Shown here: positions 1-64,000 of the stretch, piece by piece
Layout of the letters: each line of letters starts with the position of its first letter
How positions within the stretch are numbered: the stretch's first letter is position 1
Assembly: GCA_965207225.1 (NCBI GenBank)
Contig: CBDBLV010000005.1
Coordinates: forward strand, 1,920,001-1,984,000
Reading direction: 5' to 3'
Source of the DNA: Dehalococcoidia bacterium
Lineage (GTDB): Bacteria; Chloroflexota; Dehalococcoidia; Plut-88900
DNA: 64,000 nucleotides
Notes under the pieces: generated by a model
What the model was told of the DNA's origin: nothing
Database searches by the model: none
Seen by the model: only the letters and a program-made list of their open reading frames with translations
Translations under genes and position numbers: made by a program

Positions 1-3000
1 CGCGTAGACGGCAAGGTAGGCGGCGTTTTGGATTCCGGCCTCGACGAAGACTGGCACGGCGTCAGCCTGACCGCAGGCCGGACCTACTGGATGAAGGCGT
101 GGGGGTTTGAAGCGGGGGTGTTCTGCATACACGACGCCTGGGGCGATTGCACGCAAGAGCGCTGGGGCTACTTGGACGATGGCTTCGTTTTCACGCCAGA
201 GAAGAGCGGGACCTGGTTCATCGGAGTCCGACCATCGGGAGTTATAGGGCAATGGCCCCCGACCCCGAATCAGACTGTCCCGCCCGGGTTGCTGGAAGTG
301 GAACTGCAATCGCTAGCCGAAATCGCGGAATATGAGAAAGCCTACGTGCTGGAAGTGGCCACCGTCGCCGACGATTACCCCGCCGACGCGACCACCACCG
401 GTCAATTGAGCGCCGACGGCAGCGCGGCCACCGGCCGCAATGAAACCCGCGTGGACGTGGACTGGTTCCGGGTCAGCCTGAGCACCGGCGTAGAATATTA
501 CATCTACGCCGATTCGACGCTGACCAAGTCGGGACTGGCGCACCCGCTCCACGCCAGGGTCGAAGGGGTGTACGACGCCGACGGCAACCGCGTCGCCAGC
601 GGCGTAGAATCCCCACTGGCGGCGACGGCCCCGGACGCTGTCGTAACTCCGGACGCCGATGGTACCTACTACGTCGCCGTCACGGGCAACTTGTACAACT
701 ACCGACTTGCCCGGCATCCTGCCGCGGACACGGGCGAAAGACCTTTTATCGATACCCCCTATTCTCCTGGCAGTAGTTTCACTGCATCCATCGAGTACGC
801 AACCTGCCTGCTGACTGCTCTCGACTGTTATGATAGTTTCTGGGGATTAAGTTTGGGCAACGGGGTTGAATCCTCGGATTGGCACAATGGCGGTGTCCCC
901 TACCAGCTGTCCGTAGTCACTGGGGAGGACGACTACGCGGACCACCGGGACACGACCGCCAGCGTCGCGGTCGGTGGGTCGTTGACCGGAGCCATCGACT
1001 ACCCGGGCGACGTGGACTGGGTCGCGGTCACGCTCCCGCCTGGCAGCCTGTATGAATTCAAGGTTGAGGGTGTTGCCGCCAACGGCAAAGCGACTTTGCC
1101 GGATCCCCATTTCACGGATTTGCTTTACGCGGCGGGTGGGCGCTTCCGTGGTATGCGCAGCGCGGTATGGCGTTGGTCGCAGCATGACGTCGGGAAACCG
1201 GTGGATGTCGTAAACACGGACGATATGGGCTGGCACCGGCCCCCTGCGAGCCGCCTGTTCTTCCCCGGTTATGAGAACATCTATTTCATCGGCGTGACCT
1301 CGGCGGAAAACCGCGAAGGTGTTCTGGATACCGGCGCCTACCGGGTTAGCGTATCCATCGTCCCGCAGGACCCGGAGGGAGACGACAACTCCACGACCAG
1401 CGCCCTGACCGTTGATGGCGGAGCCGTCGAAGCGCATATCGATTCCGGCGGAGACGTGGATTGGTTCGCCGTCCAGCTCGAGGCCAGCCGCAACTATATG
1501 CTCGGGGTATCCGTGCACTGCCCGTACACGGACTGCGGTTGGGCCAGTGGCACGGACCTTGAGGTAAAGCTGGTTGACGCCAACGGCAAGGCAGTGTTAC
1601 CACCCGGCCTGGGCAGTGACGATGGCATTTATGACGAAAGCCACGAAGGCGTTCAAATTGAGGCCTCGGGCACGTACTATCTCGTGGTCAGGACAGGCTT
1701 TAATTTCCACTGGTCCGGCCAGAAGCTCAAGTACAACGCGTGGGCCAGCCTGCTCCCGGATGATGAGGCGACCGACGACATCCATACCACCGCCGTGTTG
1801 CCGCCGGCCGTAAAGCAGTCCAAGCGGGGGGAAATCCAGTACCCGGGCGACGTTGACTGGTACCGGGTCACGGTGCAGGCCGGTTGGTCCCATACCTTCA
1901 CGGCGGTCTATAATCCCGCCCACCGCGTTGCCTACTACGGAGCTGAGGTCACCCCCAGCCACCGGGTTGACGGACTGTTTGATTCAACTGGCGCGCCGGT
2001 CTATGACAAAGTCTACTTCTACGATGAGCGGGGGATCAAGCAAAAGGCTTACGCGCACACAAAACGGAGCGGCAGAAGCTGGCGGGAGCTCATTTTCGAG
2101 CCGGATGCGGACGGCGCCTATTACGTGGCGGTCTCTGGAAGCCTCGGCCCGTACCAGGTGAGACACCGGTCCGCGGTTGCCGCCGCCGTCCCGGTCCTGT
2201 CCATCACGGCCGACGCAGCGTCGGTCGCCGAGGGCGGCAGCGCGGAGTTCACCCTGACGGCCAACCCTGCCCCCACGTTGGACCTGGCGGTGAGCGTCAC
2301 GGTGTCGGCCAGCGGCGACTACGGGGCAACCACGGGGAAGCGGACGGTGACCGTCAGCACGGGCGGGAAGGCCACGCTGACCGTCGCCACCACCGGGGAC
2401 GACGCCGACGAACCCGACGGTTCGGTGACGGCCACGCTGGATACTCCGGCCACCGACGCCGGCTACAAGGTGTCAGCGGCCCAAGGCGCAGCCACGGTCA
2501 CCGTCTCCGACGACGACGGACCCGCCCTGCCGGTGATCAGCGTGACCTCCGACGGCGACGTGACCGAGGGCTCAGGCGCCAGCTTCACGGTGACGGCCAG
2601 CCCGGCGCCGGCGGCGGACCTGGACGTGAGCGTCACGGTCTCCGCCGACGGCGACTACGGAGCCACGACGGGACAGCGGACGGTGACCATCCCGGCGGCG
2701 GGCTTCGTCACGCTGGCGGTGGCCACCACCGGCGACGACGTTGACGAGGCCGACGGGTCGGTGACGGTCACCATCGACGCTGACCCCGACCAGGACGACT
2801 ACCTGGTGTCCCAGACCCAGGGGGCTGCCACGGTGGCCGTCTCCGACGACGACGCCCCGGCGGGAGCGGACTACACCGACTACCAGACGGTGGTGGACTA
2901 CCTCATCGAGGTGCGGGACAATCCCGAGAACGCGGCCGTGAAGGGGAACCCCGCGCACATAAAGAAGTGGAACCGGGTCCTGGCCGCCGTCGGCTACGAC

Positions 3001-5715
3001 AGCGGCGAGTCGGCGATGCCGGCCTCCGAGATCCACGACAACGCGGCGAAGTGGTCGGACAGCCCGTTCCACGCGGCGTCGGTGTACCTGACGAGCCTGG
3101 AGCAGCAGCAGGGCCAGCTGCAACAGCAGACGCCTGAGGTGGGCGTCACCGGCGGCGGGGCCGTGACCGAGGGCGGCGACGCCGTCTTCACGGTGACGGC
3201 GAGCCCGGCCCCGGCCTCCAACCTGGGCGTGAGCGTCACGGTGTCCCAGAGCGGCGACTACGGCGCCACCACGGGCCAGCGCACGGTGACGATACCCACC
3301 ACGGGCAGCGTCACCATCACCGTGGGCACCACGGACGATACTACTGACGAGACCGACGGGTCGGTGACGGCAACGGTGAACGCCGGCAGCGGCTACACGG
3401 TGTCCTCGACCCAGGGGGCGGCCACGGTCGGCGTGGCGGACAACGACGCCGCCCCCACGCCGGTGGTGAGCGTCAGCGCGGGCAGCGGCATCACCGAGGG
3501 CGGCAGCGCAAGCTTCACCGTCAGCGCAAACCCCGCCCCCGCCGCCAACCTCGACGTGAGCCTCACGGTCTCGCAGAGCGGCGACTACGGCGCGACCACG
3601 GGCCAGCGCACGGTGACGATACCCACCACGGGCAGCGTCACCCTCACCGTTGGCACCACCGACGATACTACTGACGAGACCGACGGGTCGGTGACGGCCA
3701 CGGTGAACGCGGGCAGCGGCTACACGGTGTCCTCGTCCCAGGGGGCTGCCACGGTCGGCGTCGCAGACAACGACGACCCGGTCGTTGAGGAGCAGACGGG
3801 CTACACGGTGGACCCGGACGTGATCGCGAAGGTCAGGGAGCTGGCGTCGCAGACGCAGCACGGGACGGCCCACGTGAACCGCTGGAACCGGGTGCTCGTC
3901 GCCTTCGGCGAGCACGACGGCACCGGCGTCACGGGCGGCCCGATGACGGCGGCCGAGGCGCAGGATATGGCGGACAAACACAGCAGCCCGGTGTGGGACG
4001 AGGTGGTTGCCGAGCTGACGGCGCTGGAGGCGGCGTCAACGCAGACGCCACCGCCGCCCACGCCTGAGGTGAGCATCACCGCTGGCAGCGGGGTGACCGA
4101 GGGCGGCGACGCAACCTTCACGGTGACGGCCAGCCCGGCCCCGGCGGCCAACCTGGACGTGAGCGTCACGGTGTCGCAGAGCGGCGACTACGGCGCGACC
4201 ACGGGCCAGCGCACGGTGACGATACCCACCACGGGCAGCGTCACCCTCACCGTCGGCACCACGGACGACAGTACTGACGAGACCGACGGGTCGGTGACGG
4301 CAACGGTGAACGCCGGCAGCGGCTACACGGTGTCCTCGTCCCAGGGCGCGGCCACGGTGGCCGTGGCCGACAACGACGACGCCCCCACGCCGGTGGTGAG
4401 CGTCAGCGCTGGCAGCGGGGTGACCGAGGGAGGGGACGCAACCTTCACGGTGACGGCCAGCCCGGCGCCTTCGTCGAACTTGGACGTCAGCGTCACGGTG
4501 TCCCAGAGCGGCGACTACGGCGCGACCACGGGCCAGCGCACGGTGACCGTCCCGACTTCGGGCAGCGTCACCCTCACCGTCGGCACCACCGACGATACTA
4601 CTGACGAGACCGACGGCTCGGTGACGGCCACGGTGAACGCGGGCAGCGGCTACACGGTGTCGTCCACCCAGGGCACGGCCACGGTCGGCGTGGCCGACAA
4701 CGACGCCGCCCCCACGCCGGTGGTGAGCGTCACCGCTGGCAGCGGGGTGACCGAGGGCGGCGACGCCACCTTCACGGTGACGGCCAGCCCGGCCCCGGCG
4801 TCCAACCTGGCGGTGAGCGTCACGGTATCGCAGAGCGGCGACTACGGCGCGACCACGGGCCGGCGCACGGTGACCGTCCCCACCACGGGCAGCGTCACCC
4901 TCACCGTCGGCACCACCGACGATACTACTGACGAGACCGACGGCTCGGTGACGGCCACGGTGAACGCGGGCAGCGGCTACACGGTGTCGTCCACCCAGGG
5001 CACGGCCACGGTCGGCGTGGCCGACAACGACGCCGCCCCCACGCCGGTGGTGAGCGTCACCGCTGGCAGCGGGGTGACCGAGGGCGGCGACGCCACCTTC
5101 ACGGTGACGGCCAGCCCGGCCCCGGCGTCCAACCTGGCGGTGAGCGTAACGGTGTCCCAGAGCGGCGACTACGGCGCCACCACGGGCCAGCGGACGGTGA
5201 CGATACCCACCACGGGCAGCGTCACCATCACCGTGGGCACCACCGACGACAGTACGGACGAGACCGACGGCTCGGTCACGGCCACGGTGAACGCGGGCAG
5301 CGGCTACACGGTGTCCTCGTCCCAGGGCGCGGCCACGGTGGCGGTGTCGGACAACGACGCCGCCCCCACGCCGGTGGTGGAGGAGACGGACGAGGCCGTG
5401 CTGGCCGACTGCGGCGACAGCAGGCCCACGGTCCTGATCAACAACCCCACGGCCAGCCGCAGCGACGCGACGGTGGAGTTCGAGGTGAGCCTCGACTGCA
5501 AGCCGAGCGGCTCGGTGACGCTGCTGCTGTCGGTGCTCCGCAACGGCGATATCAGCAGCGATCCGGTCACCTACGCCGCCCTGGACGGCGAGGAAACGTC
5601 CATCACGGTCACGGTGGAGATCAGGGACTCCCAGGAGCTGGGCCTCACCCTGGCGTGGAGCTCGGGCGTGGCGAACCGGACCGAAACGACCGGCAACGTG
5701 GAGTTCACCGACTAG
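1..5715 (+). CDS. Giant surface/secreted protein with PPC-like (DxDW) repeats and Calx-beta-like repeats; 5'-truncated by the window edge
   Basis: Frame 1 is open from base 1. The N-terminal half has repeated 'GDVDWF/Y.V.L' motifs. The C-terminal half has ~109-aa repeats (VTEGGDATFTVTASPAP...TTDDTTDETDGSVTATV...VADND) and two 'RWNRVL/KWNRVL' helical inserts. Confidence 0.8.
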   Translation, partial: RVDGKVGGVLDSGLDEDWHGVSLTAGRTYWMKAWGFEAGVFCIHDAWGDCTQERWGYLDDGFVFTPEKSGTWFIGVRPSGVIGQWPPTPNQTVPPGLLEVELQSLAEIAEYEKAYVLEVATVADDYPADATTTGQLSADGSAATGRNETRVDVDWFRVSLSTGVEYYIYADSTLTKSGLAHPLHARVEGVYDADGNRVASGVESPLAATAPDAVVTPDADGTYYVAVTGNLYNYRLARHPAADTGERPFIDTPYSPGSSFTASIEYATCLLTALDCYDSFWGLSLGNGVESSDWHNGGVPYQLSVVTGEDDYADHRDTTASVAVGGSLTGAIDYPGDVDWVAVTLPPGSLYEFKVEGVAANGKATLPDPHFTDLLYAAGGRFRGMRSAVWRWSQHDVGKPVDVVNTDDMGWHRPPASRLFFPGYENIYFIGVTSAENREGVLDTGAYRVSVSIVPQDPEGDDNSTTSALTVDGGAVEAHIDSGGDVDWFAVQLEASRNYMLGVSVHCPYTDCGWASGTDLEVKLVDANGKAVLPPGLGSDDGIYDESHEGVQIEASGTYYLVVRTGFNFHWSGQKLKYNAWASLLPDDEATDDIHTTAVLPPAVKQSKRGEIQYPGDVDWYRVTVQAGWSHTFTAVYNPAHRVAYYGAEVTPSHRVDGLFDSTGAPVYDKVYFYDERGIKQKAYAHTKRSGRSWRELIFEPDADGAYYVAVSGSLGPYQVRHRSAVAAAVPVLSITADAASVAEGGSAEFTLTANPAPTLDLAVSVTVSASGDYGATTGKRTVTVSTGGKATLTVATTGDDADEPDGSVTATLDTPATDAGYKVSAAQGAATVTVSDDDGPALPVISVTSDGDVTEGSGASFTVTASPAPAADLDVSVTVSADGDYGATTGQRTVTIPAAGFVTLAVATTGDDVDEADGSVTVTIDADPDQDDYLVSQTQGAATVAVSDDDAPAGADYTDYQTVVDYLIEVRDNPENAAVKGNPAHIKKWNRVLAAVGYDSGESAMPASEIHDNAAKWSDSPFHAASVYLTSLEQQQGQLQQQTPEVGVTGGGAVTEGGDAVFTVTASPAPASNLGVSVTVSQSGDYGATTGQRTVTIPTTGSVTITVGTTDDTTDETDGSVTATVNAGSGYTVSSTQGAATVGVADNDAAPTPVVSVSAGSGITEGGSASFTVSANPAPAANLDVSLTVSQSGDYGATTGQRTVTIPTTGSVTLTVGTTDDTTDETDGSVTATVNAGSGYTVSSSQGAATVGVADNDDPVVEEQTGYTVDPDVIAKVRELASQTQHGTAHVNRWNRVLVAFGEHDGTGVTGGPMTAAEAQDMADKHSSPVWDEVVAELTALEAASTQTPPPPTPEVSITAGSGVTEGGDATFTVTASPAPAANLDVSVTVSQSGDYGATTGQRTVTIPTTGSVTLTVGTTDDSTDETDGSVTATVNAGSGYTVSSSQGAATVAVADNDDAPTPVVSVSAGSGVTEGGDATFTVTASPAPSSNLDVSVTVSQSGDYGATTGQRTVTVPTSGSVTLTVGTTDDTTDETDGSVTATVNAGSGYTVSSTQGTATVGVADNDAAPTPVVSVTAGSGVTEGGDATFTVTASPAPASNLAVSVTVSQSGDYGATTGRRTVTVPTTGSVTLTVGTTDDTTDETDGSVTATVNAGSGYTVSSTQGTATVGVADNDAAPTPVVSVTAGSGVTEGGDATFTVTASPAPASNLAVSVTVSQSGDYGATTGQRTVTIPTTGSVTITVGTTDDSTDETDGSVTATVNAGSGYTVSSSQGAATVAVSDNDAAPTPVVEETDEAVLADCGDSRPTVLINNPTASRSDATVEFEVSLDCKPSGSVTLLLSVLRNGDISSDPVTYAALDGEETSITVTVEIRDSQELGLTLAWSSGVANRTETTGNVEFTD
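3130..5380 (+). repeat. Coding tandem repeats of ~327 bp (Calx-beta-like units)
   Basis: Near-identical units; for example acggtcggcgtggccgacaacgacgccgcccccacgccgg recurs at 4681 and 5008 (period 327 bp). Confidence 0.9.
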
Positions 5716-5745
5716 GCCGGGACATACGAATCGGCAAGAGGACAG

Positions 5746-5780
5746 AAGGGGGGCCTGTGGCAATGCCGCAGGCCCCCCTT
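5746..5780. terminator. Strong hairpin, probable bidirectional terminator between convergent genes
   Basis: aaggggggcctgtggc-aat-gccgcaggcccccctt inverted repeat between the stop of the surface protein and the stop of recombinase 1. Confidence 0.75.
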
Positions 5781-5822
5781 GCTCTAGTTGCGGGGCGGCT
5801 AGGTAATATACTAACGTGGGTG

Positions 5823-7478
5823 TCAGGATCGCCGGAGTGAAGTTGGATCACCCATCCACAATTCGAAAATGGTTCTGCCTATCGTCAACTCAGGCCCACC
5901 AGAGACTCCCATACTGCGAACTTTCCGTCCCAGGGCGACCTCGGCAAGGTCGGCCCCGCCTATGGGAGAGTCCTCCGGGGTGGGGATTGTGTAGTGGATC
6001 GTGGCCCTGCCGGGCCTAACCTCGATCTCGCTGACGAAGGACCGGATGAAGGCCCGTGACTCGGTGATCTCGCTCTCCCTGAGGAACTCGCTCATGTCCT
6101 GGGCGAAGGCGGTGATGGTCTCCACCTTGTCCAGCGTCACCCTTCGCTTCGACAGGACGGCTCTGGCCTCCTCAGCGGCGGCCTCCAGCTTCTCCTTGCG
6201 CTCCCGGAGCTCCTTGATGCGGTCCGTGGCGTCGGACATCTCGATCTCGGTGGTCTCGATGACCTGCCAGATGCGTCCCAGCCGACGCTTCACGTCCTCA
6301 AGCTCCTCGTCGATGACCTTCAGCCGCTTGCGGTGCTCCCGGGCCACACCGTCCATCTCTTCGTCCACCATCTTCACCAGGTCCCGGATGTTGGACTCGA
6401 TGAGGATGTTGTCCCGGATGTTCTCGACGATGAGGCCCTCGAAGCGCTTGGCGTTGAGCCTTGGGGTTTCGCAGGTTCCCCTGCCCTTCTTGAGCAGGGA
6501 ATGGCAGACGTAGTAGGTGTATTTGCCGCCCTTGGCCTCGGCGGCGGTGAGGGCCTTGCGGCACCGCCGGCACTTGACCAGCCCACTCAGCAGGTAGGGG
6601 CTGGAGGCCCGGCGGGGGTGGACGACCTTGGGGGCGCGGGACTTGAGCAGCCGTCTCACCTGCCGGTACTTGCTCTTGGAGACCAGGGCGGGGAACGCCT
6701 TCTCCACCCTGACTGGCTCGGCTTTGTCCTTGGACTTGGTTCCCCACACCAAGACGCCCGTGTAGGCTTCGTTGGTCAGCATGGTGTGGACGGCGCTCTT
6801 GAGCCACTGCTTGCCCCTGGGAGAGGGGACGCCCTCTGCGTTGAGGGTCTTCGTGATGTCCAGGGAGCTTTGGCCCTGGAGGGCCATGTCGAAGACGCGC
6901 TTGACCACGGCGTCGGCGGGCGGGTCGGGCTCCAGCCTGGGGCGCTTCTTGGCCCCGTCCTGGACGTAGACCTTGCGGTAGCCGTAGGGTGCGAAGGTGG
7001 CGACCCAGAAGCCACGTGAGGCCGCCTCCCGCATTCCACGGGAGACCTCCTCTGCAAGATTGGCGCTGTAGAACTCGTCCACGGACTCGATGATGGCCTC
7101 CATGAGCTTGCCGGTGGGGGAGTCGTCGGCGTGTTCGGTGATGGAGACGACGCGGATGCCCCGCCTCCTGAGCATGGACTTGAAGGCGACGGCGTGCTCC
7201 CGCTTGCGGGTGAATCTCGAAAACTTCCAGACCAAAATCTCCTGGAACGGGGCCTCGGGCTTGCCCGCCTCGTCCAGCATCTTCTGGAACTGGGGCCTGT
7301 CTGCGATGCGGCCGCTCTCGGCCTCGTCCACGTACTCCCTTGCGACGACGTAGCCGTTCTTCTGGGCGTAGTCCCTGAGCGCCCGCATCTGGGCGGCCAC
7401 GGACAGGTCCACGTCCTGCCGGTCGCTGGACACCCTGGCGTACAGGGCGACGGGTATCAGGTCAGTTCTCTCGTTCAT
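5823..7478 (-). CDS. Large serine recombinase (resolvase + recombinase + Zn-ribbon domains)
   Basis: YARVSSDRQ catalytic motif, SRFTR, LLSGLVKCRRC...YYVC zinc ribbon, coiled coil; RBS GAGGAGG. Confidence 0.95.
   Translation of the reverse strand: MNERTDLIPVALYARVSSDRQDVDLSVAAQMRALRDYAQKNGYVVAREYVDEAESGRIADRPQFQKMLDEAGKPEAPFQEILVWKFSRFTRKREHAVAFKSMLRRRGIRVVSITEHADDSPTGKLMEAIIESVDEFYSANLAEEVSRGMREAASRGFWVATFAPYGYRKVYVQDGAKKRPRLEPDPPADAVVKRVFDMALQGQSSLDITKTLNAEGVPSPRGKQWLKSAVHTMLTNEAYTGVLVWGTKSKDKAEPVRVEKAFPALVSKSKYRQVRRLLKSRAPKVVHPRRASSPYLLSGLVKCRRCRKALTAAEAKGGKYTYYVCHSLLKKGRGTCETPRLNAKRFEGLIVENIRDNILIESNIRDLVKMVDEEMDGVAREHRKRLKVIDEELEDVKRRLGRIWQVIETTEIEMSDATDRIKELRERKEKLEAAAEEARAVLSKRRVTLDKVETITAFAQDMSEFLRESEITESRAFIRSFVSEIEVRPGRATIHYTIPTPEDSPIGGADLAEVALGRKVRSMGVSGGPELTIGRTIFELWMGDPTSLRRS
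5871..5922 (+). other. att junction 1 (E0|E1), 52 bp, central CC at 5896-5897
   Basis: ggttctgcctatcgtcaactcaggc CC accagagactcccatactgcgaact; 25-2-25 geometry; lies inside the 3' end of recombinase 1. Confidence 0.85.
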
Positions 7479-7505
7479 CGGTCTCGTCCTCCTCTCTATG
7501 TTCCT

Positions 7506-9782
7506 CTAGGTCTTGGAGATTCCTTCAACCGAACCGTCGGCGTTCTCCACGGCGATCCGAACGATCTCGACAACCTCGTCCAGAAAAGCCTGCGTGGGCG
7601 GATCCATGACGGAGCTGATTGACGGCGCTGCTGCTTCGTAGATGTGCGCCATCCGATCCGCTCGTTGAAAACTGGACCCCGCGCCCCTGAACCCATAGGC
7701 GGCTTGCCACTCGCTGGGATGAGATCGGATTAGTCGCCGCTCAGCGAGGGCGCGGATGCCGCCGAGCACCTCTTGGCGTATCTGATCAATGGCGGCCCTG
7801 CCCTCATCATCATCTGCCGGAGCTCTGGTCCATCCGGCGGGTTCGTTCAGCCAATGGGATGCACTCTCTTGAAGCTCCCTGATCAGATCGGCAACCGGCC
7901 TCAGGGTGTCATATTCGTTGTCCCACAGGTTGGCAATACGTCGGCATAGCGCTTTGACCCGAGCCCAGTGTTGCTTCTTGGTGCCCTCATGGTAGCTGAG
8001 GCCCAGCCTGCCCCACCAGGGACCCTTAAACCCATCGGTGGCGTCACGCAGAGCGAGTTCCAAACGAAGGACGTTGTAAATCGGCGCGGCTGTTACCGGC
8101 TCGGGAGGCTTCGCGGCCTCCTGCATTTCGACCAAAAGCTTGTGCATCTGGTCGAGGATGGGGGTTGGGATGCTCTCGGTGGGTCGATTCAATCCTCCAA
8201 GATAAAAGTTGCGGCTGTCCAGTCGACGCTCCAGTATCTCCGTGACCGGCGCCCCCAGCGCATCCCGCATCCCGGACAGGGCGTTGCCGATTGAGGCCTG
8301 GACGTGGTTGACCTTCTGGGTATAGCTGCGGAGATTGTCGCCCCGTACTTGGTCGAAATGCGTGAAGACAACACCGAGCTTGTGACCGTGGCCACCGGTG
8401 CCGACGGAGCGCAGGAGTTCGAGGGGAGCAGCCTGCATAGGCGATTGAGCGTTGTCTATCAGCAGGATCATGTCTGCCTCTTGGAACCTGTCGGTTACCT
8501 TGGTGGAGATGCTCGTTGCCTCCCTAGCTGAGTGACCAAGGCCTTCGCCGTCCAGCAGAACCAGCCGGCGGTCACCGTCTTGCAGTTTAGTCGCAGCGGG
8601 TTGGAATGGGCCGCTTACGCGGATGCCGTCAACCAGAGGCGTCAGCAACCGCCCAAATTGCTGGGAATGGTTGCCAGTGAACCATCTCACCTGTCGTAGA
8701 AAGGCAGTTCGGTCACCCTCTTCGTAGTACCATAGTATGGGCCACCCCGTTGCCTCTCGCTCAAAGTCGCCCTCTGCAATCAGACCAAAGCGTTCCTCGA
8801 TGGACTCCATGATGTCCACGGAGATATCCGTGAATCCCTGATTTTCGTACAGCGCATCGGTGAACTCTTCTATCCACGCGTCCCTTCGCGTGGCGCTATC
8901 CATGTCATCGTACTTGCCGCTTCTCGGCGCGATCTGTTCTTGGACCGCCATTGCGATTTCTCTGATGCGAACGACGTACCCTCTCAGGTGCTCATTGTTC
9001 TTTGTCAACTCGCCAACGGCGACAACTTCGTCATCTGGCAGCGTCACCGCGGGACCCTCTTCATCTTCGAACAGGCGATCCATCTCATGGTCTGGTGACT
9101 CTTGCTGCCATGTGCCGAGTGGATATGAGAGACGAAAGCGTTGTTCGGGATGCTCCAACAGTGCTCCGGCGATGCCCTCATCGTCTTGACCTCGAATTAC
9201 ACTGGCGCATGCCTCTTCGAGGCACTCGTCGACAGCTCCCCTTACTTCGTGCTCGTTCATGAACGTGATCACAGACTTGAAGGGGCCTGTCGCCGTGGTG
9301 ATAATCTCAATGTCAGCAGTTGTGGTCTTTGCCGTTGACGTAGAGGGGAAACGGTCCCGCGTGTGGTCGGAGCCGATAAGTTGGCGCAGTAGCGTGGTCT
9401 TGCCTGCTCCCGTCGACCCAACGAGCATGACACGGGCATAGCCGTCATCAGGCGTCGGCAGAGGAAGCATCTCTTCCCTGCGCTCCTTGGACTTGATCTT
9501 GCCGACCTCAATGCCGTCGAAGAACGCTGAGACGACGATGGCGTCGAATCGCTGCGACGCCTCGGTGCGTCGGTCAAGGGACCACCAGGATGGGTCAGCG
9601 AGGATTTCATTGAGATGCCCGACCAGATGGTCCGCCGTGGAGTCATCTGCCGTGCCAAGACCTCGACGCACCTTCAGACCAAACTTGCCCCGGGCGTCGG
9701 TCCTGCGCGGATGGTTGAATGTTACGCTCCAACCGGGACGGTTAGAGCGCGTCTTGCTGGCCGTGTAGATTGTCGTCGTCAT
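7506..9782 (-). CDS. P-loop GTPase (dynamin-like/TRAFAC), hypothetical
   Basis: G1 GSTGAGKTT, G2 KTTT, G3 DGEG, G4 THFD. Start moved to ATG 9782, which follows an AAGGAGG RBS. Confidence 0.7.
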   Translation of the reverse strand: MTTTIYTASKTRSNRPGWSVTFNHPRRTDARGKFGLKVRRGLGTADDSTADHLVGHLNEILADPSWWSLDRRTEASQRFDAIVVSAFFDGIEVGKIKSKERREEMLPLPTPDDGYARVMLVGSTGAGKTTLLRQLIGSDHTRDRFPSTSTAKTTTADIEIITTATGPFKSVITFMNEHEVRGAVDECLEEACASVIRGQDDEGIAGALLEHPEQRFRLSYPLGTWQQESPDHEMDRLFEDEEGPAVTLPDDEVVAVGELTKNNEHLRGYVVRIREIAMAVQEQIAPRSGKYDDMDSATRRDAWIEEFTDALYENQGFTDISVDIMESIEERFGLIAEGDFEREATGWPILWYYEEGDRTAFLRQVRWFTGNHSQQFGRLLTPLVDGIRVSGPFQPAATKLQDGDRRLVLLDGEGLGHSAREATSISTKVTDRFQEADMILLIDNAQSPMQAAPLELLRSVGTGGHGHKLGVVFTHFDQVRGDNLRSYTQKVNHVQASIGNALSGMRDALGAPVTEILERRLDSRNFYLGGLNRPTESIPTPILDQMHKLLVEMQEAAKPPEPVTAAPIYNVLRLELALRDATDGFKGPWWGRLGLSYHEGTKKQHWARVKALCRRIANLWDNEYDTLRPVADLIRELQESASHWLNEPAGWTRAPADDDEGRAAIDQIRQEVLGGIRALAERRLIRSHPSEWQAAYGFRGAGSSFQRADRMAHIYEAAAPSISSVMDPPTQAFLDEVVEIVRIAVENADGSVEGISKT

Positions 9783-9822
9783 AGCCCCTCCTTGCGTTGT
9801 TCTGTGTTGTACGAACCATCGC

Positions 9823-9851
9823 ATTATGGACCTCAATTTCTGGAATGTCAA
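9823..9851 (-). promoter_or_regulatory. Sigma70-type promoter for the GTPase (and possibly the recombinase)
   Basis: TTGACA-17 nt-CATAAT on the minus strand. Confidence 0.75.
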
Positions 9852-9989
9852 GTCCTTGGGGAACAACTGAGAACAACCTCCTCTATCTACTGGGGAATTG
9901 CCCATGGGCAGCCCGCTTGTGCGGAAATGAGTGATACGTCAAGCCCATCGGGGCACCTGGGGCTGGCGAGTCCTGCGACGGGGTTCGGC

Positions 9990-10382
9990 GTCGAGGCAGG
10001 TCGCCGGGATTTGGTGCTCTGCAACGAATTGTACTTTCGGGAGCTGTTGGGGGCTGACACGGTAAGTAGTGGGAATGGCCTTTTGTCCCCTATAGGAAGT
10101 CCTGGGAACGGCTCGGTGGGACAAGTTGCGGCATGTTGCGCAGTCTTCGGCGTCCGTGTGTGGGACGCAGTGGCCGGGCGGCTGTAGGCAGGAATCGTAG
10201 CTGAGGGATGATGGTGACGGGGGGTGTGATGCAGCGGGGAAGACGGCCTGACCGGTCGGTTCTGCAACGGATTGTACTGTGGTGGGCGGTAGCGGAGATG
10301 CGCGACCGGTCACGTGGGCAAGTTGTCCCAGCAAGGCTGCTGGGACAGCCCCTATTGGAAGGGTTCGGAACGGAAAGGGCGG
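9990..10382. other. Conserved non-coding region downstream of the Replic_Relax-like gene (candidate origin), type A
   Basis: Homologous to 44330-44710; GACCGGTC palindromes at 10250 and 10304. Confidence 0.55.
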
Positions 10383-12425
10383 TCATTGCGCAGGCTGATA
10401 CGTCAGGGCGAGGGGCCTTCTGTGGAGGGAATACGGCGGGGGCAGTATCCACGAGTCGCCCAGGACGCCATGCTCGGCAAGGGTCTCGGTGTTGCTGGTG
10501 ACGATGGGCACGTCGTCCTCTGCGTCGGCGATGTCGAGGAAGGCGGTCTCGCTGTCGGGGGACTCGAAGACGAAGAGCACGTGGGGCAGGTGTCCCTCGT
10601 GGTCTCTCTTTGCCCAGCCGCTGGTGAAATAACGTCGGTAGGACCTCAGGCGTTTGGGGATGCGTTTCGGCGTGGTGGCCCTCCGCTCGAACTCCAGCAG
10701 GTAGGGACGCCACTCGCCCTTGTACTCCAGGGTGAAGGAGGCGTCGGGGTGGATGGCGTAGGCGGTCTGGTCGTGGCGGTATCCGATGCTGGAGCGGTGG
10801 GTGGGAAGCAGGTCGAACAGGTCGTGGTCCGGGGAGTTGGCGACCTCGGCTGAGAGGGCGGAAGCGAAGCCGACGACGCCGGCGTGGTGGCGCAGCTGGG
10901 CGGCCAGGGCGCGCAGGGCTGTCCCGACGTAGACGGAGGGCTTCCTGAGGGTGAGTTCTGGGCTCCAGCGGTCGAGGGTGAGGCCGACGGCGGCCCGGTC
11001 CCGGCGGGCCAGGTGCGTCAGTCCCTCGTCGGTGAGCACGAGGAGGGAGCCGTCCTCCCGCACTAGGCCGTGCTCACGGAGGGCGCGGAGCACCTGGTTG
11101 ACCCGGCGCAGGGTGACGCCGCCCATGAGTCCCGCAAGCTGCTCACGGGTGCACAGGGGCCATGCCGACAGCAGGTCCAGGGCGTCCTTCCCGGCGCGGG
11201 TGAGTTGCGCCGATGGGGATGACGTGAGCTGCTCGCCAGGCTCCGGCATGGCGGCCTTCACACTGGAGGAGTAGAGGTCTTCGAGATCGGGCCTCGGGTT
11301 GTCGCGGAAGGACGAATGGGACGAGTCCAGCAGCCGATCCATCCACGCCAGGATGCTCCCCAGGGACGCGCCAGGGTCTATGAGCACCGGCGGGTCATTG
11401 TCCCGTCCGTCTCCGCACTGTTGCCAGACGGCTCCGGTGTGGTCTCCGGCCAGAAGCTCTCCTTCCGTCGCCGCAAAGGTCCTGCGGTGCTCCGACGGGT
11501 CGCCCAATGAGCGGATGGCCCTTCGGGTGGCCTGGTCAGCATGGGTCAGGACGAGCGTGGCGAACGGCCTCTCGCGGCTGGGGAGATGCTCGACGCTCCT
11601 GAGGCGGTAGCGCAGGTTGGAGGTGGGCAGGGTCGCACCCTGGCGGATGACGCCGATGGAGCGTCCACCGGACAGGGTGACCAGCATGTCGTAGGGGCCG
11701 CTGCGGTAGTGGTCCACGCGCACGGGCTTCTCCTGCGGGTCTGCGTCGGCGATCATGGCGGCGACGCGGTAGAGGACGGCCACGGCGTCCATGCGCTCGG
11801 CCAGCAGCCGGAACCATTGCCTGGACACGGGGTACTCGCTGAGGAAGTAGTCCGTGCCGTGCTCGATCCGCCCTCCGGCGACGATGCCCTGCTTCGTGGG
11901 GAAGTAACGGCGCTGGGGGCGGGAGCCGAGAACGCTCAACTGGTGCGACACGGAGTCCACCAGGCCCCGCTTTGCGAGGTTGCTCAGCCGGTCACGCAAC
12001 GTGGAGGCGGGGACACGTCCGAAGCGGGAGAGCTCGTCCACGGTGGCCAGGGGCGTGGCGCAGACCAGCCGCAGAGCGTCCTCCAGGGTCTCGGACAGGC
12101 GCTTGGGACCGGTCGCCGCTGGGCCGCTGTCCTTCAGCCGCCGCCTGGCCTGCGCTTGGAGTATCAGCCGCTCCTCGGCGTCCTCCACCGCCTCTGGTCT
12201 GTCGCCCACTTGCTCCAGCACCGCGCTGGGGATAGCGCGCCCGGCGTGGCCCCGGTCGAGGAAACGCCACAGGGTGTGGCGGGAGACGCCGAGGGTCTCG
12301 GCCGCCTTGGGCCTGCCATGCAGCACGGCGTAGGTGCGCACGTAGTCCCGGACCGCCCCGTCGAGGTCCGCTCCAGCCTGCGCTGCGCCGTTGACTCTTG
12401 CTTCTTGTGGGTTCGTGACTGCCAA
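10383..12425 (-). CDS. Replication-relaxation (Replic_Relax)-like protein, type A
   Basis: N-terminal HTH, two wHTH modules, C-terminal HH...IHPDA...LLEFER...KRLRSY PD-(D/E)xK-like module; close paralogue at 44711-46756. Confidence 0.75.
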   Translation of the reverse strand: MAVTNPQEARVNGAAQAGADLDGAVRDYVRTYAVLHGRPKAAETLGVSRHTLWRFLDRGHAGRAIPSAVLEQVGDRPEAVEDAEERLILQAQARRRLKDSGPAATGPKRLSETLEDALRLVCATPLATVDELSRFGRVPASTLRDRLSNLAKRGLVDSVSHQLSVLGSRPQRRYFPTKQGIVAGGRIEHGTDYFLSEYPVSRQWFRLLAERMDAVAVLYRVAAMIADADPQEKPVRVDHYRSGPYDMLVTLSGGRSIGVIRQGATLPTSNLRYRLRSVEHLPSRERPFATLVLTHADQATRRAIRSLGDPSEHRRTFAATEGELLAGDHTGAVWQQCGDGRDNDPPVLIDPGASLGSILAWMDRLLDSSHSSFRDNPRPDLEDLYSSSVKAAMPEPGEQLTSSPSAQLTRAGKDALDLLSAWPLCTREQLAGLMGGVTLRRVNQVLRALREHGLVREDGSLLVLTDEGLTHLARRDRAAVGLTLDRWSPELTLRKPSVYVGTALRALAAQLRHHAGVVGFASALSAEVANSPDHDLFDLLPTHRSSIGYRHDQTAYAIHPDASFTLEYKGEWRPYLLEFERRATTPKRIPKRLRSYRRYFTSGWAKRDHEGHLPHVLFVFESPDSETAFLDIADAEDDVPIVTSNTETLAEHGVLGDSWILPPPYSLHRRPLALTYQPAQ

Positions 12426-12610
12426 TCCGATACCTCAACTTGCTGATGTCCCAACATCCCATCTTGAACGGGAAATTGCTCGCATGTAATGCCTTGCAGG
12501 ACGTTGTATTGAGGTGGGATCTGTGATAGAGGCAGGGCCGTGAACCCGATGCCCTGAGCCGCCGCCAGGGTGACGCGGCATTGAGGATGCGGGGCTTGCT
12601 TGATGGCGGT

Positions 12611-12850
12611 TCATCCGCCGGACCCCTTCTCTGACGGCGGCTTCGTGGACGGCGACTCTGCCTTGGGTATCTCACCCCGCAGATGGGCGCGGACGATCAT
12701 CCGGGCCAGGATGCGCAGCCCGCGTTGGAGCTGAGCTCGCTGCTCGGCGGTGTAGGGCTCCATCGGCCTGTCGATGGAGGGATCGGAAGCGTCTCCTCCG
12801 CTCCTCTTCCTTTGCCCGTTCCTTGTATCTTCTCTATTGCTCTCTCTCAT
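12611..12850 (-). CDS. Small conserved backbone protein (GLRILARMIVRAHL motif)
   Basis: Paralogue at 47088-47300 in the same position relative to Replic_Relax type A. Confidence 0.65.
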   Translation of the reverse strand: MRESNREDTRNGQRKRSGGDASDPSIDRPMEPYTAEQRAQLQRGLRILARMIVRAHLRGEIPKAESPSTKPPSEKGSGG

Positions 12851-13759
12851 GGGTCACAGTCGCAGCGGCGGTTCGTCGGGCCGCTGGCCTCTCGTCTACA
12901 GGTGTCCTGGGTGGCCTCCGGGCACAGACGGACCGGCGGGCGGGCTACCGCCCGGTCTTTACGTCAGTGTGGGCGACCGGAATGGCGAGCGTTATCCCCT
13001 GGAAGGGACTACATCGGCGTAGTGGCTTCCAGGGGACTACGCCGATGTATCCAGTGATGGCGAGTCGCAATGGGCCGAGCCCGCCCTCCGGGCTGAGGCC
13101 GGGGAGACCGCGGCGTCACTGGGGTTGTCGGTCTCCCTGTCGAACTCAGCGCCAAGATGTTCACCTCCTGCGGTTTGCTGCGGGTCACCGGACCGCAGCC
13201 CTCGCCAGAGAGTGTGAACGACCGGGACGCCGAAGAAGACCTCACGCATGGTGGCGCCACGGAGGGTCTCCAATCGGGGAGCCGTTTCTTGCAGTGTTGG
13301 GGTGTACAGGAAATGGAGTTTGGTGACGAAGTGGTCGAAGTCGTGATGTCGTAGCTGAATCAGGGGTAAATCGGCCCCTATGGGCTGTAACCGGCAAGCA
13401 ATCTGTTGAAAGGCCCCAGTTCGGTCTCCGATGACAAAGGAGGGCTTGAGGCGGGGGTGTCTACACCGGAGAAAATCGACGGTCCGATGACAAAAGCTGC
13501 CCAAAAATGAGCTTGAGGCGGGGGTGCATTACGCTGGGATGGACGCCGGACGGGACCGGGTGCGGTTCCCGGCGGGATGAGCCGCCCAGGCGGCTGGAGC
13601 TTCGATGTCAGCGCCAACTCGTTTACCTCCCTGCGATTTGCCGCGAACCGTTGGATCGCAGCGCCTGCAAGAGAGTGTGAACAACGGACGGGCGATCCGT
13701 AACCTCCCACGGGCAGGTGCGGAAATGCACCTGTCCGTATGCAGGTGCGAACATGCTCC

Positions 13760-13920
13760 GCCTCCCGAGGGCTTGCGAAGCCTGGGCCGCAGGAAGGGCG
13801 AATGGACATGCGGGTCAGGATGCGCAGCGTCTCTCGCCGCTTGACGGTGTGCGCCGCCGCCGATCCATCCGAAGACGTGGCGACCCTCCTTGATGGCTTC
13901 CTTCTATCGGCCCCTCTCAT
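13760..13920 (-). pseudogene. Degenerate second copy of the small backbone gene
   Basis: MRGADRRKPS...TLRILTRM resembles MSRADRKRPS...GLRILARM. The upstream DNA 13900-14055 aligns with 47280-47435. Confidence 0.55.
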
Positions 13921-14086
13921 CCCGCTCCTCCGTGTCGGTCTCCGGTGGGATTGCAGACTGGCCTTTCCGCCCTTGACGCCGGTTCTGTGGCGTCCTTAGG
14001 CGAGTTTGCGGATCTGGGAGAGCGAGCGGTATCCCTCGGAGGGGATTACATCGATCATTCGCGTGTCCCGTATCGCATGATTTCTA

Positions 14087-14115
14087 TTGACAGAGCTAGT
14101 GAAGCAATATACGCT
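14087..14115 (+). promoter_or_regulatory. Sigma70-type promoter of the HTH/peptidase/Ubl operon
   Basis: TTGACA-17 nt-TACGCT; overlapping direct repeats gctagtgaagc / gctagtaagc. Confidence 0.6.
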
Positions 14116-14161
14116 AGTAAGCGTACACAGAACACTAACCGTGTCATTGTAGGAGTGCGCA

Positions 14162-14512
14162 ATGCCTTTGGGCGACCTGATCAATAGGGGCCGGATAGCC
14201 AAGCAACTCGGTCTACGAGCTCTAGCTAGACAGATTGGCATTGCCCCATCCTACTTGGCTGATATCGAGAATGACCGTAGGGTTCCTTCAGAGGGAGTGC
14301 TCCGCAGTATTTCGGAGACACTTGATCTGGACTTCGACGGATTGATGCAACAGGCAGGACGATTGGGGGAAGGAGTTGAGTATTACCTCCGCCAAGAGAA
14401 GCTAGCAGGTCAGCTTTTCCGCAAAGTGGCCGAAACTAACCTTGACCGAGAGGGTCTCCAGAAGCTCTTGGACAGGCTTGAGCAACTGGGGCCTCCAGAG
14501 GATGAGCAATGA
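14162..14512 (+). CDS. XRE-family HTH regulator (CapH-like)
   Basis: LRALARQIGIAPSYLADIENDRRVP HTH; overlaps the next gene (ATGA). Confidence 0.88.
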   Translation: MPLGDLINRGRIAKQLGLRALARQIGIAPSYLADIENDRRVPSEGVLRSISETLDLDFDGLMQQAGRLGEGVEYYLRQEKLAGQLFRKVAETNLDREGLQKLLDRLEQLGPPEDEQ

Positions 14513-15252
14513 AGGATTACCGAAGCCCAAATGGAGAGCGGCGGCTCTGGTTTGAAGAGAGCGAGATTGAGGAGATCATGACACATGAGCTTCAACAGTG
14601 TGAGATGTTCCCAAGCGCTGCTATTCCTCTGGTGGATGTGGAAGCCTTCTTGGAGTTGCATCTTCAAGTTAGGCTTGACCTATATTGCGAACTACGTCCT
14701 GGTTTGCTGGGAGTCAGCACATTCATCGCCGGGCAGCAGCCCGTGGTTGAAATCAATCGGGACCTCACAGAGCAAGCGAACGAGAATGCCAGCCCAACTG
14801 GGCTTCTAGGGAGGTGGCGGGCCACGTTGGCACATGAGGCCGCCCACGTGATCCTGCATAGACAACTCGTCGAGCGACCACAGGGACAAGGGACACTGTT
14901 CTCTCAAGGGGTGGAATCGAAGGTGGAGACGACTACGACGAGATGCCTAGAACGTCACATCTGGTTTGCCCGGGGCACGGGCGACTGGAAAGAAGTACAG
15001 GCCAATCTGGGAATGGCAGCCTTGCTAATGCCAAGCGGTCCATTCACCGACCTAGCGAGACTCATTGTGGGAGCCAGACCAGCAAACGATCTTCTAGCCT
15101 ATATTCCAGCAAGAGACACGCAAGCGTACGCTGGTCTGATCCGAGAGTTGTCTAGACGATGCCAAGTCTCTCAAGAAGCCGCCGGTATTCGTCTGAGCAC
15201 TCTGGGATTGACTCGTTCTTCGAGTGAACCAATGTTGGGGTTGGCACCATAG
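14509..15252 (+). CDS. ImmA/IrrE-family Zn metallopeptidase (CapP-like)
   Basis: RWRATLAHEAAH (HExxH) and EVQANLGMAALLMP. Confidence 0.88.
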   Translation: MKDYRSPNGERRLWFEESEIEEIMTHELQQCEMFPSAAIPLVDVEAFLELHLQVRLDLYCELRPGLLGVSTFIAGQQPVVEINRDLTEQANENASPTGLLGRWRATLAHEAAHVILHRQLVERPQGQGTLFSQGVESKVETTTTRCLERHIWFARGTGDWKEVQANLGMAALLMPSGPFTDLARLIVGARPANDLLAYIPARDTQAYAGLIRELSRRCQVSQEAAGIRLSTLGLTRSSSEPMLGLAP

Positions 15253-15349
15253 ACTAGAAGGGAGTGTGTATGAGCGGGAGTAGGCGTTGAGAGCAGTGGC
15301 TTAGGGTAGAAGCCGGACGAGCCTTTCCAGAATATCACGGAGGTTTCCC

Positions 15350-15592
15350 ATGACAACAGGAAGGTACGAATTCAAAGTCAACGGGGTTGAGTTCAGGACG
15401 GACACTCCTGAGCTGACTGCATCCCAGATTCTGGCGATTGCCATTGAGGGCAAAGCGGTTCCTAATCCTAAAGGAGCAGACACATACATTCTGCGCGGTG
15501 ACAAGGGTGAGTACCAGGGAGGTACCCGGATTGACCTAACGGTCGACAACGTGTTCATAACCGTGCCGACAGGACCCACGCCTGTGGCATGA
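15350..15592 (+). CDS. Ubiquitin-like (multiubiquitin-type) protein
   Basis: 80 aa beta-grasp pattern FKVNG...LTASQILAIA...IDL...FITVP; sits before E2- and E1-like genes. Confidence 0.75.
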   Translation: MTTGRYEFKVNGVEFRTDTPELTASQILAIAIEGKAVPNPKGADTYILRGDKGEYQGGTRIDLTVDNVFITVPTGPTPVA

Positions 15593-15605
15593 GTGGAGGT
15601 GAGGC

Positions 15606-15983
15606 TTGGCACCCAACGACATAAGTCGGGTCCAGTCAGAACTGGAGGAGTTAGGATACGCTCCTACACTACACAATTGGAAGCATGGTGTCGTTGTCGA
15701 ATTCGACTACACCGTCGAGGTTGGCACTCACACGGGACAGATGTTTAGGCTCGGTATGAGCTTTCAAGAGCAGGGCTATTCGGAATACCCTCCTCACTGG
15801 ATACACGTGAGCCCTCCTGTGGATGATGGCCTGGGTGGTGTACAGGAGCGATACCAAACTGCGGATGGTCGGGAGTGGATTGCCTTAAGCAGACCCCCCA
15901 GCGATATATGGGACAATCTGCCGGTCAAGAACATGAGGCACTACCTTGACGAGCATATACGGCGATTCTGGAGTCGGATGTGA
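15606..15983 (+). CDS. Prokaryotic E2-like conjugating enzyme with no cysteine
   Basis: GYSEYPPHWIHV and WIALSRP motifs of prokaryotic E2 families; operon context. Confidence 0.7.
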   Translation: MAPNDISRVQSELEELGYAPTLHNWKHGVVVEFDYTVEVGTHTGQMFRLGMSFQEQGYSEYPPHWIHVSPPVDDGLGGVQERYQTADGREWIALSRPPSDIWDNLPVKNMRHYLDEHIRRFWSRM

Positions 15984-17446
15984 TCTTTGACGTTGCTATG
16001 CTCGCTGAAGTTGATGGAGTGGCGATAGGTCACTTGCTTCAGCATTACAGGCACGGCGAGGGCCAAGAAGACTTGTGCTTCGCTTTGTGGCGACCATCGA
16101 TAGGGAGCAGTAAGTACTCCGGGATCATCTACCGGGTCATCCTGCCTCAGCATGAAGACCGTGAATTGCACGGCAACGCCAGCTTCCAGCCTGCATACCT
16201 CACTCGGGCTCTTGATATGGCACGACAAGAGAAGGCAGGGTTGGCATTTATGCACAGCCATCCCAGTCAGGGATGGCAGGGAATGAGTGGATCTGATGTG
16301 AGAGCCGAACGAGATGTTCTTGCGTATCCGGCTGGCGCTACTGGACTTCCACTGCTTGGCCTCACTGTCGGTACCGACGGCTACTGGAGCGCTCGATTCT
16401 GGGAGCGGGCCGAGGGAGAGATGATGAGGCGGGAATGTGAGAGGGTCAGAGTTGTAGGAGCCGATTCTTATCGAGTGTACTTCGACAACAGAATTTTCCC
16501 GCCACCTGATCGAAGTGAAGTTCTCAAGCGCACCATCGACACTTGGGGAGAAGAGGCCCAACAGAACATCGCACGCCTGAAGGTAGGGATTGTTGGTTTG
16601 GGAAGCGTGGGATGTATCGTCGCTGAAGGCCTTGCCAGAATCGGCATATCAAGTTTCACACTGATCGACCATGATCTAGTAGAAGAACACAATCTCGACC
16701 GGCTACTATACTCTACGGAACGTGATATCGGGACACATAAGGTTGATTTAGCGAACCGGAAGATACGACGACACGCTACAGCCAAGGACGTCCAAGTAAT
16801 TGCCTTGCCAATGTCGATTCGAGAGCGAACCGCCTACAAGGCAGCCATTGACTGCGATCTACTATTCAGTTGCGTTGACCGTCCAGTCGGGCGAGATGTG
16901 CTCAACTATATTGCTTATACCCATTTGATTCCGGTTATAGATGGGGGCGTGGATGCTGGTCCTCTCAACAGCCATCTTCTCCTAACACACTGGCGGGCTC
17001 ACTTGGTAGGTCCGGGTAATCAGTGCATGCGCTGCATCGGTCAATACAGCACGAGTGATGTCTCAATGGAGTTGGACGGATCACTTGATGACCCTTCTTA
17101 CATTACTGCTTTACCAGCCGAAGTTCGGATGAACAACCAGAATGTATTCCCTTTCAGTCTTGGAGTAGCAAGCATGCAACTGAACTTGATGCTCAGGTAT
17201 ATCCTAGCCCAAGACTGGTGGCCCGCCATCAAGCAACAGGACTATCGATTTGTTACACAAGATATTGGTTTCCCGACCGGAAGTTGCCGCCCAAATTGCG
17301 AGTTTCCTTCACGGGTTGCTTTGGGAGACTCAATTGCTCCATTCTACTTGGTGGAAAAGACAAAGACTCACAGATACTCCCCGAAGTCAATTCTGTATAC
17401 ATGCCTTAGCCGGGTAAGAGCGTTTCTGAGAGGTAGGCGCAACTGA
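15980..17446 (+). CDS. JAB peptidase - ThiF/E1 fusion
   Basis: N-terminal E...HSHP...MSGSD JAB motif; C-terminal GLGSVG, DHDLVEEHNLDR, CMRC/CRPNC. Confidence 0.88.
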   Translation: MIFDVAMLAEVDGVAIGHLLQHYRHGEGQEDLCFALWRPSIGSSKYSGIIYRVILPQHEDRELHGNASFQPAYLTRALDMARQEKAGLAFMHSHPSQGWQGMSGSDVRAERDVLAYPAGATGLPLLGLTVGTDGYWSARFWERAEGEMMRRECERVRVVGADSYRVYFDNRIFPPPDRSEVLKRTIDTWGEEAQQNIARLKVGIVGLGSVGCIVAEGLARIGISSFTLIDHDLVEEHNLDRLLYSTERDIGTHKVDLANRKIRRHATAKDVQVIALPMSIRERTAYKAAIDCDLLFSCVDRPVGRDVLNYIAYTHLIPVIDGGVDAGPLNSHLLLTHWRAHLVGPGNQCMRCIGQYSTSDVSMELDGSLDDPSYITALPAEVRMNNQNVFPFSLGVASMQLNLMLRYILAQDWWPAIKQQDYRFVTQDIGFPTGSCRPNCEFPSRVALGDSIAPFYLVEKTKTHRYSPKSILYTCLSRVRAFLRGRRN

Positions 17447-17506
17447 TAGTGCATACCTATTCCAGTACACTAAGGGCCGGTGGTAGAATACCCTGAGGAG
17501 TATACC

Positions 17507-20257
17507 ATGCCTCCACGTAGGAGATCACCACAATCCAAGCGTCCCATTGAGTCCTATGACCACCGGGACAAGGAAAGACTGAACAACCCACCCGTCGGAC
17601 TAGTCACGCCGGAGACTGACCGGGACGCGGGACGGAAGACCTACGCCTACGACCCCCATCTGGACCCGCAGCTCCAGTGGGCGGGAAAGGCGGAGCATAC
17701 CTCCTTTCAGGTTCCCACGGTCTCTCTCCATGTACACGAGCGCATCGACCCCCGCACCATCATTGAGGCTACCCGCAGGCGCAACGGCAACGGCGCTCCG
17801 GTACAGGGCAGTCTCTTTGAGCTGCCGGAGGAGAACCCCCCGGTCCGCAACGCCATCGAGTTCTACCAGCACCGTCACAACTGGACCAACCGCCTCGTAG
17901 CTGGCGATAGCCTATTGGTGATGAACAGCCTGCTGGGGAAGGAGGGCATGGCCGGCAAAGTGCAGATGGTCTACATCGACCCTCCTTATGGAATCCGGTA
18001 TGGCTCTAACTTCCAGCCTTTCGTGAACCGTCGAGACGTGAAGGATGGCAAGGATGAGGACCTGACCCAGGAGCCGGAAACCATTAAGGCCTTCCGCGAC
18101 ACCTGGGAACTAGGCATCCACTCCTATCTGTCCTATCTACGGGACCGTCTGCTGCTAGCGCGGGAGATGCTAAGTGAGACAGGTAGCGTTTTCGTGCAGA
18201 TTTCCGACGAGAACGTCCATCTGGTTCGAGAACTCATGGATGAGATTCTTGGCCCCGAACAGTTCATGTCTCTTATATCGTTCAGGACAAAGATCCCACT
18301 GAACGCAGCCTTCTTGCCCAATATAGCAGATTTCTTGATTTGGTATGCCAAAGACAAGGATAAGGTAAAGTTCCGACGGTTGTTCACAACTCGTAATTTC
18401 GGTGAGGAAACACAATTCTCTAACGCACAGCTGGAGGATGGCGCTGTAACAAAGGCATCTGAAGTGCCCGAATCTGAAATCGAGTCTACTCGCTACTTCA
18501 CCCTCATTGATCTCATGGCAACCGGTTATACCGAATCATGCCACTTTGAGTTTTTCCTAGAAGGAAGGAGAGCGTACCCCAACCCTACTACAAGCTGGAA
18601 GACTACACCTGAAGGAATGCAGCGACTGATTGCCGCCAACAGGGTCCGATGGCAAAGGACTGTGCCAAGATATGTCTTTTTCGCAGACGACTACCCTGTC
18701 ATGCAAATCACCAACCAATGGACAGATACGCAGGGGGCAGTTGGCAAAACATTCGCCGTCCAAACCTCCTCAAAGGTCATTGAGCGTTGTCTCCTGATGA
18801 CTACCGACCCTGGCGACTTGGTGTTCGACCCTACCTGCGGCTCCGGCACCACCGCCCATGTCGCCGAGCAATGGGGCCGTCGCTGGATCACGTGCGATAC
18901 ATCCCGTGTGGCGATAGCTCTTGCCAAGCAGCGATTGGTGACCGCCCTTTACGACTACTATGAGTTGGCCCATCCAAGCGAGGGAGTGGGTAGCGGCTTC
19001 AACTACAAGACTGTCCCCCACATCACTTTGGGTTCCATCGCTAACAACCCCGACATCAAAGAGGGCATGACCCAAGAGGACATCGACAAGGCCATCGCCC
19101 GCCACGCTCCCCAGGAGACACTGTACGACCAGCCTTTGGTGGACACGGGCAAAAGGCGGGTGACCGGTCCCTTCAGTGTCGAGGCTGTCCCCGCACCGGC
19201 GGTCAAGCCCATCGACGACATTGACGTTGCCGAGCCGCTGCCCGCCGATGACACGGTGGCCCGCTCTGGCGAAACACTGCGCCAGTCAGACTGGCGGGAG
19301 GAGCTGCTAAAGACGGGCATCCGTGGTAAGGCAGGGCAGTTCATTCGCTTCGCCAGGTTGGAGCCTTTGCCGGACCATCGCCATCTACACGCCGATGGCG
19401 AGTCGTTGCCCAACGCCGACGGCGCCCAGAGCATTCGGGAAGGCCCAGCGCGGGCATCACAGCGTGTTGTCGTATCTTTCGGACCTGAGCACGCGCCGTT
19501 GGAGCCGCGTCAGGTGAACCAAGCCTTGCAGGAAGCCGAAACCCTAAGGCCGAGTCCTCGTATCATCGTCTTCGCTGCCTTCCAGTTCGACCCCGAAGCA
19601 GCGAAAGACATCGACGAAACCAACTGGCCCGGCATGACCCTGCTGAAGGCGCAAATGAATGCTGACCTACTCACTGAGGATCTGAAGCGCAAGCGAGCGA
19701 GCAATGAGAGCTTCTGGCTCATCGGCCAGCCGGATGTGCAGGTTGAGGCCATCGCTAATGGTAAAGACGCGGGAAAGCGCCGCGTTAGTGTCCAGGGGTT
19801 CGATTACTACAACACCAAGAGCGGCGATGTGGAGTCGGGTGGACAGGACAAGATAGCGATGTGGATGCTAGACACGGACTACGACGGTCGCAGCCTTTAT
19901 CCTCGGCAAGTGTTCTTTCCCATGTCTGGCAGCAACGATGGATGGACTCGCCTGGTCAGGAACCTCAAAGCGGAGATAGACGAGGAGCTAATCGAGGCTT
20001 ATCGGGGCACCCTATCTCTGCCCTTCGAGCCGGGAGAGAATCGGCGGATAGCGGTCAAGATCATCGACGACCGGGGTATCGAGAGCCTGAAGGTGATTGG
20101 GTTGGACGCCGAACCTAAAGTAACGAAGTCCAGTAGAACTCTGGAGGATATTTTCGTAGCGCGCTTCAATGACATCCCTCAAGAGGAATGGGATCGGCTG
20201 CCGCACGACTTGATTGACAACCTGGATCACTACACCGCTGGCGCGGATCGTCGATGA
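17507..20257 (+). CDS. mod: Type III R-M modification methylase with a C-terminal antitoxin-like extension
   Basis: DPPY motif IV and DPTCGSGTT motif I (beta order); RBS GAGGAG before ATG 17507; extra ~50 aa after DDRGIESLKVI. Confidence 0.9.
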   Translation: MPPRRRSPQSKRPIESYDHRDKERLNNPPVGLVTPETDRDAGRKTYAYDPHLDPQLQWAGKAEHTSFQVPTVSLHVHERIDPRTIIEATRRRNGNGAPVQGSLFELPEENPPVRNAIEFYQHRHNWTNRLVAGDSLLVMNSLLGKEGMAGKVQMVYIDPPYGIRYGSNFQPFVNRRDVKDGKDEDLTQEPETIKAFRDTWELGIHSYLSYLRDRLLLAREMLSETGSVFVQISDENVHLVRELMDEILGPEQFMSLISFRTKIPLNAAFLPNIADFLIWYAKDKDKVKFRRLFTTRNFGEETQFSNAQLEDGAVTKASEVPESEIESTRYFTLIDLMATGYTESCHFEFFLEGRRAYPNPTTSWKTTPEGMQRLIAANRVRWQRTVPRYVFFADDYPVMQITNQWTDTQGAVGKTFAVQTSSKVIERCLLMTTDPGDLVFDPTCGSGTTAHVAEQWGRRWITCDTSRVAIALAKQRLVTALYDYYELAHPSEGVGSGFNYKTVPHITLGSIANNPDIKEGMTQEDIDKAIARHAPQETLYDQPLVDTGKRRVTGPFSVEAVPAPAVKPIDDIDVAEPLPADDTVARSGETLRQSDWREELLKTGIRGKAGQFIRFARLEPLPDHRHLHADGESLPNADGAQSIREGPARASQRVVVSFGPEHAPLEPRQVNQALQEAETLRPSPRIIVFAAFQFDPEAAKDIDETNWPGMTLLKAQMNADLLTEDLKRKRASNESFWLIGQPDVQVEAIANGKDAGKRRVSVQGFDYYNTKSGDVESGGQDKIAMWMLDTDYDGRSLYPRQVFFPMSGSNDGWTRLVRNLKAEIDEELIEAYRGTLSLPFEPGENRRIAVKIIDDRGIESLKVIGLDAEPKVTKSSRTLEDIFVARFNDIPQEEWDRLPHDLIDNLDHYTAGADRR

Positions 20258-20673
20258 CTGAAATCTTCGTGGACACCGCATATCTCATAGCCCTAGCCAG
20301 GCGTCACGACCAATGGCACGACACGGCGCTCGCCGCTCGGAATAGACTTGGTGAAGTACCCTTGGTGACGACAGACGAGGTGCTCACTGAGTTCTTGACT
20401 GCGATGTCGAACGCCGGTCCGGGGTTGCGAGGGGACGCCGCGGGTACGGTCAGAGAGATCCTGGAGGCCGGCGCAATTAGAATTGTAGCTCAGACACGCC
20501 AGTCCTTCCTTGAAGGGCTCGACAGATACGAGAAGCGTCTCGATAAAGACTATAGCCTTCAGGACTGCATCTCTATGAATGTGATGGAGGCAGAGGGAAT
20601 TACCGAGATTCTCACCAGCGACCACAACTTCGAGCAGGAAGGCTTTACCATCCTGATGAAGCAGGACAGGTAG
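20254..20673 (+). CDS. vapC: PIN-domain (VapC-like) toxin
   Basis: FVDTAYLIAL...EVLTE...SLQDCIS...LTSDHNFEQEGF. Confidence 0.9.
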   Translation: MTEIFVDTAYLIALARRHDQWHDTALAARNRLGEVPLVTTDEVLTEFLTAMSNAGPGLRGDAAGTVREILEAGAIRIVAQTRQSFLEGLDRYEKRLDKDYSLQDCISMNVMEAEGITEILTSDHNFEQEGFTILMKQDR

Positions 20674-20681
20674 GGGCCGCG

Positions 20682-23486
20682 ATGGAACAGTCAACGATAG
20701 ACCGGCTCATCATCAACAAGCCGTATGAGGAGCCGAAGGAGTACTGGAACTACAATCGGGAGACACGTAAGTTCTGTCGGAAACCTGGCCGCCGTCCTGC
20801 GGGCTACCTGATAGCGTCTGGGGACTCCAAGACTTTCGACGATCCAGGTGTCTTCGTCGAAATCCCTCTGGTCAACCAGATACGGCCGCGGGTAAAGGAT
20901 TGGAGTGACGCCGGGTATCCTGGCGTCACCGCCATCACCAAGCGCCTGTTGGAGCACTGGACAGACCCGGAAGAATTCGAGAGCCGTCGATTCTTCTTCT
21001 GTCAGATCGAAGCTGCCGAGACGCTCATCTGGCTCGCCGAAGCCCCAGACAGCGAGAAGGTAGGCATCGACATCCCTGGCGACGGTGGAGAGTTCTGGCG
21101 CCTATGCGCCAAGATGGCCACCGGGACGGGCAAGACCGTTGTAATGGCGATGCTCATTGCTTGGCACATCTTGAACAAGGTCTCATATCCCCAGGACACC
21201 CGGTTCGCCAAGAACGTGCTGGTGGTTGCCCCTGGACTCACCATCAGGAGCCGTCTTGCGGTCCTGGAACCATCCCACGAGGACAACTACTACGAGGCTT
21301 TCCGTGTTGTACCTTCATCCCTACTGGACCGGCTCCGCCAAGGGAAGGTCATTGTCCGAAACTGGCACGCCCTCAACTGGGAGACCGAGGATCAGATTAG
21401 GAGAAAGCGGAGCGTGGACAAGCGCGGGGCAAAGAGTGACGAAGCCTACGTTCGCGATGTGCTGGGCGACATGGCCGGAGCACGAAACCTGCTAGTCATC
21501 AACGATGAGGCGCACCATGCCTGGAGAGTGCCCGCCGAGTCCAAGGTGAAGGGCGTTGCCAAGGCGGACATCGAGGAGGCGACCAAGTGGGTTGGCGGCC
21601 TGGACCGGATTCATCGAGCGCGGGGCATCCTCACTTGCTTTGACTTCTCGGCCACACCCTTTGCTCCTTCCGGCAAGAGGAGTTCCGAAGAAGCGCTGTT
21701 CGACTGGATAGTAAGTGACTTTGGACTGAACGACGCCATCGAGTCCGGGTTGGTCAAGACGCCGAGGGTCGTGATTCGGGACGACACACCGGTTGATGCC
21801 AAGACCTACAGGTCGCGCCTCTACCACATCTACAACGACCCGGAGGTGAAGGACGATCTGAATCGCCGTGCCCAGCCCCACGAACCGTTGCCCGACTTAG
21901 TGACCAATGGATACTATCTGCTTGGCTATGACTGGAGAGAGGCCGCCAGAGAGTGGCAAGAAGCCAAGCTCAAGACACCACCGGTAATGATCACCGTCGC
22001 CAACCGCACTGAGACCGCAGCCAGAGTCAAACACGCCTTTGACCGCAAGCGAGTCCTTATAGACGAGCTCTGTGACCCGGACCGTACGTTGCACATCGAC
22101 TCCGGCGTTCTGAAGAGAGCCGAAGAGTCCGAGGAACCGATAGCCGAGATCATGCCGGACGATGAGGATGAATCTGACAACGGTGCTGTCAGTCCCAAGC
22201 TCACTAGAGACCAGATGGCCGAGCAGTTGCGAAAGATGGTGGACACCGTGGGACGGCCCGGGCAGCCCGGTGAGCGGGTACAGAACGTCATTTCAGTGGG
22301 AATGCTCTCCGAGGGCTGGGACGCCAAGACCGTGACACACATCATGGGTCTGAGGGCCTTCACCAGCCAACTGTTGTGCGAGCAGGTGGTCGGGCGAGGT
22401 CTCAGGCGCACGTCTTACGATGTGAATCCAGAGACAGAGATGTTTGACCCTGAGTACGTCAACATTTTCGGTGTGCCGTTCACCTTCCTTCCCCACGAAG
22501 GGGGCGAGAGTGGGCCTCCGAAGCCTCCCTCACCCAAGACGGCTATTGAGCCAGTACCGGAAAAGGCCCCGTTCGAGATCAAGTGGCCCAACATCATCCG
22601 CATTGAGCATGTCTATCGCCCCAGACTGACCTTGGATTGGAATCAGGTAGAACGTTTGGAGCTCAATGCCAGTGAAACGGCGCAAGTGGCCGAGCTTGCC
22701 CCGGTAGTGGATGGCAAGCCCGACGTGTCCAAGCTGACCAGCATCGACCTAGAGGCGTTGGCCCACGAGTACCGGACTCAGAAGATAATTTTCGAGACCG
22801 CACGGGACGTGTTTGACCTGATGAAGCCGTCCTGGGCAGGGAGCCGTGAGTCGCTCATCGCCCAGTTGGTGAAGCTGGTAGAGCAGTTCCTTCTATCGGG
22901 CAGCCTGGGTATTACTCCTCCCCTCTTCTATCAGGACGACATGCGCCGTCGCCTTATGATCACATTAAACATGACGAAGGTGGTGCAGCACGTATGGGAT
23001 GCTGTCCGCGTCGAGAACACGGAACGACTTGAGCCGGTGTTCGACCGCGACCACCCAATACGCTCTACTGCGAACATGGCAACCTGGTACACAGGCAAGC
23101 CGTGCAACCTAACGGACCGCAGCCATATCAACATGTGCGTCTACGACAGCACTTGGGAAGCCTCGGAAGCTTTTGAGTTGGATTACAACCGTCTAGTGAA
23201 TGCCTGGGTCAAGAACGACCACCTGGGCTTCGAGGTGCTCTACGTCTACCGTGGTGTGGTGCGGAAGTACCGACCGGATTTCATCATTCGCCTGAGATCA
23301 GGAAACACGCTGATCCTGGAGACCAAGGGGCAACCAGATGAGCAAAGCTACTCAAAGCACCGCGCTCTGGAGCAATGGATTGAGGCCGTCAACCAGCACG
23401 GCGGATTCGGCCGCTGGTCAGCAGATGTTTCTTATAGCCCAGGGGACATCAAGGACATCTTGGCGAAGCACGGTGCTGTCGAATGA
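20682..23486 (+). CDS. res: Type III restriction endonuclease/helicase subunit
   Basis: MATGTGKT, DEAHH, SAT, EGWD, QVVGRGLR; C-terminal PDF...LETKG nuclease motif. Confidence 0.92.
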   Translation: MEQSTIDRLIINKPYEEPKEYWNYNRETRKFCRKPGRRPAGYLIASGDSKTFDDPGVFVEIPLVNQIRPRVKDWSDAGYPGVTAITKRLLEHWTDPEEFESRRFFFCQIEAAETLIWLAEAPDSEKVGIDIPGDGGEFWRLCAKMATGTGKTVVMAMLIAWHILNKVSYPQDTRFAKNVLVVAPGLTIRSRLAVLEPSHEDNYYEAFRVVPSSLLDRLRQGKVIVRNWHALNWETEDQIRRKRSVDKRGAKSDEAYVRDVLGDMAGARNLLVINDEAHHAWRVPAESKVKGVAKADIEEATKWVGGLDRIHRARGILTCFDFSATPFAPSGKRSSEEALFDWIVSDFGLNDAIESGLVKTPRVVIRDDTPVDAKTYRSRLYHIYNDPEVKDDLNRRAQPHEPLPDLVTNGYYLLGYDWREAAREWQEAKLKTPPVMITVANRTETAARVKHAFDRKRVLIDELCDPDRTLHIDSGVLKRAEESEEPIAEIMPDDEDESDNGAVSPKLTRDQMAEQLRKMVDTVGRPGQPGERVQNVISVGMLSEGWDAKTVTHIMGLRAFTSQLLCEQVVGRGLRRTSYDVNPETEMFDPEYVNIFGVPFTFLPHEGGESGPPKPPSPKTAIEPVPEKAPFEIKWPNIIRIEHVYRPRLTLDWNQVERLELNASETAQVAELAPVVDGKPDVSKLTSIDLEALAHEYRTQKIIFETARDVFDLMKPSWAGSRESLIAQLVKLVEQFLLSGSLGITPPLFYQDDMRRRLMITLNMTKVVQHVWDAVRVENTERLEPVFDRDHPIRSTANMATWYTGKPCNLTDRSHINMCVYDSTWEASEAFELDYNRLVNAWVKNDHLGFEVLYVYRGVVRKYRPDFIIRLRSGNTLILETKGQPDEQSYSKHRALEQWIEAVNQHGGFGRWSADVSYSPGDIKDILAKHGAVE

Positions 23487-24181
23487 TCTGGGCACCCAAT
23501 GTGGAGAATGCATCAGAAGTCGTTAAGGCAGCGTTGGCCGATATTGAGGCCGACGAAAGGCAACTGATCGCCAGTTCAGGTGAGATGTTCAAAGCCGACG
23601 GTGGTGCAGTTTATGGATTTGACCTCTTAGCGAATGCTGCCATAAATCGCGCCTTGGCCCTGTCTTCAGGCTTCAGGACATTGATCCTTGAACGGAATCT
23701 CGTTTGTGCAGGATCCCTAGTCCGGCTGCAACTGGATACCTCGCTCCGCCTATACGCCGGCTTCATTGTAGAGAAGCCACATGATTTCGCTATCAAAGTA
23801 TTCGCGGGTAAGAACATCAGAAGGTTGAAAGACAAAGATGGCAACTCCATGACTGATCGGTACCTGGTTGAGAAACTGGCGAAGCAATATCCTTGGATCG
23901 AATCAGTTTACGAACGGGCGTCAGACTACGTGCACCTGTCTGGTACCCATATCCTAAGTTCCGTGGAACTCATCGACAAACAGTCAGATGTTATAGGCTT
24001 GAAGGCTAGCTTCCTCGACAAGCCACTTTCAGACGACATCTATATTGATGCCATAAATGCATTCAGGCAATGCACACGCATCGTTGCTGACCATATTGAA
24101 GGTTGGATATGGACCAAGAATAATCCGGAAAAGATTGCCTCATTAACGGAGATGCGAGAACGGGAAAGTCATGGCATCTAG
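23483..24181 (+). CDS. Hypothetical helical protein, possibly HEPN-like
   Basis: Translationally coupled to res; YERASDYVH resembles the Rx4-6H HEPN motif. Confidence 0.5.
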   Translation: MIWAPNVENASEVVKAALADIEADERQLIASSGEMFKADGGAVYGFDLLANAAINRALALSSGFRTLILERNLVCAGSLVRLQLDTSLRLYAGFIVEKPHDFAIKVFAGKNIRRLKDKDGNSMTDRYLVEKLAKQYPWIESVYERASDYVHLSGTHILSSVELIDKQSDVIGLKASFLDKPLSDDIYIDAINAFRQCTRIVADHIEGWIWTKNNPEKIASLTEMRERESHGI

Positions 24182-24360
24182 TTGGAGGCTCAACTTCTTC
24201 GCAATGGTTCTTGAACCGAGGTCGCATCCCTGCATACGTATGCATCCCCAACTCAACCATCGACGCTCGGCTCACAGGTTGCAAGGCCGGATGAATGCCT
24301 AGTTCTGTATGACTTCGCCGTCTGCTTAGGGGATGACTAGATTGGGACTTCCCATCGAAA

Positions 24361-24412
24361 AGTTCGCAGTTTAGTAGGCTTTGGCCCACCAGACTTGATA
24401 AAATCAAGAACC
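24361..24412 (+). other. att junction 2 (E1|E2), central CC at 24386-24387
   Basis: agttcgcagtttagtaggctttggc CC accagacttgataaaatcaagaacc. Confidence 0.85.
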
Positions 24413-24470
24413 TTCGCAATTTCCTTCAAGCTGGAGGTATAGTCGAGGCCCAGGAGTTGGAGGTGGTCAG

Positions 24471-27044
24471 GTGAGATGTATCGTCCTCATTGGACTGCTA
24501 GCCATTCTTCTGTTCCTCGTGGCAGGTTGTGGCGATCGCTACTCTACCCCCTCGCCCAGCGCTACTCAAGAGCCAACGAACACCAGCACCTCGACGCCTG
24601 CCATCGGCGGCGCCAACGCGTCCCAGTCACTCAGCGACGATATAGAGTTGGCTGGAGAGACCACATGGACCCTCGAATCGTTAGACGGTCAACCAGTCCT
24701 AGAAACGTCTGTAATAACGCTGAGGATTGGTGACAACTGGATTGACGGTATTGACGGATGCAACTCCTACGGCGGGCGATCCGAGGAGCGTACGCCTGTC
24801 GCCGGTGCAGAGGGGGTGTTCTCAATACCACCCTTCGGAGTCACTGAGATGTTGTGCCCCGAGCCCGAGGGTGTCATGGATCAGGCCGATGCATATATGG
24901 AAGCCCTCGTGCAGGGGGAGAGGTTCCGCATCACTGATGACCGGCTGGAGATCCTCGACGGCGGCGGAGCGAGAAGACTGATTTTCGTCAGGCGGGCGCC
25001 GCTGCCCGGGAGTCCCATTGACCTGAAAGGCACTGCTTGGCGGCTCCTCATCGAGGGTGATGCGATGGATGGCGTTCGCGTACCGACCCTGAGCTTCTTG
25101 GATGATCGGTTGGTCACCGGAGCGACTGCCTGTCGCAGCTACGTTGCGACGGGCCAAGCGTCCGAAGGTGCTCTGAGGTTTCCAGGGAAGAGAATGTTAG
25201 GGTCCTCGCAATCATGGCAGTCGTGCGTAGAGCAAGAGCGGACTCTGGAGGGCGAGTTCACCGACTTTCTGACGTGGGCGAGGGAGTATTCGGTTGATGA
25301 GGAGGGAGGAGCAAGTCGCCTCAGAATCTGGAGCATCAGGGGCAAGACCCTGACCTTTGAGCCGCTGCCACAGGCCGAGGACATCTCCGACACGGATTGG
25401 TCCCTTACGGCGTTCGTCGAACTCATGCTCGACTCCGGGATGTGGCACCACCGGACTGCCGAGGTGATCCAGGGAACCAAGATTACGATAGATTTCGACG
25501 ACCACAGCATCAGCGGGTTCACGGGGTGCAACTCTTACAGGGGTCCGGCAATGTTCGAAAGCGGATCGGTCACGGTGGATCGACAGTCCTTCTACTCTAC
25601 GACGAAGCTATGCGAAGTGCCGGAGGGCCTGACAGAGCAGGAGAAGCGCTACCTCTCTCTAGTACAGCGGGCCACACGGTATGGCATCTCTGGCGACAGT
25701 CTGTTCATGCAGACGGATGACGACGTGCTCCTGTTGTTCCAGGCCGAGGAGATGGCGGAAACGCCTGTTCCGGCTGCGGCTCCAGAGGCCACACCAACCG
25801 CGATCCCGACTCCAGCGTCGGAGCCAAGCCCAGGGACCTTGTCGGCCAGAGACGTCCTAGACTCAATGACCGCTGCCATGTCGGCATTGGACTCCGGGTA
25901 TATCGAGATAGAGGTGACGACGAAGCTGTCGGCTGGGGACGGGTCGCAGCAGACCGTAACGATGGAGATAGTAGGTGACTTCCAAGCCCCTGATCGAAGC
26001 CGGGTCAACATGAGCATCGACACCGACGACGACAGCGCGGAGTTTGAGATAATCACCATTGAGGACAAGACGTACCTGAAGCTGCCCGATTTCGACAGGT
26101 GGGCTATCAGCACCGGTTCCATCACTCCGTACGGCGATCTGTTCTCATTCGGCGCGTTCAGCACGGACTTCGACGCCGGGGTAGTCGCGTCCTTCAACTC
26201 GCCGATACGGGAGGTTTTTGTGGGTGAGAGTGTCCACTACGTGAGGGGGCCGGTATCGGGGTATGCCCTGGCCGACCTGCTTGGCATGGTCGAAGATACC
26301 GATGGCGAAGACGTGGCCGAATTTGGCGAGGGCGTGGTCGAATTCCGGATTGGAGTCGATGACTTCCTGGTCCGGAAGATGGTGATCGAGGCCGAACTGC
26401 CAGACGAGGAAGGCACGCTAAGTATGCAGGTCAACATGACGCTGTCCGATTTCGGCAAGCCTGTTGATATCCAGGTGCCCGATCCAGAGACGGGTGCCGA
26501 CCAGCCGGGCGATCAGACTGGGGCAACCACGGAGGTTCTGGAGAACGGCTGGATCAGAGTTGACTTGGCCCAGCAGGGTTTCGGGTTCGCCATTTCGGTC
26601 CCGCCATTGTGGGAGTTGGACACGACGAAGGATGAGTGGGGCAACCTGCGAAGCGGCCTCTGGCTCCAAGGCAAGGACACGTCGGGGCCGGACTCCGAGG
26701 GTCTCCGTTTGCATTTCGTACTACAGATCGACTTGTTGTTCTCTGCGTACGCCGACTTGGAGGAGTACACGGATATCTACATAGCAAACACCGCCTTCTT
26801 CGCGGACATTGATGAGCTGGACATCGAGAGCGAGAAGGTCAGCTTGCCAGCAGGAGACGCTTTCGTTCAGAGCTTCTCAAACATCTCACCGACACGCGGC
26901 ATCCGGCTATCGCACGCTCAATACATCCTGGCGTATGGCGAAGACGCCTTCATCATCACCTTCACTTCGCCGTCGGAAATCTTCGATGAAGTGAGGCAGG
27001 TCCTTGAGCAGATCGCCGAGACGATAGAGTTATACGACCCATAA
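24471..27044 (+). CDS. Lipoprotein with three META-like domains and an LppX/LprAFG-like domain
   Basis: Lipobox VAGC; three repeats of W.L...G..GCNSY.G...T...C; C-terminal 'LSDFGKPVDIQVP'. Confidence 0.75.
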   Translation: MRCIVLIGLLAILLFLVAGCGDRYSTPSPSATQEPTNTSTSTPAIGGANASQSLSDDIELAGETTWTLESLDGQPVLETSVITLRIGDNWIDGIDGCNSYGGRSEERTPVAGAEGVFSIPPFGVTEMLCPEPEGVMDQADAYMEALVQGERFRITDDRLEILDGGGARRLIFVRRAPLPGSPIDLKGTAWRLLIEGDAMDGVRVPTLSFLDDRLVTGATACRSYVATGQASEGALRFPGKRMLGSSQSWQSCVEQERTLEGEFTDFLTWAREYSVDEEGGASRLRIWSIRGKTLTFEPLPQAEDISDTDWSLTAFVELMLDSGMWHHRTAEVIQGTKITIDFDDHSISGFTGCNSYRGPAMFESGSVTVDRQSFYSTTKLCEVPEGLTEQEKRYLSLVQRATRYGISGDSLFMQTDDDVLLLFQAEEMAETPVPAAAPEATPTAIPTPASEPSPGTLSARDVLDSMTAAMSALDSGYIEIEVTTKLSAGDGSQQTVTMEIVGDFQAPDRSRVNMSIDTDDDSAEFEIITIEDKTYLKLPDFDRWAISTGSITPYGDLFSFGAFSTDFDAGVVASFNSPIREVFVGESVHYVRGPVSGYALADLLGMVEDTDGEDVAEFGEGVVEFRIGVDDFLVRKMVIEAELPDEEGTLSMQVNMTLSDFGKPVDIQVPDPETGADQPGDQTGATTEVLENGWIRVDLAQQGFGFAISVPPLWELDTTKDEWGNLRSGLWLQGKDTSGPDSEGLRLHFVLQIDLLFSAYADLEEYTDIYIANTAFFADIDELDIESEKVSLPAGDAFVQSFSNISPTRGIRLSHAQYILAYGEDAFIITFTSPSEIFDEVRQVLEQIAETIELYDP

Positions 27045-27045
27045 A

Positions 27046-28323
27046 GTGAGCTACCGCCTAAAACCTTCACAATTTTCTTCAAGCTGGAGGTGTAGCCGCA
27101 GCACCTATAGAGCCCAGTGGAGGCTGAGAGTGACCGTCGGTGCCCATCTTCGTCAGCAGCGCTTTCGTAGCAGGGGCTGGCATACTGTATTCGCGACTGT
27201 GCTCCTAGCTGTCCTGGTACCCGTTGTCCTGGTGGCGTGTACAGATGAATCACTACCGCCGCGAACTCAGCCTCCGGAAGCCAGTCCCACTGCGACGACG
27301 AAGGAGACCGGGGTCTTGGTGCTGCTACCCGGCGAGGGCCCGAGTCCGACCGACATTGCGTGTCTGATGCAGGAGTTGGAGGGTACATCCTCCGGTGAAC
27401 GCATCGTCGCTGTCTTATCGGCCACCGACGCCTCTGGGAAGAGGCTAACGATGGAGGAGAGTGAAGCCCTAGCTCGGGCAGCGGAAGGCTGTGGCATCGA
27501 AATAGAGTTTGTCCTTACGAGACCGGAATCGACTGCTGCGCCATCCACTACGCCGACTCCCACGGCCATTCCTGCACCCGTACCCACAGTCACGCCCAAG
27601 AGCGCCCGCGATTTGCCGACGCTCACGCCCTTCCCTCAGACCACTAGCTCGGATGAATGGCGTGGCCTTGTGGTCGCCCCGGAGGACCGCTGCTCCCCGT
27701 ACGACTCCGACGACTACCCTTATTCGCAGTCCGTCGAGCGTCGTATCGTCGCCAGCATGGGCGGCATCATCTACGGCCCCTATACGGGAATGTGGTTCGA
27801 TAGCACATCCGAGACTGACATTGAGCACATCGTCGCTCGCTCCGAGGCCCACGACAGCGGCCTCTGCGCTGCGAACGCCGCAACGAGACGACAGTTTGCC
27901 GCCGACCCTATCAACCTCACCCTGGCAAGCCCCTCGGTCAATCGCCACCAGAAGAGCGCCAAGGACGCCGCCGAATGGGTACCCGATCTGAATCAGTGCT
28001 GGTTCGCTGATCGCGTCGTCGAGGTTCGGAAGAGGTATGGCCTGACCATCGACGAACGCGAACGCGACGCACTGGAGAACATCTTGTCGGATTGCACGTC
28101 CGCGGAAATGATTGTGCGAGAAGCTCCCTTGGCCCCTACGCCGACTGCCGTTGCGCAAGGAAACGAAGCAGCCAACAACGCCCTTGAGATGTATGACGAC
28201 AACGGGAACGGTCACATCACCTGCGCAGAGGCGCGCAACCACGGCATTGCTCCTGTGCGCCGTGGACATCCCGCATATGAGTACATGAACGACGCCGACA
28301 ACGACGGCGTGGTCTGCGAGTGA
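27046..28323 (+). CDS. Secreted lipoprotein with DUF1524-like HNH nuclease and Excalibur Ca-binding domain (true start probably downstream)
   Basis: Lipobox LVAC; DIEHIV...NLTLASPSVNRHQKSAKDAAEW; C-terminal CAEAR...DADNDGVVCE. Confidence 0.75.
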   Translation: MSYRLKPSQFSSSWRCSRSTYRAQWRLRVTVGAHLRQQRFRSRGWHTVFATVLLAVLVPVVLVACTDESLPPRTQPPEASPTATTKETGVLVLLPGEGPSPTDIACLMQELEGTSSGERIVAVLSATDASGKRLTMEESEALARAAEGCGIEIEFVLTRPESTAAPSTTPTPTAIPAPVPTVTPKSARDLPTLTPFPQTTSSDEWRGLVVAPEDRCSPYDSDDYPYSQSVERRIVASMGGIIYGPYTGMWFDSTSETDIEHIVARSEAHDSGLCAANAATRRQFAADPINLTLASPSVNRHQKSAKDAAEWVPDLNQCWFADRVVEVRKRYGLTIDERERDALENILSDCTSAEMIVREAPLAPTPTAVAQGNEAANNALEMYDDNGNGHITCAEARNHGIAPVRRGHPAYEYMNDADNDGVVCE

Positions 28324-28424
28324 TGAGGCGGCTCCCGGTCCGATAGCAGCGAAGCTCAGAGGCGCGAGAGAGCGCCCGCGGACGACCTGAGCGAGACCCC
28401 CAAGTATTGACTTAGGACGGCTTA

Positions 28425-28445
28425 GTGTGTAACCATGCTACACAC
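28425..28445. promoter_or_regulatory. Operator palindrome of the TA operon
   Basis: gtgtgta-accatgc-tacacac, downstream of a TTGACT -35 box. Confidence 0.55.
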
Positions 28446-28470
28446 CCACTTTGGTCAATAGGAGGGCGAT

Positions 28471-28746
28471 ATGGCCAGGGTTCAATTGGTGATGCCGGAC
28501 GCCGACCGAGACCGTTTCGTCGATCAGGCGCGGCGCGAGGGAATGTCACTCAGTGCATGGATGCGGGCAGCCGCACGAGAACGCCTCGAAACACGCCAGC
28601 AGGTCAAGCTGTTCGAATCTCCTGAAGACGTTAGGGAGTTCTTCCGGTCCCGCGCAGCGCTGGACGGTCCGGAGACAGAGCCGGACTGGAGCGAACACCT
28701 GCGAGTGATGAACGAGTCGCGGGCGGCAGGGGTCACCGGCACATGA
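28471..28746 (+). CDS. RHH/CopG-like antitoxin
   Basis: ARREGMSLSAWMRAAA; coupled to the PIN gene. Confidence 0.8.
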   Translation: MARVQLVMPDADRDRFVDQARREGMSLSAWMRAAARERLETRQQVKLFESPEDVREFFRSRAALDGPETEPDWSEHLRVMNESRAAGVTGT

Positions 28747-29138
28747 TCTTCGTAGACACGAACGTCTTCATGTACGCAGTGGGACAGCCCCACGCACTCC
28801 AGACGCCCGCCCAGGACTTCTTCGTCGAAGCCAACCTGAGCGGCACGCCGCTGTGCACGTCAGCGGAGGTGATGCAGGAACTAGCCCATGTTTATCTGCC
28901 CACGGGAAGGCTGCAATCCTTTGATGCGACGCTGGAACTGATGGCGAGCGCGGCCGTTGAAGTTTGGCCGCTGGAAGAGGATGACGTAGCTCTGGCCCGC
29001 CAACTACACGAGCAGCACCCCACCTTACAGGCCCGGGATCTCTGCCATCTAGCAAGTTGCCGACGGCGCGGCGTCAGGGACATCAAGACCTTTGACCAAA
29101 CATTCGCCGCTGTATTGGGCCATCCCTCAATCCAATAG
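28743..29138 (+). CDS. vapC: PIN-domain (VapC-like) toxin
   Basis: MIFVDTNVFMYA...EVMQE...ARDLCH...TFD. Confidence 0.9.
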   Translation: MIFVDTNVFMYAVGQPHALQTPAQDFFVEANLSGTPLCTSAEVMQELAHVYLPTGRLQSFDATLELMASAAVEVWPLEEDDVALARQLHEQHPTLQARDLCHLASCRRRGVRDIKTFDQTFAAVLGHPSIQ

Positions 29139-29179
29139 AGGCCGAGCAGCTGGGTAGGCCGCAGGCTGGTTGATTCAAC

Positions 29180-32074
29180 ATGCCTAGACAGACAGAACCG
29201 AACGCCAACAACGCCCTGGGCGACATTCTGCGAGGTATGATGCCGGGCTGCGAAGTCCGCTCTGAAAACACCCAGACCTTCATCGACTATCCGGGCCGCC
29301 ATGCCGATGTGCTGATCGTCGCGCCGGGCCGCTCCCCGGTGGTGGTCGAGGCCGAGTTTGAACCGGCTGCTGAAGTAGAGAAGGACGCCTCCGAACGATT
29401 GGGGCTTCGCGTGGAGGGGCAACCTCGAACGGTCGAGGCGGCCATAGCGGTGCGCTACCCACAGGTTGTGGAGGACGCCTACGACGTGCGCCAGGTCCTC
29501 TCCGAAACCCGTCTCTCCTACTATGTCCTGCACCAGGACGGCCCTCGCTTCCCCGAATCGGGCTGGCTGGAAGGTTCAGTGACCGACTTGGCAGACCTTG
29601 CTCGTCTGGTGTCCGTCCCGCAGAAGGCGGTTGAACAGGCGGCTGACACGCTTGAGCACGGCATCGGGCAGGCAGCCACCCGTTTGGAGGAAATGGCGAA
29701 GCTGCGCCCTAACGTCACCCCTGTTATCGCCCGCCTATTGGGAATGAGCGACGTTCCCCAGACCCGCCGCATGGCCTGCGCCATTATCGCCAACGCCATG
29801 GTCTTCCATCAGCGCATCGCGGGGATACACGAGGGTGTGAAACCTCTGCGCTTGGTGTGCGGTCCCAGCGTCGCAAACCCGCAGGGCGAAACGCTTACAG
29901 CCTGGGAAGATATCCTGAGGATCAACTACTGGCCCATCTTCGCCATCGCCAAGGACATCTTGGAGCAGCTTCCCGGAGACGCCGCCACCAACATCCTGCG
30001 GGAGTTGTTGGAGACTTCCCAGGAAGTTGAAGCCACCGGCGTCGACAACGCCCACGACCTGACCGGACGCATCTTCCAACGGCTGATCGCCGACCGGAAG
30101 TATCTGGCCACCTTCTACACGCTTCCAGCTTCGGCCGCGCTGCTGGCCCGGCTGGCAGTGGCCAAGATGGATGGAGTGGACTGGGCCAACGCCGAGGCCA
30201 TTGGCAGGCTGCGGATCGGGGATTTCGCCTGCGGTACCGGTGCCCTGCTTTCGGCGGTGTACGAGCAAGTTGCTTCCCGCCACGAGCGTGCCGGGGGTGA
30301 TTCCGCAGCCCTGCATCCAGTGATGATAGAGGAGGTCCTGTACGGCTGCGACGTCATGCCCTCGGCAATTCACATCACCGGCTCCACCCTGTCCGGTATG
30401 CGGCCCAACGTGGGATTCAAACAGTCCCGTCTCTACACCATGCCCTACGGAAGACAGAAAGACAGCACGGTGAAGATAGGTTCCTTGGAGTTACTCCAAG
30501 CCTCCACAGCCCTCACCTTGTTCAATACCAGCGACCCCGCCCTGCGCACCGGCAGCGCGGGCGAGGAGACTGCCGCTCAGATCAACGTGGACATCCCGGA
30601 CGCGAACTTTGACTTGGTGATAATGAATCCACCCTTCACAAGGGCAACCAACCACGAAGGCGCCCACGCGGATATCACAAACCCCGCCTTCGCCGCTTTC
30701 GATGCCACGCCTGCCGACCAAACAAAGATGGGAGACCGGATCAATCAGTTAGGGAAGGAATCCTGCTATCACGGCAACGCTGGAATTGCTTCAGCATTCG
30801 CTGCTCTGGCCGACAAGAAGCTCAAGGCCGGTGGAGTCCTTGCCCTGGTCTTGCCCCTGTCCGTGGCGAACGGCCTGTCGTGGAAGGGTCTTCGAGCAAT
30901 GCTTGCCAGCGATTATACGGATGTAACAGTCCTCAGCATCGCTGAGAATGGCCGTGAAATGTCGTTCTCGTCCGATACCGGGATGGCAGAGTGTCTGGTA
31001 GTTGCCCGCAAGGTTAGGCCAGATGAAACACCTGACCCCAGGGCGAGCTTCTCGTCCTTCGGTGGCAGGCCGCGGGGGTTTGCCCACTCCAGTTCGTTGT
31101 CGAGCAGCCTACGGAATGGTCGCAAAGTGAGGCGACTAGAGGACGGGCCGTATAGTGGAACGCTGCTGATGGTCGGTAATGAACAGGCTGGCGAGTCCGT
31201 AACTGCTCCGATAGGCAAGAATGGAGCGGGTTGGAGCGCGGTGCGCCTAGCCGACTATTCTCTAGCACAGACCGCTTATGCCCTGTCTCAGTCCCAGATC
31301 TGGCTGCCCGGGAGCCCATCCCAGGTTGAGTTGAAGATGGCCTTGCTGAGCAACATCGGCAAACTCGGTTTGGTACATCGCGACATTACTGGACCGGCTC
31401 CTCGCGGCCCCTTCGACAAGGTTGCTCCAAGCCCTACAGCCACCTATCCTGCCCTATGGAACCACGATGCGAAGCAGGAAACTCGCATGGTCTGTCTTCC
31501 AGATTCCCAGCTACTGGCCAGAGTGGGGATGGAAGACAAGGCGGCTGATGTCTGGGCTACAGCCGGACGCGCTCACTTGAACCTTGACTTCACCTTTGGC
31601 TCCCAGGCTCTGACTGTCGCGTTCACGGAGAGGGAATCCATCGGTGGGAGGGTATGGCCAAATGTTATCTTCCCCGACAGTAGATTCGATAGTGCTTATA
31701 CGATATGGGGCAACTCCACGTTGGGGCTCCTATCGTACTGGTGGCACTCCAACCGCCAGCAATCGAGCAAGGCTGGCATGACTATCCGTCAGGCCGAGTC
31801 ACTAGCTGTGCTCGACCTCCGCGCTCTCACCGACGAGCAATTGCTCATGGCTGAAATGATCTTCGACGAGTTCCGGGACAAGGAGTTGAAGCCCGCCTAC
31901 CTCGCGGACGCTGACCCTAATCGAGCCCTGCTCGACCACCGTGTGGTCTGCGACCTGCTTGGCTTCGACGAGGATGTGTACGAGGGAGTTCGGAGGCTGT
32001 CGGGCAAATGGTGCGCCGAACCGTCCGTTCACGGCGGGAAAGCGCGTCCAAGGGGTGCCAAGCTAGTCTTCTAG
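29180..32074 (+). CDS. Type IIG-like fused endonuclease/N6-adenine methyltransferase
   Basis: N-terminal ADVLI...VVVEAE; DFACGTG motif I; NPPF motif IV (gamma order); C-terminal TRD-like region. Confidence 0.8.
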   Translation: MPRQTEPNANNALGDILRGMMPGCEVRSENTQTFIDYPGRHADVLIVAPGRSPVVVEAEFEPAAEVEKDASERLGLRVEGQPRTVEAAIAVRYPQVVEDAYDVRQVLSETRLSYYVLHQDGPRFPESGWLEGSVTDLADLARLVSVPQKAVEQAADTLEHGIGQAATRLEEMAKLRPNVTPVIARLLGMSDVPQTRRMACAIIANAMVFHQRIAGIHEGVKPLRLVCGPSVANPQGETLTAWEDILRINYWPIFAIAKDILEQLPGDAATNILRELLETSQEVEATGVDNAHDLTGRIFQRLIADRKYLATFYTLPASAALLARLAVAKMDGVDWANAEAIGRLRIGDFACGTGALLSAVYEQVASRHERAGGDSAALHPVMIEEVLYGCDVMPSAIHITGSTLSGMRPNVGFKQSRLYTMPYGRQKDSTVKIGSLELLQASTALTLFNTSDPALRTGSAGEETAAQINVDIPDANFDLVIMNPPFTRATNHEGAHADITNPAFAAFDATPADQTKMGDRINQLGKESCYHGNAGIASAFAALADKKLKAGGVLALVLPLSVANGLSWKGLRAMLASDYTDVTVLSIAENGREMSFSSDTGMAECLVVARKVRPDETPDPRASFSSFGGRPRGFAHSSSLSSSLRNGRKVRRLEDGPYSGTLLMVGNEQAGESVTAPIGKNGAGWSAVRLADYSLAQTAYALSQSQIWLPGSPSQVELKMALLSNIGKLGLVHRDITGPAPRGPFDKVAPSPTATYPALWNHDAKQETRMVCLPDSQLLARVGMEDKAADVWATAGRAHLNLDFTFGSQALTVAFTERESIGGRVWPNVIFPDSRFDSAYTIWGNSTLGLLSYWWHSNRQQSSKAGMTIRQAESLAVLDLRALTDEQLLMAEMIFDEFRDKELKPAYLADADPNRALLDHRVVCDLLGFDEDVYEGVRRLSGKWCAEPSVHGGKARPRGAKLVF

Positions 32075-32147
32075 CCATACTATATGTCTAACAAGGGCTT
32101 CAAACGACCTTACAATAGCCTTCTTGGATTGATCTGGAGGCAAGAGA

Positions 32148-33056
32148 ATGTCTGACCAAGAGGAACGTGAAATCACTGCCGCTGATTTGCCCATGACTCT
32201 TTACTTAAATCAACGGATGACATTCGATCTCCTTGCCACCCTTGAGGGAGGTTTCTCTAACTTTGCAACTGTTCAGACAACATCCTCTGGGGAAACAACA
32301 ACAGAGTTGTCTGGAGGAGCGCAGCTCGGCGTCAGCAATGTCTTTGCCTTCCTCGGTATGCAATTGGGCGGCCATGGTTCCCGACAGGCAGGGCAGAAGC
32401 TAAGCGAGAGCACTACAGAAAACATTGTTCACACGCCTGTCTCTCTTTTCGCCCGGCTCAGGAAAGAATTGCAGGACCGTGACTTGGTTCGCAGTATGTC
32501 GACCTCATTCAATCTTGACGAGTTGCGCCCCAGTGACTTTGTGGAATTTGAAGCGACCCTTCGGCGACATCAATTGATAGTGCAACTTTCGGCGTTCGCT
32601 GAACTAATCCCATTGATGGGTGCCTTCGAAGAGTCATCAGGCTCGAAGAGTCCGCGTCAACGCAGGCAAGATAAGAGCACGGCATCGCAGACTCTTAAGC
32701 AAGTCAACTCGTTGTTGAGCGCATTAACAAGCGGTGAGTCGCGGGACCTCGTGTCTAGGATTGGTGAAACCAATGTAGTCATCACTACTGAACAGCAGTA
32801 CTTCAATGATCCCACGATGAACGACATCATCGATGGAACCTTCCATGTATTCGGTAAGGCTACTCGTGTCATTCCAAGGGGCGATGATGCAACCATAAGC
32901 CTTCTCAGAAAGGCCCCACTAGGGCAGTTCAAAGCCATTCTGCCAGCTATTGCTGAAGCAACGAGTCAGCTTGAGAGTCTGGGTCCTTCAGGGGATACAA
33001 CCACTGAGATTAAAGGTCCGGCAATCCAAGTCATGCCTATTGCCATTTTCTCCTGA
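32148..33056 (+). CDS. DUF6414-like hypothetical protein
   Basis: YLNQRMTFDLLATLEGG N-terminus, DFVEFEATL, C-terminal PIAIFS. Confidence 0.6.
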   Translation: MSDQEEREITAADLPMTLYLNQRMTFDLLATLEGGFSNFATVQTTSSGETTTELSGGAQLGVSNVFAFLGMQLGGHGSRQAGQKLSESTTENIVHTPVSLFARLRKELQDRDLVRSMSTSFNLDELRPSDFVEFEATLRRHQLIVQLSAFAELIPLMGAFEESSGSKSPRQRRQDKSTASQTLKQVNSLLSALTSGESRDLVSRIGETNVVITTEQQYFNDPTMNDIIDGTFHVFGKATRVIPRGDDATISLLRKAPLGQFKAILPAIAEATSQLESLGPSGDTTTEIKGPAIQVMPIAIFS

Positions 33057-33202
33057 ACCCTGAAATCCGCTTGCCAATGTCACTTGTTGCGATCAACGTA
33101 ACAATTCGGCCGCCAATTGTTGGGACGACTGATGCTGTCCCATGCACCGGCACTGTCATGCGATGGTTGCCTACCGTGCAGGTTCTTTCCTACGTTAGAT
33201 AC

Positions 33203-34939
33203 ATGGCACTCTCTGACCGACAACTGCTAGACGCCCTGAGCCGGATGCCCTTCGTCGAATCGACGGATCTGGCGCTCATCCTGGGCGAGCCCCACGCCAC
33301 CGTCCACCGCAGGCTGTCCGAGCTGCTGGCCGACGGCCTCGCGGGGAAGGCCACCCACGGCACCGTCCACCTGCCCTCGAGCGGGAGATACTTCATCACC
33401 GCCAACGGCATCCAGGAGGCCGCCGACTTCCTGGGTTTCGACACGCCCTCGGAGTTCGTGCGGGCTTACCCCATGTCCAGGGAGTGGCTCACGCTGCTCA
33501 TACGCCGGATGGACGCCGTGGCCGCCGTCTACCGCCTGGCCGCCGCCATGTCGCCCGGCACGGATTCACATCAGACCCGCGTGGAGTTTCACCGCAAGGG
33601 CCGGTTCGACGCCACCATCACGCTCCACGACGGGCGAGACTTCGGCGTGGTGCGTCAGGGTCTCGGCCTGCGCAGGCGCTCCCTCCACGACCGGCTGCGT
33701 GCCCTAGCCCACTACGACGCCGGCCGCCGCCCGGACATCGTGCTCATCCTGGTTCCTAGTGTCTGGGAGCGGCGGCGGACGGGGAGGTTCTGCGAGGGGG
33801 TGTACCTGACGGACTTCTTCATCGCCGTGGAGTCCCGGTGGGCACTGGAACGGCGGGACCGCCGGGTCTGGCAGGAGACCACGGGGCTGTCCGGGCATTC
33901 GTACCTGACGCTGGAGCGGGTGATCTCCCGGGGCACGCCGGGCAGGAGACGACGACCCCTCACGGCGTCGCCGGAGCGGAAGCGAGCTTCCCTGCCCGAC
34001 CCCGAACGCATGGTGGGGGATTCGCCCGCCTTCGGTATCAGCCCCGCCGAGAAGCGGACGCTGGACCTGATCACCGACCACCCCATGATCCCCCGGGAGC
34101 ACCTGGCGACCTGGCTCGGCGTCTCGGAGGGAAGAATCAGTCAGATGATGCGCAGCCTCGTGAAGACTTGGGGCCTGATCGAACGTCACGGCAAACGGGG
34201 CGAGGTTCGCTACACGCTGTCCGACGAGGGGATACGCTACGTGACCCACCGGGACCGGGCCGAGCTGCCCACCACGCGGGGTATCTGGAGCACGGAGCTG
34301 ACCACGGACAAGGAGGGACGCAGGCGTCACGCGGGACACCGCATCGAGACGTGGGAGCGGCAGACGAAGCACGCCGACGGCATCACTTGGTTCCTGTCGA
34401 AGCTTGCGGCCGAGGCCAGGGAGAACCCCGACAGCGATCTGGTGTGGGTTGTGCCCACGGCCAGGTCCGACCGGGCCTACAACTGGGGCCGCTCCGCCAT
34501 CGCCCCCGACGCCGTGGGGCAGCTGGTCGCCGGGGGCCATCCCGTGCCCTTCTACCTTGAGCACGAGCTCAGAGTCCGCCACCCCAGGGGAGTCATGGCA
34601 CGCCTAAGTCCCTACGAGGACTACTACTGGTCGAACGAGCACAAAGAAGACCAGCCGCCGTACCCGGTCACGCTGTTCGTCGTGGACACCGAGGAGGTGG
34701 AGGAGACCTACGTGAGCACCGCAGGCCGGATGCACCGGATGTCGCTGCCCGTCCTGGTATCCTGCATCCCTGTGCTTAGCACCACGGGGATACTGGGGGA
34801 GTCCTGGCGCCCCCTGTGGGCGCCGTCCTCCCCCCGGCTGAGGCTGTCCCAGCTGCGTGATTACGTGTACGACCCGCTGTACCACCGGATGCGTCCCACC
34901 CGTCCTGTAGAGGCGTCCAATAGGAGGGGACATAGATAG
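33203..34939 (+). CDS. Replic_Relax-like protein, type B
   Basis: Two wHTH modules; C-terminal IAPDA...FYLEHE; start set by alignment with the paralogue at 59284. Confidence 0.72.
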   Translation: MALSDRQLLDALSRMPFVESTDLALILGEPHATVHRRLSELLADGLAGKATHGTVHLPSSGRYFITANGIQEAADFLGFDTPSEFVRAYPMSREWLTLLIRRMDAVAAVYRLAAAMSPGTDSHQTRVEFHRKGRFDATITLHDGRDFGVVRQGLGLRRRSLHDRLRALAHYDAGRRPDIVLILVPSVWERRRTGRFCEGVYLTDFFIAVESRWALERRDRRVWQETTGLSGHSYLTLERVISRGTPGRRRRPLTASPERKRASLPDPERMVGDSPAFGISPAEKRTLDLITDHPMIPREHLATWLGVSEGRISQMMRSLVKTWGLIERHGKRGEVRYTLSDEGIRYVTHRDRAELPTTRGIWSTELTTDKEGRRRHAGHRIETWERQTKHADGITWFLSKLAAEARENPDSDLVWVVPTARSDRAYNWGRSAIAPDAVGQLVAGGHPVPFYLEHELRVRHPRGVMARLSPYEDYYWSNEHKEDQPPYPVTLFVVDTEEVEETYVSTAGRMHRMSLPVLVSCIPVLSTTGILGESWRPLWAPSSPRLRLSQLRDYVYDPLYHRMRPTRPVEASNRRGHR

Positions 34940-35469
34940 CGTCGATGCAACGCTATCCGCCCTCCCTGCGGTCTGGGAGCCGCAAAACGGTGCAAGTTGT
35001 ACCTCCGGCAGGGTCTCGAAATACGCCAGACCGGTCATATTCCTCTGTTTCAGCTACGAAAGGGGCTGCACAGACCTCGACCGGTCAACGGCCAAATGTA
35101 CAAGTTGGGGAGAAGCTGTGCTAAAGTTGGGGAGCTCGCCGAAGACGCCAAAGTTGCACTTTTACCACCCTGACCGGTCAGCATTTTGAACGGGATGTAG
35201 GTAGGGACGCGGCTGTGAAGCGTCTTTGAGGAGCAAAATCGGCGTATTGGCGGCGTCTGCGGCCCATGCTGGCCCACCGGATATTGCAGGAATTGAGGTG
35301 GGGGTGCATGACGCGAAAAGGGGTGATGGGCAGGAGCGGACATTTCGGGCCAGCCACGTTCGGATTCATGCAACATTTCGGGGTTTGGGCCGAAAATGGT
35401 GACCGGTCGCTGTCAAGGACCGGTTCCACCGAAAATTGCAGAAGCGGCCCACCCCGATAGAAGGCGAAT
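34940..35469. other. Conserved non-coding region, type B (candidate origin)
   Basis: Homologous to 61021-61099 plus 63346-63797; four GACCGGTC palindromes and TTGAGGTGGGGGTGCATGACGCG. Confidence 0.55.
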
Positions 35470-35907
35470 ATGACATCTCGGAAGCTGACGGAGAGATCGA
35501 GGGCCGGAGACGGCAAGCCCGACCAGAAGTGGGTCGTGGAGTACCTCGTACAGCGGGAGGGTCAGCGCAGGACGGCGGCCCTCCTGGGGGTGAACCGGAA
35601 GACGGTGGCGCTGGCGCTGGGCCGTGAGCGGCTGACGGGGAGGATGGCCCTGGCCGTGCAGCGGTTCATGGCCGGCCTGGACGATCCCGACGGGGAACTG
35701 GCGACGCCCCTGGACAGGCTGGAGGCGAGGATGCGGCGTGTGATCAAGGCCGTGGATGATCTCAGGGAGCGCGTGGATGACCTGACGGAGCGCGTGGAGG
35801 CCCTAGAGGCGGTGCAGCAGGAGCCCGATACCGAGGGCCGGGGGCTGGGCCTGTTCGACTGGTGGCGGCGGCGCAGGCCGCAGGGTGAGAACGAGAGACA
35901 TGGCTGA
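35470..35907 (+). CDS. HTH + coiled-coil backbone protein
   Basis: RRTAALLGVNRKTVALAL HTH; its start is duplicated at 63798. Confidence 0.7.
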   Translation: MTSRKLTERSRAGDGKPDQKWVVEYLVQREGQRRTAALLGVNRKTVALALGRERLTGRMALAVQRFMAGLDDPDGELATPLDRLEARMRRVIKAVDDLRERVDDLTERVEALEAVQQEPDTEGRGLGLFDWWRRRRPQGENERHG

Positions 35908-36334
35908 GCGGGTGCGCTGGATTACGAAGGCGGAGGCGGCGCGGGAGATGGAGGTCTCCATTTCGACGCTGGACCGGATGATACGGCGTGGAGAGGTCGA
36001 GGTGCGCAGGGAGGGCCGGAGGGTCTACGTGGAGATGGAGGGGCCGGAGCGGGTGAGCGACGAGGAGCTGCTGCGTCGGGCTATTGGGCGGGAGGACAGG
36101 CTTCAACGGAGGCTGGTGAAGCTGGACCAACGGGCGCAGGCGTTGGAGCGGGAGCGGGACGAGGCCGTGTACGCCGCATCCGCCGACCGGCAGGCGCTAG
36201 AGGAGGTGGAGGAGGCGTATCAGAAGGAGCGGGCCGCCCGGAGAAGGATGAGGCGGTTGGCCGTCAGGCTTGGGTTGGCCGTGGTCGTGTTGCTAGCCGT
36301 CGTGGGCCTGCTCGTGTGGCGGCTGGTGGCATAG
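35900..36334 (+). CDS. Excisionase-like HTH protein with coiled coil and C-terminal TM helix
   Basis: WITKAEAAREMEVSISTLDRMIRRGEV; hydrophobic C-terminus. Confidence 0.7.
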   Translation: MAERVRWITKAEAAREMEVSISTLDRMIRRGEVEVRREGRRVYVEMEGPERVSDEELLRRAIGREDRLQRRLVKLDQRAQALERERDEAVYAASADRQALEEVEEAYQKERAARRRMRRLAVRLGLAVVVLLAVVGLLVWRLVA

Positions 36335-36344
36335 GGTATAGCGC

Positions 36345-39023
36345 ATGGCCGGAGATGACATCGGACACCAGATACGCATCGCCGCCGAGAGCACTAGGCT
36401 CTACCGCCTATTCGCTGTTGGACCGACGCGTGTGTCGCTGACCGACGAAACGCTCACCTTCGAGGGACGCCTGGGTGGAGCATCCGACGAGGTGCCCGTC
36501 GGAGCCATCGACTCAATCACGGTCTCACCATCGTTGTTGTGGCATCGGCTGACCATACAGTTGGGAGATGGGACCGAGCGGTCAGTTGGAGGACTTGACG
36601 AGAGCAGAGCTGCACGGGTCCGGGACGCGGTGTTGGCGAGCACCGTCGAGGTCGCCAAGGCTTTGAGCCCTGAATTGAAGTGGCTCGATGAGCAGGTTCG
36701 ACAACACTTCGCCGCCGACCGCTACGCCCGATACAGCGACTGCCGGAAGCTTCACGAGTCTCTAGCGCCGGTTCTACGGCAATGCAAGGCACTCACCCGT
36801 GGACGCCTGAACCAAGAAGCGTCAGAGACGGCGGAGCGGCTTTCGCCCCTAGAATCGGTTGCGGGGTTCGAGGCGGCAAGAAGGCGTGCGAACAGCCTGT
36901 TCATTTCCAACGCCAAGCCCTCCGTACAGCAAGCCGCATCCGAGACGCTGGGTAACCCTCTCACGGATGAACAGGCCGAAGCCGTCGCCACCGACGAGGA
37001 CGCGACCCTTGTGCTGGCGGGCGCGGGAACGGGCAAGACCGCGGTCATCGTCGGCAAGGTCGCCCATGTCGTTCACAATTTGGGTGTTCGCCCGAACGAG
37101 GTGCTGGTCCTGGCATTCAACCGCAAGGCGGCCGATGAGATACGGGGACGGCTCAAGGGCGACCTCTCCGCAGCGCACGTCCACACCTTCCACAGCTTCG
37201 GTCGCCGCGTCATAGCCGAGTCCGAGTCCGCTCCCACCATATCGAAGCTGGCCGAGGACGAACTGGCGCTGAGGCGCGCAGTTGACAACATCATCGGCGA
37301 GCTACTCAACGACCTGGAGCAGTCGAGGGCTGTGATCGACTTCATCGTCTACCACCACGCGCCCTACAGATCGGCCTTCGAGTTCGACACCCTTGACCAG
37401 TACGAGGAGTACGTCCGCGAAGTCGATTTGCGGACCCTGAGCGGGGATCTGGTCAAGAGTTTCGAGGAACTGTCCATCGCGAACTACCTGACGGAACACG
37501 GCGTCGAGTTCCGGTACGAAGACCTGTACGAGACAGCGACGGCGACGAACCAACACAGGCAGTACCAGCCGGATTTCTTCCTGCCCGGCCACGACATCTA
37601 CATCGAGCACTTCGCACTCAACGAACATGGACGCCCTCCCCCCGGCTGGAGAGGGTACGTGGAGGGCGTCGAGTGGAAGAGGAACATCCACCGTCAACAC
37701 GGCTCGACGCTGGTGGAGACCTACAGCTGGCAACACCGGCGGGGCATCCTGCTTGAGACGCTGCGCAAGCGCCTCGAAGAGGCAGGGGTTAGCTTCGAGC
37801 AGGTACCTCGCCAAACCCTGGTGCGGCAACTCGGCCAGGAGCAGACGTCGTCGCTGGCGGGGCTGCTGGCGACCTTCCTGAATCACGTAAAGACCGGCGG
37901 CCTCTCGCCCGAGACGCTTCGCGCCCGCGCTCGCGAGAGCGGGGGCCGTTGGCGCAATGAGAGCTTCCTTGCCGTTTTCGAGCAGGTGCGCAACCGCTAC
38001 CAGAAGCTGCTCTCGGACCAAGGGGAGCTGGACTTCCACGACCTCATCAACGTCGCCGCAGGGCATATCCGTGAGGGCCGATGGAAGTCTCAGTATCGTT
38101 ACGTTCTGGTGGATGAGTTCCAGGACATATCCGCAGGTAGGAAGGCGTTCATACACGCCCTCCGGGACCAGGACGTGGCCTACTTCCTGGTGGGCGACGA
38201 CTGGCAGTCGATCTACAGGTTCGCGGGGAGCGACGTCGGTCTCCTGCGCGACTGCGGAGACCTGCTCGGCCACGTGGAGGAGCGAACGCTGAGCCTGACC
38301 TTCCGGTTCGCCGACGGCATACTCGGCCCCTCGACCGAGTTTGTGAAGCGGAACCCGGAGCAGACCCAGAGACCCTTGCTGTCCGCCAGCGGAGCGGAGG
38401 ACGAGGGCGTCACCATCGTCGCCGACGCCAGTCCCGCTGGCGGCGTTGCTCGGGCGTTGCAGGACATCGAGGCAAGGGCGCAGGGTGAGCCTCGCAGCGT
38501 CCTTGCGCTGGGGCGCTACCGGCAGGGCCGCGAGGTGGTCCAGTCGATTCGGCGGAGCAGGTCGCTACGAGTGGAGTTCAGCACGGTTCATGGAGCGAAG
38601 GGCCGCGAGGCCGACTACGTGATCCTGCTCGACCTCAACGACGGTCGTTATGGGTTCCCTTCGAAGGTGGAGGACGATCCGCTGCTGGAGCTCGTGCTGC
38701 CCCCGGTCTCGGGGGGAGCTTATCCATTTGCGGAGGAGCGGCGGCTCTTCTACGTGGCGATGACCCGGGCGCGGAACGGCGCATACCTGGTGACCGACCC
38801 TGTGCGGCCATCCCAGTTTGTGACGGAACTGTTAAGGGAATCCGACGACCTGCGGCAGATCGGCGAACTCGCGACGAAGTGTCCGCGTTGCGGCAGGGGC
38901 GTGCTCCAGGTGATCAATGGCAGGCGCGGCCGCTTCTGGGGCTGCACTGGGTACCGGTCCACGCCGCCATGCCGATACACCAAGGACATTGAGGGAGAAA
39001 CCGCCCATAGAGGGCGGGAATAG
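36345..39023 (+). CDS. UvrD-family helicase (helicase IV-like) with nuclease-like insert and C-terminal Zn ribbon
   Basis: AGAGTGKT, DEFQD, GDDWQSIYRF, ERRLFYVAMTRA; VKSFEE...YQPDF...IYIEH insert; CPRC...FWGC. Confidence 0.88.
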   Translation: MAGDDIGHQIRIAAESTRLYRLFAVGPTRVSLTDETLTFEGRLGGASDEVPVGAIDSITVSPSLLWHRLTIQLGDGTERSVGGLDESRAARVRDAVLASTVEVAKALSPELKWLDEQVRQHFAADRYARYSDCRKLHESLAPVLRQCKALTRGRLNQEASETAERLSPLESVAGFEAARRRANSLFISNAKPSVQQAASETLGNPLTDEQAEAVATDEDATLVLAGAGTGKTAVIVGKVAHVVHNLGVRPNEVLVLAFNRKAADEIRGRLKGDLSAAHVHTFHSFGRRVIAESESAPTISKLAEDELALRRAVDNIIGELLNDLEQSRAVIDFIVYHHAPYRSAFEFDTLDQYEEYVREVDLRTLSGDLVKSFEELSIANYLTEHGVEFRYEDLYETATATNQHRQYQPDFFLPGHDIYIEHFALNEHGRPPPGWRGYVEGVEWKRNIHRQHGSTLVETYSWQHRRGILLETLRKRLEEAGVSFEQVPRQTLVRQLGQEQTSSLAGLLATFLNHVKTGGLSPETLRARARESGGRWRNESFLAVFEQVRNRYQKLLSDQGELDFHDLINVAAGHIREGRWKSQYRYVLVDEFQDISAGRKAFIHALRDQDVAYFLVGDDWQSIYRFAGSDVGLLRDCGDLLGHVEERTLSLTFRFADGILGPSTEFVKRNPEQTQRPLLSASGAEDEGVTIVADASPAGGVARALQDIEARAQGEPRSVLALGRYRQGREVVQSIRRSRSLRVEFSTVHGAKGREADYVILLDLNDGRYGFPSKVEDDPLLELVLPPVSGGAYPFAEERRLFYVAMTRARNGAYLVTDPVRPSQFVTELLRESDDLRQIGELATKCPRCGRGVLQVINGRRGRFWGCTGYRSTPPCRYTKDIEGETAHRGRE

Positions 39024-39076
39024 CGGGGCTGAGAGAAGCCGCCGCCTGACACTTCGACTCTCCCTCGTCGTCCTGA

Positions 39077-40051
39077 ATGACGGATTTACAGGCTCTCAAC
39101 CGCTGCCAGGGTTGTCGTGAATCGGTTGCGTCAAGGTATCCTATGGCCTACAATGGGGATGGAATGCAACTTCCCCCACACGGGGGTCTACGGAGGGTTG
39201 AGATGATACGACAGCGATTGGGTCTATTGGCCGTGCTAGCAGCTGTTGCGGTAATGGGGCTGGCTGTAGCCTGCACCGACGATTCGTCCGCCGTCGAGGA
39301 CGCGATGATGGAAGAGTTGAGCGCCATTAGCGCAACGACGGACCAGCTATCCCAATCGTTGGCACAGGCGCAGTCTGCGGCTGCTGATTCTGACGGAGGC
39401 ATACTGGTGACCGGGGAAGGCCGTCTCAGCGTGGAGCCGGACCTGGCGGTGCTCAACATTGGTATTGAGGCGCAGTCAGAGACGGTCTCTCAGGCGAGAA
39501 CCGATGCGGCTCAGGCAAAGTCGAGGGTTGTGGCAGCCGTCAAGACGCGGGGCCTGTCCGACAAAGACATTCAGACCACGTCGTTCAACATTAGACCGGA
39601 GTACCGGTACGAGGAGATCGAACGAGACGGCAGCTACGTGAGTGAGCGGAAGCTCGTCGGCTATGTCGTCAGCAACTTTGCAATGATCAAGATACGCGAC
39701 CTGGACGCCGTCGGTCCGATCATCGACGATGTGGCGGAGGCCGGGGGAGACCTTGCCAGGATCAACGGAATCAGCTTCACCGTGGAGGACCCGAAGCCCT
39801 TCATGGAGGAACTCCGGAGGGAGGCATTCGAGGAGGCGAAAGCCAAGGCGGAGCAGCTTGCGGGCCTAGCAGGCGTGACGCTTGGCCATGCCCTGTCGAT
39901 AAGCGAGTCCGCCGCGGCGGACGGCTTGCCTGGCTCCGATCTTGATTTCCTGCGCCAGATAGCTGCCTACGACTACGAGAGCAGCCCCATCAGCGGTGGG
40001 GAGACGGAGCTTCGTCTGACGGTCAGAGTACGGTTTGCCCTGGAGCCGTAG
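39077..40051 (+). CDS. SIMPL (DUF541) domain lipoprotein (start probably ~39202)
   Basis: VTGEG...VEPDLAVLNIGI, DIQTTSFNIRPEY, AKAKAEQLA. Confidence 0.85.
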   Translation: MTDLQALNRCQGCRESVASRYPMAYNGDGMQLPPHGGLRRVEMIRQRLGLLAVLAAVAVMGLAVACTDDSSAVEDAMMEELSAISATTDQLSQSLAQAQSAAADSDGGILVTGEGRLSVEPDLAVLNIGIEAQSETVSQARTDAAQAKSRVVAAVKTRGLSDKDIQTTSFNIRPEYRYEEIERDGSYVSERKLVGYVVSNFAMIKIRDLDAVGPIIDDVAEAGGDLARINGISFTVEDPKPFMEELRREAFEEAKAKAEQLAGLAGVTLGHALSISESAAADGLPGSDLDFLRQIAAYDYESSPISGGETELRLTVRVRFALEP

Positions 40052-40390
40052 ATGAACGCAATGGAAGCAAGGACGGCGGCAATGACAAGGACGAAGACCA
40101 AGCGATGGGACCCGTCGGAGCATCTGGAAACCGCAGAGGAGATGGCAGCCTACCTGAGCGCCGCCTTCGAAGAGGACGACGTGCGGCTGATCCTGGCAAC
40201 GCTGGGGGACATCGCCCGCGTCCGGAGGATGGCGGTGGTGGCGCAGGAGACGGGGCTGGGCAGGGAGAGCCTCTACAAGTCGCTGTCCGCCGACGGCAAC
40301 CCGGAGTTCGTCACCATCTTGAAGGTGATGCGCGCCGTGGGACTCAGACTTCAGGTCGCAGTGGTGCCTGGAGCGAACGACGCCGCCTGA
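40052..40390 (+). CDS. Addiction-module antidote HTH protein (orphan)
   Basis: WDPSEHLET.EEMAAYL...GRESLYKSLSADGNPEF; no cognate toxin upstream. Confidence 0.85.
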   Translation: MNAMEARTAAMTRTKTKRWDPSEHLETAEEMAAYLSAAFEEDDVRLILATLGDIARVRRMAVVAQETGLGRESLYKSLSADGNPEFVTILKVMRAVGLRLQVAVVPGANDAA

Positions 40391-40449
40391 GAGCGTCGCA
40401 GTGACGGACGACACGACTGAGGGAACAGACGATTCCAGAGGAGGACGAC

Positions 40450-42114
40450 ATGAAGAAGCAGCACCTACAGCCCCTGACGCCGGCGGCCCTCTACGCCAGG
40501 GTGTCCAGCGACCGCCAAGACGTGGATCTGTCCGTGGCCGCACAGCTTAGGGCGCTCAAAGAGTACGCCAAGGCCAACGGCTACTCCGTGGCCAGGGAGT
40601 ACGTGGACGAGGCCGAGAGCGGCCGGGTCGCCGACCGGCCCCAGTTCCGGGAGATGATCGCAGAAGGCTCCAAGCCCCAGGCTCCTTTTGAGGTGATTTT
40701 GGTCTGGAAGTTTTCAAGGTTCACCCGCAAGCGGGAGCACGCCGTGGCCTTCAAGGCTCAGCTGCGGCGCAAGGGCATCCGCGTGGTGTCCATCACCGAG
40801 CAGGCCGAGGACAACGCCACCGGCAGGCTGCTTGAGGGCATCATCGAGAGCGTGGACGAATACTACAGCGAAAATTTGGCGCAGGAGGTCGTCCGGGGGA
40901 TGCGGGAGGCGGCTTCGAGAGGCTTCTTCCTGGGCTCCAAGGCCCCCTTCGGCTACCGGAAGATCAAGGTGCAGGACGGGGCGAAGGAGCGCCCCTCGCT
41001 GGAGGTTGACCCTGCCACGGCTCCTGTAGTGAAGGAGATATTCGAGAAGTCTCTGAGCGGCCACGGTCTGAAGGAGCTGTGCAAGGAACTGAACGACCGG
41101 GGCGTCACCAACCGGGGGAAGCGCTGGTACAAGGGCGGTCTCCACTACGTGCTGCGGAACGAGGCGTACACCGGAACAGCCGTGTGGGGGCTCAAAGGCA
41201 AGGGAGAGAAGGCCCAGGACCCGGTGAGGGTTGAGGGAGCGTGGCCCGCGCTGATTTCACGGGAGCTGTTCGAGGAGGTCCAGCAGGCGATGAGCGAGCG
41301 CGCCCCGAAGGTGCAGAGGCCCGCCAGGGTGGGAAGCCCGTATCTGTTGAGCGGGCTGCTGAAGTGTGGGGTGTGCGGCAGGCTCTACTCGGCCCAGGGA
41401 GCCAAGAGCGGCCAGTTCGCCTACTACATCTGCGGGACGCTGTTCCGGGAGGGAGCGGGGACGTGCAGCGCCCGCTACCTGAACGCTTCCAGGGTGGAGG
41501 AGTTCGTGGTGGAGAAGATCAGGGAGCGCATCCTCACCGAGGAGACCATCGTGGAGCTGGTGCAGCTTGTGGCGGAGGAGATCGACGCGATGGCCGGTGA
41601 GCTTGCAGGGAGGCTGGAGTCTGTGGAGGCGGAGCTGTCCGACGTGCAGAGGCGTCTGGGGAAGCTCTACGAAGCCATCGAGACGAGCGACCTGACGCTG
41701 GAGGTGCTGTCGCCCCGCATCATGTCCCTGCGGCACCGTGAGGAGCAGTTGGAGGCTGCCAGAGAGGACGCCGAGACCCAGCTTGAGCAGCGGAGAGTCG
41801 ATCTGCCCGACACCGAGGAGATCGCGCGGTACGTGGCGGACTTCCGGGAGTTCCTGAAGGAGGGAACGATACCGGAGCGCAAGGCCCTCATCCGCAACTT
41901 CGTTGAGGGCATCGAGGTGGTGGGAGACGAGGCGACGCTGACGTACACGGTCCCCATGCCGAGCGACGGCGTGACCCGCGAATCGGCGTCGGTTCTTGAT
42001 TTCGTCCAGTCCAGCCCACCATACTTGACGGTAGACAGAACCGGAGCGTGGAGAGCCACCTCCTCAGCGTCCCTTCCCCCTATCGGAGCATCCTCTGGCA
42101 TCGGGATGCTGTAG
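40450..42114 (+). CDS. Large serine recombinase of E2 (C-terminus beyond 42017 is chimeric)
   Basis: YARVSSDRQ, LLSGLLKCGVC; reads through att junction 3. Confidence 0.95.
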   Translation: MKKQHLQPLTPAALYARVSSDRQDVDLSVAAQLRALKEYAKANGYSVAREYVDEAESGRVADRPQFREMIAEGSKPQAPFEVILVWKFSRFTRKREHAVAFKAQLRRKGIRVVSITEQAEDNATGRLLEGIIESVDEYYSENLAQEVVRGMREAASRGFFLGSKAPFGYRKIKVQDGAKERPSLEVDPATAPVVKEIFEKSLSGHGLKELCKELNDRGVTNRGKRWYKGGLHYVLRNEAYTGTAVWGLKGKGEKAQDPVRVEGAWPALISRELFEEVQQAMSERAPKVQRPARVGSPYLLSGLLKCGVCGRLYSAQGAKSGQFAYYICGTLFREGAGTCSARYLNASRVEEFVVEKIRERILTEETIVELVQLVAEEIDAMAGELAGRLESVEAELSDVQRRLGKLYEAIETSDLTLEVLSPRIMSLRHREEQLEAAREDAETQLEQRRVDLPDTEEIARYVADFREFLKEGTIPERKALIRNFVEGIEVVGDEATLTYTVPMPSDGVTRESASVLDFVQSSPPYLTVDRTGAWRATSSASLPPIGASSGIGML

Positions 42115-43601
42115 CGCAGCAGGGCGTTGCCCGGCATCACCACGATCTCCTTCACGAAGCTCTCGATGAAGGCCCTACGCTCGGTGAGCTCGCTCTCGTT
42201 GAGGAACACGCTCAGGTCCCGGGCGTAGGCCGTGATGGTCTCCACGTCGTCCAGCACCTCCCTGCGCTGCGAGAGCATCGCCCTGGCCTCGACCGCCGAT
42301 GCCTCCAGCTTCTCCTGCCGCTCCCTGTGGTCCCGGATGCGGGGCTTGAAGTCCTCGATGTCCAGGTCGGTGGTCTCCGCGAGGTCGTAGAGCCGTCCCA
42401 GCCTGCGCTTCACGTCCTCAAGCTCCGACTCGACGGTCTGAAGCTTCTGGCGCTGCTCCCTGGCGATGCCGTCCATCTCCTCGTCCACCAGCTTCACCAG
42501 TTCCCGGATGTTGGACTCGGTGAGCACGTTCTCCCTGATCTTCCCCACCACCATCTCCTCGAAGCGCCGTGCGTTGAGCCTGGGGGTTTCGCAGGCGTCC
42601 CTGCCACGCTTCATGATGGACTGGCAGACGTAGTAGGCGTACTTCCCGCTCTTGGCGTCCTGGCCGCTGAGTGCCCCGTCGCACGTCCGGCACCGGACCA
42701 TCCCGCTCAGCAGGTAGGTGCTCCCCACACGTCGGGGGTGCGTCTTCCTGGGAGCACGGGAGCGCATCCGCTTGTTCACCCTCTTGAACTGGGCCTTTGA
42801 GATGATGCCGGGGAACGCCTTGTCTACCCTTACCGGTTCATCCTTGCTCTTCCCGCCGACGCCCCAGAGGAGGGTTCCGGTGTAGGCTTCGTTGCGGAGG
42901 ATGATGTGGACGCCGTTCTTGGACCATAGCCTGCCCGTGGGGTTGGCGATGCCCTCGGCGTTGAGGGTCTGTGTGATGTCCAGGATGCCCCGGCCCGACT
43001 CGGCCATGGAGAAGATGCGCTGGACCACGGGAGCCGTGGCGGGATCGGGTTCCAAGGTGGGCCGCTTCTTGGCCCCGTCCTGCACCATGAGCTTGGCGTA
43101 GCCGTAGGGCACCCTGCTGGCGACCCAGAAGCCTCGTGATGCCGCCTCCCGCATACCCCGCCGAACCTCCTCGGCAAGATTTTCGCTGTAGAATTCGTCG
43201 ACGGACTCGATGATGGCCTCCATGAGCCTGCCGGTGGCGGAGTCGTCGGCGTGTTCGGTGATGGACACCACCCGGACGCCCTTGCGCCGCAGCATGGACT
43301 TGAAGGCGACGGCGTGCTCCCGCTTGCGGGTGAAGCGACTAAATTTCCAGACCAAAATCTCCGTGAACGGTGCCTCGGGCTTGCTGGCCTCGTCCAGCAT
43401 CTTGCGGAACTCCGGCCTGTCGGCGATCCGGCCGCTCTCGGCCTCGTCGATGTACTCCCTCGCCACGACGTAGCCGTTCTTGTCTGCGTAGTCACGCAAT
43501 GCCCGCAGTTGGGCGGCCACGGACAGGTCCACGTCCTGCCGGTCGCTGGACACCCTGGCGTAGAGGGCGACGGGAGTCGGGGTCTCTGTGCGGTTACTCA
43601 T
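41667..43601 (-). CDS. Large serine recombinase of E3 (C-terminus below 42016 is chimeric antisense read-through)
   Basis: YARVSSDRQ, LLSGMVRCRTC; similarity to recombinase 1 ends at VLSTVKYGG, which is the att core. Confidence 0.95.
   Translation of the reverse strand: MSNRTETPTPVALYARVSSDRQDVDLSVAAQLRALRDYADKNGYVVAREYIDEAESGRIADRPEFRKMLDEASKPEAPFTEILVWKFSRFTRKREHAVAFKSMLRRKGVRVVSITEHADDSATGRLMEAIIESVDEFYSENLAEEVRRGMREAASRGFWVASRVPYGYAKLMVQDGAKKRPTLEPDPATAPVVQRIFSMAESGRGILDITQTLNAEGIANPTGRLWSKNGVHIILRNEAYTGTLLWGVGGKSKDEPVRVDKAFPGIISKAQFKRVNKRMRSRAPRKTHPRRVGSTYLLSGMVRCRTCDGALSGQDAKSGKYAYYVCQSIMKRGRDACETPRLNARRFEEMVVGKIRENVLTESNIRELVKLVDEEMDGIAREQRQKLQTVESELEDVKRRLGRLYDLAETTDLDIEDFKPRIRDHRERQEKLEASAVEARAMLSQRREVLDDVETITAYARDLSVFLNESELTERRAFIESFVKEIVVMPGNALLRYSIPMPEDAPIGGRDAEEVALHAPVLSTVKYGGLDWTKSRTDADSRVTPSLGMGTVYVSVASSPTTSMPSTKLRMRALRSGIVPSFRNSRKSATYRAISSVSGRSTLRCSSWVSASSLAASNCSSRCRRDMMRGDSTSSVRSLVSMAS
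41991..42042 (+). other. att junction 3 (E2|E3), central CC at 42016-42017
   Basis: ggttcttgatttcgtccagtccagc CC accatacttgacggtagacagaacc, at the exact point where two convergent recombinase genes meet. Confidence 0.88.
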
Positions 43602-43619
43602 GCTCGTCCTCCTCGTGGT

Positions 43620-43826
43620 TCATTCCTCTTCGTTCCTACGTGAGCGCCGTCGCTGCATCCGCTCCTCTATGCGCCACTCCCGCTCCTCCATGTAAAGGCG
43701 GATGGCCTCGCGGAGCAACTCACTCACGGTGCGCTGCTCATCTATCGCTACATCCCGTAGGTGTTGGGCCGTCCCCGGCGGCAGCGAGAAGGTGATGGTG
43801 TCGGTGTTCCTGGATTTGGTGGGCAT
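43620..43826 (-). CDS. RHH/CopG-family DNA-binding protein
   Basis: ITFSLP...EQRTVSELLREAIRLY; directly upstream of the recombinase. Confidence 0.8.
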   Translation of the reverse strand: MPTKSRNTDTITFSLPPGTAQHLRDVAIDEQRTVSELLREAIRLYMEEREWRIEERMQRRRSRRNEEE

Positions 43827-43869
43827 AGGTCCTTTCGCCTGTCTATCGCACTGAGTCTTACTCTACACT

Positions 43870-44710
43870 ATCGTCCAACTGGCATTCAACCTCCGACCCG
43901 AGGCGGGGGCGTCCGGGGGACCCCATCCAGGGTCTTCGAAAATCAAGGCGGTCGGCGCAGTCCAGGGGGTGTACACGAGTTTAGGTTTTGTCGGTGATGC
44001 ATCAAACGGGTCGTGGGCAAGCTGGAACTGGGGCAAATCGGCCTCCTATAGGGATAATCAGTGAACACTTTGATGAAAGTCCCAAGTTCGGTTGGAAATG
44101 ACAGAAAGGTGCTTGAGGTGGGGGTGCATGACGCGGTGCCATAGTGTCCCCCCATGACAAAACGGAGCAAAAGAGGCGCTTGAGGTGGGGGTGCGTGACG
44201 TCGACCGGATCGGCATATGGAGGCGGTTTTTCGTATCCCTGAAGACTATGGCGCATCCGTGATCCGGGGCATGCTGTGGTGACCGGTCAGCCCGTCGAGA
44301 GCGTCCAACAGGTCGAGAAGGTGATGGTCGGCGGTCCCGCCGGTTCTGCAACGAATTGTACTTTTGGGAGCTGTTGGGGGCTGACACGGTGAGTGAGGGG
44401 AATGCCCTTTTGTCCCCTACAGGAAGTCCTGGGAACGGCTCGGTGGGGAAGTTGGAACATGCTCCCGTGGCACGTTGCGGCTGAGTCGGGGTGCTCCGGG
44501 TCGGGCGGCTGTAGGCAGTGACCGTAGCTGGAGAGCTATGGTGGCGGGCGTGCATGACGCAGCGGCGAGAACGGCCTGACCGGTCGGTTCTGCAACGGAT
44601 TGTACTTCTGAGCGCGTAAGGGGAGATATGTGACCGGTCATGTATGCAAGTTGTCCCAGCAAGGCTGCTGGGACAACCCCTATTGGAAGGGTTCGGAACG
44701 GAAACGGCGG
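43870..44710. other. Motif-rich non-coding region, type A (candidate origin)
   Basis: TTGAGGTGGGGGTGCRTGACG at 44113 and 44180; GACCGGTC at 44281, 44578 and 44632. Confidence 0.55.
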
Positions 44711-46756
44711 TCATTCTGTCCTCTGATACGTCACGGAAAGCGGCCTTCTGTGGAGGGAATACGGCGGCGGGAGTATCCAGGCGTCACCCAGGATGCCATG
44801 CTCGGCAAGAGCCTCGACGTTGGAGGTGACGATGGGCACATCGTCCTCTGCGTCGGCGATGTTGAGGAAGGCCGTCTCGGAGGCGGAGGACTCGAAGACG
44901 AACAGCACATGGGGCAGGTGTCCCTTATGGTCTCGCTTTGCCCAACCGCTCATGAAGTAGCGGCGGTAGGACCTCAGGCGTTTGGGGATGCGCTTCGGCG
45001 TGGTGGCTCTCCGCTCGAACTCCAGCAGGAAGGGACGCCATCTGCCGTGGTACTCCAGGGTGAACGATGCGTCGGGGTGGATGACGTAGGTGGTCTCGTC
45101 GTAGCGGTAGCCGATGCTGGAGCGGTGTGTCGGCAGCAGGTCCCACATGTCGTAGTCCTGGGATTTGGCGACCTCGGCGGAGAGGGTCGAGACGAAGCCG
45201 ACCACACCGGCGTGGTGGCGCAGTTGGGACTTCAGGGCGCGCAGGGCCGTCCCTGCGTAGACCGAAGGGTTGGAGTGTGCAGGTTCGGGGCTCCATCTGT
45301 CGAGGGTGAGGCCCACGGCGGCCCGGTCACGGCGGGCCAGGTGCGTCAGCCCCTCGTCGGTGAGCATGAGCAGGGAGTCGTCCTCTCGCACGAGATCGTG
45401 CTCACGGAGGGAGCGGAGCACCTGGTTGACCCGGCGCAGGGTGACGCCGCCCATTAGTCCCCCGAGCTGCTCGCGGGTGCACAGGGGCCATGCGGAGAGC
45501 AGGTCCAGGGCGTCCTTCCCGGCGCCGGTAAGCTTTGTCGAGAGAGCAGACGTAAGCTGCTGAGTAGGCTCCGGCATGGCGGCCTTCACTCTGGAGGAGT
45601 AGAGGTCTTCGAGATCGGGCCTCGGGTTGTCGCGGAAGAACGAATGGGACGAGTCCAGCAGGCGCTCCATCCAAGCCAGGATTTCCGCCAGGGATGTGTC
45701 GGGGTCGATGAGCACGGGAGGGTCCTCCCCCAGGCCGCTGCCGCACTGCTGCCAGACAGCGCCGGTGTGGTCTCCGGCCAGAAGCGCTCCTTCGGTCGCA
45801 ACGAAGGTCCTGCGGTGCTCCGATGGGTCTCCCAATGAGCGAATGGCCCTGCGGGTGGCCTGGTCCGCGTGGGTCAGCACCAGGGTGGCGAAGGGCCTCT
45901 CCCGGCTGGGGAGACGCTCGACGCTTCTGAGGCGGTAGCGCAGGTTGGACGTGGGCAGGGCCGCCCCCTGGCGGACGATGCCGATGGAGCGGCCGCCCGA
46001 CAGGGTGATGAGCGTGTCGTAGGGGCCGCTGCGGTAGTGGTCGACACGCACGGTGTCTTTGTGGGGGTCTGCGTCGGCGATCATGGCGGCGACGCGGTGG
46101 AGGACGGCCACCGCGTCCATGCGCTCGGCCAGCAGCCGGAACCACTGCCTCGACACCGGATACTCGGTGAGGAAGTGGTCCGTGCCGTGCTCGATCCTCC
46201 CTCCGGCGACGATGCCCTGCTTTGTGGGGAAGTACCGTCGTTGGGGGCGGGAGCCGAGCACGCTCAGATGGTGTGGCACGGAGTCCACGAGGCCCCGCCT
46301 GGCGAGCTTGTCGAGGCGTTCTCGCAGGGTGGAGGCGGGAATGCGTCCGAACCGGGCCAACTCCTCCACGGTAGCCAGGGGTGTTGCGCACAGCAACCGC
46401 AGGGCGTCCTCAAGGGCTTCGGACAGGCGGATGGAGCCGGACGCCGAGCCATTCGCTCGCCGCCGGGTCGCCTCCCAGAGACGCGCCTCGACGATCAGAC
46501 CCTCCCTGACCGTCTCCACTTCCTTGACGGTTCGGCCCACGCTGTTCATGAGCGCGCGGGGAATGGCTCGTCCCGTGTGGCCTTGATTGAGGAAGCGCCA
46601 CAGGGTGTGGCGGGACACGCCGAGGTCCCTGGCCGCTCGGTCGCGTCCATGCCACGTAGCGTAGGTGCGTACGTAGTCCCGGACCGCCCCATCGAGGTCC
46701 GCTCCGGCCTGCGCTGCGCCGTTCGACGCTTGTGTTCGTGGATTCGTGACTGCCAA
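44711..46756 (-). CDS. Replic_Relax-like protein, type A
   Basis: Close paralogue of 10383-12425; TTG start assigned by alignment. Confidence 0.75.
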   Translation of the reverse strand: MAVTNPRTQASNGAAQAGADLDGAVRDYVRTYATWHGRDRAARDLGVSRHTLWRFLNQGHTGRAIPRALMNSVGRTVKEVETVREGLIVEARLWEATRRRANGSASGSIRLSEALEDALRLLCATPLATVEELARFGRIPASTLRERLDKLARRGLVDSVPHHLSVLGSRPQRRYFPTKQGIVAGGRIEHGTDHFLTEYPVSRQWFRLLAERMDAVAVLHRVAAMIADADPHKDTVRVDHYRSGPYDTLITLSGGRSIGIVRQGAALPTSNLRYRLRSVERLPSRERPFATLVLTHADQATRRAIRSLGDPSEHRRTFVATEGALLAGDHTGAVWQQCGSGLGEDPPVLIDPDTSLAEILAWMERLLDSSHSFFRDNPRPDLEDLYSSRVKAAMPEPTQQLTSALSTKLTGAGKDALDLLSAWPLCTREQLGGLMGGVTLRRVNQVLRSLREHDLVREDDSLLMLTDEGLTHLARRDRAAVGLTLDRWSPEPAHSNPSVYAGTALRALKSQLRHHAGVVGFVSTLSAEVAKSQDYDMWDLLPTHRSSIGYRYDETTYVIHPDASFTLEYHGRWRPFLLEFERRATTPKRIPKRLRSYRRYFMSGWAKRDHKGHLPHVLFVFESSASETAFLNIADAEDDVPIVTSNVEALAEHGILGDAWILPPPYSLHRRPLSVTYQRTE

Positions 46757-47087
46757 TCCGATGCTCCAGCTTGCTGATGTCCCAACATCCCATCTTGAAC
46801 GGGAAATTGCTCGCATGTAATGCCTTGCAAGCCATTGTTATGGAATGGGTTTTGTGGTAGCGGCCGAGGTCACGGAGGATGTTCACGCTCTCTCAAAGGG
46901 CGCGGGACTCCACTCCGACCGATCCGCCGACCTTGTCTTGGCTTTCCTTGATGGTTGCCGGACAGGGGGCCTCCAATTAAGTCTGGGAATGTTGAGAGGG
47001 CTTGCCAACGCCCTATAACGGGTGTCATGCGCGTCACCTCTAGGCCACCGGATTCCGGTGCCTGCACGAAGTGGTTGAGAAAGCGAC

Positions 47088-47300
47088 TCATCCGCTAGCC
47101 TCCTCTTCTAGCGGTGCCTCTGACGATGCCGAGACGGCTTGGGTGGCTTCCCGTCGTAGGTGGGCGCGGACGATCATCCTGGCCAGGATTCGCAGCCCGC
47201 ATCGCAGTTGCTCCTGCTGCCCAGCCGTGTACGCCACCGCCGATCCGTTCGCGGACGTGGCGGCGCACTCTGACGGTCTCTTTCTATCGGCCCTACTCAT
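47088..47300 (-). CDS. Small conserved backbone protein (GLRILARMIVRAHL motif)
   Basis: Paralogue of 12611-12850; RBS GAGGAG. Confidence 0.65.
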   Translation of the reverse strand: MSRADRKRPSECAATSANGSAVAYTAGQQEQLRCGLRILARMIVRAHLRREATQAVSASSEAPLEEEASG

Positions 47301-47734
47301 CCCGCTCCTCCGTTGTCGGTCTCGGCGGGATTGCAGATTGGCCTCTCCGCCGTCAATGCCGGATATCCGGCGTCCTGAGACCAGTCTGAGGGCCTGAGAG
47401 AGCGAGCGTTATCCCTCGGAGGGGACTACATCGATGTAGTGGGCCTTGCAAGCCCCTTGATGTATCAGCCCCGTGATGGGCCACACGCCTGTGGAGGCCT
47501 ACGTGATGTCAGTGGGCCTTTCACAGGGGAAGTAAACTCGTGCAAGTTGCAGATTCATGCTGGCTCAAAGCTGGAATCGGAAGGGCACGTCTCTCTACCG
47601 GACCAAGACAGCGAACATTTTGTGTCAGCGGCCGGTTGCGAACGGATTCGCAAACCTACCGTAACGGAAACGACGGAGCTTACAGGCGGGGAAATCGGTA
47701 ACCCCAATGCGATCGTGCTAGTCGCGCGGCTGGC

Positions 47735-47976
47735 TCATGTCCTCTTCCAGCGATACCGCAGAGTGTACCCAGGAACACAATCTACTACTAAGAGGCCTCT
47801 CTTCTTGAGAAACTGCTGGGCGTTCTGAACGTCATGCTTCCAGTTCCCCTGACACCATTGAGGTACGCGGGCGTATATACTAGGGGGTATAGATCCTCCG
47901 TTAACAAGCCGTCCTTATGCCTAGTCAGGCTTAGGACATCCAGAACCGCTTTGCGGAATGCCTCGTTCCTTGTCAT
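47735..47976 (-). pseudogene. Frameshifted small winged-helix gene
   Basis: Removing 2 nt from GTATATACG (~47872-47880) joins MTRNEAFRKAVLDVL...LYPLVY to ARVPQWCQGNWKHDVQNAQQFLKKRGLL...RWKRT*. Confidence 0.5.
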
Positions 47977-48074
47977 GTCACCCCCCAAGCCGGTAGCGGC
48001 GATTGATCCGCCTCGCCATTCGAACAGTGTAAGTGATGCAACTGAGATCGGCTATGACCCCTTGCTTCATGCGT

Positions 48075-48650
48075 CTAGCTGTGCTGGTGTGGACACTTGG
48101 TGTAACCTGGTACCGAGTAGACTCCCGCTGGAATGCTGATCTGCTTGCCGACATTGATGTATGGATTGCTCCGCATGGCTTTTTCATCGTTGATGACGAA
48201 GTAGCCATTGGTGTCAAAGAACACCGCCGGGAAACTATCAGGCTTCTGGTACGGTATGCCAGTTTTCGAGAAGTACCCTTTCGCGCAGTTGAGGCCATGT
48301 TCCCTCAAGAGTCGAGGTCCGATTCGTTGGTGAGTGCGTCCCTGTGATTGAGGACCATGAACCGCATTCTCAGGCGTGTTGCGTAAAGTTGGACTATCCT
48401 CCCTAGGTGGCGTAGTGCCCGAGTGTCGCGATTGGTCCAATCCCAACACGATCCTCAGGACGCGGTTCGGAGTACCAGGAGAAAAGAGAGCCAATCCTTC
48501 TTCGGCAGCTCGCTTGGCCAATATCTGTTCAACCTCTCCATCTACTTGGATCGAGATCTCCACTTGCAACCTCCTTGGCATAGGCATGGTTTTACCATAC
48601 CATGCTGTGGGCCAACGAGTCAAGCTCCGCGCCGTTGGTTCACTTAGCAC
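48075..48650 (-). CDS. Hypothetical protein (likely start MPMPRR ~48587)
   Basis: N-terminal RHH-like part; C-terminal FPAVFFDTNGY...IPAGVYSVPGY segment reminiscent of domains fused to HNH nucleases. Confidence 0.5.
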   Translation of the reverse strand: MLSEPTARSLTRWPTAWYGKTMPMPRRLQVEISIQVDGEVEQILAKRAAEEGLALFSPGTPNRVLRIVLGLDQSRHSGTTPPREDSPTLRNTPENAVHGPQSQGRTHQRIGPRLLREHGLNCAKGYFSKTGIPYQKPDSFPAVFFDTNGYFVINDEKAMRSNPYINVGKQISIPAGVYSVPGYTKCPHQHS

Positions 48651-48753
48651 TGGGTTGATCCTAAGCGGTGCCGGGCGATCGGTGAGTCTGTCATCTTCCG
48701 TCGGTGGCGGGATCGAGGAGAGAGGGAACCCTGCTAGGCTGTGAACAGGTGTA

Positions 48754-48787
48754 TTGACTATGTTTCCGTGTTTTCCATATTATGGAA
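48754..48787 (+). promoter_or_regulatory. TA promoter with operator palindrome
   Basis: TTGACT -35 box; ttccata-t-tatggaa palindrome over the -10 region. Confidence 0.55.
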
Positions 48788-48816
48788 CCGAGTAGCCATC
48801 TAGGGGAGGGCCAGCG

Positions 48817-49119
48817 ATGACCACCAAGAAGAAGAGACTCACCCTTGACTTGGACCCCACCTTTCAGCGGCGGCTGAAAGCCATCTCCGCGCTCAAGGGC
48901 GTCAGCATGCGGGGGTACTGCCAAGCCGCCATCGATCGGGAATTGACAAGGGACGAAGCCAACGGCCTAGGCGATCTGTTGGTTGACAAGCCGGACCACG
49001 AGATGTTCGCAGAGCTCCAGCAGGAGATATTCGGGGACAAGACACTACCTGGGAACTCAGCCGACCTGATAAGAGAGGCCCGCGAGATTAGAGAGGCCGA
49101 GATGGAGCGATGGGCATGA
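48817..49119 (+). CDS. RHH-type antitoxin
   Basis: KRLTLDLD...LKAISALKGVSMRGY; C-terminal NSADLIREARE. Confidence 0.8.
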   Translation: MTTKKKRLTLDLDPTFQRRLKAISALKGVSMRGYCQAAIDRELTRDEANGLGDLLVDKPDHEMFAELQQEIFGDKTLPGNSADLIREAREIREAEMERWA

Positions 49120-49580
49120 GCGGGCTTGTCGTCGTCGATGCGAGCTTGGCTGTCAAGTGGTTGGTGAGGGAGGAGCACACCGACCAGGCTCTGGCGATTC
49201 TCCGGGCGTGGCATGACGATGAGGTAACCCTGGCCGCTCCTTACCTGCTAGCTTTCGAGGTCGCCAACTCTCTCCATCGTAAAGTGGTTCGGGGCCAGTT
49301 GAGTGTCGGAGACAGCACCCGAATGATCCAACGACTGCTCAGCTCGAGGCTTGAGTTGCATCAGACTGACGGGCTTTACGCGAGAGCCCTAGAGTTGGCA
49401 AGCGAACTCCAGCAAGGGGCAGTCTATGACGCCCACTACTTGGCGCTTGCCGAGGAATTTGGCTGTGAGTTGTGGACTGCCGACCAGAGGTTCTACAAAG
49501 CAGCAAGTCAGGAAGTCAACATCGTCCGCTGCCTAGGAAATCCCGGCAATCCACCTACTGGCGAAGGCCGGGGACCGTAA
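49116..49580 (+). CDS. vapC: PIN-domain (VapC-like) toxin
   Basis: VVDASLAVKW...EVAN...YDAHYLALAE...LWTAD. Confidence 0.9.
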   Translation: MSGLVVVDASLAVKWLVREEHTDQALAILRAWHDDEVTLAAPYLLAFEVANSLHRKVVRGQLSVGDSTRMIQRLLSSRLELHQTDGLYARALELASELQQGAVYDAHYLALAEEFGCELWTADQRFYKAASQEVNIVRCLGNPGNPPTGEGRGP

Positions 49581-50353
49581 TGGCCATCAGAACGGAGATA
49601 CTACCGTCGCCATCGTCGTTGGCCTTCTTGAGGCGTTGCTTTCGGTTCGTCAGCGTGGAGTGGCCCCATGCTGAACGCGAGCGGTTGCCTGATGAGGGCT
49701 TCGAACAGCGGTTCCGCGAAAGTTGCGTCCAGAATCTGGATGGATGGATTATCTCGGAGCAGCGCGAATTCCACCTTGGGGCAGGGCTAATTACCGCGTC
49801 AGGCGTATCTCATGAGATAGACATCGTGGCCCGGTGGTCAAACGCAACCACTATATTGGAGGCAAAGAATCTCGGCGGTATGCCTGGCAAGAACGACATC
49901 ATTGTCTTCTTCGCCAAGATCATTGATTATCTGCTTGCAAACCCTGAGCTAGCTCTGTACGACCTTTGTTTAGCATTCATGTCTAGGAATTCGTTCGAAT
50001 CAAGTGCACTGGCCACCTGTTTAGGTCTCGGAATACATCCGGTCTCATCGGACATACGCCCACTTCCAGTCCTAGTGGATAATGCGATTCGCATGGAATC
50101 GGAAATACGGAGTGGGTTGGCTGTGCCGAGTGAAACGCTTGAACGATTTGAGGATTTGTGCGCCTCGCTCAACAATTTAGGTTCCAGACTACACGAGGTC
50201 TGGCCTGACAATCGATTTGGTTATCTGTCTGAGGATAGCATTCTCGTTAAGGCAGTCACTCCGTTGCCCTCGCATGAATTGGCCAGCCAACTTCGGCAAG
50301 TCAACAGCGACTGTATCGAACTTATCAATACATTCAGGTCTGTATCCTCCTGA
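49580..50353 (+). CDS. PD-(D/E)xK (Mrr-like) nuclease-domain protein
   Basis: FEQ...SGVSHEIDIV...ILEAK; ATG overlaps the PIN stop (TAATG). Confidence 0.65.
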   Translation: MAIRTEILPSPSSLAFLRRCFRFVSVEWPHAERERLPDEGFEQRFRESCVQNLDGWIISEQREFHLGAGLITASGVSHEIDIVARWSNATTILEAKNLGGMPGKNDIIVFFAKIIDYLLANPELALYDLCLAFMSRNSFESSALATCLGLGIHPVSSDIRPLPVLVDNAIRMESEIRSGLAVPSETLERFEDLCASLNNLGSRLHEVWPDNRFGYLSEDSILVKAVTPLPSHELASQLRQVNSDCIELINTFRSVSS

Positions 50354-50368
50354 GGTATAAAGGAGTAT

Positions 50369-51466
50369 TTGACTATGAATATAAGCAGCTACAACATCAC
50401 TGAAGTCGGATATCACTACATAGGCTTGCGTGTGCTTGATGGTATGGGAACCTCAGCCCAGCGCAGCCAGCAAGTGGAAGTCATATCCAGAAACGTCCGG
50501 AAATTTGTGAGCGACAGAGCTTTGCGTCTCATGCTGCCAGATCCCAGGGGAACATTCCTCACGGTAGGCCAAAAGATCTGTGAGGAACTGGTTCACTTCC
50601 GATTTGCCCTCTCGGAACGTGGCGGCCCTTACGAATTGACTACCACTGGCCGGGATGTTCTCGGTTTACTGAAAGAACAGCGGTACCTAGAGCTCCGTAA
50701 AGTGATGGCTTCTGTCCACTTAAGAACCTACGCCAATCTGCGTGCTATAGTACAGGCCCATCTTGATGGTGGAGCGATCTGGCAGCCCGTCGTGAGCTCC
50801 GTCCATGTCGACCAGCCGGGATATTTGCAGGGACTGCTTGAGCCTACTTTCGAGCGAGATGCGTCTGCCGCACTGGCTAAGGCCCTTGATCAGAACGCGT
50901 TGCCACCTCCCAAAAAGATAGAGGACATCTTACGTGCCAAAGTCATCACACATACGATGCCTGCGCAACGTATGAGGGTGGCCCTTTTCCGAGCCATCTG
51001 TGACCGCTTGGTTAGTCTCAGGCTGCTCAACAAAGCGCGCGCCGTCCGCCAGAAGTGCGAATTCGAAAAGACTTATTCGCCTTGTGTGGTGCAACATCCG
51101 ATGAAACCCTGGTATTCGCCTTTGCAAATACCGCTGAATAATGGCGAGGCGTACCGGATATTTGTGTCCGAACCAGAGGCAACCGATCCCAATTACCAAG
51201 ATGCCCTGTTGTCTGGGATTGACCAAGCTCTCTCTGAGATGTCTCCAATAGGAGGGTACTACGACATTCCAGACCTCCGTGACATTGTGTGCGAATACCT
51301 GATGATCCCGGAAGCCGCTTTTGACGACGGCCTGAATTGCTTGCTTGACCGACAGCCAGCAGTTTTGTCGGTGGGCTTACAGTACGACAAGATTACTGCT
51401 AGGCGGAGACCTCTCGTCCGAGGCCGTCAAAACGCTCAGCTGCACAACTTGATAAGGAGAATCTGA
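50369..51466 (+). CDS. Hypothetical multi-winged-helix protein
   Basis: ELVHFRF...YELTTTGR wHTH-like signature; AAGGAG RBS; TGATG overlap with the next gene. Confidence 0.55.
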   Translation: MTMNISSYNITEVGYHYIGLRVLDGMGTSAQRSQQVEVISRNVRKFVSDRALRLMLPDPRGTFLTVGQKICEELVHFRFALSERGGPYELTTTGRDVLGLLKEQRYLELRKVMASVHLRTYANLRAIVQAHLDGGAIWQPVVSSVHVDQPGYLQGLLEPTFERDASAALAKALDQNALPPPKKIEDILRAKVITHTMPAQRMRVALFRAICDRLVSLRLLNKARAVRQKCEFEKTYSPCVVQHPMKPWYSPLQIPLNNGEAYRIFVSEPEATDPNYQDALLSGIDQALSEMSPIGGYYDIPDLRDIVCEYLMIPEAAFDDGLNCLLDRQPAVLSVGLQYDKITARRRPLVRGRQNAQLHNLIRRI

Positions 51467-52821
51467 TGCTCAATCTCCCCAGAAGACAAACTGCTCCGAT
51501 TCCGTCTCCATATGGACGGTTGGGACTCACCGACTTACCTTTCCCGTCTGAGCCGCTGTTGGACCCATATAGCAACGACCCTCGTCGTAATGGTTCCATC
51601 TACGCCCAATCTCCGGTGAAAGATGCCATCGAGAAATTCGACCAATTGCTTATCCGCCCCAATGACTTTCTGAACCGCGCGAAGATCGCGTCACTGTGGG
51701 CTGCTGGAGATAGCATAAGCGGTCGCGGAATGGGGAAGACCGCTCTGTTGCGATTCTTTCAGCAACGGATTAACTCGGATTGGGGCCTAACTCAGTTTGA
51801 GGGGCAGTTCTCAGCAGCGGTCATCTATGTGGCGTTTCCAGACCAGGTGGACCGCCGATGGATGGAGCAACTGGCGTGGGCTGCTCTTGTGGACACTTGC
51901 CAGAACGGGGTCCTAGATGTGGCAAGGGCTGCTCTACGCCGTGAATTCCTTACCGATGATCAAGTGATGTCTGTGATCGACGATAACGGAAACACTGACT
52001 GGGGCAGGCTGCTCAACGATGCTGTTCTCGCAGACAACGGCATACCTACCGGTGAGTTGGATCATAGTTTAGAGGCTCAATTGCTCAATGACGGAGTGGA
52101 GAGAGGACCAGCACGAGCTTTGGCAGCGGGCACATTTGAGGAGTTCCTACGCAACTTACGCAGAGACGGAAATCTTCGCCCTTACTACATCCCGCGCGAT
52201 ACAAAGGGTCTGGACTATTCCCGCGCGCTCTTCTTCAACGACATCGTACGTTATCTCCGTTCTGCTGGTTTTGCGGGAGGCTACCTGTTCGTAGACGACA
52301 TCGAGAACTTGACCGACCAGATGGCGCGTAGACATCGAGTCGAATTTGCCAAGGAGTTTGGTCTCTGCACGGTGCGCCCGGGGTACGCAAACACTGAGTA
52401 CGGGTTCTTCTCATGTGTGCTAACCACTCATCAGCAGTCCGTGGCGGGGATATCTCAAGCTTGGAGTGAAGCTGGTTTAGCAGCAATGGCTCGCCTAGAT
52501 CCAGGTGCGCCCACGTCAGTAGAACTCCCATTGCCGACGCCAGATCAAGCCAGGGCTATCATCATTGCACACTTGGACCACTTCCGCGTCAACGATGAAG
52601 ACAATGGGACCATAAGGCCCTTCACTGAAGACGGATTGCAAGCTCTGGTTGGGGTTAGCCAGCATCCCCGTATGCTGCTGGCTAACGGAGCACATATTGT
52701 AATGCAAGCCGTACAAGGCGACTCAACCGATATAGACGATACCTTGGTACAGGAGGCGTTGAGCGGTATGGCAACTTCCTCTGGCCCAGACTATACGGAA
52801 GGACTCGAGGGAGTTCTATGA
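51466..52821 (+). CDS. P-loop AAA+/STAND-like ATPase
   Basis: GRGMGKT Walker A, YLFVDDIE Walker B, PFTEDG...HPRMLL lid. Confidence 0.7.
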   Translation: MLNLPRRQTAPIPSPYGRLGLTDLPFPSEPLLDPYSNDPRRNGSIYAQSPVKDAIEKFDQLLIRPNDFLNRAKIASLWAAGDSISGRGMGKTALLRFFQQRINSDWGLTQFEGQFSAAVIYVAFPDQVDRRWMEQLAWAALVDTCQNGVLDVARAALRREFLTDDQVMSVIDDNGNTDWGRLLNDAVLADNGIPTGELDHSLEAQLLNDGVERGPARALAAGTFEEFLRNLRRDGNLRPYYIPRDTKGLDYSRALFFNDIVRYLRSAGFAGGYLFVDDIENLTDQMARRHRVEFAKEFGLCTVRPGYANTEYGFFSCVLTTHQQSVAGISQAWSEAGLAAMARLDPGAPTSVELPLPTPDQARAIIIAHLDHFRVNDEDNGTIRPFTEDGLQALVGVSQHPRMLLANGAHIVMQAVQGDSTDIDDTLVQEALSGMATSSGPDYTEGLEGVL

Positions 52822-52986
52822 TTCCCTAGGCTCCCTATCCATTGTGAAGGAAACGTGGGAGTAACTGACAATCATCAAATAGCACAGCCACGAGAGCTTG
52901 GGGCGTTGAATCCAAGCTTGATTTCCTACAACATGGGTGGGGCGGCTAACTGGACGAGTTCACAATCCCATCCAAAGCTCGAAAAC

Positions 52987-53038
52987 AGTTCTGCCTACCG
53001 TCAACTTAGGCCCACCAGACTTGATAAAATCAAGAACC
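52987..53038 (+). other. att junction 4 (E3|E4), central CC at 53012-53013
   Basis: agttctgcctaccgtcaacttaggc CC accagacttgataaaatcaagaacc; the right arm is identical to that of junction 2. Confidence 0.88.
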
Positions 53039-53081
53039 TTCAGCCTGTGCTTCAAGCTGGAGGTGTAAGGACGGGCTCAGG

Positions 53082-55577
53082 GTGTCGGTAGGTACACGGT
53101 CACGGAAGAGAATCCGCCACGTGATATTGGTCGGCCTTGTAGTGATCCTGGCGGCAGGTTGTGACGAGTCGTCCACGCCGACCGATACCTCCACACCGGT
53201 ACCTTCAGCGACGCCAACGCCGGTACCCTCGGCAACGCCAACACCCACGCCGACCGACACCTCCACGCCGGTACCTGTGGCCACGAACACACCCACGCCG
53301 ACCGATACCTCCACACCGGTACCTTCAGCGACGCCAACGCCGGTACCCTCGGCAACGCCAACACCCACGCCGACCGACACCTCCACGCCGGTACCTGTGG
53401 CCACGAACACACCCACGCCGACCGATACCTCCACACCGGTACCTTCAGCGACGCCAACGCCGGTACCCTCGGCAACGCCAACACCCACGCCGACCAACAC
53501 CTCCACGCCGGTACCTGTGGCCACGAACACACCCACGCCGATTCCTACTACCACACCGGTACCCACGTCTACTCCCGTTCCGACGCCAACCACCACGCCA
53601 GTGCCTCCTACTGCCAAGTTGCCACCCAGCCCAATAGCGGGTTTGGAGCGCGGCGGGTGGCTGGAAGAGTACAGGCCGACATTGGCCGACCAGATCAAGG
53701 CGCTGTCCTGGGTCTCAGACGGCGTTCACGATACGGAGCGCGAGGCTGCTGAAGCCTTGATTGCTATTGCCGTGTGGCATCGCGACGTGTTTTTCAATCT
53801 GACGAGTAAGCGATGGGTCCAGAGCCTCATCAACACACACGAGGCCGCCGCCATTCACGAGATTTACTCAATTGCCAATTACGCCCCCGCACTAGCAGAC
53901 GCTGTGCTGGAGAAACCATGGGTGCAGGATGACATCACCCGGGACGAAGCCGTGGTAATTGACCGTCTGGAAAGCACCGTAAGAGCCGAGGACGAGTTCC
54001 TGCAAGAGCAGGTGATTCGCAAGGTCGTCGAAATCCTGGACATGCCATTCTTAGACACAGTTGAGAGTGCCGACGCTTCGGCGGTACGCGCACTGGAGAG
54101 TTATGAGGACGCAGGGTCGGCTGAGTTTCTGGAGCTTATGAACCACCCCACACTCAGTGACGGCATTGACGATGAAGAGGCAAAAACTGTTGCCTTGCTG
54201 GGCGGTACCAACAGGTATAAGCCGGAACTGGTGCCTGTCCTGCTGGACGGGACCAGCGTCTTCAAGGAGGAACGCATCATCAACCTACCCCACTCTGGTG
54301 AAGTGTTGCTGGCAATCATCCGGTTCCACGACCACACAGGGCCCAACATGGATTACCTGGAACACGCGGTGCGGCACCATGAGGGTTTCATGGGCGAGCC
54401 GCTGCCGACCAACTACGTGGCATGGTACTTTGTGGACTACACTTCCAGCGGATGGCACGAGGGTACTCACATAGCATCCAATCCGGAGCGCGACCCCGCC
54501 CTCGGTGAGTATTGGCGCGCGCCGAGGCACGCGGCCCATGAAACAGGCCATTACTACTGGACGGCTTCTCAGGCATGGATTGACGAAGGTGCAGCGGATA
54601 TGCTCGTCATACTCTCCGAGAATGCACGCGCCGGGCGACCACTGGTTCACAACCGGGAGCAATGCACGTTGTTCAACACCATCAGTGAGGTTGCCGATGC
54701 AGAAAAAGGCAGCGACGCGTATGACTGCTCCTACCGGTTGGGACAGCGACTGTTCCTTGACCTGTACCATGTCTTCGGTGAAGCAACTTTCCGGCAGGCA
54801 TTCCGTAGCCTCTACTTGAAACGATTACGTGATGACCCCACCGACGATTGCGAAGGCACCCAGCTGGGCATTTGCCACGTGGAATCGACCTTCAAGTCTG
54901 GTGTGTCGGACGAGGTCGTTGCAAAGGTTGACAAGGTCATCGGCCACTGGTTCTATGGAAGAACGGGTACCCACGATGGGGACCGGGCGGTCTTGGCGGC
55001 GTTGCACAGCGAGATGGGAGGGAGCAACTGGACCAACAACGCCAACTGGCTGAGCGACGCCCATATCGGGGAGTGGCATGGCGTTGCTACCGATGCCGAC
55101 GGGCGTGTCATTGAACTGAATCTCGAAGGCAATGCCTTGTCGGGCCAGATCCCGCCGGAATTGGGCAATCTTGCCAACTTGAGGGAACTTCTGCTCGGTT
55201 ACAACCAATTGCGTGGACCGATACCGCCGGAATTGGGCAGCCTCATCCAATTGACCCGTTTGGAATTGGACCACAACAGTCTCACCGGGGCAATACCGTC
55301 CTCCCTGAGCAGCCTCACCCAATTGACCCGTTTGGAATTGAACGACAACGCTCTGACAGGAAATATACCTTCCTCATTTGGAAACCTCACTCACCTAACC
55401 CGATTTGAACTCGATGGCAATAGTTTGTCCGGGGATATACACCCTTCTCTGGGCAACTTAACAGCGTTAAGGTTCCTGAGGCTGGCCGACGGAAACCGCT
55501 TTTCAGGTTGCATACCTTTGAGGTTGCATACCGTAGCGGACAAGGACCTAGCTAACTTGGGTTTGACAACTTGCTGA
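53082..55577 (+). CDS. Lipoprotein with Pro/Thr stalk, gluzincin-like peptidase and LRR domain
   Basis: Lipobox AAGC; HETGH...WIDEGAA; LxGxIPPELGxLxxLxxLxL 24-aa repeats. Confidence 0.8.
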   Translation: MSVGTRSRKRIRHVILVGLVVILAAGCDESSTPTDTSTPVPSATPTPVPSATPTPTPTDTSTPVPVATNTPTPTDTSTPVPSATPTPVPSATPTPTPTDTSTPVPVATNTPTPTDTSTPVPSATPTPVPSATPTPTPTNTSTPVPVATNTPTPIPTTTPVPTSTPVPTPTTTPVPPTAKLPPSPIAGLERGGWLEEYRPTLADQIKALSWVSDGVHDTEREAAEALIAIAVWHRDVFFNLTSKRWVQSLINTHEAAAIHEIYSIANYAPALADAVLEKPWVQDDITRDEAVVIDRLESTVRAEDEFLQEQVIRKVVEILDMPFLDTVESADASAVRALESYEDAGSAEFLELMNHPTLSDGIDDEEAKTVALLGGTNRYKPELVPVLLDGTSVFKEERIINLPHSGEVLLAIIRFHDHTGPNMDYLEHAVRHHEGFMGEPLPTNYVAWYFVDYTSSGWHEGTHIASNPERDPALGEYWRAPRHAAHETGHYYWTASQAWIDEGAADMLVILSENARAGRPLVHNREQCTLFNTISEVADAEKGSDAYDCSYRLGQRLFLDLYHVFGEATFRQAFRSLYLKRLRDDPTDDCEGTQLGICHVESTFKSGVSDEVVAKVDKVIGHWFYGRTGTHDGDRAVLAALHSEMGGSNWTNNANWLSDAHIGEWHGVATDADGRVIELNLEGNALSGQIPPELGNLANLRELLLGYNQLRGPIPPELGSLIQLTRLELDHNSLTGAIPSSLSSLTQLTRLELNDNALTGNIPSSFGNLTHLTRFELDGNSLSGDIHPSLGNLTALRFLRLADGNRFSGCIPLRLHTVADKDLANLGLTTC
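53173..53540 (+). repeat. Three tandem 120-bp coding repeats (PT-rich linker)
   Basis: Units start at 53173, 53293 and 53413 and are almost identical. Confidence 0.95.
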
Positions 55578-56091
55578 ATTAGCAGCCTATCGTGGATTGA
55601 CTTGAAGCCTGTCGGGACAATACCGCAGGGAAAAATAACAAAGTACGTCACGTCGAGACTCTAATCATCAGGGGAGGTTGAGGGCGAGTTGGCTAGTAGG
55701 CTCCTGGGGACGGGCTTCGACGCTGAAACCTGCCAAGCTCTATCGTTTATGCCTTACGCTCTTCGCAAGCCTAGACCTGATTCTCATACGGAGAAGTTTC
55801 GTACTAAGAGCACTACAACGCATACAGCTAGTACACCACTAGACAAGTACGCAATCCAATCGTCGTCGGCGTGTAGCCAGCTCCACTGAAACCCAAGTGC
55901 CCTCTCGCAGTAGTGTAAGCACGCCTTCCAGGACCAGAGCAGTGATCGCGATGCCAAGCAAGCCGACGCACAGCCGTTCCAATGCGTCCATCAGCGTACA
56001 CCTTGTTCGCTCACGATGCCTCTATCCGTGATGAGAAAGCTAAATGGGTCGATGGCCTGACTTGGGTAACTCATTGATGGTGTGTTCGATG

Positions 56092-56598
56092 TCAGCTTGG
56101 GCTTGTCCTCGACGATTTTGTATTCGTATTTGTCATCGTCCGGCCCCAATTGGTCTCGACCCCCGGTTGCCAATTCTCTTGGCTCTCTTGCACTTGAACA
56201 TTCTCCCCGAGTTCCTCAGAGATGCGCTTCACCCCGGACTCGATCTCGCACGCCCAAATGACCCTCCACTTCCATCCAAGACTATCCAGAGCAGAGCGTG
56301 CCTGAGCATCCCTTTTCGCATTTCTTTCGATCTTCGTCGTCCAGTAATCCGTGTTGCTCTTGGGCATCCTTGATCTCTTGCATCCATGCCAGTGCCAGAA
56401 GCACCCATGGACAAACAACGCGACTCGATGGCGAGGGAAGACCAAGTCAGGACAGCCGGGGAGATCAGCACGGTGGAGTCGAAAGCGATGTCCCGCCCTA
56501 TGAAGAGCCTTTCTCACTTCCATCTCGGGTCTAGTGTCCCGTGACTTCACCTTGGCCATAATCGCGCTTCGCTCGCGGCTGTCTATCTGATCGGCCAA
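56092..56598 (-). CDS. vsr: Very short patch repair endonuclease
   Basis: RSAIMAKVKSRDTRPE, LPGCPDLVF, FVHGCFWHWH, IWACE. Confidence 0.93.
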   Translation of the reverse strand: MADQIDSRERSAIMAKVKSRDTRPEMEVRKALHRAGHRFRLHRADLPGCPDLVFPRHRVALFVHGCFWHWHGCKRSRMPKSNTDYWTTKIERNAKRDAQARSALDSLGWKWRVIWACEIESGVKRISEELGENVQVQESQENWQPGVETNWGRTMTNTNTKSSRTSPS

Positions 56599-56610
56599 GA
56601 GTTAAGCCCC

Positions 56611-57567
56611 TTAGAGATTCTCGGGTACCCTTATCAGCAAAGACCTGTCGGCTTCCACGGCCTCCACACGTCTGTTGTACTGCTCCAACAATGTCTTGAA
56701 GCCTTCGGCCAATCCTCCTTTGCCGAATCCTCCTAGTTCTTCAAGATTCTGACCAACGAACGACTCGATAGCGAGAATCCCTACCCTATCTTGTACCTCA
56801 ATAGCCTCCGCCATCTGGCGAGCCGCTTGAAGCCTCGTATCGAGCACCAGGAGCATGGGCCGATAGCCATTCCGGATATTCTCCTCGCATTTGTTCAAGA
56901 CCGGCGGCATCGGCGCAACCGTTACGTGAAAGGCTGTGTCGCCCACCACAAAATCCCCTGGCCGCCCGAGTTGCCTGTCAGCGGTCGTGTAAGAGAAATT
57001 CTCTATCTCCAAATCAGGGTATCGAACCGCGAGCTTGGCCCCAACCAAGTGCTGGGCGACTGCGCCTCCCTTAGAGCCCGCAGCTGCCAAAATATCGGCT
57101 ACAATCTGCGGCGATGGCTTATTCAGATTCACCTCAACCTCAATTGCTTGCTGGTCAAGATAGTCCTTCACCCGCCCCACCAGCCAAGCTTGTAGAGAAT
57201 CGATGACCTGCCCGCGGTCTGACTCGGAGAGATCAACCAACGCCGCCGTCTCATTCAGTACCGCCGCAATGCCTTCAGCAGCAGGAACCGTAGCCCTTGT
57301 GGTTCTTCCTCCCTCGCTGGTGAACCGTCTATCCTCGCCGTGCCTGCTAAGTATCAACTGGATGAGGGAACCACTTGTTCGCACTTGATTCCCAGGCGTT
57401 ATGTAATTGCTCCTACTCAGCGGGTAAGCGCCTCTCATCCGTTCCAAGACAGCCAGACCGGCGCATATAACGTAGGTGTTTGGTTCTACACTAGGAGATG
57501 GCCTGTGACCGTCGAACCACGACCTAAGTGTGACAAGTGCCTCACTGTAAGCTCGTTGGCCAGTCAT
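56611..57567 (-). CDS. DUF4928-like putative restriction endonuclease
   Basis: SEGGRT, GAVAQHLVGAKL, AD...RPGDF...FHVTVAP; lies between dcm and vsr. Confidence 0.7.
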   Translation of the reverse strand: MTGQRAYSEALVTLRSWFDGHRPSPSVEPNTYVICAGLAVLERMRGAYPLSRSNYITPGNQVRTSGSLIQLILSRHGEDRRFTSEGGRTTRATVPAAEGIAAVLNETAALVDLSESDRGQVIDSLQAWLVGRVKDYLDQQAIEVEVNLNKPSPQIVADILAAAGSKGGAVAQHLVGAKLAVRYPDLEIENFSYTTADRQLGRPGDFVVGDTAFHVTVAPMPPVLNKCEENIRNGYRPMLLVLDTRLQAARQMAEAIEVQDRVGILAIESFVGQNLEELGGFGKGGLAEGFKTLLEQYNRRVEAVEADRSLLIRVPENL

Positions 57568-58934
57568 GGCGACACCGACGTCCGTCTGCGAGCGACGGCC
57601 TCAACAGTCTCTCGACTGGACAACCCGGCGCGGCTCCGAGACCCGTTATCCTTGGAGTGCTCATCAGCAGGTAAGTCCCGGCACAATCTCGCCAGATGGA
57701 CAAGTAGCCGATTAGAGAGCCAACGAACCACCGGGACCGCCACGCCGTCGCCAATTGCCCTATAGGCGTCGTTGTACTTTGACGGAAGCCAGAAGGAATC
57801 TGGCACTCCCATAAGGCGCGCAGCCTCCCTTGGTGACAGTAGCCGAGACCTAATGCGGCCGTTGTCCAACACAAGGACGATCTGACGGCTTGAGCCACCC
57901 TGTGGTGTTCTCAGGCATCCCGCGACGCCGTCGAACCTTGCTTCAGCTCTTTGAACTCCCTCCCGTATCCTCTTGTAAACGAAGCCTACCGATTGACCAT
58001 TCTCAATGGCACTTTCCGTCTTCTTCCGATTCACGTCTGTCATCATAGCCAACAGACGCTCCGTCTCATCAGGCTCATGCCATGCCACGCTTGTAGGAGT
58101 CTCTTCAACCATGTCCTCGACGGCAGGAATAGAGCAGGTGGGCTCCGGCAGATTCCACCAACGCCATGATTCTGTGAGCGCCTCCGGCAACTGCTCATAG
58201 GCAGACCTAACGGACTTGGGGAACCATGGAACAGTCTCGTCGGCCTCTTCATTCACCAATAGGGAACAATCAACGCGGGAGTCTATGGCGACTACGAATA
58301 CTCTTGGTCGGGACTGAGGAAGGAATTGGCGAGCGTCGATCACAAGAGGACCGAACTGCATGCCCAGCGTTGCCAGGGACTCACAGAGAATCGGAAAGTC
58401 GTCCCCGTAGAGCATCCCGACGACGTTTTCGATGACTATGAGGGGCGGTCGCTGCCCCCGGTCAAGTGAATCACGCATCAGCCTCCAGAACTCCCAATAG
58501 GTCCCACTGCGCTCTGCCTTCATGCCCCTTCTAGAGCCCGCTAGCGATAAGTCTTGGCAAGGAAAGGACGCCCAAGCCATGTCAGTGTCAACGGGTAGTG
58601 AGTCAGTGGCTACGCTTGCTACGTCGCCCAGCACAAACTCTCCAGCGCCGAATTCGGCCTCATATACTTCCTGCTTTCGAGCGTCAATGTCGTTCGCCCA
58701 TGTGCATGACCAAGAAGGCTCTAGGCCAAGTCGAACAAGTCCAGCTCCTGCAAAGAAGTCCACAAACGTCAGTGGCTCACTGAGCGAGCGGACTGCTGTG
58801 TCCGCCCGATCCTGGTCGGCAGGTATGCCGTTGACTTGATGGGTCGAGTCCATATCAGTACGCGGCCCGTTCATTCGCTGCTCACCGATCATCTTTATCT
58901 TTCCTTTGCTTTCGGTGACAACGCCAGGGGACAT
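57564..58934 (-). CDS. dcm: DNA (cytosine-5)-methyltransferase
   Basis: FFAGAG, FPCQDLS, ENV, QSRPRVF, R.LSPREAARLMG, GDGVAVPV. Confidence 0.93.
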   Translation of the reverse strand: MSPGVVTESKGKIKMIGEQRMNGPRTDMDSTHQVNGIPADQDRADTAVRSLSEPLTFVDFFAGAGLVRLGLEPSWSCTWANDIDARKQEVYEAEFGAGEFVLGDVASVATDSLPVDTDMAWASFPCQDLSLAGSRRGMKAERSGTYWEFWRLMRDSLDRGQRPPLIVIENVVGMLYGDDFPILCESLATLGMQFGPLVIDARQFLPQSRPRVFVVAIDSRVDCSLLVNEEADETVPWFPKSVRSAYEQLPEALTESWRWWNLPEPTCSIPAVEDMVEETPTSVAWHEPDETERLLAMMTDVNRKKTESAIENGQSVGFVYKRIREGVQRAEARFDGVAGCLRTPQGGSSRQIVLVLDNGRIRSRLLSPREAARLMGVPDSFWLPSKYNDAYRAIGDGVAVPVVRWLSNRLLVHLARLCRDLPADEHSKDNGSRSRAGLSSRETVEAVARRRTSVSP

Positions 58935-58961
58935 TCGACTTCGAATGAATGTCCAGCCACG

Positions 58962-59162
58962 TCATAGCAACCTACGCTTCGCGCCGGGCCGAGGATCGTA
59001 GGTGTTTGAGAACACATCCAAGACCTCCCGACGTATGAGCCAAGTGTTGCGGAGCTTCTCAGCAGGCAAGTCGCCCTGCCGACACAGACGCTTGACGGTC
59101 TCTGGATGCACCTGAAGTCGGCGCGCAGCTTCAATGGCGGTAAGATAGTTTTCGAGGGTCAT
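58962..59162 (-). CDS. Excisionase-like HTH protein (possible controller)
   Basis: YLTAIEAARRLQVHPETVKRLCRQGDLPAEK...WLI. Confidence 0.85.
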   Translation of the reverse strand: MTLENYLTAIEAARRLQVHPETVKRLCRQGDLPAEKLRNTWLIRREVLDVFSNTYDPRPGAKRRLL

Positions 59163-59283
59163 TCAGTTACCGATCCATCAGGATATTGTTGTGTCGCAAC
59201 AATACCCAAGTCGCTGTGGCGCGTCAATAGGCGCTGCCACGCGCCCGTTGCCCGCTGCCCTTGGCCTTCGTTACGCTCAACGC

Positions 59284-61020
59284 ATGTCTTTATCCGACCA
59301 CCATCTGCTCGACACTCTCAGCCGGATGCCGTTTGTCGAATCGACGGAGCTGGCGCTCATCCTAGGCGAGCCCCACGCCACCGTCCACCGCAGGCTGTCC
59401 GAGCTGCTGGCCGACGGCCTCGCGGGGAAGGCCACCCACGGCACCGTCCACCTGCCCTCGAGCGGGAGGTATTTCATCACCGCCAAGGGCATCGGCGAGA
59501 CCGCCGAGGTCCTGGGTTTCGACACGCCCTCGGAGTTCGTGCGGGCTTACCCCATGTCCAGGGAGTGGCTGACGCTGCTCCTGCGCAGGATGGACTCGGT
59601 GGTCGCCGTCTACCGCCTGGCCGCCACCATGTCTCCCGGCTACGACGGGCGCAAGTCCCGCGTGGAGTTCCACCGCAGGGGACGCTTCGACGCCACCATC
59701 ACCCTCCACGACGGGCGAGACTTCGGCATCGTGCGCCAGGGCCTGGCCCTGCGCAGGCGTTCCCTCCACGACCGGCTGCGTACCCTAGCCCACTACGACG
59801 CCGGCCGCCGCCCGGACATCGTGCTCATCCTGGTTCCTAGTGTCTGGGAGCGGCGGCGGACGGGGAGGTTCTGCGAGGGGGTGTACCTGACGGACTTCTT
59901 CATCGCCGTGGAGTCCCGGTGGGCACTGGAACGGCGGGACCGCCGGGTCTGGCAGGAGACCACGGGGCTGTCCGGGCATTCGTACCTGACGCTGGAGCGG
60001 GTGATCTCCCGGGGCACGCCGGGCAGAAGACGAAGGCCCCTCACGGCGTCGCCGGAGCGGAAGCGAGCTTCCCTGCCCGACCCTGAACGCATGGTGGGGG
60101 ATTCGCCCGCCTTCGGTATCAGCCCCGCCGAGAAGCGGACGCTGGACCTGATCACCGACCACCCCATGATCCCCCGGGAGCACCTGGCGACCTGGCTGGG
60201 CGTCTCCGAGGGAAGGGTCAGCCAGATGATACGCAGCCTCGTGAAGACCTGGGGCCTCATCGAACGTCACGGCAAACGGGGCGAGGTGCGCTACACCCTG
60301 TCCGACGAGGGCATTCGCTACGTCACCCACCGGGACCGGGCCGAGCTTCCCACCACGCGGGGCATCTGGAGCACGGAGCTCACCACGGACAAGGAGGGAC
60401 GGCTACGACACACAGGCCACCGCATCGAGACGTGGGCGAGGCAGACGAAGCACGCCGACGGCATCACCTGGTTCCTCTCGAAGATGGCAGCCGAGGCCCG
60501 TGCCGACCCCGACAGCGCGCTGGTGTGGGTGGTGCCCACCGCCAGGTCCGACCGGGCCTACAACTGGGGCCGCTCCGCCATCGCCCCCGACGCCGTGGGG
60601 CAGCTGGTCGCCGGGGGCCATCCCGTGCCCTTCTACCTTGAACACGAGCTCAGAGCCCGCCACCCCAGGGGAGTCATGGCCCGCCTGGACCCCTACGAAG
60701 ACTACTACTGGTCGAATGAGCACAAAGAGGACCTGCCGCCGTACCCCGTCACCCTGTTCGTCGTGGACACCGAGGAGGTCGAGGAGACCTACCTCATTAC
60801 CGCCGGCCGGATGCACCGGATGTCGCTGCCCGTCCTGGCGTCCTGCACGCCCGTGTTGTCCACCACTGGGGTACTGGGGGAGTCCTGGCGCCCCCTGTGG
60901 GCGCCGTCCTCCCCCCGGCTGAGGCTGTCCCATCTGAGTGATTACGTCTACGACCCGCTGTACCACCGGATGCGTCCGACTCCTCCTGTAGGGGCGTCCA
61001 ATAGGAGGGGACATAGATAG
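59284..61020 (+). CDS. Replic_Relax-like protein, type B
   Basis: Close paralogue of 33203-34939. Confidence 0.72.
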   Translation: MSLSDHHLLDTLSRMPFVESTELALILGEPHATVHRRLSELLADGLAGKATHGTVHLPSSGRYFITAKGIGETAEVLGFDTPSEFVRAYPMSREWLTLLLRRMDSVVAVYRLAATMSPGYDGRKSRVEFHRRGRFDATITLHDGRDFGIVRQGLALRRRSLHDRLRTLAHYDAGRRPDIVLILVPSVWERRRTGRFCEGVYLTDFFIAVESRWALERRDRRVWQETTGLSGHSYLTLERVISRGTPGRRRRPLTASPERKRASLPDPERMVGDSPAFGISPAEKRTLDLITDHPMIPREHLATWLGVSEGRVSQMIRSLVKTWGLIERHGKRGEVRYTLSDEGIRYVTHRDRAELPTTRGIWSTELTTDKEGRLRHTGHRIETWARQTKHADGITWFLSKMAAEARADPDSALVWVVPTARSDRAYNWGRSAIAPDAVGQLVAGGHPVPFYLEHELRARHPRGVMARLDPYEDYYWSNEHKEDLPPYPVTLFVVDTEEVEETYLITAGRMHRMSLPVLASCTPVLSTTGVLGESWRPLWAPSSPRLRLSHLSDYVYDPLYHRMRPTPPVGASNRRGHR

Positions 61021-61201
61021 CGTCGATGCAACGCCATCTGCCCTCCCTGCTGTCTGGGGGCCGCAAAACGGTACAAGTTGTACATCTGGCGGGCTCCTGT
61101 GTCAATGCTAAGTTAGATTTGACCCTTTTCCGCTAAGTTAGAACTGACCCACCTTGTCGTTAAGTCGCCTCCTTTCTGGCAAGCAAGAGTGCCTGTTGGA
61201 T

Positions 61202-62005
61202 TTAGACGTCGCCGGAGCTAGCGGCTTCAGGCGATGTCGATAGCAGTTGATGGGAGGCGAAGAGTCCGGCCTGCCTCTTGCCTTTAAGCCGGTAGCTCTC
61301 GCCTCGGATGTTGAGGACGTGGCTGTGGTGCAGCAGCCGGTCCAGGATGGCCGAGGCGATGACGGTATCGCCCAGAAGCTCACCCCACTCGGCGAAGCCC
61401 TTGTTGGAGGTGAGGATGATGCTGCCCCGCTCATAGCGAGCCGACACCAGGGTGAAGAAGGCGGTGGAGGCGTCCCGGTCGTAAGGCCAGATGCCGAACT
61501 CGTCCACGATGAGTAGCTTGGGCGACAGGTAGACCCGCATGCGCCGTTGGAGGTTGTTCTCCACCCTGGCCTTCCTCAGGTCCTCCATCAGGTCGTAGGC
61601 TCGGACGAAGTAGGCCCCCTGGCTCTTCTCGATGGCCTTGAGCGCTAGGGCCACCGCCAGATGGGTCTTGCCCACACCTGGCGGTCCCAGGAGCAGCAGG
61701 TTGGTGGCTTCAGCGACGAAGGACAGGCCGGCCAGTTCCCGCACCTGTCGCTCGTCGATGGAGGGCTGGAACGAGAAGTCGAACTGCTCCAAGGTCCGGT
61801 GGAAGGGGAGGTGAGCCAGCTTCGTCCTGGTGGACATGTACCGCTCCTTCCGGGCGGCCACTTCCACGCCGAGTAGCTCTGCCAGCATCTCGGGGTAGGT
61901 CAGTTTCTTGGTGGCCGCAGCGTCCAGGGAGTTGTCCAGGGCTTCGACGGCCTGCTTGAGGCCCAGCGTCTCCAGGTGCTGGCGAGCCTGTTCCAGCGCG
62001 ATCAT
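61202..62005 (-). CDS. istB: IS21 helper ATPase
   Basis: GPPGVGKTHL, LIVDEFG, ILDRLLHH, GESYRL. Confidence 0.95.
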   Translation of the reverse strand: MIALEQARQHLETLGLKQAVEALDNSLDAAATKKLTYPEMLAELLGVEVAARKERYMSTRTKLAHLPFHRTLEQFDFSFQPSIDERQVRELAGLSFVAEATNLLLLGPPGVGKTHLAVALALKAIEKSQGAYFVRAYDLMEDLRKARVENNLQRRMRVYLSPKLLIVDEFGIWPYDRDASTAFFTLVSARYERGSIILTSNKGFAEWGELLGDTVIASAILDRLLHHSHVLNIRGESYRLKGKRQAGLFASHQLLSTSPEAASSGDV

Positions 62006-63237
62006 CGCCCACCTCCCACCGCTGCCAACTCGTACACCTCCAGGGAGCGGCGCTCCACTTGGCCCACAGGGATCTGCACCGCCACGGCTTCCTTACGAGG
62101 ACGATCATCGCCGCCGGGCAGTCCGTCCCACTGGCCCGGCAGTGTGAGGCGCTGACCGGTCCGCTGGGCTTGGGGATGCACCGCCAGCCGCACGTCGCCC
62201 GACCAGACCTCCACCGTACCGGCCCGCACACCCACCTGGACCGTCGAACCCGCCCAGCTCCAGGGCACGCCGTAGCGAGACCTCTCCCAGTGGACGTAGC
62301 CGTCCCTGGCCACCTTCCGCTCCTCCCGCATGTAGGGCGCAAGGCCCGAACGCGGCGGCAGGCTGCCCAGGTGGGCGAGCTCCTCAGCCAGCATCTCTCG
62401 GGGGACCCGGTGCGTCGTCCCATGGACTCGCCGATTGGCCACCGCATCGCACCACTCCAGGGCCTGGCGGTTCATGTCTGCGTCGTCGGTGAAGCGGACA
62501 CCGGGCCACAGGTTGCCCCGGACGTACTTCACGCCGCTCTCCACCTTGCCCTTCGTCTGCGCTCGGTAGGGTCGGCACAGACGGAGGTCGAAGCCCATTC
62601 GCAGTGAGAAGTCCAGCATCCGGCTGTTCCACTCCGGCCTGCCCTCCCTGTCACGCCCCAGGACCACCACCTTGGCGTTGTCGTACAGGCAGCGGCGGGG
62701 AACACCACCGAAGTACTCGAAGGCGTTCAGATGGCACCTGATGAAGGTCGCCACGTCGGCGCGCCGGACGAACTCCACGTAGATGGTCCGAGACCAGCTC
62801 AGCACCATCACGAAGGCCCAGACCCGGTGCTTGCGCCCGTCCTCTCCGACATAGGCGAAGCTGCCCCAGTCCACCTGTGCCTGCTCGCCTGGCGCCGTCT
62901 CGAACCGCACCGTCGCACGGGGCTGACGCGGCCGACGCCGAGGCCGCACGTAGTTGGTCAGCGTCGGATAGCTGCCGTCGTAGCCCAACTCCCGGATCTC
63001 CCGCAGCAGCACCACGCAGTTGTCCACTCCCGCCGACAGCCGACCATCTATGTGACCCTTGTATGGGTCCAGCTTCGACCCCTGCTTCTCTCGCCGCTTG
63101 GCCTTGGGCACCTCGTCGGAGCGCACGTACTTGCGCACGGTGTTCCGGGAAATCCCCAACTCCCTCGATATCCCTCGGATCGAGCTTCCATCGCCCTTCA
63201 ACTCGTATAACTCTCTCACTAACCCACCTCCTATCAT
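62002..63237 (-). CDS. istA: IS21 DDE transposase
   Basis: HTH, RFETAPGEQAQVDWG, YDN, TKGKVE. Confidence 0.95.
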   Translation of the reverse strand: MIGGGLVRELYELKGDGSSIRGISRELGISRNTVRKYVRSDEVPKAKRREKQGSKLDPYKGHIDGRLSAGVDNCVVLLREIRELGYDGSYPTLTNYVRPRRRPRQPRATVRFETAPGEQAQVDWGSFAYVGEDGRKHRVWAFVMVLSWSRTIYVEFVRRADVATFIRCHLNAFEYFGGVPRRCLYDNAKVVVLGRDREGRPEWNSRMLDFSLRMGFDLRLCRPYRAQTKGKVESGVKYVRGNLWPGVRFTDDADMNRQALEWCDAVANRRVHGTTHRVPREMLAEELAHLGSLPPRSGLAPYMREERKVARDGYVHWERSRYGVPWSWAGSTVQVGVRAGTVEVWSGDVRLAVHPQAQRTGQRLTLPGQWDGLPGGDDRPRKEAVAVQIPVGQVERRSLEVYELAAVGGGR

Positions 63238-63797
63238 TTGACTTGCTGCACCTCCTAATCGGTTTCCCGACGAAGATGCGTCCGCTATCGGGGTGGGTCA
63301 ATTCCAAATTAGCGCTACTGGGTCAGTTTAGAGTTAGCACTAACACCTGAAATACCCAAGACCGGTCATATTCCCCTAATTCAACTACAAAAGGGGCTGC
63401 AACGTCCTCGACCGGTCAACGGTAAAAAAAGCAAGTTGGGGAGAAGCTGTGATAAAGTTAGGGCGCTCTCCGGAGACGCCGGAATTGCACTTTTACCACC
63501 CTGACCGGTCAGCCGATCATGGGGGATGTAGGTACGGATGCGGGTCTGAAGCGTCTATGAGGAGCAAAACCGTCGCTTCGGCGGCGTCCGCGGCCCATGC
63601 TGGACCACCGGATATTGCAGGAATTGAGGTGGGGGTGCATGACGCGAAATAGGATGGGTAGGAGCGGACATTTCGGGCCACGCAGGTTTGTATTTGTGCA
63701 ACATTTCGGGGGTTTGGCCGAAAATGGTGACCGGTCGCTGTCAAGGACCGGTTCCACCGAAAATTGCAGAAGCGGCCCACCCCGATAGAAGGCGAAT

Positions 63798-64000
63798 ATG
63801 ACATCTCGGAAGCTGACGGAGAGATCGAGGGCCGGAGACGGCAAGCCCGACCAGAAGTGGGTCGTGGAGTACCTCGTACAGCGGGAGGGTCAGCGCAGGA
63901 CGGCGGCCCTCCTGGGGGTGAACCGGAAGACGGTGGCGCTGGCGCTGGGCCGTGAGCGGCTGACGGGGAGGATGGCCCTGGCCGTGCAGCGGTTCATGGC
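63798..64000 (+). CDS. HTH + coiled-coil backbone protein (partial, copy of 35470-35907)
   Basis: DNA matches 35470 onward up to the window end. Confidence 0.75.
   Translation, partial: MTSRKLTERSRAGDGKPDQKWVVEYLVQREGQRRTAALLGVNRKTVALALGRERLTGRMALAVQRFM

Follow-up and report, generated by a model that had tools for sequence, protein, structure and literature searches.

The window analysed here, a stretch of 64,000 nucleotides from a Dehalococcoidia genome, carries three genes for large serine recombinases (rec1, rec2 and rec3) and four 50-bp att-like sites (J1 to J4) whose GCCCACCA cores are all co-oriented, and it reads as at least five putative integrative elements arrayed head to tail, E0 (partial), E1, E2, E3 and E4 (partial) (Table 1). 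Each element encodes one Resolvase-domain protein, beside which comes either a P-loop NTPase or a protein of 218 aa and then a Replic_Relax protein; in E1 this set (rec1, P-loop NTPase and Replic_Relax protein) is joined by cargo that comprises HTH/M78 peptidase, ThiF, N6/N4 methylase, PIN and ResIII helicase genes. E4 and E2 share stretches that are 91–92% identical, and a decayed remnant of a type-B tail is found at 27033–27095. The giant gene at the left edge of the window runs toward the end of its element, an orientation shared by the final cargo genes in E1 and E3. The window was found to contain neither a tRNA nor a tmRNA gene.

All three recombinases contain the Pfam domains Resolvase, Recombinase and Zn_ribbon_recom (E-values of 1e-11 to 1e-33), and a tblastn search of the window with rec1 recovers the other two as full paralogues (rec3, 43601..41991(-), 68% identical; rec2, 40474..41970(+), 57% identical). 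Residues 17–21 of rec1 read Ser-Ser-x-Arg-Gln, which is invariant across 47 aligned relatives and which we take to be the catalytic serine motif. In NCBIfam, all three recombinases match CcrB (NF047343) best, rec1 with 126, rec2 with 166 and rec3 with 133 bits, far below the equivalog cut-off of 900 bits, and judging from these scores they are only distant relatives of CcrB. Sequence matches to solved structures cover only residues 8–346 of rec1 and offer no structural counterpart for its C-terminal tail. An AlphaFold2 model of rec1, computed from a 47-sequence alignment of relatives with A-type tails (see below), reached a mean pLDDT of 47 (below 40 in the tail) and a pTM of 0.28, and because the alignment is too shallow (72–83% identity) we draw no structural inference from the model.

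Table 1. Features of the window, from left to right (positions count from its first nucleotide; strand given where one applies).
Feature	Position	Strand	Description
Giant repeat protein gene	1..5715	+	5′ end open at window edge; in E0 segment
rec1 ORF	5823..7478	-	551 aa, large serine recombinase of E1; C-terminal end ...RKVRSMGVSGGPELTIGRTIFELWMGDPTSLRRS*
rec1 last 23 codons and stop	5823..5894	-	PELTIGRTIFELWMGDPTSLRRS*; right-end tail module of left-hand neighbour E0
J1	5872..5921	+	50-bp hybrid att, E0 tail half and rec1 body half; core GCCCACCA at 5894–5901
rec1 body, residues 1–528	5895..7478	-	Pfam domains; 91% DNA identity to locus L001 over 7481..5896
E1	5897..24387		about 18.5 kb; ends uncertain within shared core
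E1 own tail module	24337..24384	-	R-type, PKPTKLRTFRWEVPI*; best dyad partner of rec1 body half, 18/25
J2	24362..24411	+	hybrid att, E1 tail half and E2 tail half
E2	24388..42017		about 17.6 kb, type-B; rec2 on + strand at right end
E2 own tail module	24392..24442	+	type-B, DLIKSRTFAISFKLEV*
rec2 ORF	40450..42114	+	554 aa; past SSPP enters E3 (YLTVDRTGAW...)
rec3 ORF	41667..43601	-	644 aa; body ends at two Gly codons just right of crossover
J3	41992..42041	+	hybrid att, rec2 body half and rec3 body half; convergent recombinases
E3	42018..53013		about 11 kb, type-A, E1-related; repeat families D9, D11, D12, D14, D18
E3 own tail module	52960..53010	-	PKLTVGRTVFELWMGL*; best dyad partner of rec3 body half, 19/25
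J4	52988..53037	+	hybrid att, E3 tail half and E4 tail half
E4 tail module	53018..53068	+	type-B, DLIKSRTFSLCFKLEV*; left end of partial type-B element reaching window end

Crossover point and att sites

The crossover falls within two Gly codons of rec1 (527 and 528), 72 nt ahead of its stop codon, where TGGTGG is the complement of the CCACCA at a tRNA 3′ end. Among 78 related Dehalococcoidia/Chloroflexota loci there are 47 in which a tRNA gene on the opposite strand meets the recombinase with its CCA end precisely at TGG, with at least eight tRNA types represented, and tRNA-Ala is found at the same point in two further loci (L012 and L017). For the 91% identical locus L001, which is sited at tRNA-Ala, the homology to the window extends from 7481 down to 5896, inside TGGTGG, and then ends. 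Because of the tRNA abutment at the crossover and this end of homology, the last 23 codons of rec1 must lie outside E1, as the initial annotation had supposed for the tail.

Written as a strict pattern (GTTC-N20-CCACCA-N16-GAAC), the site occurs 16 times in the 1.63 Mb of window and related loci taken together, as against 0–1 times per shuffle in 20 shuffles. Identity common to the junctions is confined to the core of about 8–11 bp. The dyad match at the existing junctions J1 to J4 is 13, 12, 14 and 13 of 25 positions, respectively, a low value that at J1 fits a hybrid junction, whereas joining an element's own ends gives 18/25 for E1, 18/25 for E2 and 19/25 for E3. The right halves of J2 and J4 are identical at 25 of 25 bases. 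We also considered E2 and E3 as one composite with two central recombinases, a candidate that was rejected since its J2/J4 ends are asymmetric and each element alone is symmetric. At J3 the convergent recombinases read into one another, rec3 for about 100 codons antisense into rec2 and rec2 for about 30 codons into rec3, and this arrangement recurs in 13 of the 78 related loci.

The predicted circle junctions, dyad-symmetric over about 50 bp, would provide an attP and the tRNA halves a shorter attB: from the end of GAAC to TGG there are 24 nt in the tRNA halves and 30 nt in the attP-type halves, placing the outer GTTC/GAAC motif of the attB-like half about 6 nt nearer the centre. In the circles so predicted, 24362–24386 would be joined to 5897–5921 (E1), 41992–42016 to 24387–24411 (E2) and 52988–53012 to 42017–42041 (E3). 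To our knowledge, the attP of phage large serine integrases does not lie inside the integrase reading frame. In their three-domain architecture, 50-bp dyad attP and 25-bp half-sites, the recombinases and sites described here resemble those of phages A118/LI, Bxb1 and phiC31, and the inward motif shift of about 6 nt is similar to the 5-bp shift of the zinc ribbon domain in the phage model, as given in the sections of that work on which we draw (PMC3783163). There, only attP and attB are stated to recombine without a directionality factor (Rutherford 2013, PMC3783163). Unlike the junctions of phage integrases in that account, every array junction here joins two attP-type halves, which holds for all four junctions of the window and for 12 more in related loci, and pairings other than attP × attB must therefore once have occurred. 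On this reading of the half-sites, the array would be at odds with the canonical large-serine-integrase model.

The rec1 tail and the element to its left

The initial annotation had likened the end of rec1 to the tail predicted for the circle form of E3, and this likeness is borne out: the terminus GGPELTIGRTIFELWMGDPTSLRRS* agrees with an orphan tail (53010..52960(-)) at 14 of 17 residues (read codon by codon, the orphan stretch gives GGPKLTVGRTVFELWMGL*, with 14/17 residues in common with the GGPELTIGRTIFELWMG of rec1). The tblastn search with rec1 returned the orphan as well, as an 18-residue match (53019..52966(-), 83% identical, E 2.5e-6), and the DNA left of the J1 crossover matches the right end of E3 at 23 of 25 half-site bases. 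The 18-nt arm named in the annotation occurs three times with at most two mismatches (at 5871, at 42025 on the minus strand and at 52987), where 0.02 occurrences are expected by chance and none of 100 shuffles reached three. From the arm count and the tail matches together it follows that the similarity is real and well above chance.

Since a tail module of E0 stands in frame at the junction, rec1 would be a chimera of an E1 body and an E0 tail. The borrowed tail belongs to class A (...TVFELWMG), the commonest in the family, and rec1's own to class R (...RTFRWEV), which is found again in L009, L080 and P0099. The proposal that a neighbour restores a near-native integrase is thus only half right: the neighbour does supply the family's commonest tail in frame, but near-native for rec1 it is not, as the module that E1 itself carries at 24384..24337 (PKPTKLRTFRWEVPI*) differs in class and is the better dyad partner of the rec1 body half-site (18/25 as compared to 13/25 for the borrowed tail). 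Many rec1-like (…MGV.GG) bodies among the collected proteins bear A-type tails (P0004, P0009 and P0020, for example), which could mean that such tails serve them well or that arrays are simply common.

The giant gene is a plausible, though unproven, cargo of E0, an element whose own recombinase would be sited past the left edge of the window. Its product has no significant match in Pfam and only a sub-threshold one in NCBIfam, and a tblastn search of 80 loci found related repeats in six of them; in four (L039, L026, L016 and L017) the repeats lie upstream of the recombinase and within 10 kb of it, which is suggestive of cargo without being proof. Because neither a recombinase of E0 nor its anchoring tRNA is in the window, E0 is perhaps a mere remnant, an orphan att/tail flanking, on the 3′ side, a giant surface-protein gene that is chromosomal or has long been fixed, in which case rec1 would still borrow its tail and the giant gene would not be cargo of a mobile type-A element. 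In line with such decay, tblastn and an arm search found neither a recombinase nor a further att arm in 1..5822, a stretch occupied by the giant ORF; the homology between the right ends of E0 and E3 is limited to the tail module (about 70 nt); and the E0 tail runs on for 8 codons where the usual stop follows WMGL. A second decayed tail, the type-B one, does exist in the window, and islands devoid of integration modules are reported in the parts of McMurdie et al. 2011 that concern ssrA islands (PMC3146451). However, the E0 tail retains its conserved motif unbroken, a full-length recombinase of another contig (P0035) ends in the identical 25-aa tail, the repeat proteins of the four loci named above do stand near recombinases, and the giant gene points to the element end just as the final cargo genes in E1 and E3 do. 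We consider a decayed E0, together with a giant gene that is not mobile cargo, a serious but less likely reading.

Tail classes, exchange and selection

Across the family the tails are exchangeable modules. One identical 30-aa body end is seen with 13 different tails, and 16 of 18 body-end groups have more than one; the tail that P0035 has in common with rec1 stands on a body that is 75% identical; L009 presents the reciprocal hybrid, an R-type tail on an A-type body; and 52 of 121 proteins, whose bodies vary, retain the A-type motif.

The distal VFELWMG part of the tail is evidently under selection at the protein level. Among five sequences (10 non-independent pairs), pN/pS is 0.15 (pS 0.77) in the 7 codons past the att site, V/I-F-E-M/L-W-M/L-G, and all four Gly codons are in use in this distal A-type DNA, while in the 8 tail codons inside the att half-site the same five sequences and 10 non-independent pairs give a pN/pS of 0.88. 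Synonymous differences are also seen among the R-type tails (Arg CGA/CGC/CGG and Glu GAA/GAG), and the B-type tails are conserved with synonymous differences too.

If the likeness of the tails instead reflected a constraint on the DNA of the half-site only, the peptide would be incidental and the position in the array irrelevant to activity. This would account for the first 8 tail codons, which lie inside the 50-bp site and have no synonymous excess, and it agrees with the single copies, which carry arbitrary tRNA-antisense tails of varied length; because their bodies are nonetheless intact in 78 loci, elements must be able to persist without the tail. A similar judgement was passed on dsiB, the large serine recombinase gene of the Dehalococcoides ssrA islands, the overlapping part of which is described as divergent and unlikely to have a functional role in the pertinent passage of McMurdie et al. 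2011 (PMC3146451). A constraint on the half-site does not, however, explain the low pN/pS and the use of all four Gly codons past the site, the retention of the motif on bodies of varied sequence, or the conservation of R- and B-type tails despite synonymous changes, and we regard it as improbable.

That the tail is simply rec1's own, with J1 an unrecombined attP, the left boundary of E1 further left and nothing borrowed, is very improbable, since A-type tails are indeed common on rec1-like bodies but the L001 homology halts at 5896, 47 of the 78 relatives change to tRNA sequence at that very point, J1 is a poor dyad where the left half of J2 and the right half of J1 together are a good one, and a body with no more than 75% identity bears the same tail, just as one body end occurs with 13 tails.

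Proposed mechanism and related systems

The element boundary, the geometry of the array, the tail classes and the protein-level selection on the distal tail follow from the sequences themselves. As an explanation of them we consider it probable that the window is an array of elements with att inside the recombinase gene and that rec1 consists of an E1 body and an E0 tail, a tail that would be functional. A CcrB-like large serine recombinase together with a Replic_Relax protein would form the backbone of each element. The att site would occupy the 3′-terminal part of the recombinase gene, with strands exchanged at the two Gly codons (T GGT GGG), and integration would consequently part the body from its last 15–18 codons, the tail module, leaving the two at opposite ends of the element. 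The usual target would be the CCA end of a tRNA gene, where a single copy then runs into antisense tRNA; in an array, the tail module of the left neighbour would take that place in frame. In the excised circle the R-type tail of E1 would join the GG codons of rec1, and the tRNA gene that anchors E0, on the + strand further left, would end in GGCCCACCA. We infer from the conservation of the tail that it is a working part of the enzyme, and as it would be attached only in the circle or by way of a neighbour, the enzyme of an integrated copy would vary with that neighbour.

More tentatively, and with somewhat less than even confidence, we suggest that the 15–18-residue tail might be a built-in state sensor of a bacterial serine integrase. 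Full-length enzyme would then have just two sources, the excised circle and a copy with a tail-donating left neighbour, while a solitary copy at a tRNA gene would yield an enzyme with a different terminus. Whether an element integrates, is excised or captures others would hinge on its integration state and array position, and the members of an array would complement each other in cis by tail donation. Such a system would be a bacterial counterpart, among serine recombinases, of the archaeal 'suicidal' integrases, with the addition of rescue by a neighbour.

In those SSV-type integrases att lies inside the integrase gene, which is split on integration, and excision may need an intact copy; the relevant part of a 2021 review describes them as tyrosine recombinases found only in archaea (PMC8371274). 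Like them, rec1 has the crossover inside its own gene, but where the SSV-type gene as described there has a large part removed, the Chloroflexota serine recombinase loses its last 15–18 codons only. If the tail is functional, integrases that split their own gene would extend to bacteria, as opposed to the archaea-only distribution given in that part of the review (PMC8371274).

The ssrA islands of Dehalococcoides occur in tandem arrays and have as their target the tmRNA gene ssrA, with the insertion placed in the T-loop and a direct repeat of 20 bp that derives from the ssrA 3′ end, and their DsiB, a CcrB-like large serine recombinase, is encoded on the reverse strand at the left edge of the island; dsiB always overlaps attL and terminates beyond the island, with its stop codon in either the RNA gene or an adjacent island, according to the sections on these islands (McMurdie et al. 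2011, PMC3146451). The genes rec1 to rec3 likewise have their stops outside their own element and their 3′ ends over att. As far as the islands are described in those sections, the elements studied here differ in that their relatives target the CCA end of at least eight tRNA types and not ssrA, in having a Replic_Relax protein instead of a DsiA-type small serine recombinase and a six-gene module, and in that the displaced tail is conserved and apparently under protein-level selection, unlike the divergent overlap of dsiB. That integrase activity may depend on position or on the circle has already been proposed for dsiB, the same sections suggesting that DsiB perhaps attains full function only when encoded on the circle or when its gene lies downstream of a neighbouring island with the 3′ fragment (PMC3146451). 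Among the matches listed for open-access full text, only McMurdie 2011 treats the DsiB protein, and none of the matches listed describes a bacterial serine integrase with a tail that is both conserved and displaced. The selected displaced tail would offer a testable handle on the 2011 idea that activity is tied to the circular state or to an adjacent island.

Several SCC cassettes can be stacked one behind another at a single chromosomal site, and the target of SCCmec is orfX. Like CcrA, CcrB and CcrC of SCCmec, the enzymes considered here would be cassette-moving large serine recombinases; unlike in SCCmec there is one recombinase per element and no CcrAB pair, and the targets are tRNA ends and the att sites of other elements. 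The tycheposons of marine Prochlorococcus (Hackl et al.) carry cargo and their own replication genes, integrate at tRNA genes and form tandem junctions, and 27 of 937 have a large serine recombinase, most having tyrosine recombinases; they belong to another host phylum, and the portions of the account used here mention no recombinase gene that crosses att, in contrast to the elements of the window (10.1101/2020.12.28.424599).

For annotation, an ORF predicted on an integrated copy differs from the protein encoded by the circle form, and this would apply across a large family (4997 relatives at E ≤ 1e-30 among 7999 scored). Integrated ORFs take their C-termini from tRNA genes, convergent recombinases or neighbouring elements, and many database entries of the family would be chimeras whatever the function of the tail. 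The circle form would have to be rebuilt before recombinases are mined for genome engineering or their C-termini aligned. Arrays of self-similar elements would also explain the layout of defence-gene-rich Dehalococcoidia islands. None of the best 80 related loci is titled Dehalococcoides; their titles name Chloroflexota, Chloroflexi, Dehalococcoidia, Tepidiformaceae or Anaerolineaceae, with the exception of L048, which is titled Acidimicrobiia.

Att-like sites and array anatomy

The recombinases of elements E1, E2 and E3 (rec1, rec2 and rec3) all carry Resolvase, Recombinase and Zn_ribbon_recom domains and are therefore large serine recombinases; CcrB is their top NCBIfam match, with a score far under the family cut-off, and the structure prediction for rec1 is of too low confidence (mean pLDDT 47) to bear on its tail. 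Searching the window with rec1 returned, besides rec2 and rec3, an orphan match that reads by codon GGPKLTVGRTVFELWMGL before a stop. The initial annotation had likened the tail of rec1 (its codons past two Gly codons, which end the body) to that predicted for the E3 circle, and this observation stands, as 14 of 17 residues of the orphan stretch are the same as in rec1 and the 18-nt arm it pointed to occurs three times in the window at ≤2 mismatches, versus 0.02 expected.

Coordinates of features in the window
Feature	Position	Strand	Remark
Giant ORF	1-5715	+	5′ end open at window edge; 8 copies of ~109-residue repeat, 327-nt period
E0			partial, left of E1
rec1 ORF	5823..7478	−	551 residues; C-terminus ...RKVRSMGVSGGPELTIGRTIFELWMGDPTSLRRS, stop
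J1	5872-5921	core on +	50-bp site pattern
E1	about 5897-24387		rejoined ends symmetric
P-loop NTPase gene	7506-9905	−	799 aa; between rec1 and Replic_Relax gene
Defence-like cargo	14162-24181, 27046-32074, 56092-58934
E1 far-end tail	24384..24337	−	PKPTKLRTFRWEVPI, stop
J2	24362-24411	core on +	50-bp site pattern
E2	about 24388-42017		rejoined ends symmetric
Decayed type-B tail	27033-27095	+	PPKTFTIFFKLEV, stop; no core; between two cargo ORFs inside E2
rec2	40474..41970	+	57% identical to rec1 (tblastn)
J3	41992-42041	core on +	50-bp site pattern
E3	about 42018-53013		rejoined ends symmetric
rec3	43601..41991	−	68% identical to rec1 (tblastn)
Orphan match to rec1	53019..52966	−	18 residues; tblastn E 2.5e-6
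J4	52988-53037	core on +	50-bp site pattern
E4			partial, right of E3
Tandem repeat	53173-53600		24/48-nt period
IS21-family insertion	61097-63348		2252 bp relative to E2; ORFs 61202-63237

The four att-like junction sites J1-J4 are 50 bp long, have the shape GTTC-N20-CCACCA-N16-GAAC around the core GCCCACCA, and comprise three half-site classes; the strict pattern has 16 matches in 1.63 Mb (window and related loci) versus 0-1 per shuffle (n = 20). The existing junctions are weak dyads (13, 12, 14 and 13 of 25), and good dyads arise when interval ends are rejoined (J2-left with J1-right 18/25, J3-left with J2-right 18/25, J4-left with J3-right 19/25), the pattern expected if excisable elements stand head to tail in an array. 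E1 and E3 have a common, co-oriented backbone, and stretches of E2 and E4 are 91-92% identical. Type-A elements (rec1, rec3) read the core as S-G-G-P and type-B elements (rec2) read its opposite strand as S-P-P, so the recombinases lie at opposite element ends, yet within one co-oriented array.

At J3, rec3 (41667-43601) runs antisense into rec2 (40450-42114) for ~100 codons without meeting a stop, and convergent A/B pairs on one att site occur in related loci L002, L005, L011, L013, L014, L026, L031, L034, L044, L055, L071, L072 and L075. Two attP-type (25-nt) half-sites meet at J1-J4 and at 12 sites in related loci, a pairing that does not recombine in the standard large serine integrase model according to Rutherford 2013 (PMC3783163). 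Candidate routes of array assembly are attP with attL or attR, and circle with circle.

Source of the rec1 tail

A scan of genome contigs gave a best 80 loci, 79 from Dehalococcoidia/Chloroflexota MAGs and one (L048) titled Acidimicrobiia. Among the 78 with a complete recombinase C-terminus, the 3′ end abuts a tRNA gene on the other strand, at its CCA end, in 47 (Ala 11, Ile 12, Arg 9, Lys 5, Met 5, Glu 2, Val 2, Leu 1), a convergent type-B recombinase, as at J3, in 13, an A-type tail in 2, an R-type tail in 1 and other sequence in 15, two of which (L012, L017) also adjoin tRNA-Ala. In the 47 tRNA loci element changes to tRNA at TGG, and homology between the window and L001, a 91%-identical element at tRNA-Ala, runs from 7481 down to 5896 only, ending inside TGGTGG; the stretch from 5894 down to 5823, past rec1's two Gly codons, therefore lies outside E1. 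Close relatives within one recombinase family occupy the CCA ends of at least eight tRNA types (L001-L080), whose common features are essentially TGGT and a T-loop GAAC motif, which lies closer to the centre by ~6 nt than its counterpart in attP halves.

No tRNA gene was found in the window, hence the borrowed piece is not tRNA. Its half-site matches the E3 right end at 23/25 bases, and it encodes the family's commonest tail, the A-type. Sorting 121 collected proteins by regular expression gave 52 A-type tails (including rec1), 32 tRNA-antisense-like, 10 running into a convergent recombinase, 1 R-type and 26 unclassified, some of these being variants of the A-type or tRNA-antisense-like classes. 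Tails behave as exchangeable modules. A single 30-residue body end, identical throughout, carries 13 different tails, and among 18 groups with a common body end 16 have more than one; since clustering of the collection at 90% identity merges identical proteins, it is the variety of tails that counts here and not how often each occurs. Protein P0035 joins rec1's exact 25-residue tail, extension included, to a 75%-identical body.

By array geometry, rec1's own tail is the one at the far end of E1, whose half-site pairs better with the rec1 body half than the borrowed half does (18 versus 13 of 25). Its class also occurs in L009, L080 and P0099, L009 being the mirror case of an R-type tail on an A-type body. 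With a tail of another class at the far end, the tail that rec1 now carries is family-typical, not native. The proposal that a neighbour restores a near-native rec1 is thus well supported in its structural half, the tail coming from outside E1, once the tail class is corrected.

Selection on the tail and published precedents

Selection was estimated from 5 A-type tails with DNA (10 non-independent pairs). The 8 codons within the att half-site have a pN/pS of 0.88, which points to constraint at the DNA level, and the 7 codons past it (V/I-F-E-M/L-W-M/L-G) a pN/pS of 0.15 with a pS of 0.77. All four Gly codons are used in A-type tails, and R-type and B-type tails are likewise kept, with synonymous differences between copies. 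Low distal pN/pS and synonymous variation together indicate that the distal tail is under protein-level selection, in this small sample.

Dehalococcoides has tandem ssrA islands with a CcrB-like integrase, DsiB (McMurdie et al. 2011, PMC3146451), and that paper already contains, as speculation, the proposal that activity depends on array position, which is therefore not original to the initial annotation. As described there, DsiB islands insert at the ssrA T-loop, whereas relatives of the window elements sit at tRNA CCA ends; the window elements lack the DsiA module of the ssrA islands and have a Replic_Relax protein, and their displaced tail is conserved where the same region is divergent in the islands. 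Archaeal SSV-type ‘suicidal’ integrases split their own gene too, but are tyrosine integrases; a 2021 review (PMC8371274) places self-splitting integrases in archaea only.

E0, remnants and cargo

Loci L039, L026, L016 and L017 carry repeats related to the giant protein on the upstream side of recombinases, making it plausible that the giant gene, which has no significant Pfam match, is E0 cargo as initially proposed. Such repeats were found in L075 too. Neither a recombinase nor a further att arm is present in 1..5822, and an E0 recombinase would be expected upstream of the giant gene. A possible rival is that E0 is a recombinase-less remnant; in its favour, E2 holds a type-B tail whose decay suggests an older, eroded junction.

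Each element encodes a Replic_Relax protein and defence-like cargo (methylases, ResIII helicase, PIN, ThiF, Vsr, GmrSD-like protein). The cargo tracts, which resemble anti-phage defence and restriction-modification genes, comprise HTH and M78 peptidase, a ThiF-family protein, N6/N4 methylase with PIN and ResIII helicase, a GmrSD-like nuclease, an Eco57I-like methylase, and Vsr, DUF4928 and C5 methylase; their third-position GC (0.5-0.7) is below that of the recombinase and Replic_Relax genes (0.82-0.88). The P-loop NTPase gene is absent from the L001 element, which has about 0.7 kb there versus about 2.5 kb. An insertion with IS21-family istA (rve and Mu-transposase C-terminal domains) and istB splits the backbone common to E2 (35015/35018) and E4 (61096/63349), and the tandem repeat lies near the start of E4's first gene, which encodes an 831-aa leucine-rich-repeat protein.

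Follow-up and report, generated by a model that had tools for sequence, protein, structure and literature searches.

Four 52-bp sites with the same core recur along the stretch of DNA analysed here (the window, 64 kb), and the question is what lies between them and how it was assembled. As detailed below, the window very probably represents the inside of a tandem array of integrative elements, which is anchored where a tRNA-Met(CAU) gene ends and in which every element is moved by a large serine recombinase (LSR) of its own.

Recombination sites and extent of the array

The sites are located on the plus strand at 5871..5922 (site 1), 24361..24412 (site 2), 41991..42042 (site 3) and 52987..53038 (site 4). 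Each consists of two 25-nt arms around a central CC, and all share the core GCCCACCA. The pattern RGTTC-N18-GCCCACCA-N16-GAACY matched the window four times, while no match was obtained in 100 dinucleotide-preserving shuffles. Within a site, the left arm and the reverse-complemented right arm agree at 13, 12, 15 and 13 of 25 positions for sites 1 to 4, respectively. When the right arm of one site is paired with the left arm of the next, an inverted repeat of 19/25 is obtained for each of the units E1 (18,490 bp), E2 (17,630 bp) and E3 (10,996 bp), with outer runs of 10/10, 12/12 and 16/17. Furthermore, the right arm of site 4 is identical to that of site 2 (25/25) and its left arm resembles that of site 1 (22/25). 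A previous sequence-only reading had described the co-oriented sites, their loose individual symmetry, the strong repeats restored between consecutive sites and the unit lengths, all of which were reproduced.

The arms fall into specific types (A, B and C) that follow the LSR clade, and the two arms of an element form an inverted repeat; the interpretation of the hybrid junctions as the attP arms of adjacent elements is supported. Site 1 (A|B') is the boundary between E0 on the left and E1 on the right, site 2 is a B|C' junction whose identical E1 end also abuts another C-type element at C4:9934, two LSR genes converge at site 3 (C|A'), and site 4 (A|C') marks where E3 ends and E4 begins. The crossover can be localised no finer than the common block of 8-10 bp, within which the dyad centre points to the CC.

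The core corresponds to the last 8 nt of a tRNA gene, i.e., the acceptor 3' strand, the discriminator A and CCA. The array is anchored at tRNA-Met(CAU) (C5:1911928-1912002), 8 kb to the left of the window, where the tRNA-Met|A' junction is directly visible and E0 starts (C5:1911972). On the right, E4 ends at C5:1990340, equivalent to window coordinate ~70340. With its anchor 8 kb outside the window and its run past the right end, the array therefore comprises five elements over about 78 kb. It exceeds on both sides the limits of 5871..53038 previously assigned to it, while sites, arms and the presence of one recombinase per unit agree with the earlier proposal of a tandem array of LSR elements. 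The right-hand part of E0 (1..5897, plus strand, A-type arms) contains a giant fn3-containing ORF (window 1-5715, continuing from L013:18165), and no Replic_Relax gene was found in this element. The left part of the C-type element E4 (53039..64000, plus strand) encodes an LRR protein, a type II restriction-modification pair formed by a DUF4928 REase and a C5 methylase, and a Replic_Relax protein (59191-61020), and it harbours an IS21-family insertion (istB/istA, 61202-63237). Its right junction is irregular, since the core reads GGCCCAGTG and the junction interrupts a HerA gene, from which about 80 N-terminal profile positions are missing. None of the five LSR ORFs of the array is interrupted or truncated.

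Target genes and order of the elements

The elements had been described as accumulating in one array; instead, they belong to a genome-wide family at several tRNA genes. LSR matches numbered 34 in this genome (G000) versus 0-8 in eight genomes of the same genus. Eighteen complete elements with matched arms, of 9-51.5 kb each, add up to 346,471 bp (8.6% of the assembly), and the family, with its defence genes, fills about a tenth of the genome. Six tRNA genes end in GCCCACCA according to Aragorn, and immediately behind five of them come an LSR gene and either an A' or a B' arm; tRNA-Ala(tgc), with the core GCTCCACCA, is occupied too, and no arm is present at ssrA. All 13 full-length LSRs nearest to that of E3 adjoin an A' arm, and all 13 LSRs nearest to that of E2 adjoin a C arm. 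Two LSRs with 94-100% identity to that of E1 adjoin a B' arm, and more distant relatives (65-71% identity; C5:379081 and C5:589627) are found at other arm types or another tRNA core. The family is also present in many Dehalococcoidia MAGs, mostly adjoining tRNA genes. Among 80 Dehalococcoidia/Chloroflexota MAG loci with relatives of the A-type LSR, the LSR 3' end adjoins a tRNA 3' end in 38, and in the other 42 it is next to a C arm (18), a B arm (5), something else (18) or a contig end (1). The C' arm pattern was detected in 34 of 401 genomes of the class, with no control matches.

A tRNA-Met gene with the same 3' end is kept in all eight genomes of the same genus. In the closest relative (G008, ~95-96% identity in the flanks), the tRNA-Met site is empty, with the synteny breakpoint at the core, as expected from the sequence-only reading. 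The two genomes have wholly different arrays at two other tRNA genes, since those of G008 at tRNA-Val(tac) and tRNA-Lys(ctt) have no element in common with the G000 arrays there. The G008 DNA right after tRNA-Met is collinear with contig C4 of G000 from position 29101 onward (95.2% over 19,950 bp), a stretch that begins at a C|x' junction.

The order of the elements is not secure, as the assembly continues the right end of E1 in two different ways. An exact copy (100% identity) of C5:1934428-1944398 occupies C4:1-9971, which places the right part of E1 in two contexts. Agreement between the two ends 12 nt past the CC of site 2, where C4 enters another C-type element, which carries IS copies inside its Replic_Relax gene and is followed by the native right flank of tRNA-Met found in G008. 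The chain as printed might therefore be partly a choice of the assembly, the true sequence after E0-E1 being the C4 element and then the native flank, an alternative that we consider less likely than not. Other contig ends are also repeats, and the runs holding the region consist of short-read contigs only, which are broken at every backbone repeat and bridge no site. However, the four sites and units E2 and E3 all lie on one contig and would remain untouched, and both continuations share the B|C' junction structure. In that case, E2-E3-E4 could be part of an array with a second E1 copy or of a different variant in the sampled population.

Regarding the growth of the array, the attP of each element would be a near-palindrome, arm-CC-arm', which the LSR would recombine with a site bearing the tRNA half and the core. 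The element would supply ACCA, and the tRNA would thereby stay whole. Later elements of a different arm type would enter at a junction still bearing the core, and we lean towards entry at the tRNA-proximal junction (tRNA|P') rather than at the distal one. Such entry would leave hybrid P|P' junctions between neighbours. LSRs do not integrate into attL. A resident of the same type would turn the site into the attL of that very LSR, unusable for integration, which would account for the near absence of neighbours of the same type. Homotypic neighbours were found at none of the 18 doubly typed junctions of G000, and a single C|C' junction was detected among the 401 genomes.

Entry might alternatively take place at the far end of the array, with the last outer arm and the core serving as the left half of attB, although we find this relay rather doubtful. 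In G000, none of the six tRNA junctions involves a C-type element, C' arms being found after A (7) or B (3) arms, and a GTCCAGT run appears, by eye, to be common to the C arm and the T-arm/acceptor region of tRNA-Val. Nevertheless, tRNA|C' junctions occur at 10 of 30 loci in other genomes, including tRNA-Val(tac) and tRNA-Lys(ctt) of G008, indicating that C-type LSRs use tRNAs directly. Moreover, the flanks beyond the array ends (x') have nothing in common past ACCA, and the constant part of the target, the tRNA half plus the core, is absent from the distal junction. Degenerate arm remnants at distal ends (C5:1069858, C5:1072733, C2:88131 and, in G001, at 5.4 kb) fit the oldest elements being outermost. 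A relay would make the array grow outward, with the tRNA-adjacent element as the oldest. The candidate rule that C-type elements never use tRNAs and dock only on A or B ends was refuted by the 10 tRNA|C' loci.

Backbone genes, cargo and possible transfer

Pfam domains found in E1, E2 and E3 agree with the earlier proposal of one recombinase and one Replic_Relax gene per unit, with different cargo in each. The three LSRs contain the Resolvase, Recombinase and Zn_ribbon_recom domains. The E1 LSR (5823..7478, minus strand, 551 aa) has its last 24 codons past the crossover, in E0, and the last 32 codons of the E2 LSR (40450..42114, plus strand, 554 aa) lie in E3. The E3 LSR ORF (41667..43601, minus strand) has 644 aa, and because its codons after ~528 run antisense through the E2 LSR gene, this tail is probably not part of the native protein.

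In E1, the LSR gene is accompanied by genes on the minus strand for a 799-aa P-loop protein (7506..9905), which is single copy in the genome and shows no relation to the VirB4-like or T4CP-like proteins of sibling elements, and for a MOBC-like Replic_Relax protein (10383..12425), with HTH domains followed by the PF13814 domain. The cargo (14162..24181, plus strand) comprises a CapH/CapP-like regulator pair, a ThiF (E1/E2-like) protein, a type III methyltransferase, a PIN protein, a Res helicase-nuclease and a 232-aa protein. That of E2 (24471..33056, plus strand) encodes a META-domain protein, a GmrSD-like nuclease with an Excalibur domain, a DUF6290-PIN pair, an Eco57I-like methylase-nuclease and DUF6414. 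The adjacent Replic_Relax protein (33071..34939, plus strand) is predicted by its model to have a C-terminal half composed of a winged helix and an alpha/beta domain; it has H, D, E and E residues that are nearly invariant. An HTH_17/excisionase-like protein (35885..36334, plus strand) is a candidate directionality factor, and the C-type backbone continues (36345..40390, plus strand) with a UvrD-like helicase with a Top1 zinc ribbon, a SIMPL protein and an HI1420-like antidote. In E3, the A-type backbone (44058..46816, minus strand) is formed by a 218-aa protein and Replic_Relax (44711-46816), and the cargo (47071..52821, plus strand) by small proteins, a ParD-like/PIN pair and proteins of 293, 365 and 451 aa, for which no family match was obtained.

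As noted in the sequence-only reading, the window contains no T4SS, coupling-protein or capsid families (Pfam, 47 ORFs; PHROGs, 23 proteins). The transfer route had been left unexplained, and a candidate is now provided by the MOBC-family Replic_Relax proteins together with VirB4-like and T4CP-like genes in sibling elements. The Replic_Relax proteins of the window scored 31.5-45.5 bits for PF13814 (cut-off 25.3), a family listed as MOBC by Coluzzi et al. 2017 (PMC5357655); MOBC relaxases are relatives of restriction endonucleases. Family membership thus suggests that the protein is a relaxase. The sibling element in L113 carries VirB4/TraC-like, TrwB/TraG-D-like and Replic_Relax genes, all upstream of its LSR, with modest Pfam scores for the VirB4-like and T4CP-like calls (E-values of 9e-13 to 6e-6). 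AAA_10 matches were found at eight places in G000: seven in ORFs of 344-794 aa whose distance to a Replic_Relax gene is about 3 kb, two of them an exact duplicate, and the eighth in the chromosomal FtsK ORF. Since Replic_Relax belongs to the MOBC family and sibling elements carry VirB4-like and coupling-protein-like genes, the window units resemble integrative mobilizable elements whose helpers reside in the same genome. For excision, a directionality factor such as the E2 candidate would be required, Replic_Relax would nick the excised circle, and the siblings would mobilise it together with its defence cargo.

It is possible, though we judge it rather less likely, that Replic_Relax acts chiefly as a replication initiator, the circle replicating with the UvrD-like helicase in a nick-primed, rolling-circle-like manner. 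The family name covers plasmid replication as well as relaxation, the PHROGs comparison gave weak matches to 'replication initiation by nicking' (E about 6e-6), and the helicase is conserved in the C-type backbone (four copies, 87-100% identity). A- and B-type elements, however, have no helicase beside Replic_Relax, the sibling Replic_Relax genes directly follow the VirB4-like/T4CP-like genes, the usual place of a relaxase, and the assembly contains no separate circular element contig. With a replicative role, the units would be integrative plasmids, instead of or besides being mobilizable elements.

Turnover of the array and known systems

It could be argued that the elements were fixed long ago and that present differences arose by homologous recombination, deletion and IS activity, and not through the LSRs. 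A|A', B|B' and C|C' junctions are absent from the G000 assembly, the attP_C pattern gave no matches in metagenome_contigs, in which these organisms are scarcely represented (only two matches for the general A' junction pattern), and no excised circle, attP junction or precise-excision junction was seen in the data covered. Signs of decay are the IS21 insertion and irregular right junction of E4, the interrupted Replic_Relax gene of the C4 element and the lack of Replic_Relax in E0. We nonetheless regard such a fossil array as improbable: the five LSR ORFs are intact, a 9,971-bp stretch of E1 recurs without a mismatch in two contexts, the change between them falling at the core, and the empty tRNA-Met site and different arrays of the closest relative indicate recent turnover. 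An integron-like platform, one locus capturing cassettes, had been suggested, in line with the shared core and orientation of the sites and the variable cargo that they enclose, but is hardly credible, as a platform integrase is absent, every unit brings an LSR and an arm type of its own, and the same elements occupy at least six different tRNA genes as units of 9-51 kb with their own backbone genes. The known name for the pattern is tandem accretion of integrative elements.

The closest known system is the Dehalococcoides ssrA islands, a parallel drawn previously that holds, with a matching LSR geometry. In McMurdie et al. 2011 (PMC3146451), these are proposed to be mobilizable, accreting elements and are described, in the same bacterial class, as tandem islands downstream of a small-RNA gene with variable cargo and, at the left edge on the reverse strand, a CcrB-like LSR of ~540 aa (DsiB) whose 3' end crosses attL, the stop codon lying outside the island. 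According to the same text, the islands have a 20-bp direct repeat and a six-gene module (DsiA, RecF-like, ParB, Mom, an RNAP-domain protein and a tRNA-like locus) at one locus per genome. In contrast, the present elements have an 8-10 bp repeat with type-specific 25-bp arms, lack that module and carry Replic_Relax with or without the UvrD-like helicase, include oppositely oriented C-type elements, and occupy many loci per genome, their targets being several tRNA 3' ends and not ssrA.

SCC elements of staphylococci, with Ccr recombinases and composite islands at rlmH, are likewise LSR-driven islands stacked at the 3' end of one conserved gene without known transfer genes of their own. The present elements differ in having one LSR each, not a CcrA/CcrB pair, and in targeting tRNA genes, and with the CcrA, CcrB and CcrC models, which have cut-offs of 700-900, their LSRs obtain 66-166 bits. 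Integrative mobilizable elements of Firmicutes (PMC5357655) also combine a serine integrase with a non-canonical MOBC relaxase (PF13814), lack mating-pore genes and undergo site-specific accretion beside related conjugative elements. They belong to another phylum, whereas here the LSR reaches the tRNA 3' end, several orthogonal arm types share one core and copies per genome are far more numerous. Tycheposons of Prochlorococcus are cargo elements that build islands at a few tRNA genes and the tmRNA gene; in the part of the preprint available (Hackl et al., 10.1101/2020.12.28.424599), 910 of 937 use a lineage-specific tyrosine recombinase, the hallmark replication genes are different and no MOBC-like gene is described, while tandem junctions and excision were detected in cultures.

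Junction sites and recombinases

The sequence-only reading had described four sites in the window, at 5871, 24361, 41991 and 52987, and these positions are exact, each site comprising 25 nt, a central CC and a further 25 nt; on the + strand the core reads GCCCACCA. When the outer RGTTC/GAACY ends and the core were combined into a pattern, it gave four matches in the window and none in 100 shuffles. The two arms within a single site resemble each other poorly (13, 12, 15 and 13 identities of 25 for sites 1 to 4), while the right arm of each site and the left arm of the next form the inverted repeats noted earlier, with 19 of 25 positions matching for each of the elements E1, E2 and E3. Three arm types were distinguished. 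Type A stands on the left of sites 1 and 4 and on the right of site 3, type B on the right of site 1 and on the left of site 2, and type C on the right of sites 2 and 4 and on the left of site 3, so that sites 1 to 4, written as left arm/right arm, are A/B', B/C', C/A' and A/C'. An attP of ~50 bp with an imperfect dyad around a central dinucleotide and hybrid attL and attR sites, as expected of a large serine recombinase (LSR), are thereby found, the reconstructed arms agreeing at 19/25 versus 12-15/25 in the standing junctions. The position of the crossover within these predicted att sites is a placement that we infer from their sequence.

Each unit carries one intact LSR and one Replic_Relax protein (PF13814) according to Pfam, as had been proposed, and the idea of a tandem array in which each element bears a recombinase and the att sites are hybrids is borne out by the sites, the arms and the single LSR per unit. 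The three LSRs of the window and those of the flanking elements E0 and E4 match PF00239 (E about 1e-33), PF07508 and PF13408 above the cut-offs, and thus combine resolvase catalytic, recombinase and zinc-ribbon domains in a single protein of ~500-600 aa. In the integrated state, the three window ORFs are 551, 554 and 644 aa long and continue for 24, 32 and 116 codons past the crossover; read across the predicted circle junctions, they would encode 543, 540 and 545 aa. The 116 codons of the E3 LSR ORF overlap the E2 LSR gene at its 3' end, in antisense (window 41667-42016), and, since the same extension occurs at every C/A' junction of the genome, gene callers will over-extend such recombinases. 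The arm type tracks the LSR clade in the source assembly (13/13 for A, 13/13 for C and 2/2 for the close B-type LSRs): two LSRs with 94-100% identity to that of E1 adjoin B' arms, and remoter ones adjoin other arm types. The sole candidate for an excisionase-like gene, predicted from sequence matches, lies at window 35885-36334.

The tRNA anchor and the spread of the family

The sequence-only reading missed the anchor at a tRNA gene, how far the array really extends, the spread of the family and a transfer route that can be proposed. When Aragorn was run on the whole source assembly (5 contigs, 4.03 Mb), six tRNA genes were found to end in the 8 nt GCCCACCA (Ile-gat, Lys-ctt, Val-cac, Val-tac, Val-gac and Met-cat). 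Val-cac is free; in the other five, an A' or B' arm comes directly after the gene and is followed by an LSR gene, and tRNA-Ala(tgc), with the core GCTCCACCA, is likewise occupied. As one of the five is tRNA-Met(CAU), at C5:1911928-1912002 and 8 kb left of the window, the array reads tRNA-Met/A'-E0-A/B'-E1-B/C'-E2-C/A'-E3-A/C'-E4-C/x, where x stands for flanking DNA. The full chain measures ~78 kb. E0 accounts for 13.9 kb, the window opening with its right 5.9 kb, and E4 for 17.3 kb, ending at C5:1990340, ~6 kb past the window. The tRNA is still called intact because ACCA starts every right arm. An LSR gene with 65% identity to that of E1 also stands directly after tRNA-Gln(ttg) (C5:589542-591192), which has another 3' end, GGCAGCCA, so the family also reaches tRNAs with other cores. 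A tRNA cluster, Val-Leu-Arg-Val (C5:130086-130504), directly precedes the array that begins with a tRNA-Val(tac)/B' junction.

In the source assembly, tblastn and a genome search gave 34 LSR matches, some of them fragments, compared with 0-8 in each of eight same-genus genomes and 14 in one genome of the same family. Among 46 confidently typed sites there are six tRNA junctions (five A', one B'), 18 junctions between two elements, typed on both sides (seven A/C', seven C/A', three B/C' and one A/B') and 22 typed on one side only. Complete elements bounded by matched arms number 18, of 9-51.5 kb each, and total 346 kb or 8.6% of the assembly, so that a single element family is able to fill about 9% of a genome, mostly with defence genes. 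In a scan with one genome per species, the A-type LSR had at least 404 relatives. The best 80 of these are all in records titled Dehalococcoidia, Chloroflexota or Tepidiformaceae MAGs, and, in the same best 80, the LSR 3' end adjoins a tRNA 3' end (Ile, Val, Lys, Met, Ala and others) in 38, a C arm in 18, a B arm in five, another sequence in 18 and a contig end in one. The C' arm with its core was found in 34 of 401 genomes of the class, the reversed control pattern in none.

A tRNA-Met with the same 3' end is kept in 8/8 same-genus genomes. In the closest of them (G008), the DNA directly after this gene is collinear with contig C4 of the source assembly from position 29101 (95.2% over 19,950 bp), a stretch of C4 that begins at a C/x' junction. 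G008 thus has an empty tRNA-Met site, and synteny breaks at the core, in line with what had been predicted for breakpoints in relatives. Another relative (G001) holds a 5.4-kb remnant, tRNA/A' ... B-like/x', without a recombinase. The start of C4 is 100% identical to the right part of E1 over 9,971 bp and diverges 12 nt after the CC of site 2, continuing as a different C-type element and then as the native flank of tRNA-Met, which lies here and not after E4. The same E1 end thus has two right neighbours, with the switch at the core; either E1 is present in a second copy or the sampled population contains two variants. Each junction sequence is secure, but the long-range order E0-E1-E2-E3-E4 is consequently not.

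The right junction of E4 is irregular, with the core GGCCCAGTG, and cuts the HerA gene of an Hma-type defence system, the cut part being without ~80 N-terminal profile positions. The E4 LSR is in frame across this junction into HerA, giving a fused ORF of 1,057 aa (C5:1988772-1991945), and HmaB-like and HmaC-like genes come after the HerA part. This region right of E4 had no DNA match in G008 or in three further relatives (G004, G001 and G011).

Breaks of the assembly are located at these elements, as seen from the contig ends, where the insides of elements recur in exact or nearly exact copy. The last 6 kb of C4 (897397-903396) are a 100% inverted copy of C4:725035-731034; the start of C2 is 98.4% identical to a stretch of C4, and that of C3 is 98.7% identical to a stretch of C5. 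A read-run search with words from E3 returned 12 runs, of which four from one sample hold 62-71% of the words and were aligned to window 33300-53200. They consist of short-read contigs that break at every backbone repeat and leave sites 3 and 4 unbridged, and have no bearing on excision; the apparent joints in them are skips of 67-792 bp inside repeats. The other eight runs hold 5-13% of the words and are labelled as sponge or marine metagenomes or with coded organisms, which is no guide to habitat. The circle junction of a C-type attP had no match in metagenome_contigs, a collection nearly blind to these organisms, as the general A' junction pattern finds only two contigs there, both tRNA/A'.

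Order of accretion and the pairing of unlike arms

Two models fit the hybrid junctions. A newcomer would either enter the tRNA-proximal junction and push older elements outward, or enter at the far end of the array. We favour proximal entry, since the tRNA half and the core are the sole constant part of every target, the flanks past the array ends share nothing after ACCA, and decayed arm remnants occupy the distal ends of arrays; distal entry is the less favoured of the two. A census of the source assembly, in which none of the six tRNA junctions has a C' arm, could be read as proof of a distal relay, with C-type elements never using tRNAs and docking only on A or B ends. This rule holds in that genome (0/6) and is ruled out by others, where the left partner of the C' arm at 30 loci was a tRNA in ten, an A arm in four, a B arm in five and another sequence in 11. 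The arrays of G008 at tRNA-Val(tac) (25.9 kb) and tRNA-Lys(ctt) (about 121 kb) have no element in common with those of the source assembly at the same tRNAs and resemble them at the LSR level only. The relatives therefore show fast turnover and no insertion order.

Like arms are almost never joined. There are no like-with-like joins among the 18 doubly typed junctions of the source assembly, and, in the best 80 of the at least 404 foreign loci of A-type LSRs, the neighbouring arm is C or B in 23 and, judged by eye, an A-like variant in at most 1-2. A single C/C' junction was found in 401 genomes (G133:C1:1706402-1706447), and upstream of it lie only the last ~61 codons of a C-type LSR, a truncated fragment. 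An integrase that occupies attL or attR does not recombine these sites unless its directionality factor is present. A resident element would turn the tRNA end into the attL of its own LSR, unusable by that LSR for integration, while an LSR of another arm type would still find a usable attB there, so that unlike elements alone could stack; a tRNA/A' junction, for instance, is an attL for the A-type LSR and yet could pass as a plain attB for the C-type LSR. The heterotypic pattern could also have another cause, namely that like-like tandems are lost, through homologous recombination or through the assembler.

With regard to site exclusion as a cause, we tentatively suggest, as a reading that we hold possible rather than probable, that the arm types are orthogonal LSR/att systems with one tRNA-derived core, diversified to escape site exclusion and stacking only with unlike partners, and that a guild of conjugative and mobilizable elements builds fast-turnover, tRNA-anchored defence arrays. 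Some members of the guild would be conjugative and most merely mobilizable, and arrays would be replaced wholly between close relatives. If this is true, the tRNA-bounded 'high plasticity regions' known from Dehalococcoides may arise by this process too. The near-absence of like-beside-like neighbours amounts to a testable rule on site choice by serine integrases. The arrays also yield exact natural attP/attL/attR sets for several related, apparently orthogonal LSRs with the same tRNA-derived core, and so material on how LSRs distinguish attB, attP and attL.

Known systems, putative transfer genes and cargo

The closest described system is that of the ssrA islands of Dehalococcoides, as these are presented in PMC3146451. 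According to that account, they too are tandem islands, with a proposed mobilizable lifestyle and accretion, and carry on the reverse strand a CcrB-like LSR of ~540 aa whose 3' end lies across attL (dsiB), a geometry that the LSRs of the window match (PMC3146451). In contrast, the islands described there use the 3' end of ssrA as their integration site, with a direct repeat of 20 bp (PMC3146451), while the targets here are tRNA genes with a common block of 8-10 bp; no arm adjoins the tmRNA gene of the source assembly (C1:198772-199125). The six-gene module reported for the ssrA islands (DsiA small serine recombinase, RecF-like, ParB, Mom and an RNAP-domain protein, with an embedded tRNA-like locus) has no counterpart among the Pfam matches of E1-E4 (PMC3146451), and the window has neither a tRNA-like gene nor an Rfam match. 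Relative to the islands as described, the present family thus differs in target, repeat length and module content, and in having several arm types and many loci per genome (PMC3146451); it carries the ssrA-island mechanism over to tRNA genes and a much wider set of Dehalococcoidia. SCC elements are defined by a Ccr equivalog match and integration at rlmH, whereas our LSRs match CcrB best, with 126-166 bits where the cut-off is 900, and the targets are tRNA genes. The likeness to an integron drawn by the sequence-only reading does not hold: integrons combine a platform tyrosine integrase, attI and promoterless attC cassettes, while here there is no tyrosine integrase and each unit brings its own LSR and 9-51 kb of genes. 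Firmicutes IMEs with their accretion as described in PMC5357655, SCC composite islands, and tycheposons as presented in bioRxiv 10.1101/2020.12.28.424599 are functional parallels. In a literature search, with subscription journals outside its coverage, LSR arrays that target tRNAs and carry MOBC-like genes were not found described for this class.

By Pfam and PHROG, pore, coupling and capsid genes are absent from the window, in agreement with the earlier reading, and Pfam shows no VirB4, T4CP or FtsK family there. That the transfer route was unexplained no longer stands in the same way, as a candidate can be proposed: a MOBC-type relaxase assisted by VirB4/T4CP-like helpers in the same genome. 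This would be of interest for a class with unexplained island transfer, which McMurdie et al. left open for Dehalococcoides in the account cited (PMC3146451). The Replic_Relax proteins score 31.5, 45.5, 37.6 and 42.4 bits (PF13814 gathering cut-off 25.3) and have MarR/HTH matches on the N-terminal side of the domain, which is the combination expected of MOBC. [quoted passage not shown] The C-terminal half of the E2 protein was modelled (pLDDT 91.8) as a winged helix and an alpha/beta domain, and across 43 sequences the residues H135, D181, E198 and E200 (numbered as in this modelled part) are near-invariant. The top structural matches of this fragment are all winged-helix regulators; FokI and R.BspD6I appear in the Foldseek list as weak matches (E 4e-3 to 6e-3), and the VIA-align matches spanning the C-terminal domain, Cdn1 (Z 8.8) and VC1899 (Z 8.6), are moderate. 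A search of the PDB by sequence gave no match for Replic_Relax. It could instead, or in addition, have a role in replication, together with the UvrD-like helicase of the C-type backbone.

As for a relaxase role, a sibling element on C4 carries in a row a VirB4/TraC-like ATPase (E 9e-13), a TrwB/TraG-D-like protein (E 6e-6), Replic_Relax and LSR, other pore components not being identified. AAA_10 matches stand beside a Replic_Relax gene at seven places in the source assembly, two of which are an exact duplicate. E1-E4 have their own integrase and a relaxase predicted by PF13814, without mating-pore genes, as IMEs do. Given the lack of pore genes in the window, the MOBC family and the VirB4/T4CP-like genes of the sibling, the window units look like mobilizable elements with conjugative-type siblings in the same genome as putative helpers. 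A 799-aa P-loop protein of E1 was considered as a coupling protein or VirB4 and rejected, its similarity ending at the Walker A motif with no informative family match. A prophage or satellite was dismissed, as no structural or packaging PHROG was found in 23 window and four sibling proteins.

Most of the cargo consists of defence genes. In E1, a type III R-M system is accompanied by CapH/CapP-like regulators, an E1/E2-like protein and a PIN protein; E2 has a GmrSD-like nuclease along with an Eco57I-like enzyme and a PIN pair; E3 a ParD/PIN pair and proteins of no known family; and E4 a type II R-M pair and an LRR protein. The CapH/CapP-like pair of E1 lies at window 14162-17446 beside an unknown protein of 125 aa and a ThiF (E1/E2-like) protein of 488 aa; a recognisable cyclase is absent, and the group may be a ubiquitin-like conjugation defence module. 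A cargo ORF of E0 (window 1-5715, starting at C5:1918165) encodes ~2,516 aa at ~70% G+C; its only family match is a weak one to fn3, close to the start. Within the E4 backbone, an IS21-family insertion (istB/istA) occupies window 61202-63237. The Replic_Relax gene of the C4 element is split by another repeat, of 2.59 kb, which has five copies of 99.3-100% identity in the source assembly (C4:19187-21777 and four others).

Follow-up and report, generated by a model that had tools for sequence, protein, structure and literature searches.

The window (the whole 64,000-nt stretch of DNA that was analysed, C5:1920001-1984000 of a 4.03-Mb assembly in five contigs) is the central portion of 78 kb in which five integrative elements, E0 to E4, are stacked at the 3' end of one tRNA-Met gene. 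From that gene (C5:1911928-1912002), the order is E0 (a-type), E1 (c-type), E2 (b-type), E3 (a-type), E4 (b-type) and then the host flank at C5:1990338, the types being those of the half-sites, or arms, at the element ends (see below). Only the right part of E0 is in the window (1..5896, minus strand), with a giant repeat protein gene as its cargo (1-5715, plus strand); the E0 integrase and the tRNA-Met target lie to the left (C5:1911928-1913555). E1 (5897..24386, minus strand, 18.5 kb) encodes the integrase IntA, an AAA protein, a Replic_Relax protein, an M78/ThiF pair, and a type III-like methylase with a helicase. E2 (24387..42016, plus strand, 17.6 kb) encodes a META lipoprotein, a GmrSD-like protein, an Eco57I-like methylase, a DUF6414 protein, a Replic_Relax protein, a UvrD helicase, a SIMPL protein, and the integrase IntB. 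E3 (42017..53012, minus strand, 11.0 kb) has the gene for IntC, one for a Replic_Relax protein, and unnamed genes, and E4, a homologue of E2, is represented by its left part (53013..64000, plus strand), its integrase (C5:1988772-1990331) and its end (C5:1990338) lying beyond the window.

The giant ORF of E0, which is open at the window start, exceeds 1,900 aa and contains eight tandem repeats of ~327 nt with 86-94% identity. The elements are rich in restriction/defence-type cargo, which is found at 14509-23486, 27046-33056, and 56611-58934 and comprises an M78 peptidase + ThiF pair, an N6/N4 methylase + ResIII helicase, GmrSD_C/Excalibur, an Eco57I-like methylase, DUF6414, and a C5 methylase + DUF4928. 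E1, E2, E3, and E4 each have a Replic_Relax protein; the portion of E0 inside the window showed none. Inside E4 there is an IS21-type insertion (61202-63237, minus strand) with an IstB-like ATPase and an rve/Mu-type transposase; it explains why the spacing of the E2/E4 homology is shifted by ~2.25 kb (26081 versus 28328). Directly downstream of the E4 tail lies an LRR lipoprotein gene (53082-55577), whose opening part encodes a Pro/Thr-rich linker in 24/48-nt tandem repeats (53173-53600).

IntA, IntB, and IntC are large serine recombinases (LSRs) with the Resolvase, Recombinase, and Zn_ribbon_recom domains. PF00239, the N-terminal resolvase catalytic domain, is found in all three with E-values of 6e-33 to 9e-33, and PF07508 and PF13408 are above their cut-offs in each. 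The preliminary description had claimed that the three recombinase ORFs cross their att sites without a stop, and this is indeed the case. The c-type body of IntA, the integrase of E1, occupies 5897..7478 on the minus strand (PF00239, 6.7e-33), and its ORF (7478->5823, 551 aa) runs 24 codons past the att site. The IntB ORF as integrated (40450..42114, plus strand, 554 aa) consists of a body that extends to 42016 followed by ~32 codons of read-through antisense to IntC, while that of IntC (41667..43601, minus strand, 644 aa) consists of a body (43601->42017) followed by ~116 codons antisense to IntB. The E4 integrase gene (C5:1988772-1990364) reads through att into the host flank for a total of ~999 codons, within an open frame of 1072 aa, and has the most extreme altered C-terminus in the genome. 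The integrase profile matches the SPbeta integrase 9dxh (E 1e-18); the last ~56 integrase residues have no counterpart in this best solved relative, the profile match stopping before them. In AlphaFold models, residues 343-443 form long helices with low confidence, which may be the coiled-coil insertion that LSRs have in the zinc-ribbon domain.

There are 31 full-length copies of this integrase family in the 4.03-Mb genome (12 b-type and 19 a/c-type), and tblastn with IntB gives 49 matches. In four runs from the likely source sample, the word depth over the int genes (window 40003-44004) is ~50-200 times that over the unique cargo of E3 (47340-52675), which argues that the integrase family is highly repeated in that community.

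Four att sites of 52 bp are present in the window. They are near-palindromic, with dyad-symmetric arms, and have in common a plus-strand core, GCCCACC. If P denotes the arm on the int side and P' that on the tail side, site 0 (5871..5922, plus strand, centre 5896/5897) joins aP', the tail arm of E0, to cP, the arm of IntA. Site 1 (24361..24412, plus strand, centre 24386/24387) joins cP' (E1 tail arm) to bP' (E2 tail arm), tail to tail. At site 2 (41991..42042, plus strand, centre 42016/42017), bP (IntB arm) meets aP (IntC arm), and the two int genes converge and overlap. Site 3 (52987..53038, plus strand, centre 53012/53013) consists of aP' (E3 tail arm) and bP' (E4 tail arm). Both ends of each element are half-sites of cognate type (c/c, b/b, a/a), and joining them in silico gives a near-palindromic 52-bp site of a single type; by a count from the arm-type table, the genome contains 19 elements bounded by cognate arms. 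On the basis of symmetry, the crossover dinucleotide is probably the central CC within GCCCACCA. Around sites 0, 1, and 3, scans detected neither terminators nor promoters.

The counterpart to the missing stop lies at the opposite end of each element, where the far-end tails hold the last 17-24 codons of its integrase. Four such in-frame tails had been proposed for E1 to E4, and all were found where the preliminary description had placed them. The c-type tail of E1 (24337..24386, reading 24390->24337 on the minus strand) encodes GG-PKPTKLRTFRWEVPI and a stop and is parted from IntA by integration. On the other side of site 1, the b-type tail of E2 (24387..24442, reading 24383->24442 on the plus strand) encodes G-PPDLIKSRTFAISFKLEV and a stop. 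The same arrangement recurs at site 3, with the a-type tail of E3 (52960..53012, reading 53016->52960 on the minus strand; GG-PKLTVGRTVFELWMGL and a stop) facing the b-type tail of E4 (53013..53068, plus strand; G-PPDLIKSRTFSLCFKLEV and a stop). An orphan distal tail of b-type (27032-27094; like ..TFTIFFKLEV and a stop, 67% identical to site 1) lies between the META lipoprotein and GmrSD-like genes; it lacks an att arm and may be the relic of an older junction inside E2.

The tail of E0 modifies this picture. This a-type tail (5896->5823, minus strand) encodes GGPELTIGRTIFELWMGDPTSLRRS and a stop, ending in ..PELTIGRTIFELWMGDPTSLRRS, and is read as the C-terminus of IntA when integrated. The idea that the genes are split is correct insofar as the int ends have been parted by integration, but the IntA gene of the window has the native-like a-type tail of E0 for its 3' end, a point that the preliminary description had not mentioned. 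Three ORFs in the genome have native-like tails: IntA (551 aa), C5:379150 (545 aa), and C5:1068317 (540 aa). The tail of C5:379150 likewise comes from an upstream neighbour; for C5:1068317, no element that might supply the tail was identified nearby. Since a neighbour in the stack can complete an int gene, as with IntA and C5:379150, the excised circle is not the sole source of a native tail, and the original proposal that the complete enzyme is made only from the circle was too strong.

Are the tails translated? The reading frame, motif, and stop are kept across copies, and the DNA downstream is at random-level identity (0.24-0.28); this and the cognate half-sites at the two ends of each element go beyond what chance would produce. 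The 14 a tails of the genome follow the pattern GGP.LT..RT[IV]FE[LM][WR][ML]G, then 1-8 codons and a stop, and four of its six c tails end in RTFRWE[VI].[IL] and a stop, the other two, of which one runs on and one is degenerate, being without a kept stop. In b tails, the stop is at codon 20 in all 12 copies of this genome and in 30 of the 37 distinct copies from this genome plus eight family genomes, the remaining seven lacking it there; identity is 0.53 inside the b tail versus 0.28 past the stop. As integrated, the tails sit in frames of 33-49 codons that have no ATG, which shows that they are not separate genes.

One explanation for this conservation is that the tails are never translated and are kept as DNA, be it as longer att arms or as signals of another kind. 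The att half-site does make up the first ~8 tail codons, and within it the a tails have a pN/pS of 1.04, so this part must be constrained as a DNA site rather than as protein. The 'RT' common to the tails is, moreover, the GAAC/GTTC outer motif of the att half-site, which again means a constraint at the DNA level. The preliminary description had seen in the tails an 'RT' at the same offset followed by alternating hydrophobic residues; both are present, but the first reflects the att motif. Beyond the arm, however, the a tails have a pS of 0.86 and a pN of 0.15 (pN/pS 0.17), with none of 124 pairwise differences falling at second codon positions, and the c tails have a pN/pS of 0.19. In the b tails, the overall pN/pS of 0.69, which takes no account of the alternating pattern, gives only a weak signal; of 30 copies, 28-30 have hydrophobic residues at codons 13, 15, 17, and 19 (pN/pS 0.41), and codons 12, 14, 16, and 18 are free (pN/pS 0.94). 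Such alternation of constrained hydrophobic residues is what a strand that buries one of its faces would be expected to show. A role as DNA alone is very improbable given this two-codon periodicity, the fixed stop in the b tails, the absence of second-position differences in the a tails, and the existence of database proteins that end exactly at the tail stop (see below). It follows from the purifying selection on the a and c tails and the fixed stop of the b tails that, in one state at least, it makes a difference to the protein to have its native C-terminus.

The close homologues in the databases lead to the same conclusion. Among 240 of them (120 matches to IntB and 120 to IntA), 50 end in native-like tails by a strict motif (6/120 and 44/120, respectively), at the predicted 539-547 aa: 24 have 545 residues, 12 have 544, five have 540, five have 547, two have 546, and there is one each of 542 and 539. 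For the b-type, 540 aa is the exact length predicted by joining the arms. In a 53-row alignment of native-tailed proteins, T-x-F-E in the tail is invariant. Most of the other homologues are read-through products, either antisense to a converging int (553-555 or 643 aa) or antisense to a tRNA, as in one that ends in ..GGPSWTRTRDLSLIRTAL and a stop. Tails of the latter kind are near native length (544 aa in this example) and again contain 'RT', here from the T-loop and two codons nearer the core. Taken together, the purifying selection and the full-length homologues of the predicted length identify the far-end tails as C-terminal coding sequence, with attP inside the 3' end of each int, as the preliminary description had it; this anatomy of the split int genes and the coding status of their tails are, in our judgement, highly probable.

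As regards distribution, relatives of IntA are present in 147 of the 301 Dehalococcoidia genomes sampled, a tally that takes in the window's own genome and an unpublished one (G243), and all 80 related loci kept from public genomes belong to Dehalococcoidia or Chloroflexota MAGs. In three genomes of 1.4-1.5 Mb, likely Dehalococcoides, copies adjacent to ssrA are 29-31% identical to IntA over the N-terminal 180-320 residues, and copies adjacent to tRNA genes in the same three genomes have 42-48% identity to IntA and the same antisense overlap.

The nature of the target is revealed by the junctions next to tRNA genes. In all six such junctions in the genome, the left arm is the 3' end of the tRNA (Ile, Ala, Lys, Val-tac, Val-gac, and Met), joined to the int arm of an a- or c-type element; the common core GCCCACCA is hence the tRNA acceptor strand plus CCA. 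In all six tRNA arms the GTTC of the T-loop occupies site positions 8-11; in the element arms it occupies 2-5, a shift of 6 bp. In the parts of the LSR literature available, an outer (zinc-ribbon) motif that in attB is likewise nearer the centre than it is in attP is described for phiC31, where the shift is 5 bp. The halves of the junctions that are not tRNA are unrelated to each other in sequence, which fits recognition of the tRNA half alone, if the sequences are a guide. The genes of a/c-type integrases adjoin the tRNA and are antisense to it, and those of b-type integrases are directed away from the tRNA and are sited at the far end of the element. Two ideas on the b-type were set aside: that it targets a/c-type tails (none of the six tRNA junctions in this genome has a b tail) was rejected when junctions of a tRNA with a b tail were found in relatives, and mimicry of a tRNA end by the IntB arm, which agrees with tRNA-Val at 15 of 26 positions, was given up as unnecessary.

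The b-type junctions bear on the question of what the mobile unit is. It could be a composite of an a and a b element, with the converging int/int site as attP and the tail/tail site as an internal site that never recombines. There are seven converging, overlapping b/a int pairs in the genome, and E1+E2 and E3+E4 resemble repeats of one unit of 29-36 kb, with spacings of 26-36 kb. Nevertheless, a lone a-type element is found at tRNA-Lys, c+b and a+c neighbours also occur, and in relatives b tails directly abut tRNA ends in 5 of 25 distinct copies; besides, tails that were never joined to an int would escape coding selection. A composite unit is, on this evidence, highly unlikely. The abutting b tails and the lone element at tRNA-Lys imply that the a and b types are independent elements, and both, as far as these junctions indicate, use tRNA ends.

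The mechanism that we propose is as follows. Each element would be moved by its own LSR, with an attP that is the 52-bp near-palindrome within the last ~25 codons of int. Recombination at the central dinucleotide would leave the body of the enzyme at one end of the element and its last 17-24 codons at the other. The native protein (about 540 aa for the b-type and 544-547 aa for the a/c-types) would be encoded only when the arms are joined, be it in the excised circle or through a compatible tail supplied by the upstream neighbour in a stack; otherwise, the gene would read into the antisense strand of a tRNA, into that of a converging int, or into host DNA. The tail would be translated and constrained, with its alternating hydrophobic, strand-like pattern. 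Newcomers would probably enter at the tRNA-proximal junction, where only the tRNA half-site would matter. Entry at this position would make the stack chronological, with E4 as the oldest element and E0 as the newest, and chronological stacking would mean that int/int and tail/tail junctions need no special rule; the opposite core polarity of the a/c- and b-types would place elements head to head and tail to tail. Observed here are the layout of the split genes, the matching of arms, tRNA as the target, and selection acting on the tails; that the swap of tails may lower or otherwise alter integrase function after integration is the weakest step. It counts against this explanation that the stop is not kept in seven of the 37 b tails and in two of the six c tails.

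Structure prediction and metagenomic data were brought to bear on the tails and on excision. AlphaFold2 gave a mean pLDDT of 52.8 for IntA with a shallow 53-row native-tail alignment of close homologues and of 39.9 for IntB with a likewise shallow 47-row alignment of close homologues, the tail being below 45 in both. A predicted complex between residues 150-505 and 506-551 of IntA scored 0.05. In the contigs of four runs from one sample, which break at the int/att repeats, no excision joints were found at the sites over 36001-56000, nor was a circular junction or an empty site seen. None of 28 whole metagenome contigs had terminal overlaps, and a native tail was absent from all 52 loci with a near-complete int 3' end (of 79 metagenome loci).

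The core idea is not new. McMurdie et al., who studied the ssrA genomic islands of Dehalococcoides in 2011 (PMC3146451), described in the available part of their paper DsiB, an LSR of ~540 residues whose gene is antisense to, and abuts, the 3' end of the tRNA-like gene; the 3' end of the dsiB gene overlaps attL, and its stop is only found outside the island. They proposed that for full function this gene may need to be on the circle or to lie downstream of a neighbouring island, so the same overlap and the same hypothesis have been in print since then. As far as that account goes, the islands are also tandem, and they have a six-gene integration module that includes a small serine recombinase, DsiA. 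IntA and its relatives resemble DsiB in the bacterial class of the host, in length (~540 residues), in an int 3' end that extends over attL with no stop inside the element, and in their tandem arrangement. They differ in that integration is into tRNA genes (Met, Val, Lys, Ile, Ala) rather than ssrA; in that IntA is only ~30% identical to the ssrA-adjacent copies, over part of its length; in the existence of a second polarity, the b-type; and in that the far-end tails are conserved here and not at the two DsiB-like neighbour junctions examined. Neither a DsiA-like small recombinase nor the six-gene module was found beside IntA, IntB, or IntC, where the neighbours are AAA and Replic_Relax proteins, and a scan of 27 ORFs gave no second resolvase.

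Other systems in which integration alters a reading frame are less close. The integrase of the Myxococcus xanthus phage Mx8 is a tyrosine recombinase and not a serine recombinase. Its attP is inside int, so that integration gives the int gene (IntP/IntX) a new 3' end, with reportedly altered properties of the enzyme (PMC6070905, in its available portion); the likeness lies in the attP within the int ORF and the new 3' end, the difference in that Mx8 is a phage in which the change was tested experimentally, and that here an altered activity is a possibility. In the archaeal 'suicidal' (SSV-type) integrases, the gene is partitioned by integration, and the complete gene has been proposed to act like a directionality factor (PMC8371274, in the text available); these are, however, tyrosine recombinases of archaeal viruses and plasmids, and a large part of the gene is split off, as against 17-24 codons here. 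In the integration-dependent immunity of mycobacteriophages, an attP inside an ORF leads to the removal of a C-terminal peptide on integration and to an altered stability of the protein (PMC3694055, again as far as its available text goes), but there it is the repressor gene that is split, what the protein loses is a degradation tag, and a different kind of integrase is involved. The LSRs of the phages SPbeta, A118/LI, and phiC31 have the same domain order and att sites that are imperfect palindromes of ~50 bp; in the portions of this literature available, an attP inside int is not described for them, and the targets here are the T-loops of tRNAs. In the literature searched, supplements aside, no report was found of selection on the far-end tail of a serine integrase. 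What is new here is the evidence for such selection, the targeting of the tRNA T-loop by LSRs, the two opposite polarities, and the model of chronological stacking.

What does the swap of tails do? One simple explanation is that it does nothing: the overlap would be incidental compaction and the tail an ordinary, mildly constrained C-terminus, the swap being without regulatory meaning because any tail works or because the integrase is unneeded after integration. The length of the read-through proteins varies from 517 to about 1000 aa (with one open frame of 1072 aa), yet all 31 family copies are intact ORFs. The integrase of phiC31 is active as a C-terminal fusion according to the available literature, which indicates that an altered C-terminus can be tolerated by LSRs. 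One genome (G055) has three DsiB-like copies, which have in common ..FLVETGEG / ..GEGW and diverge afterwards, in a region that McMurdie et al. term divergent in the available text (PMC3146451). Against this stand the strong purifying selection on the a and c tails (pN/pS 0.17-0.19) and the exact stop that has been kept in 30 of the 37 b tails. We would place the probability of an incidental overlap somewhat below even. A regulatory effect of the tail swap is possible, though we hold it to be rather doubtful. The fullest form of our proposal is a switch of commitment, in which only the joined gene would be fully competent: the element would cripple its own integrase on entering the tRNA site and would exit only with the help of a newly arrived relative or of a compatible upstream tail, which, together with recognition of the tRNA half, would lead to chronological stacks of defence-gene cargo. 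This is a speculative and, we consider, unlikely scenario.

One-way DNA insertion is what large serine integrases are valued for, and the natural control of their direction is an active question. [quoted passage not shown] The family also shows serine integrases using the universal T-loop of tRNA as an attB motif, and it explains the build-up in a 4-Mb genome of 31 copies and of multi-element stacks of restriction/defence cargo.
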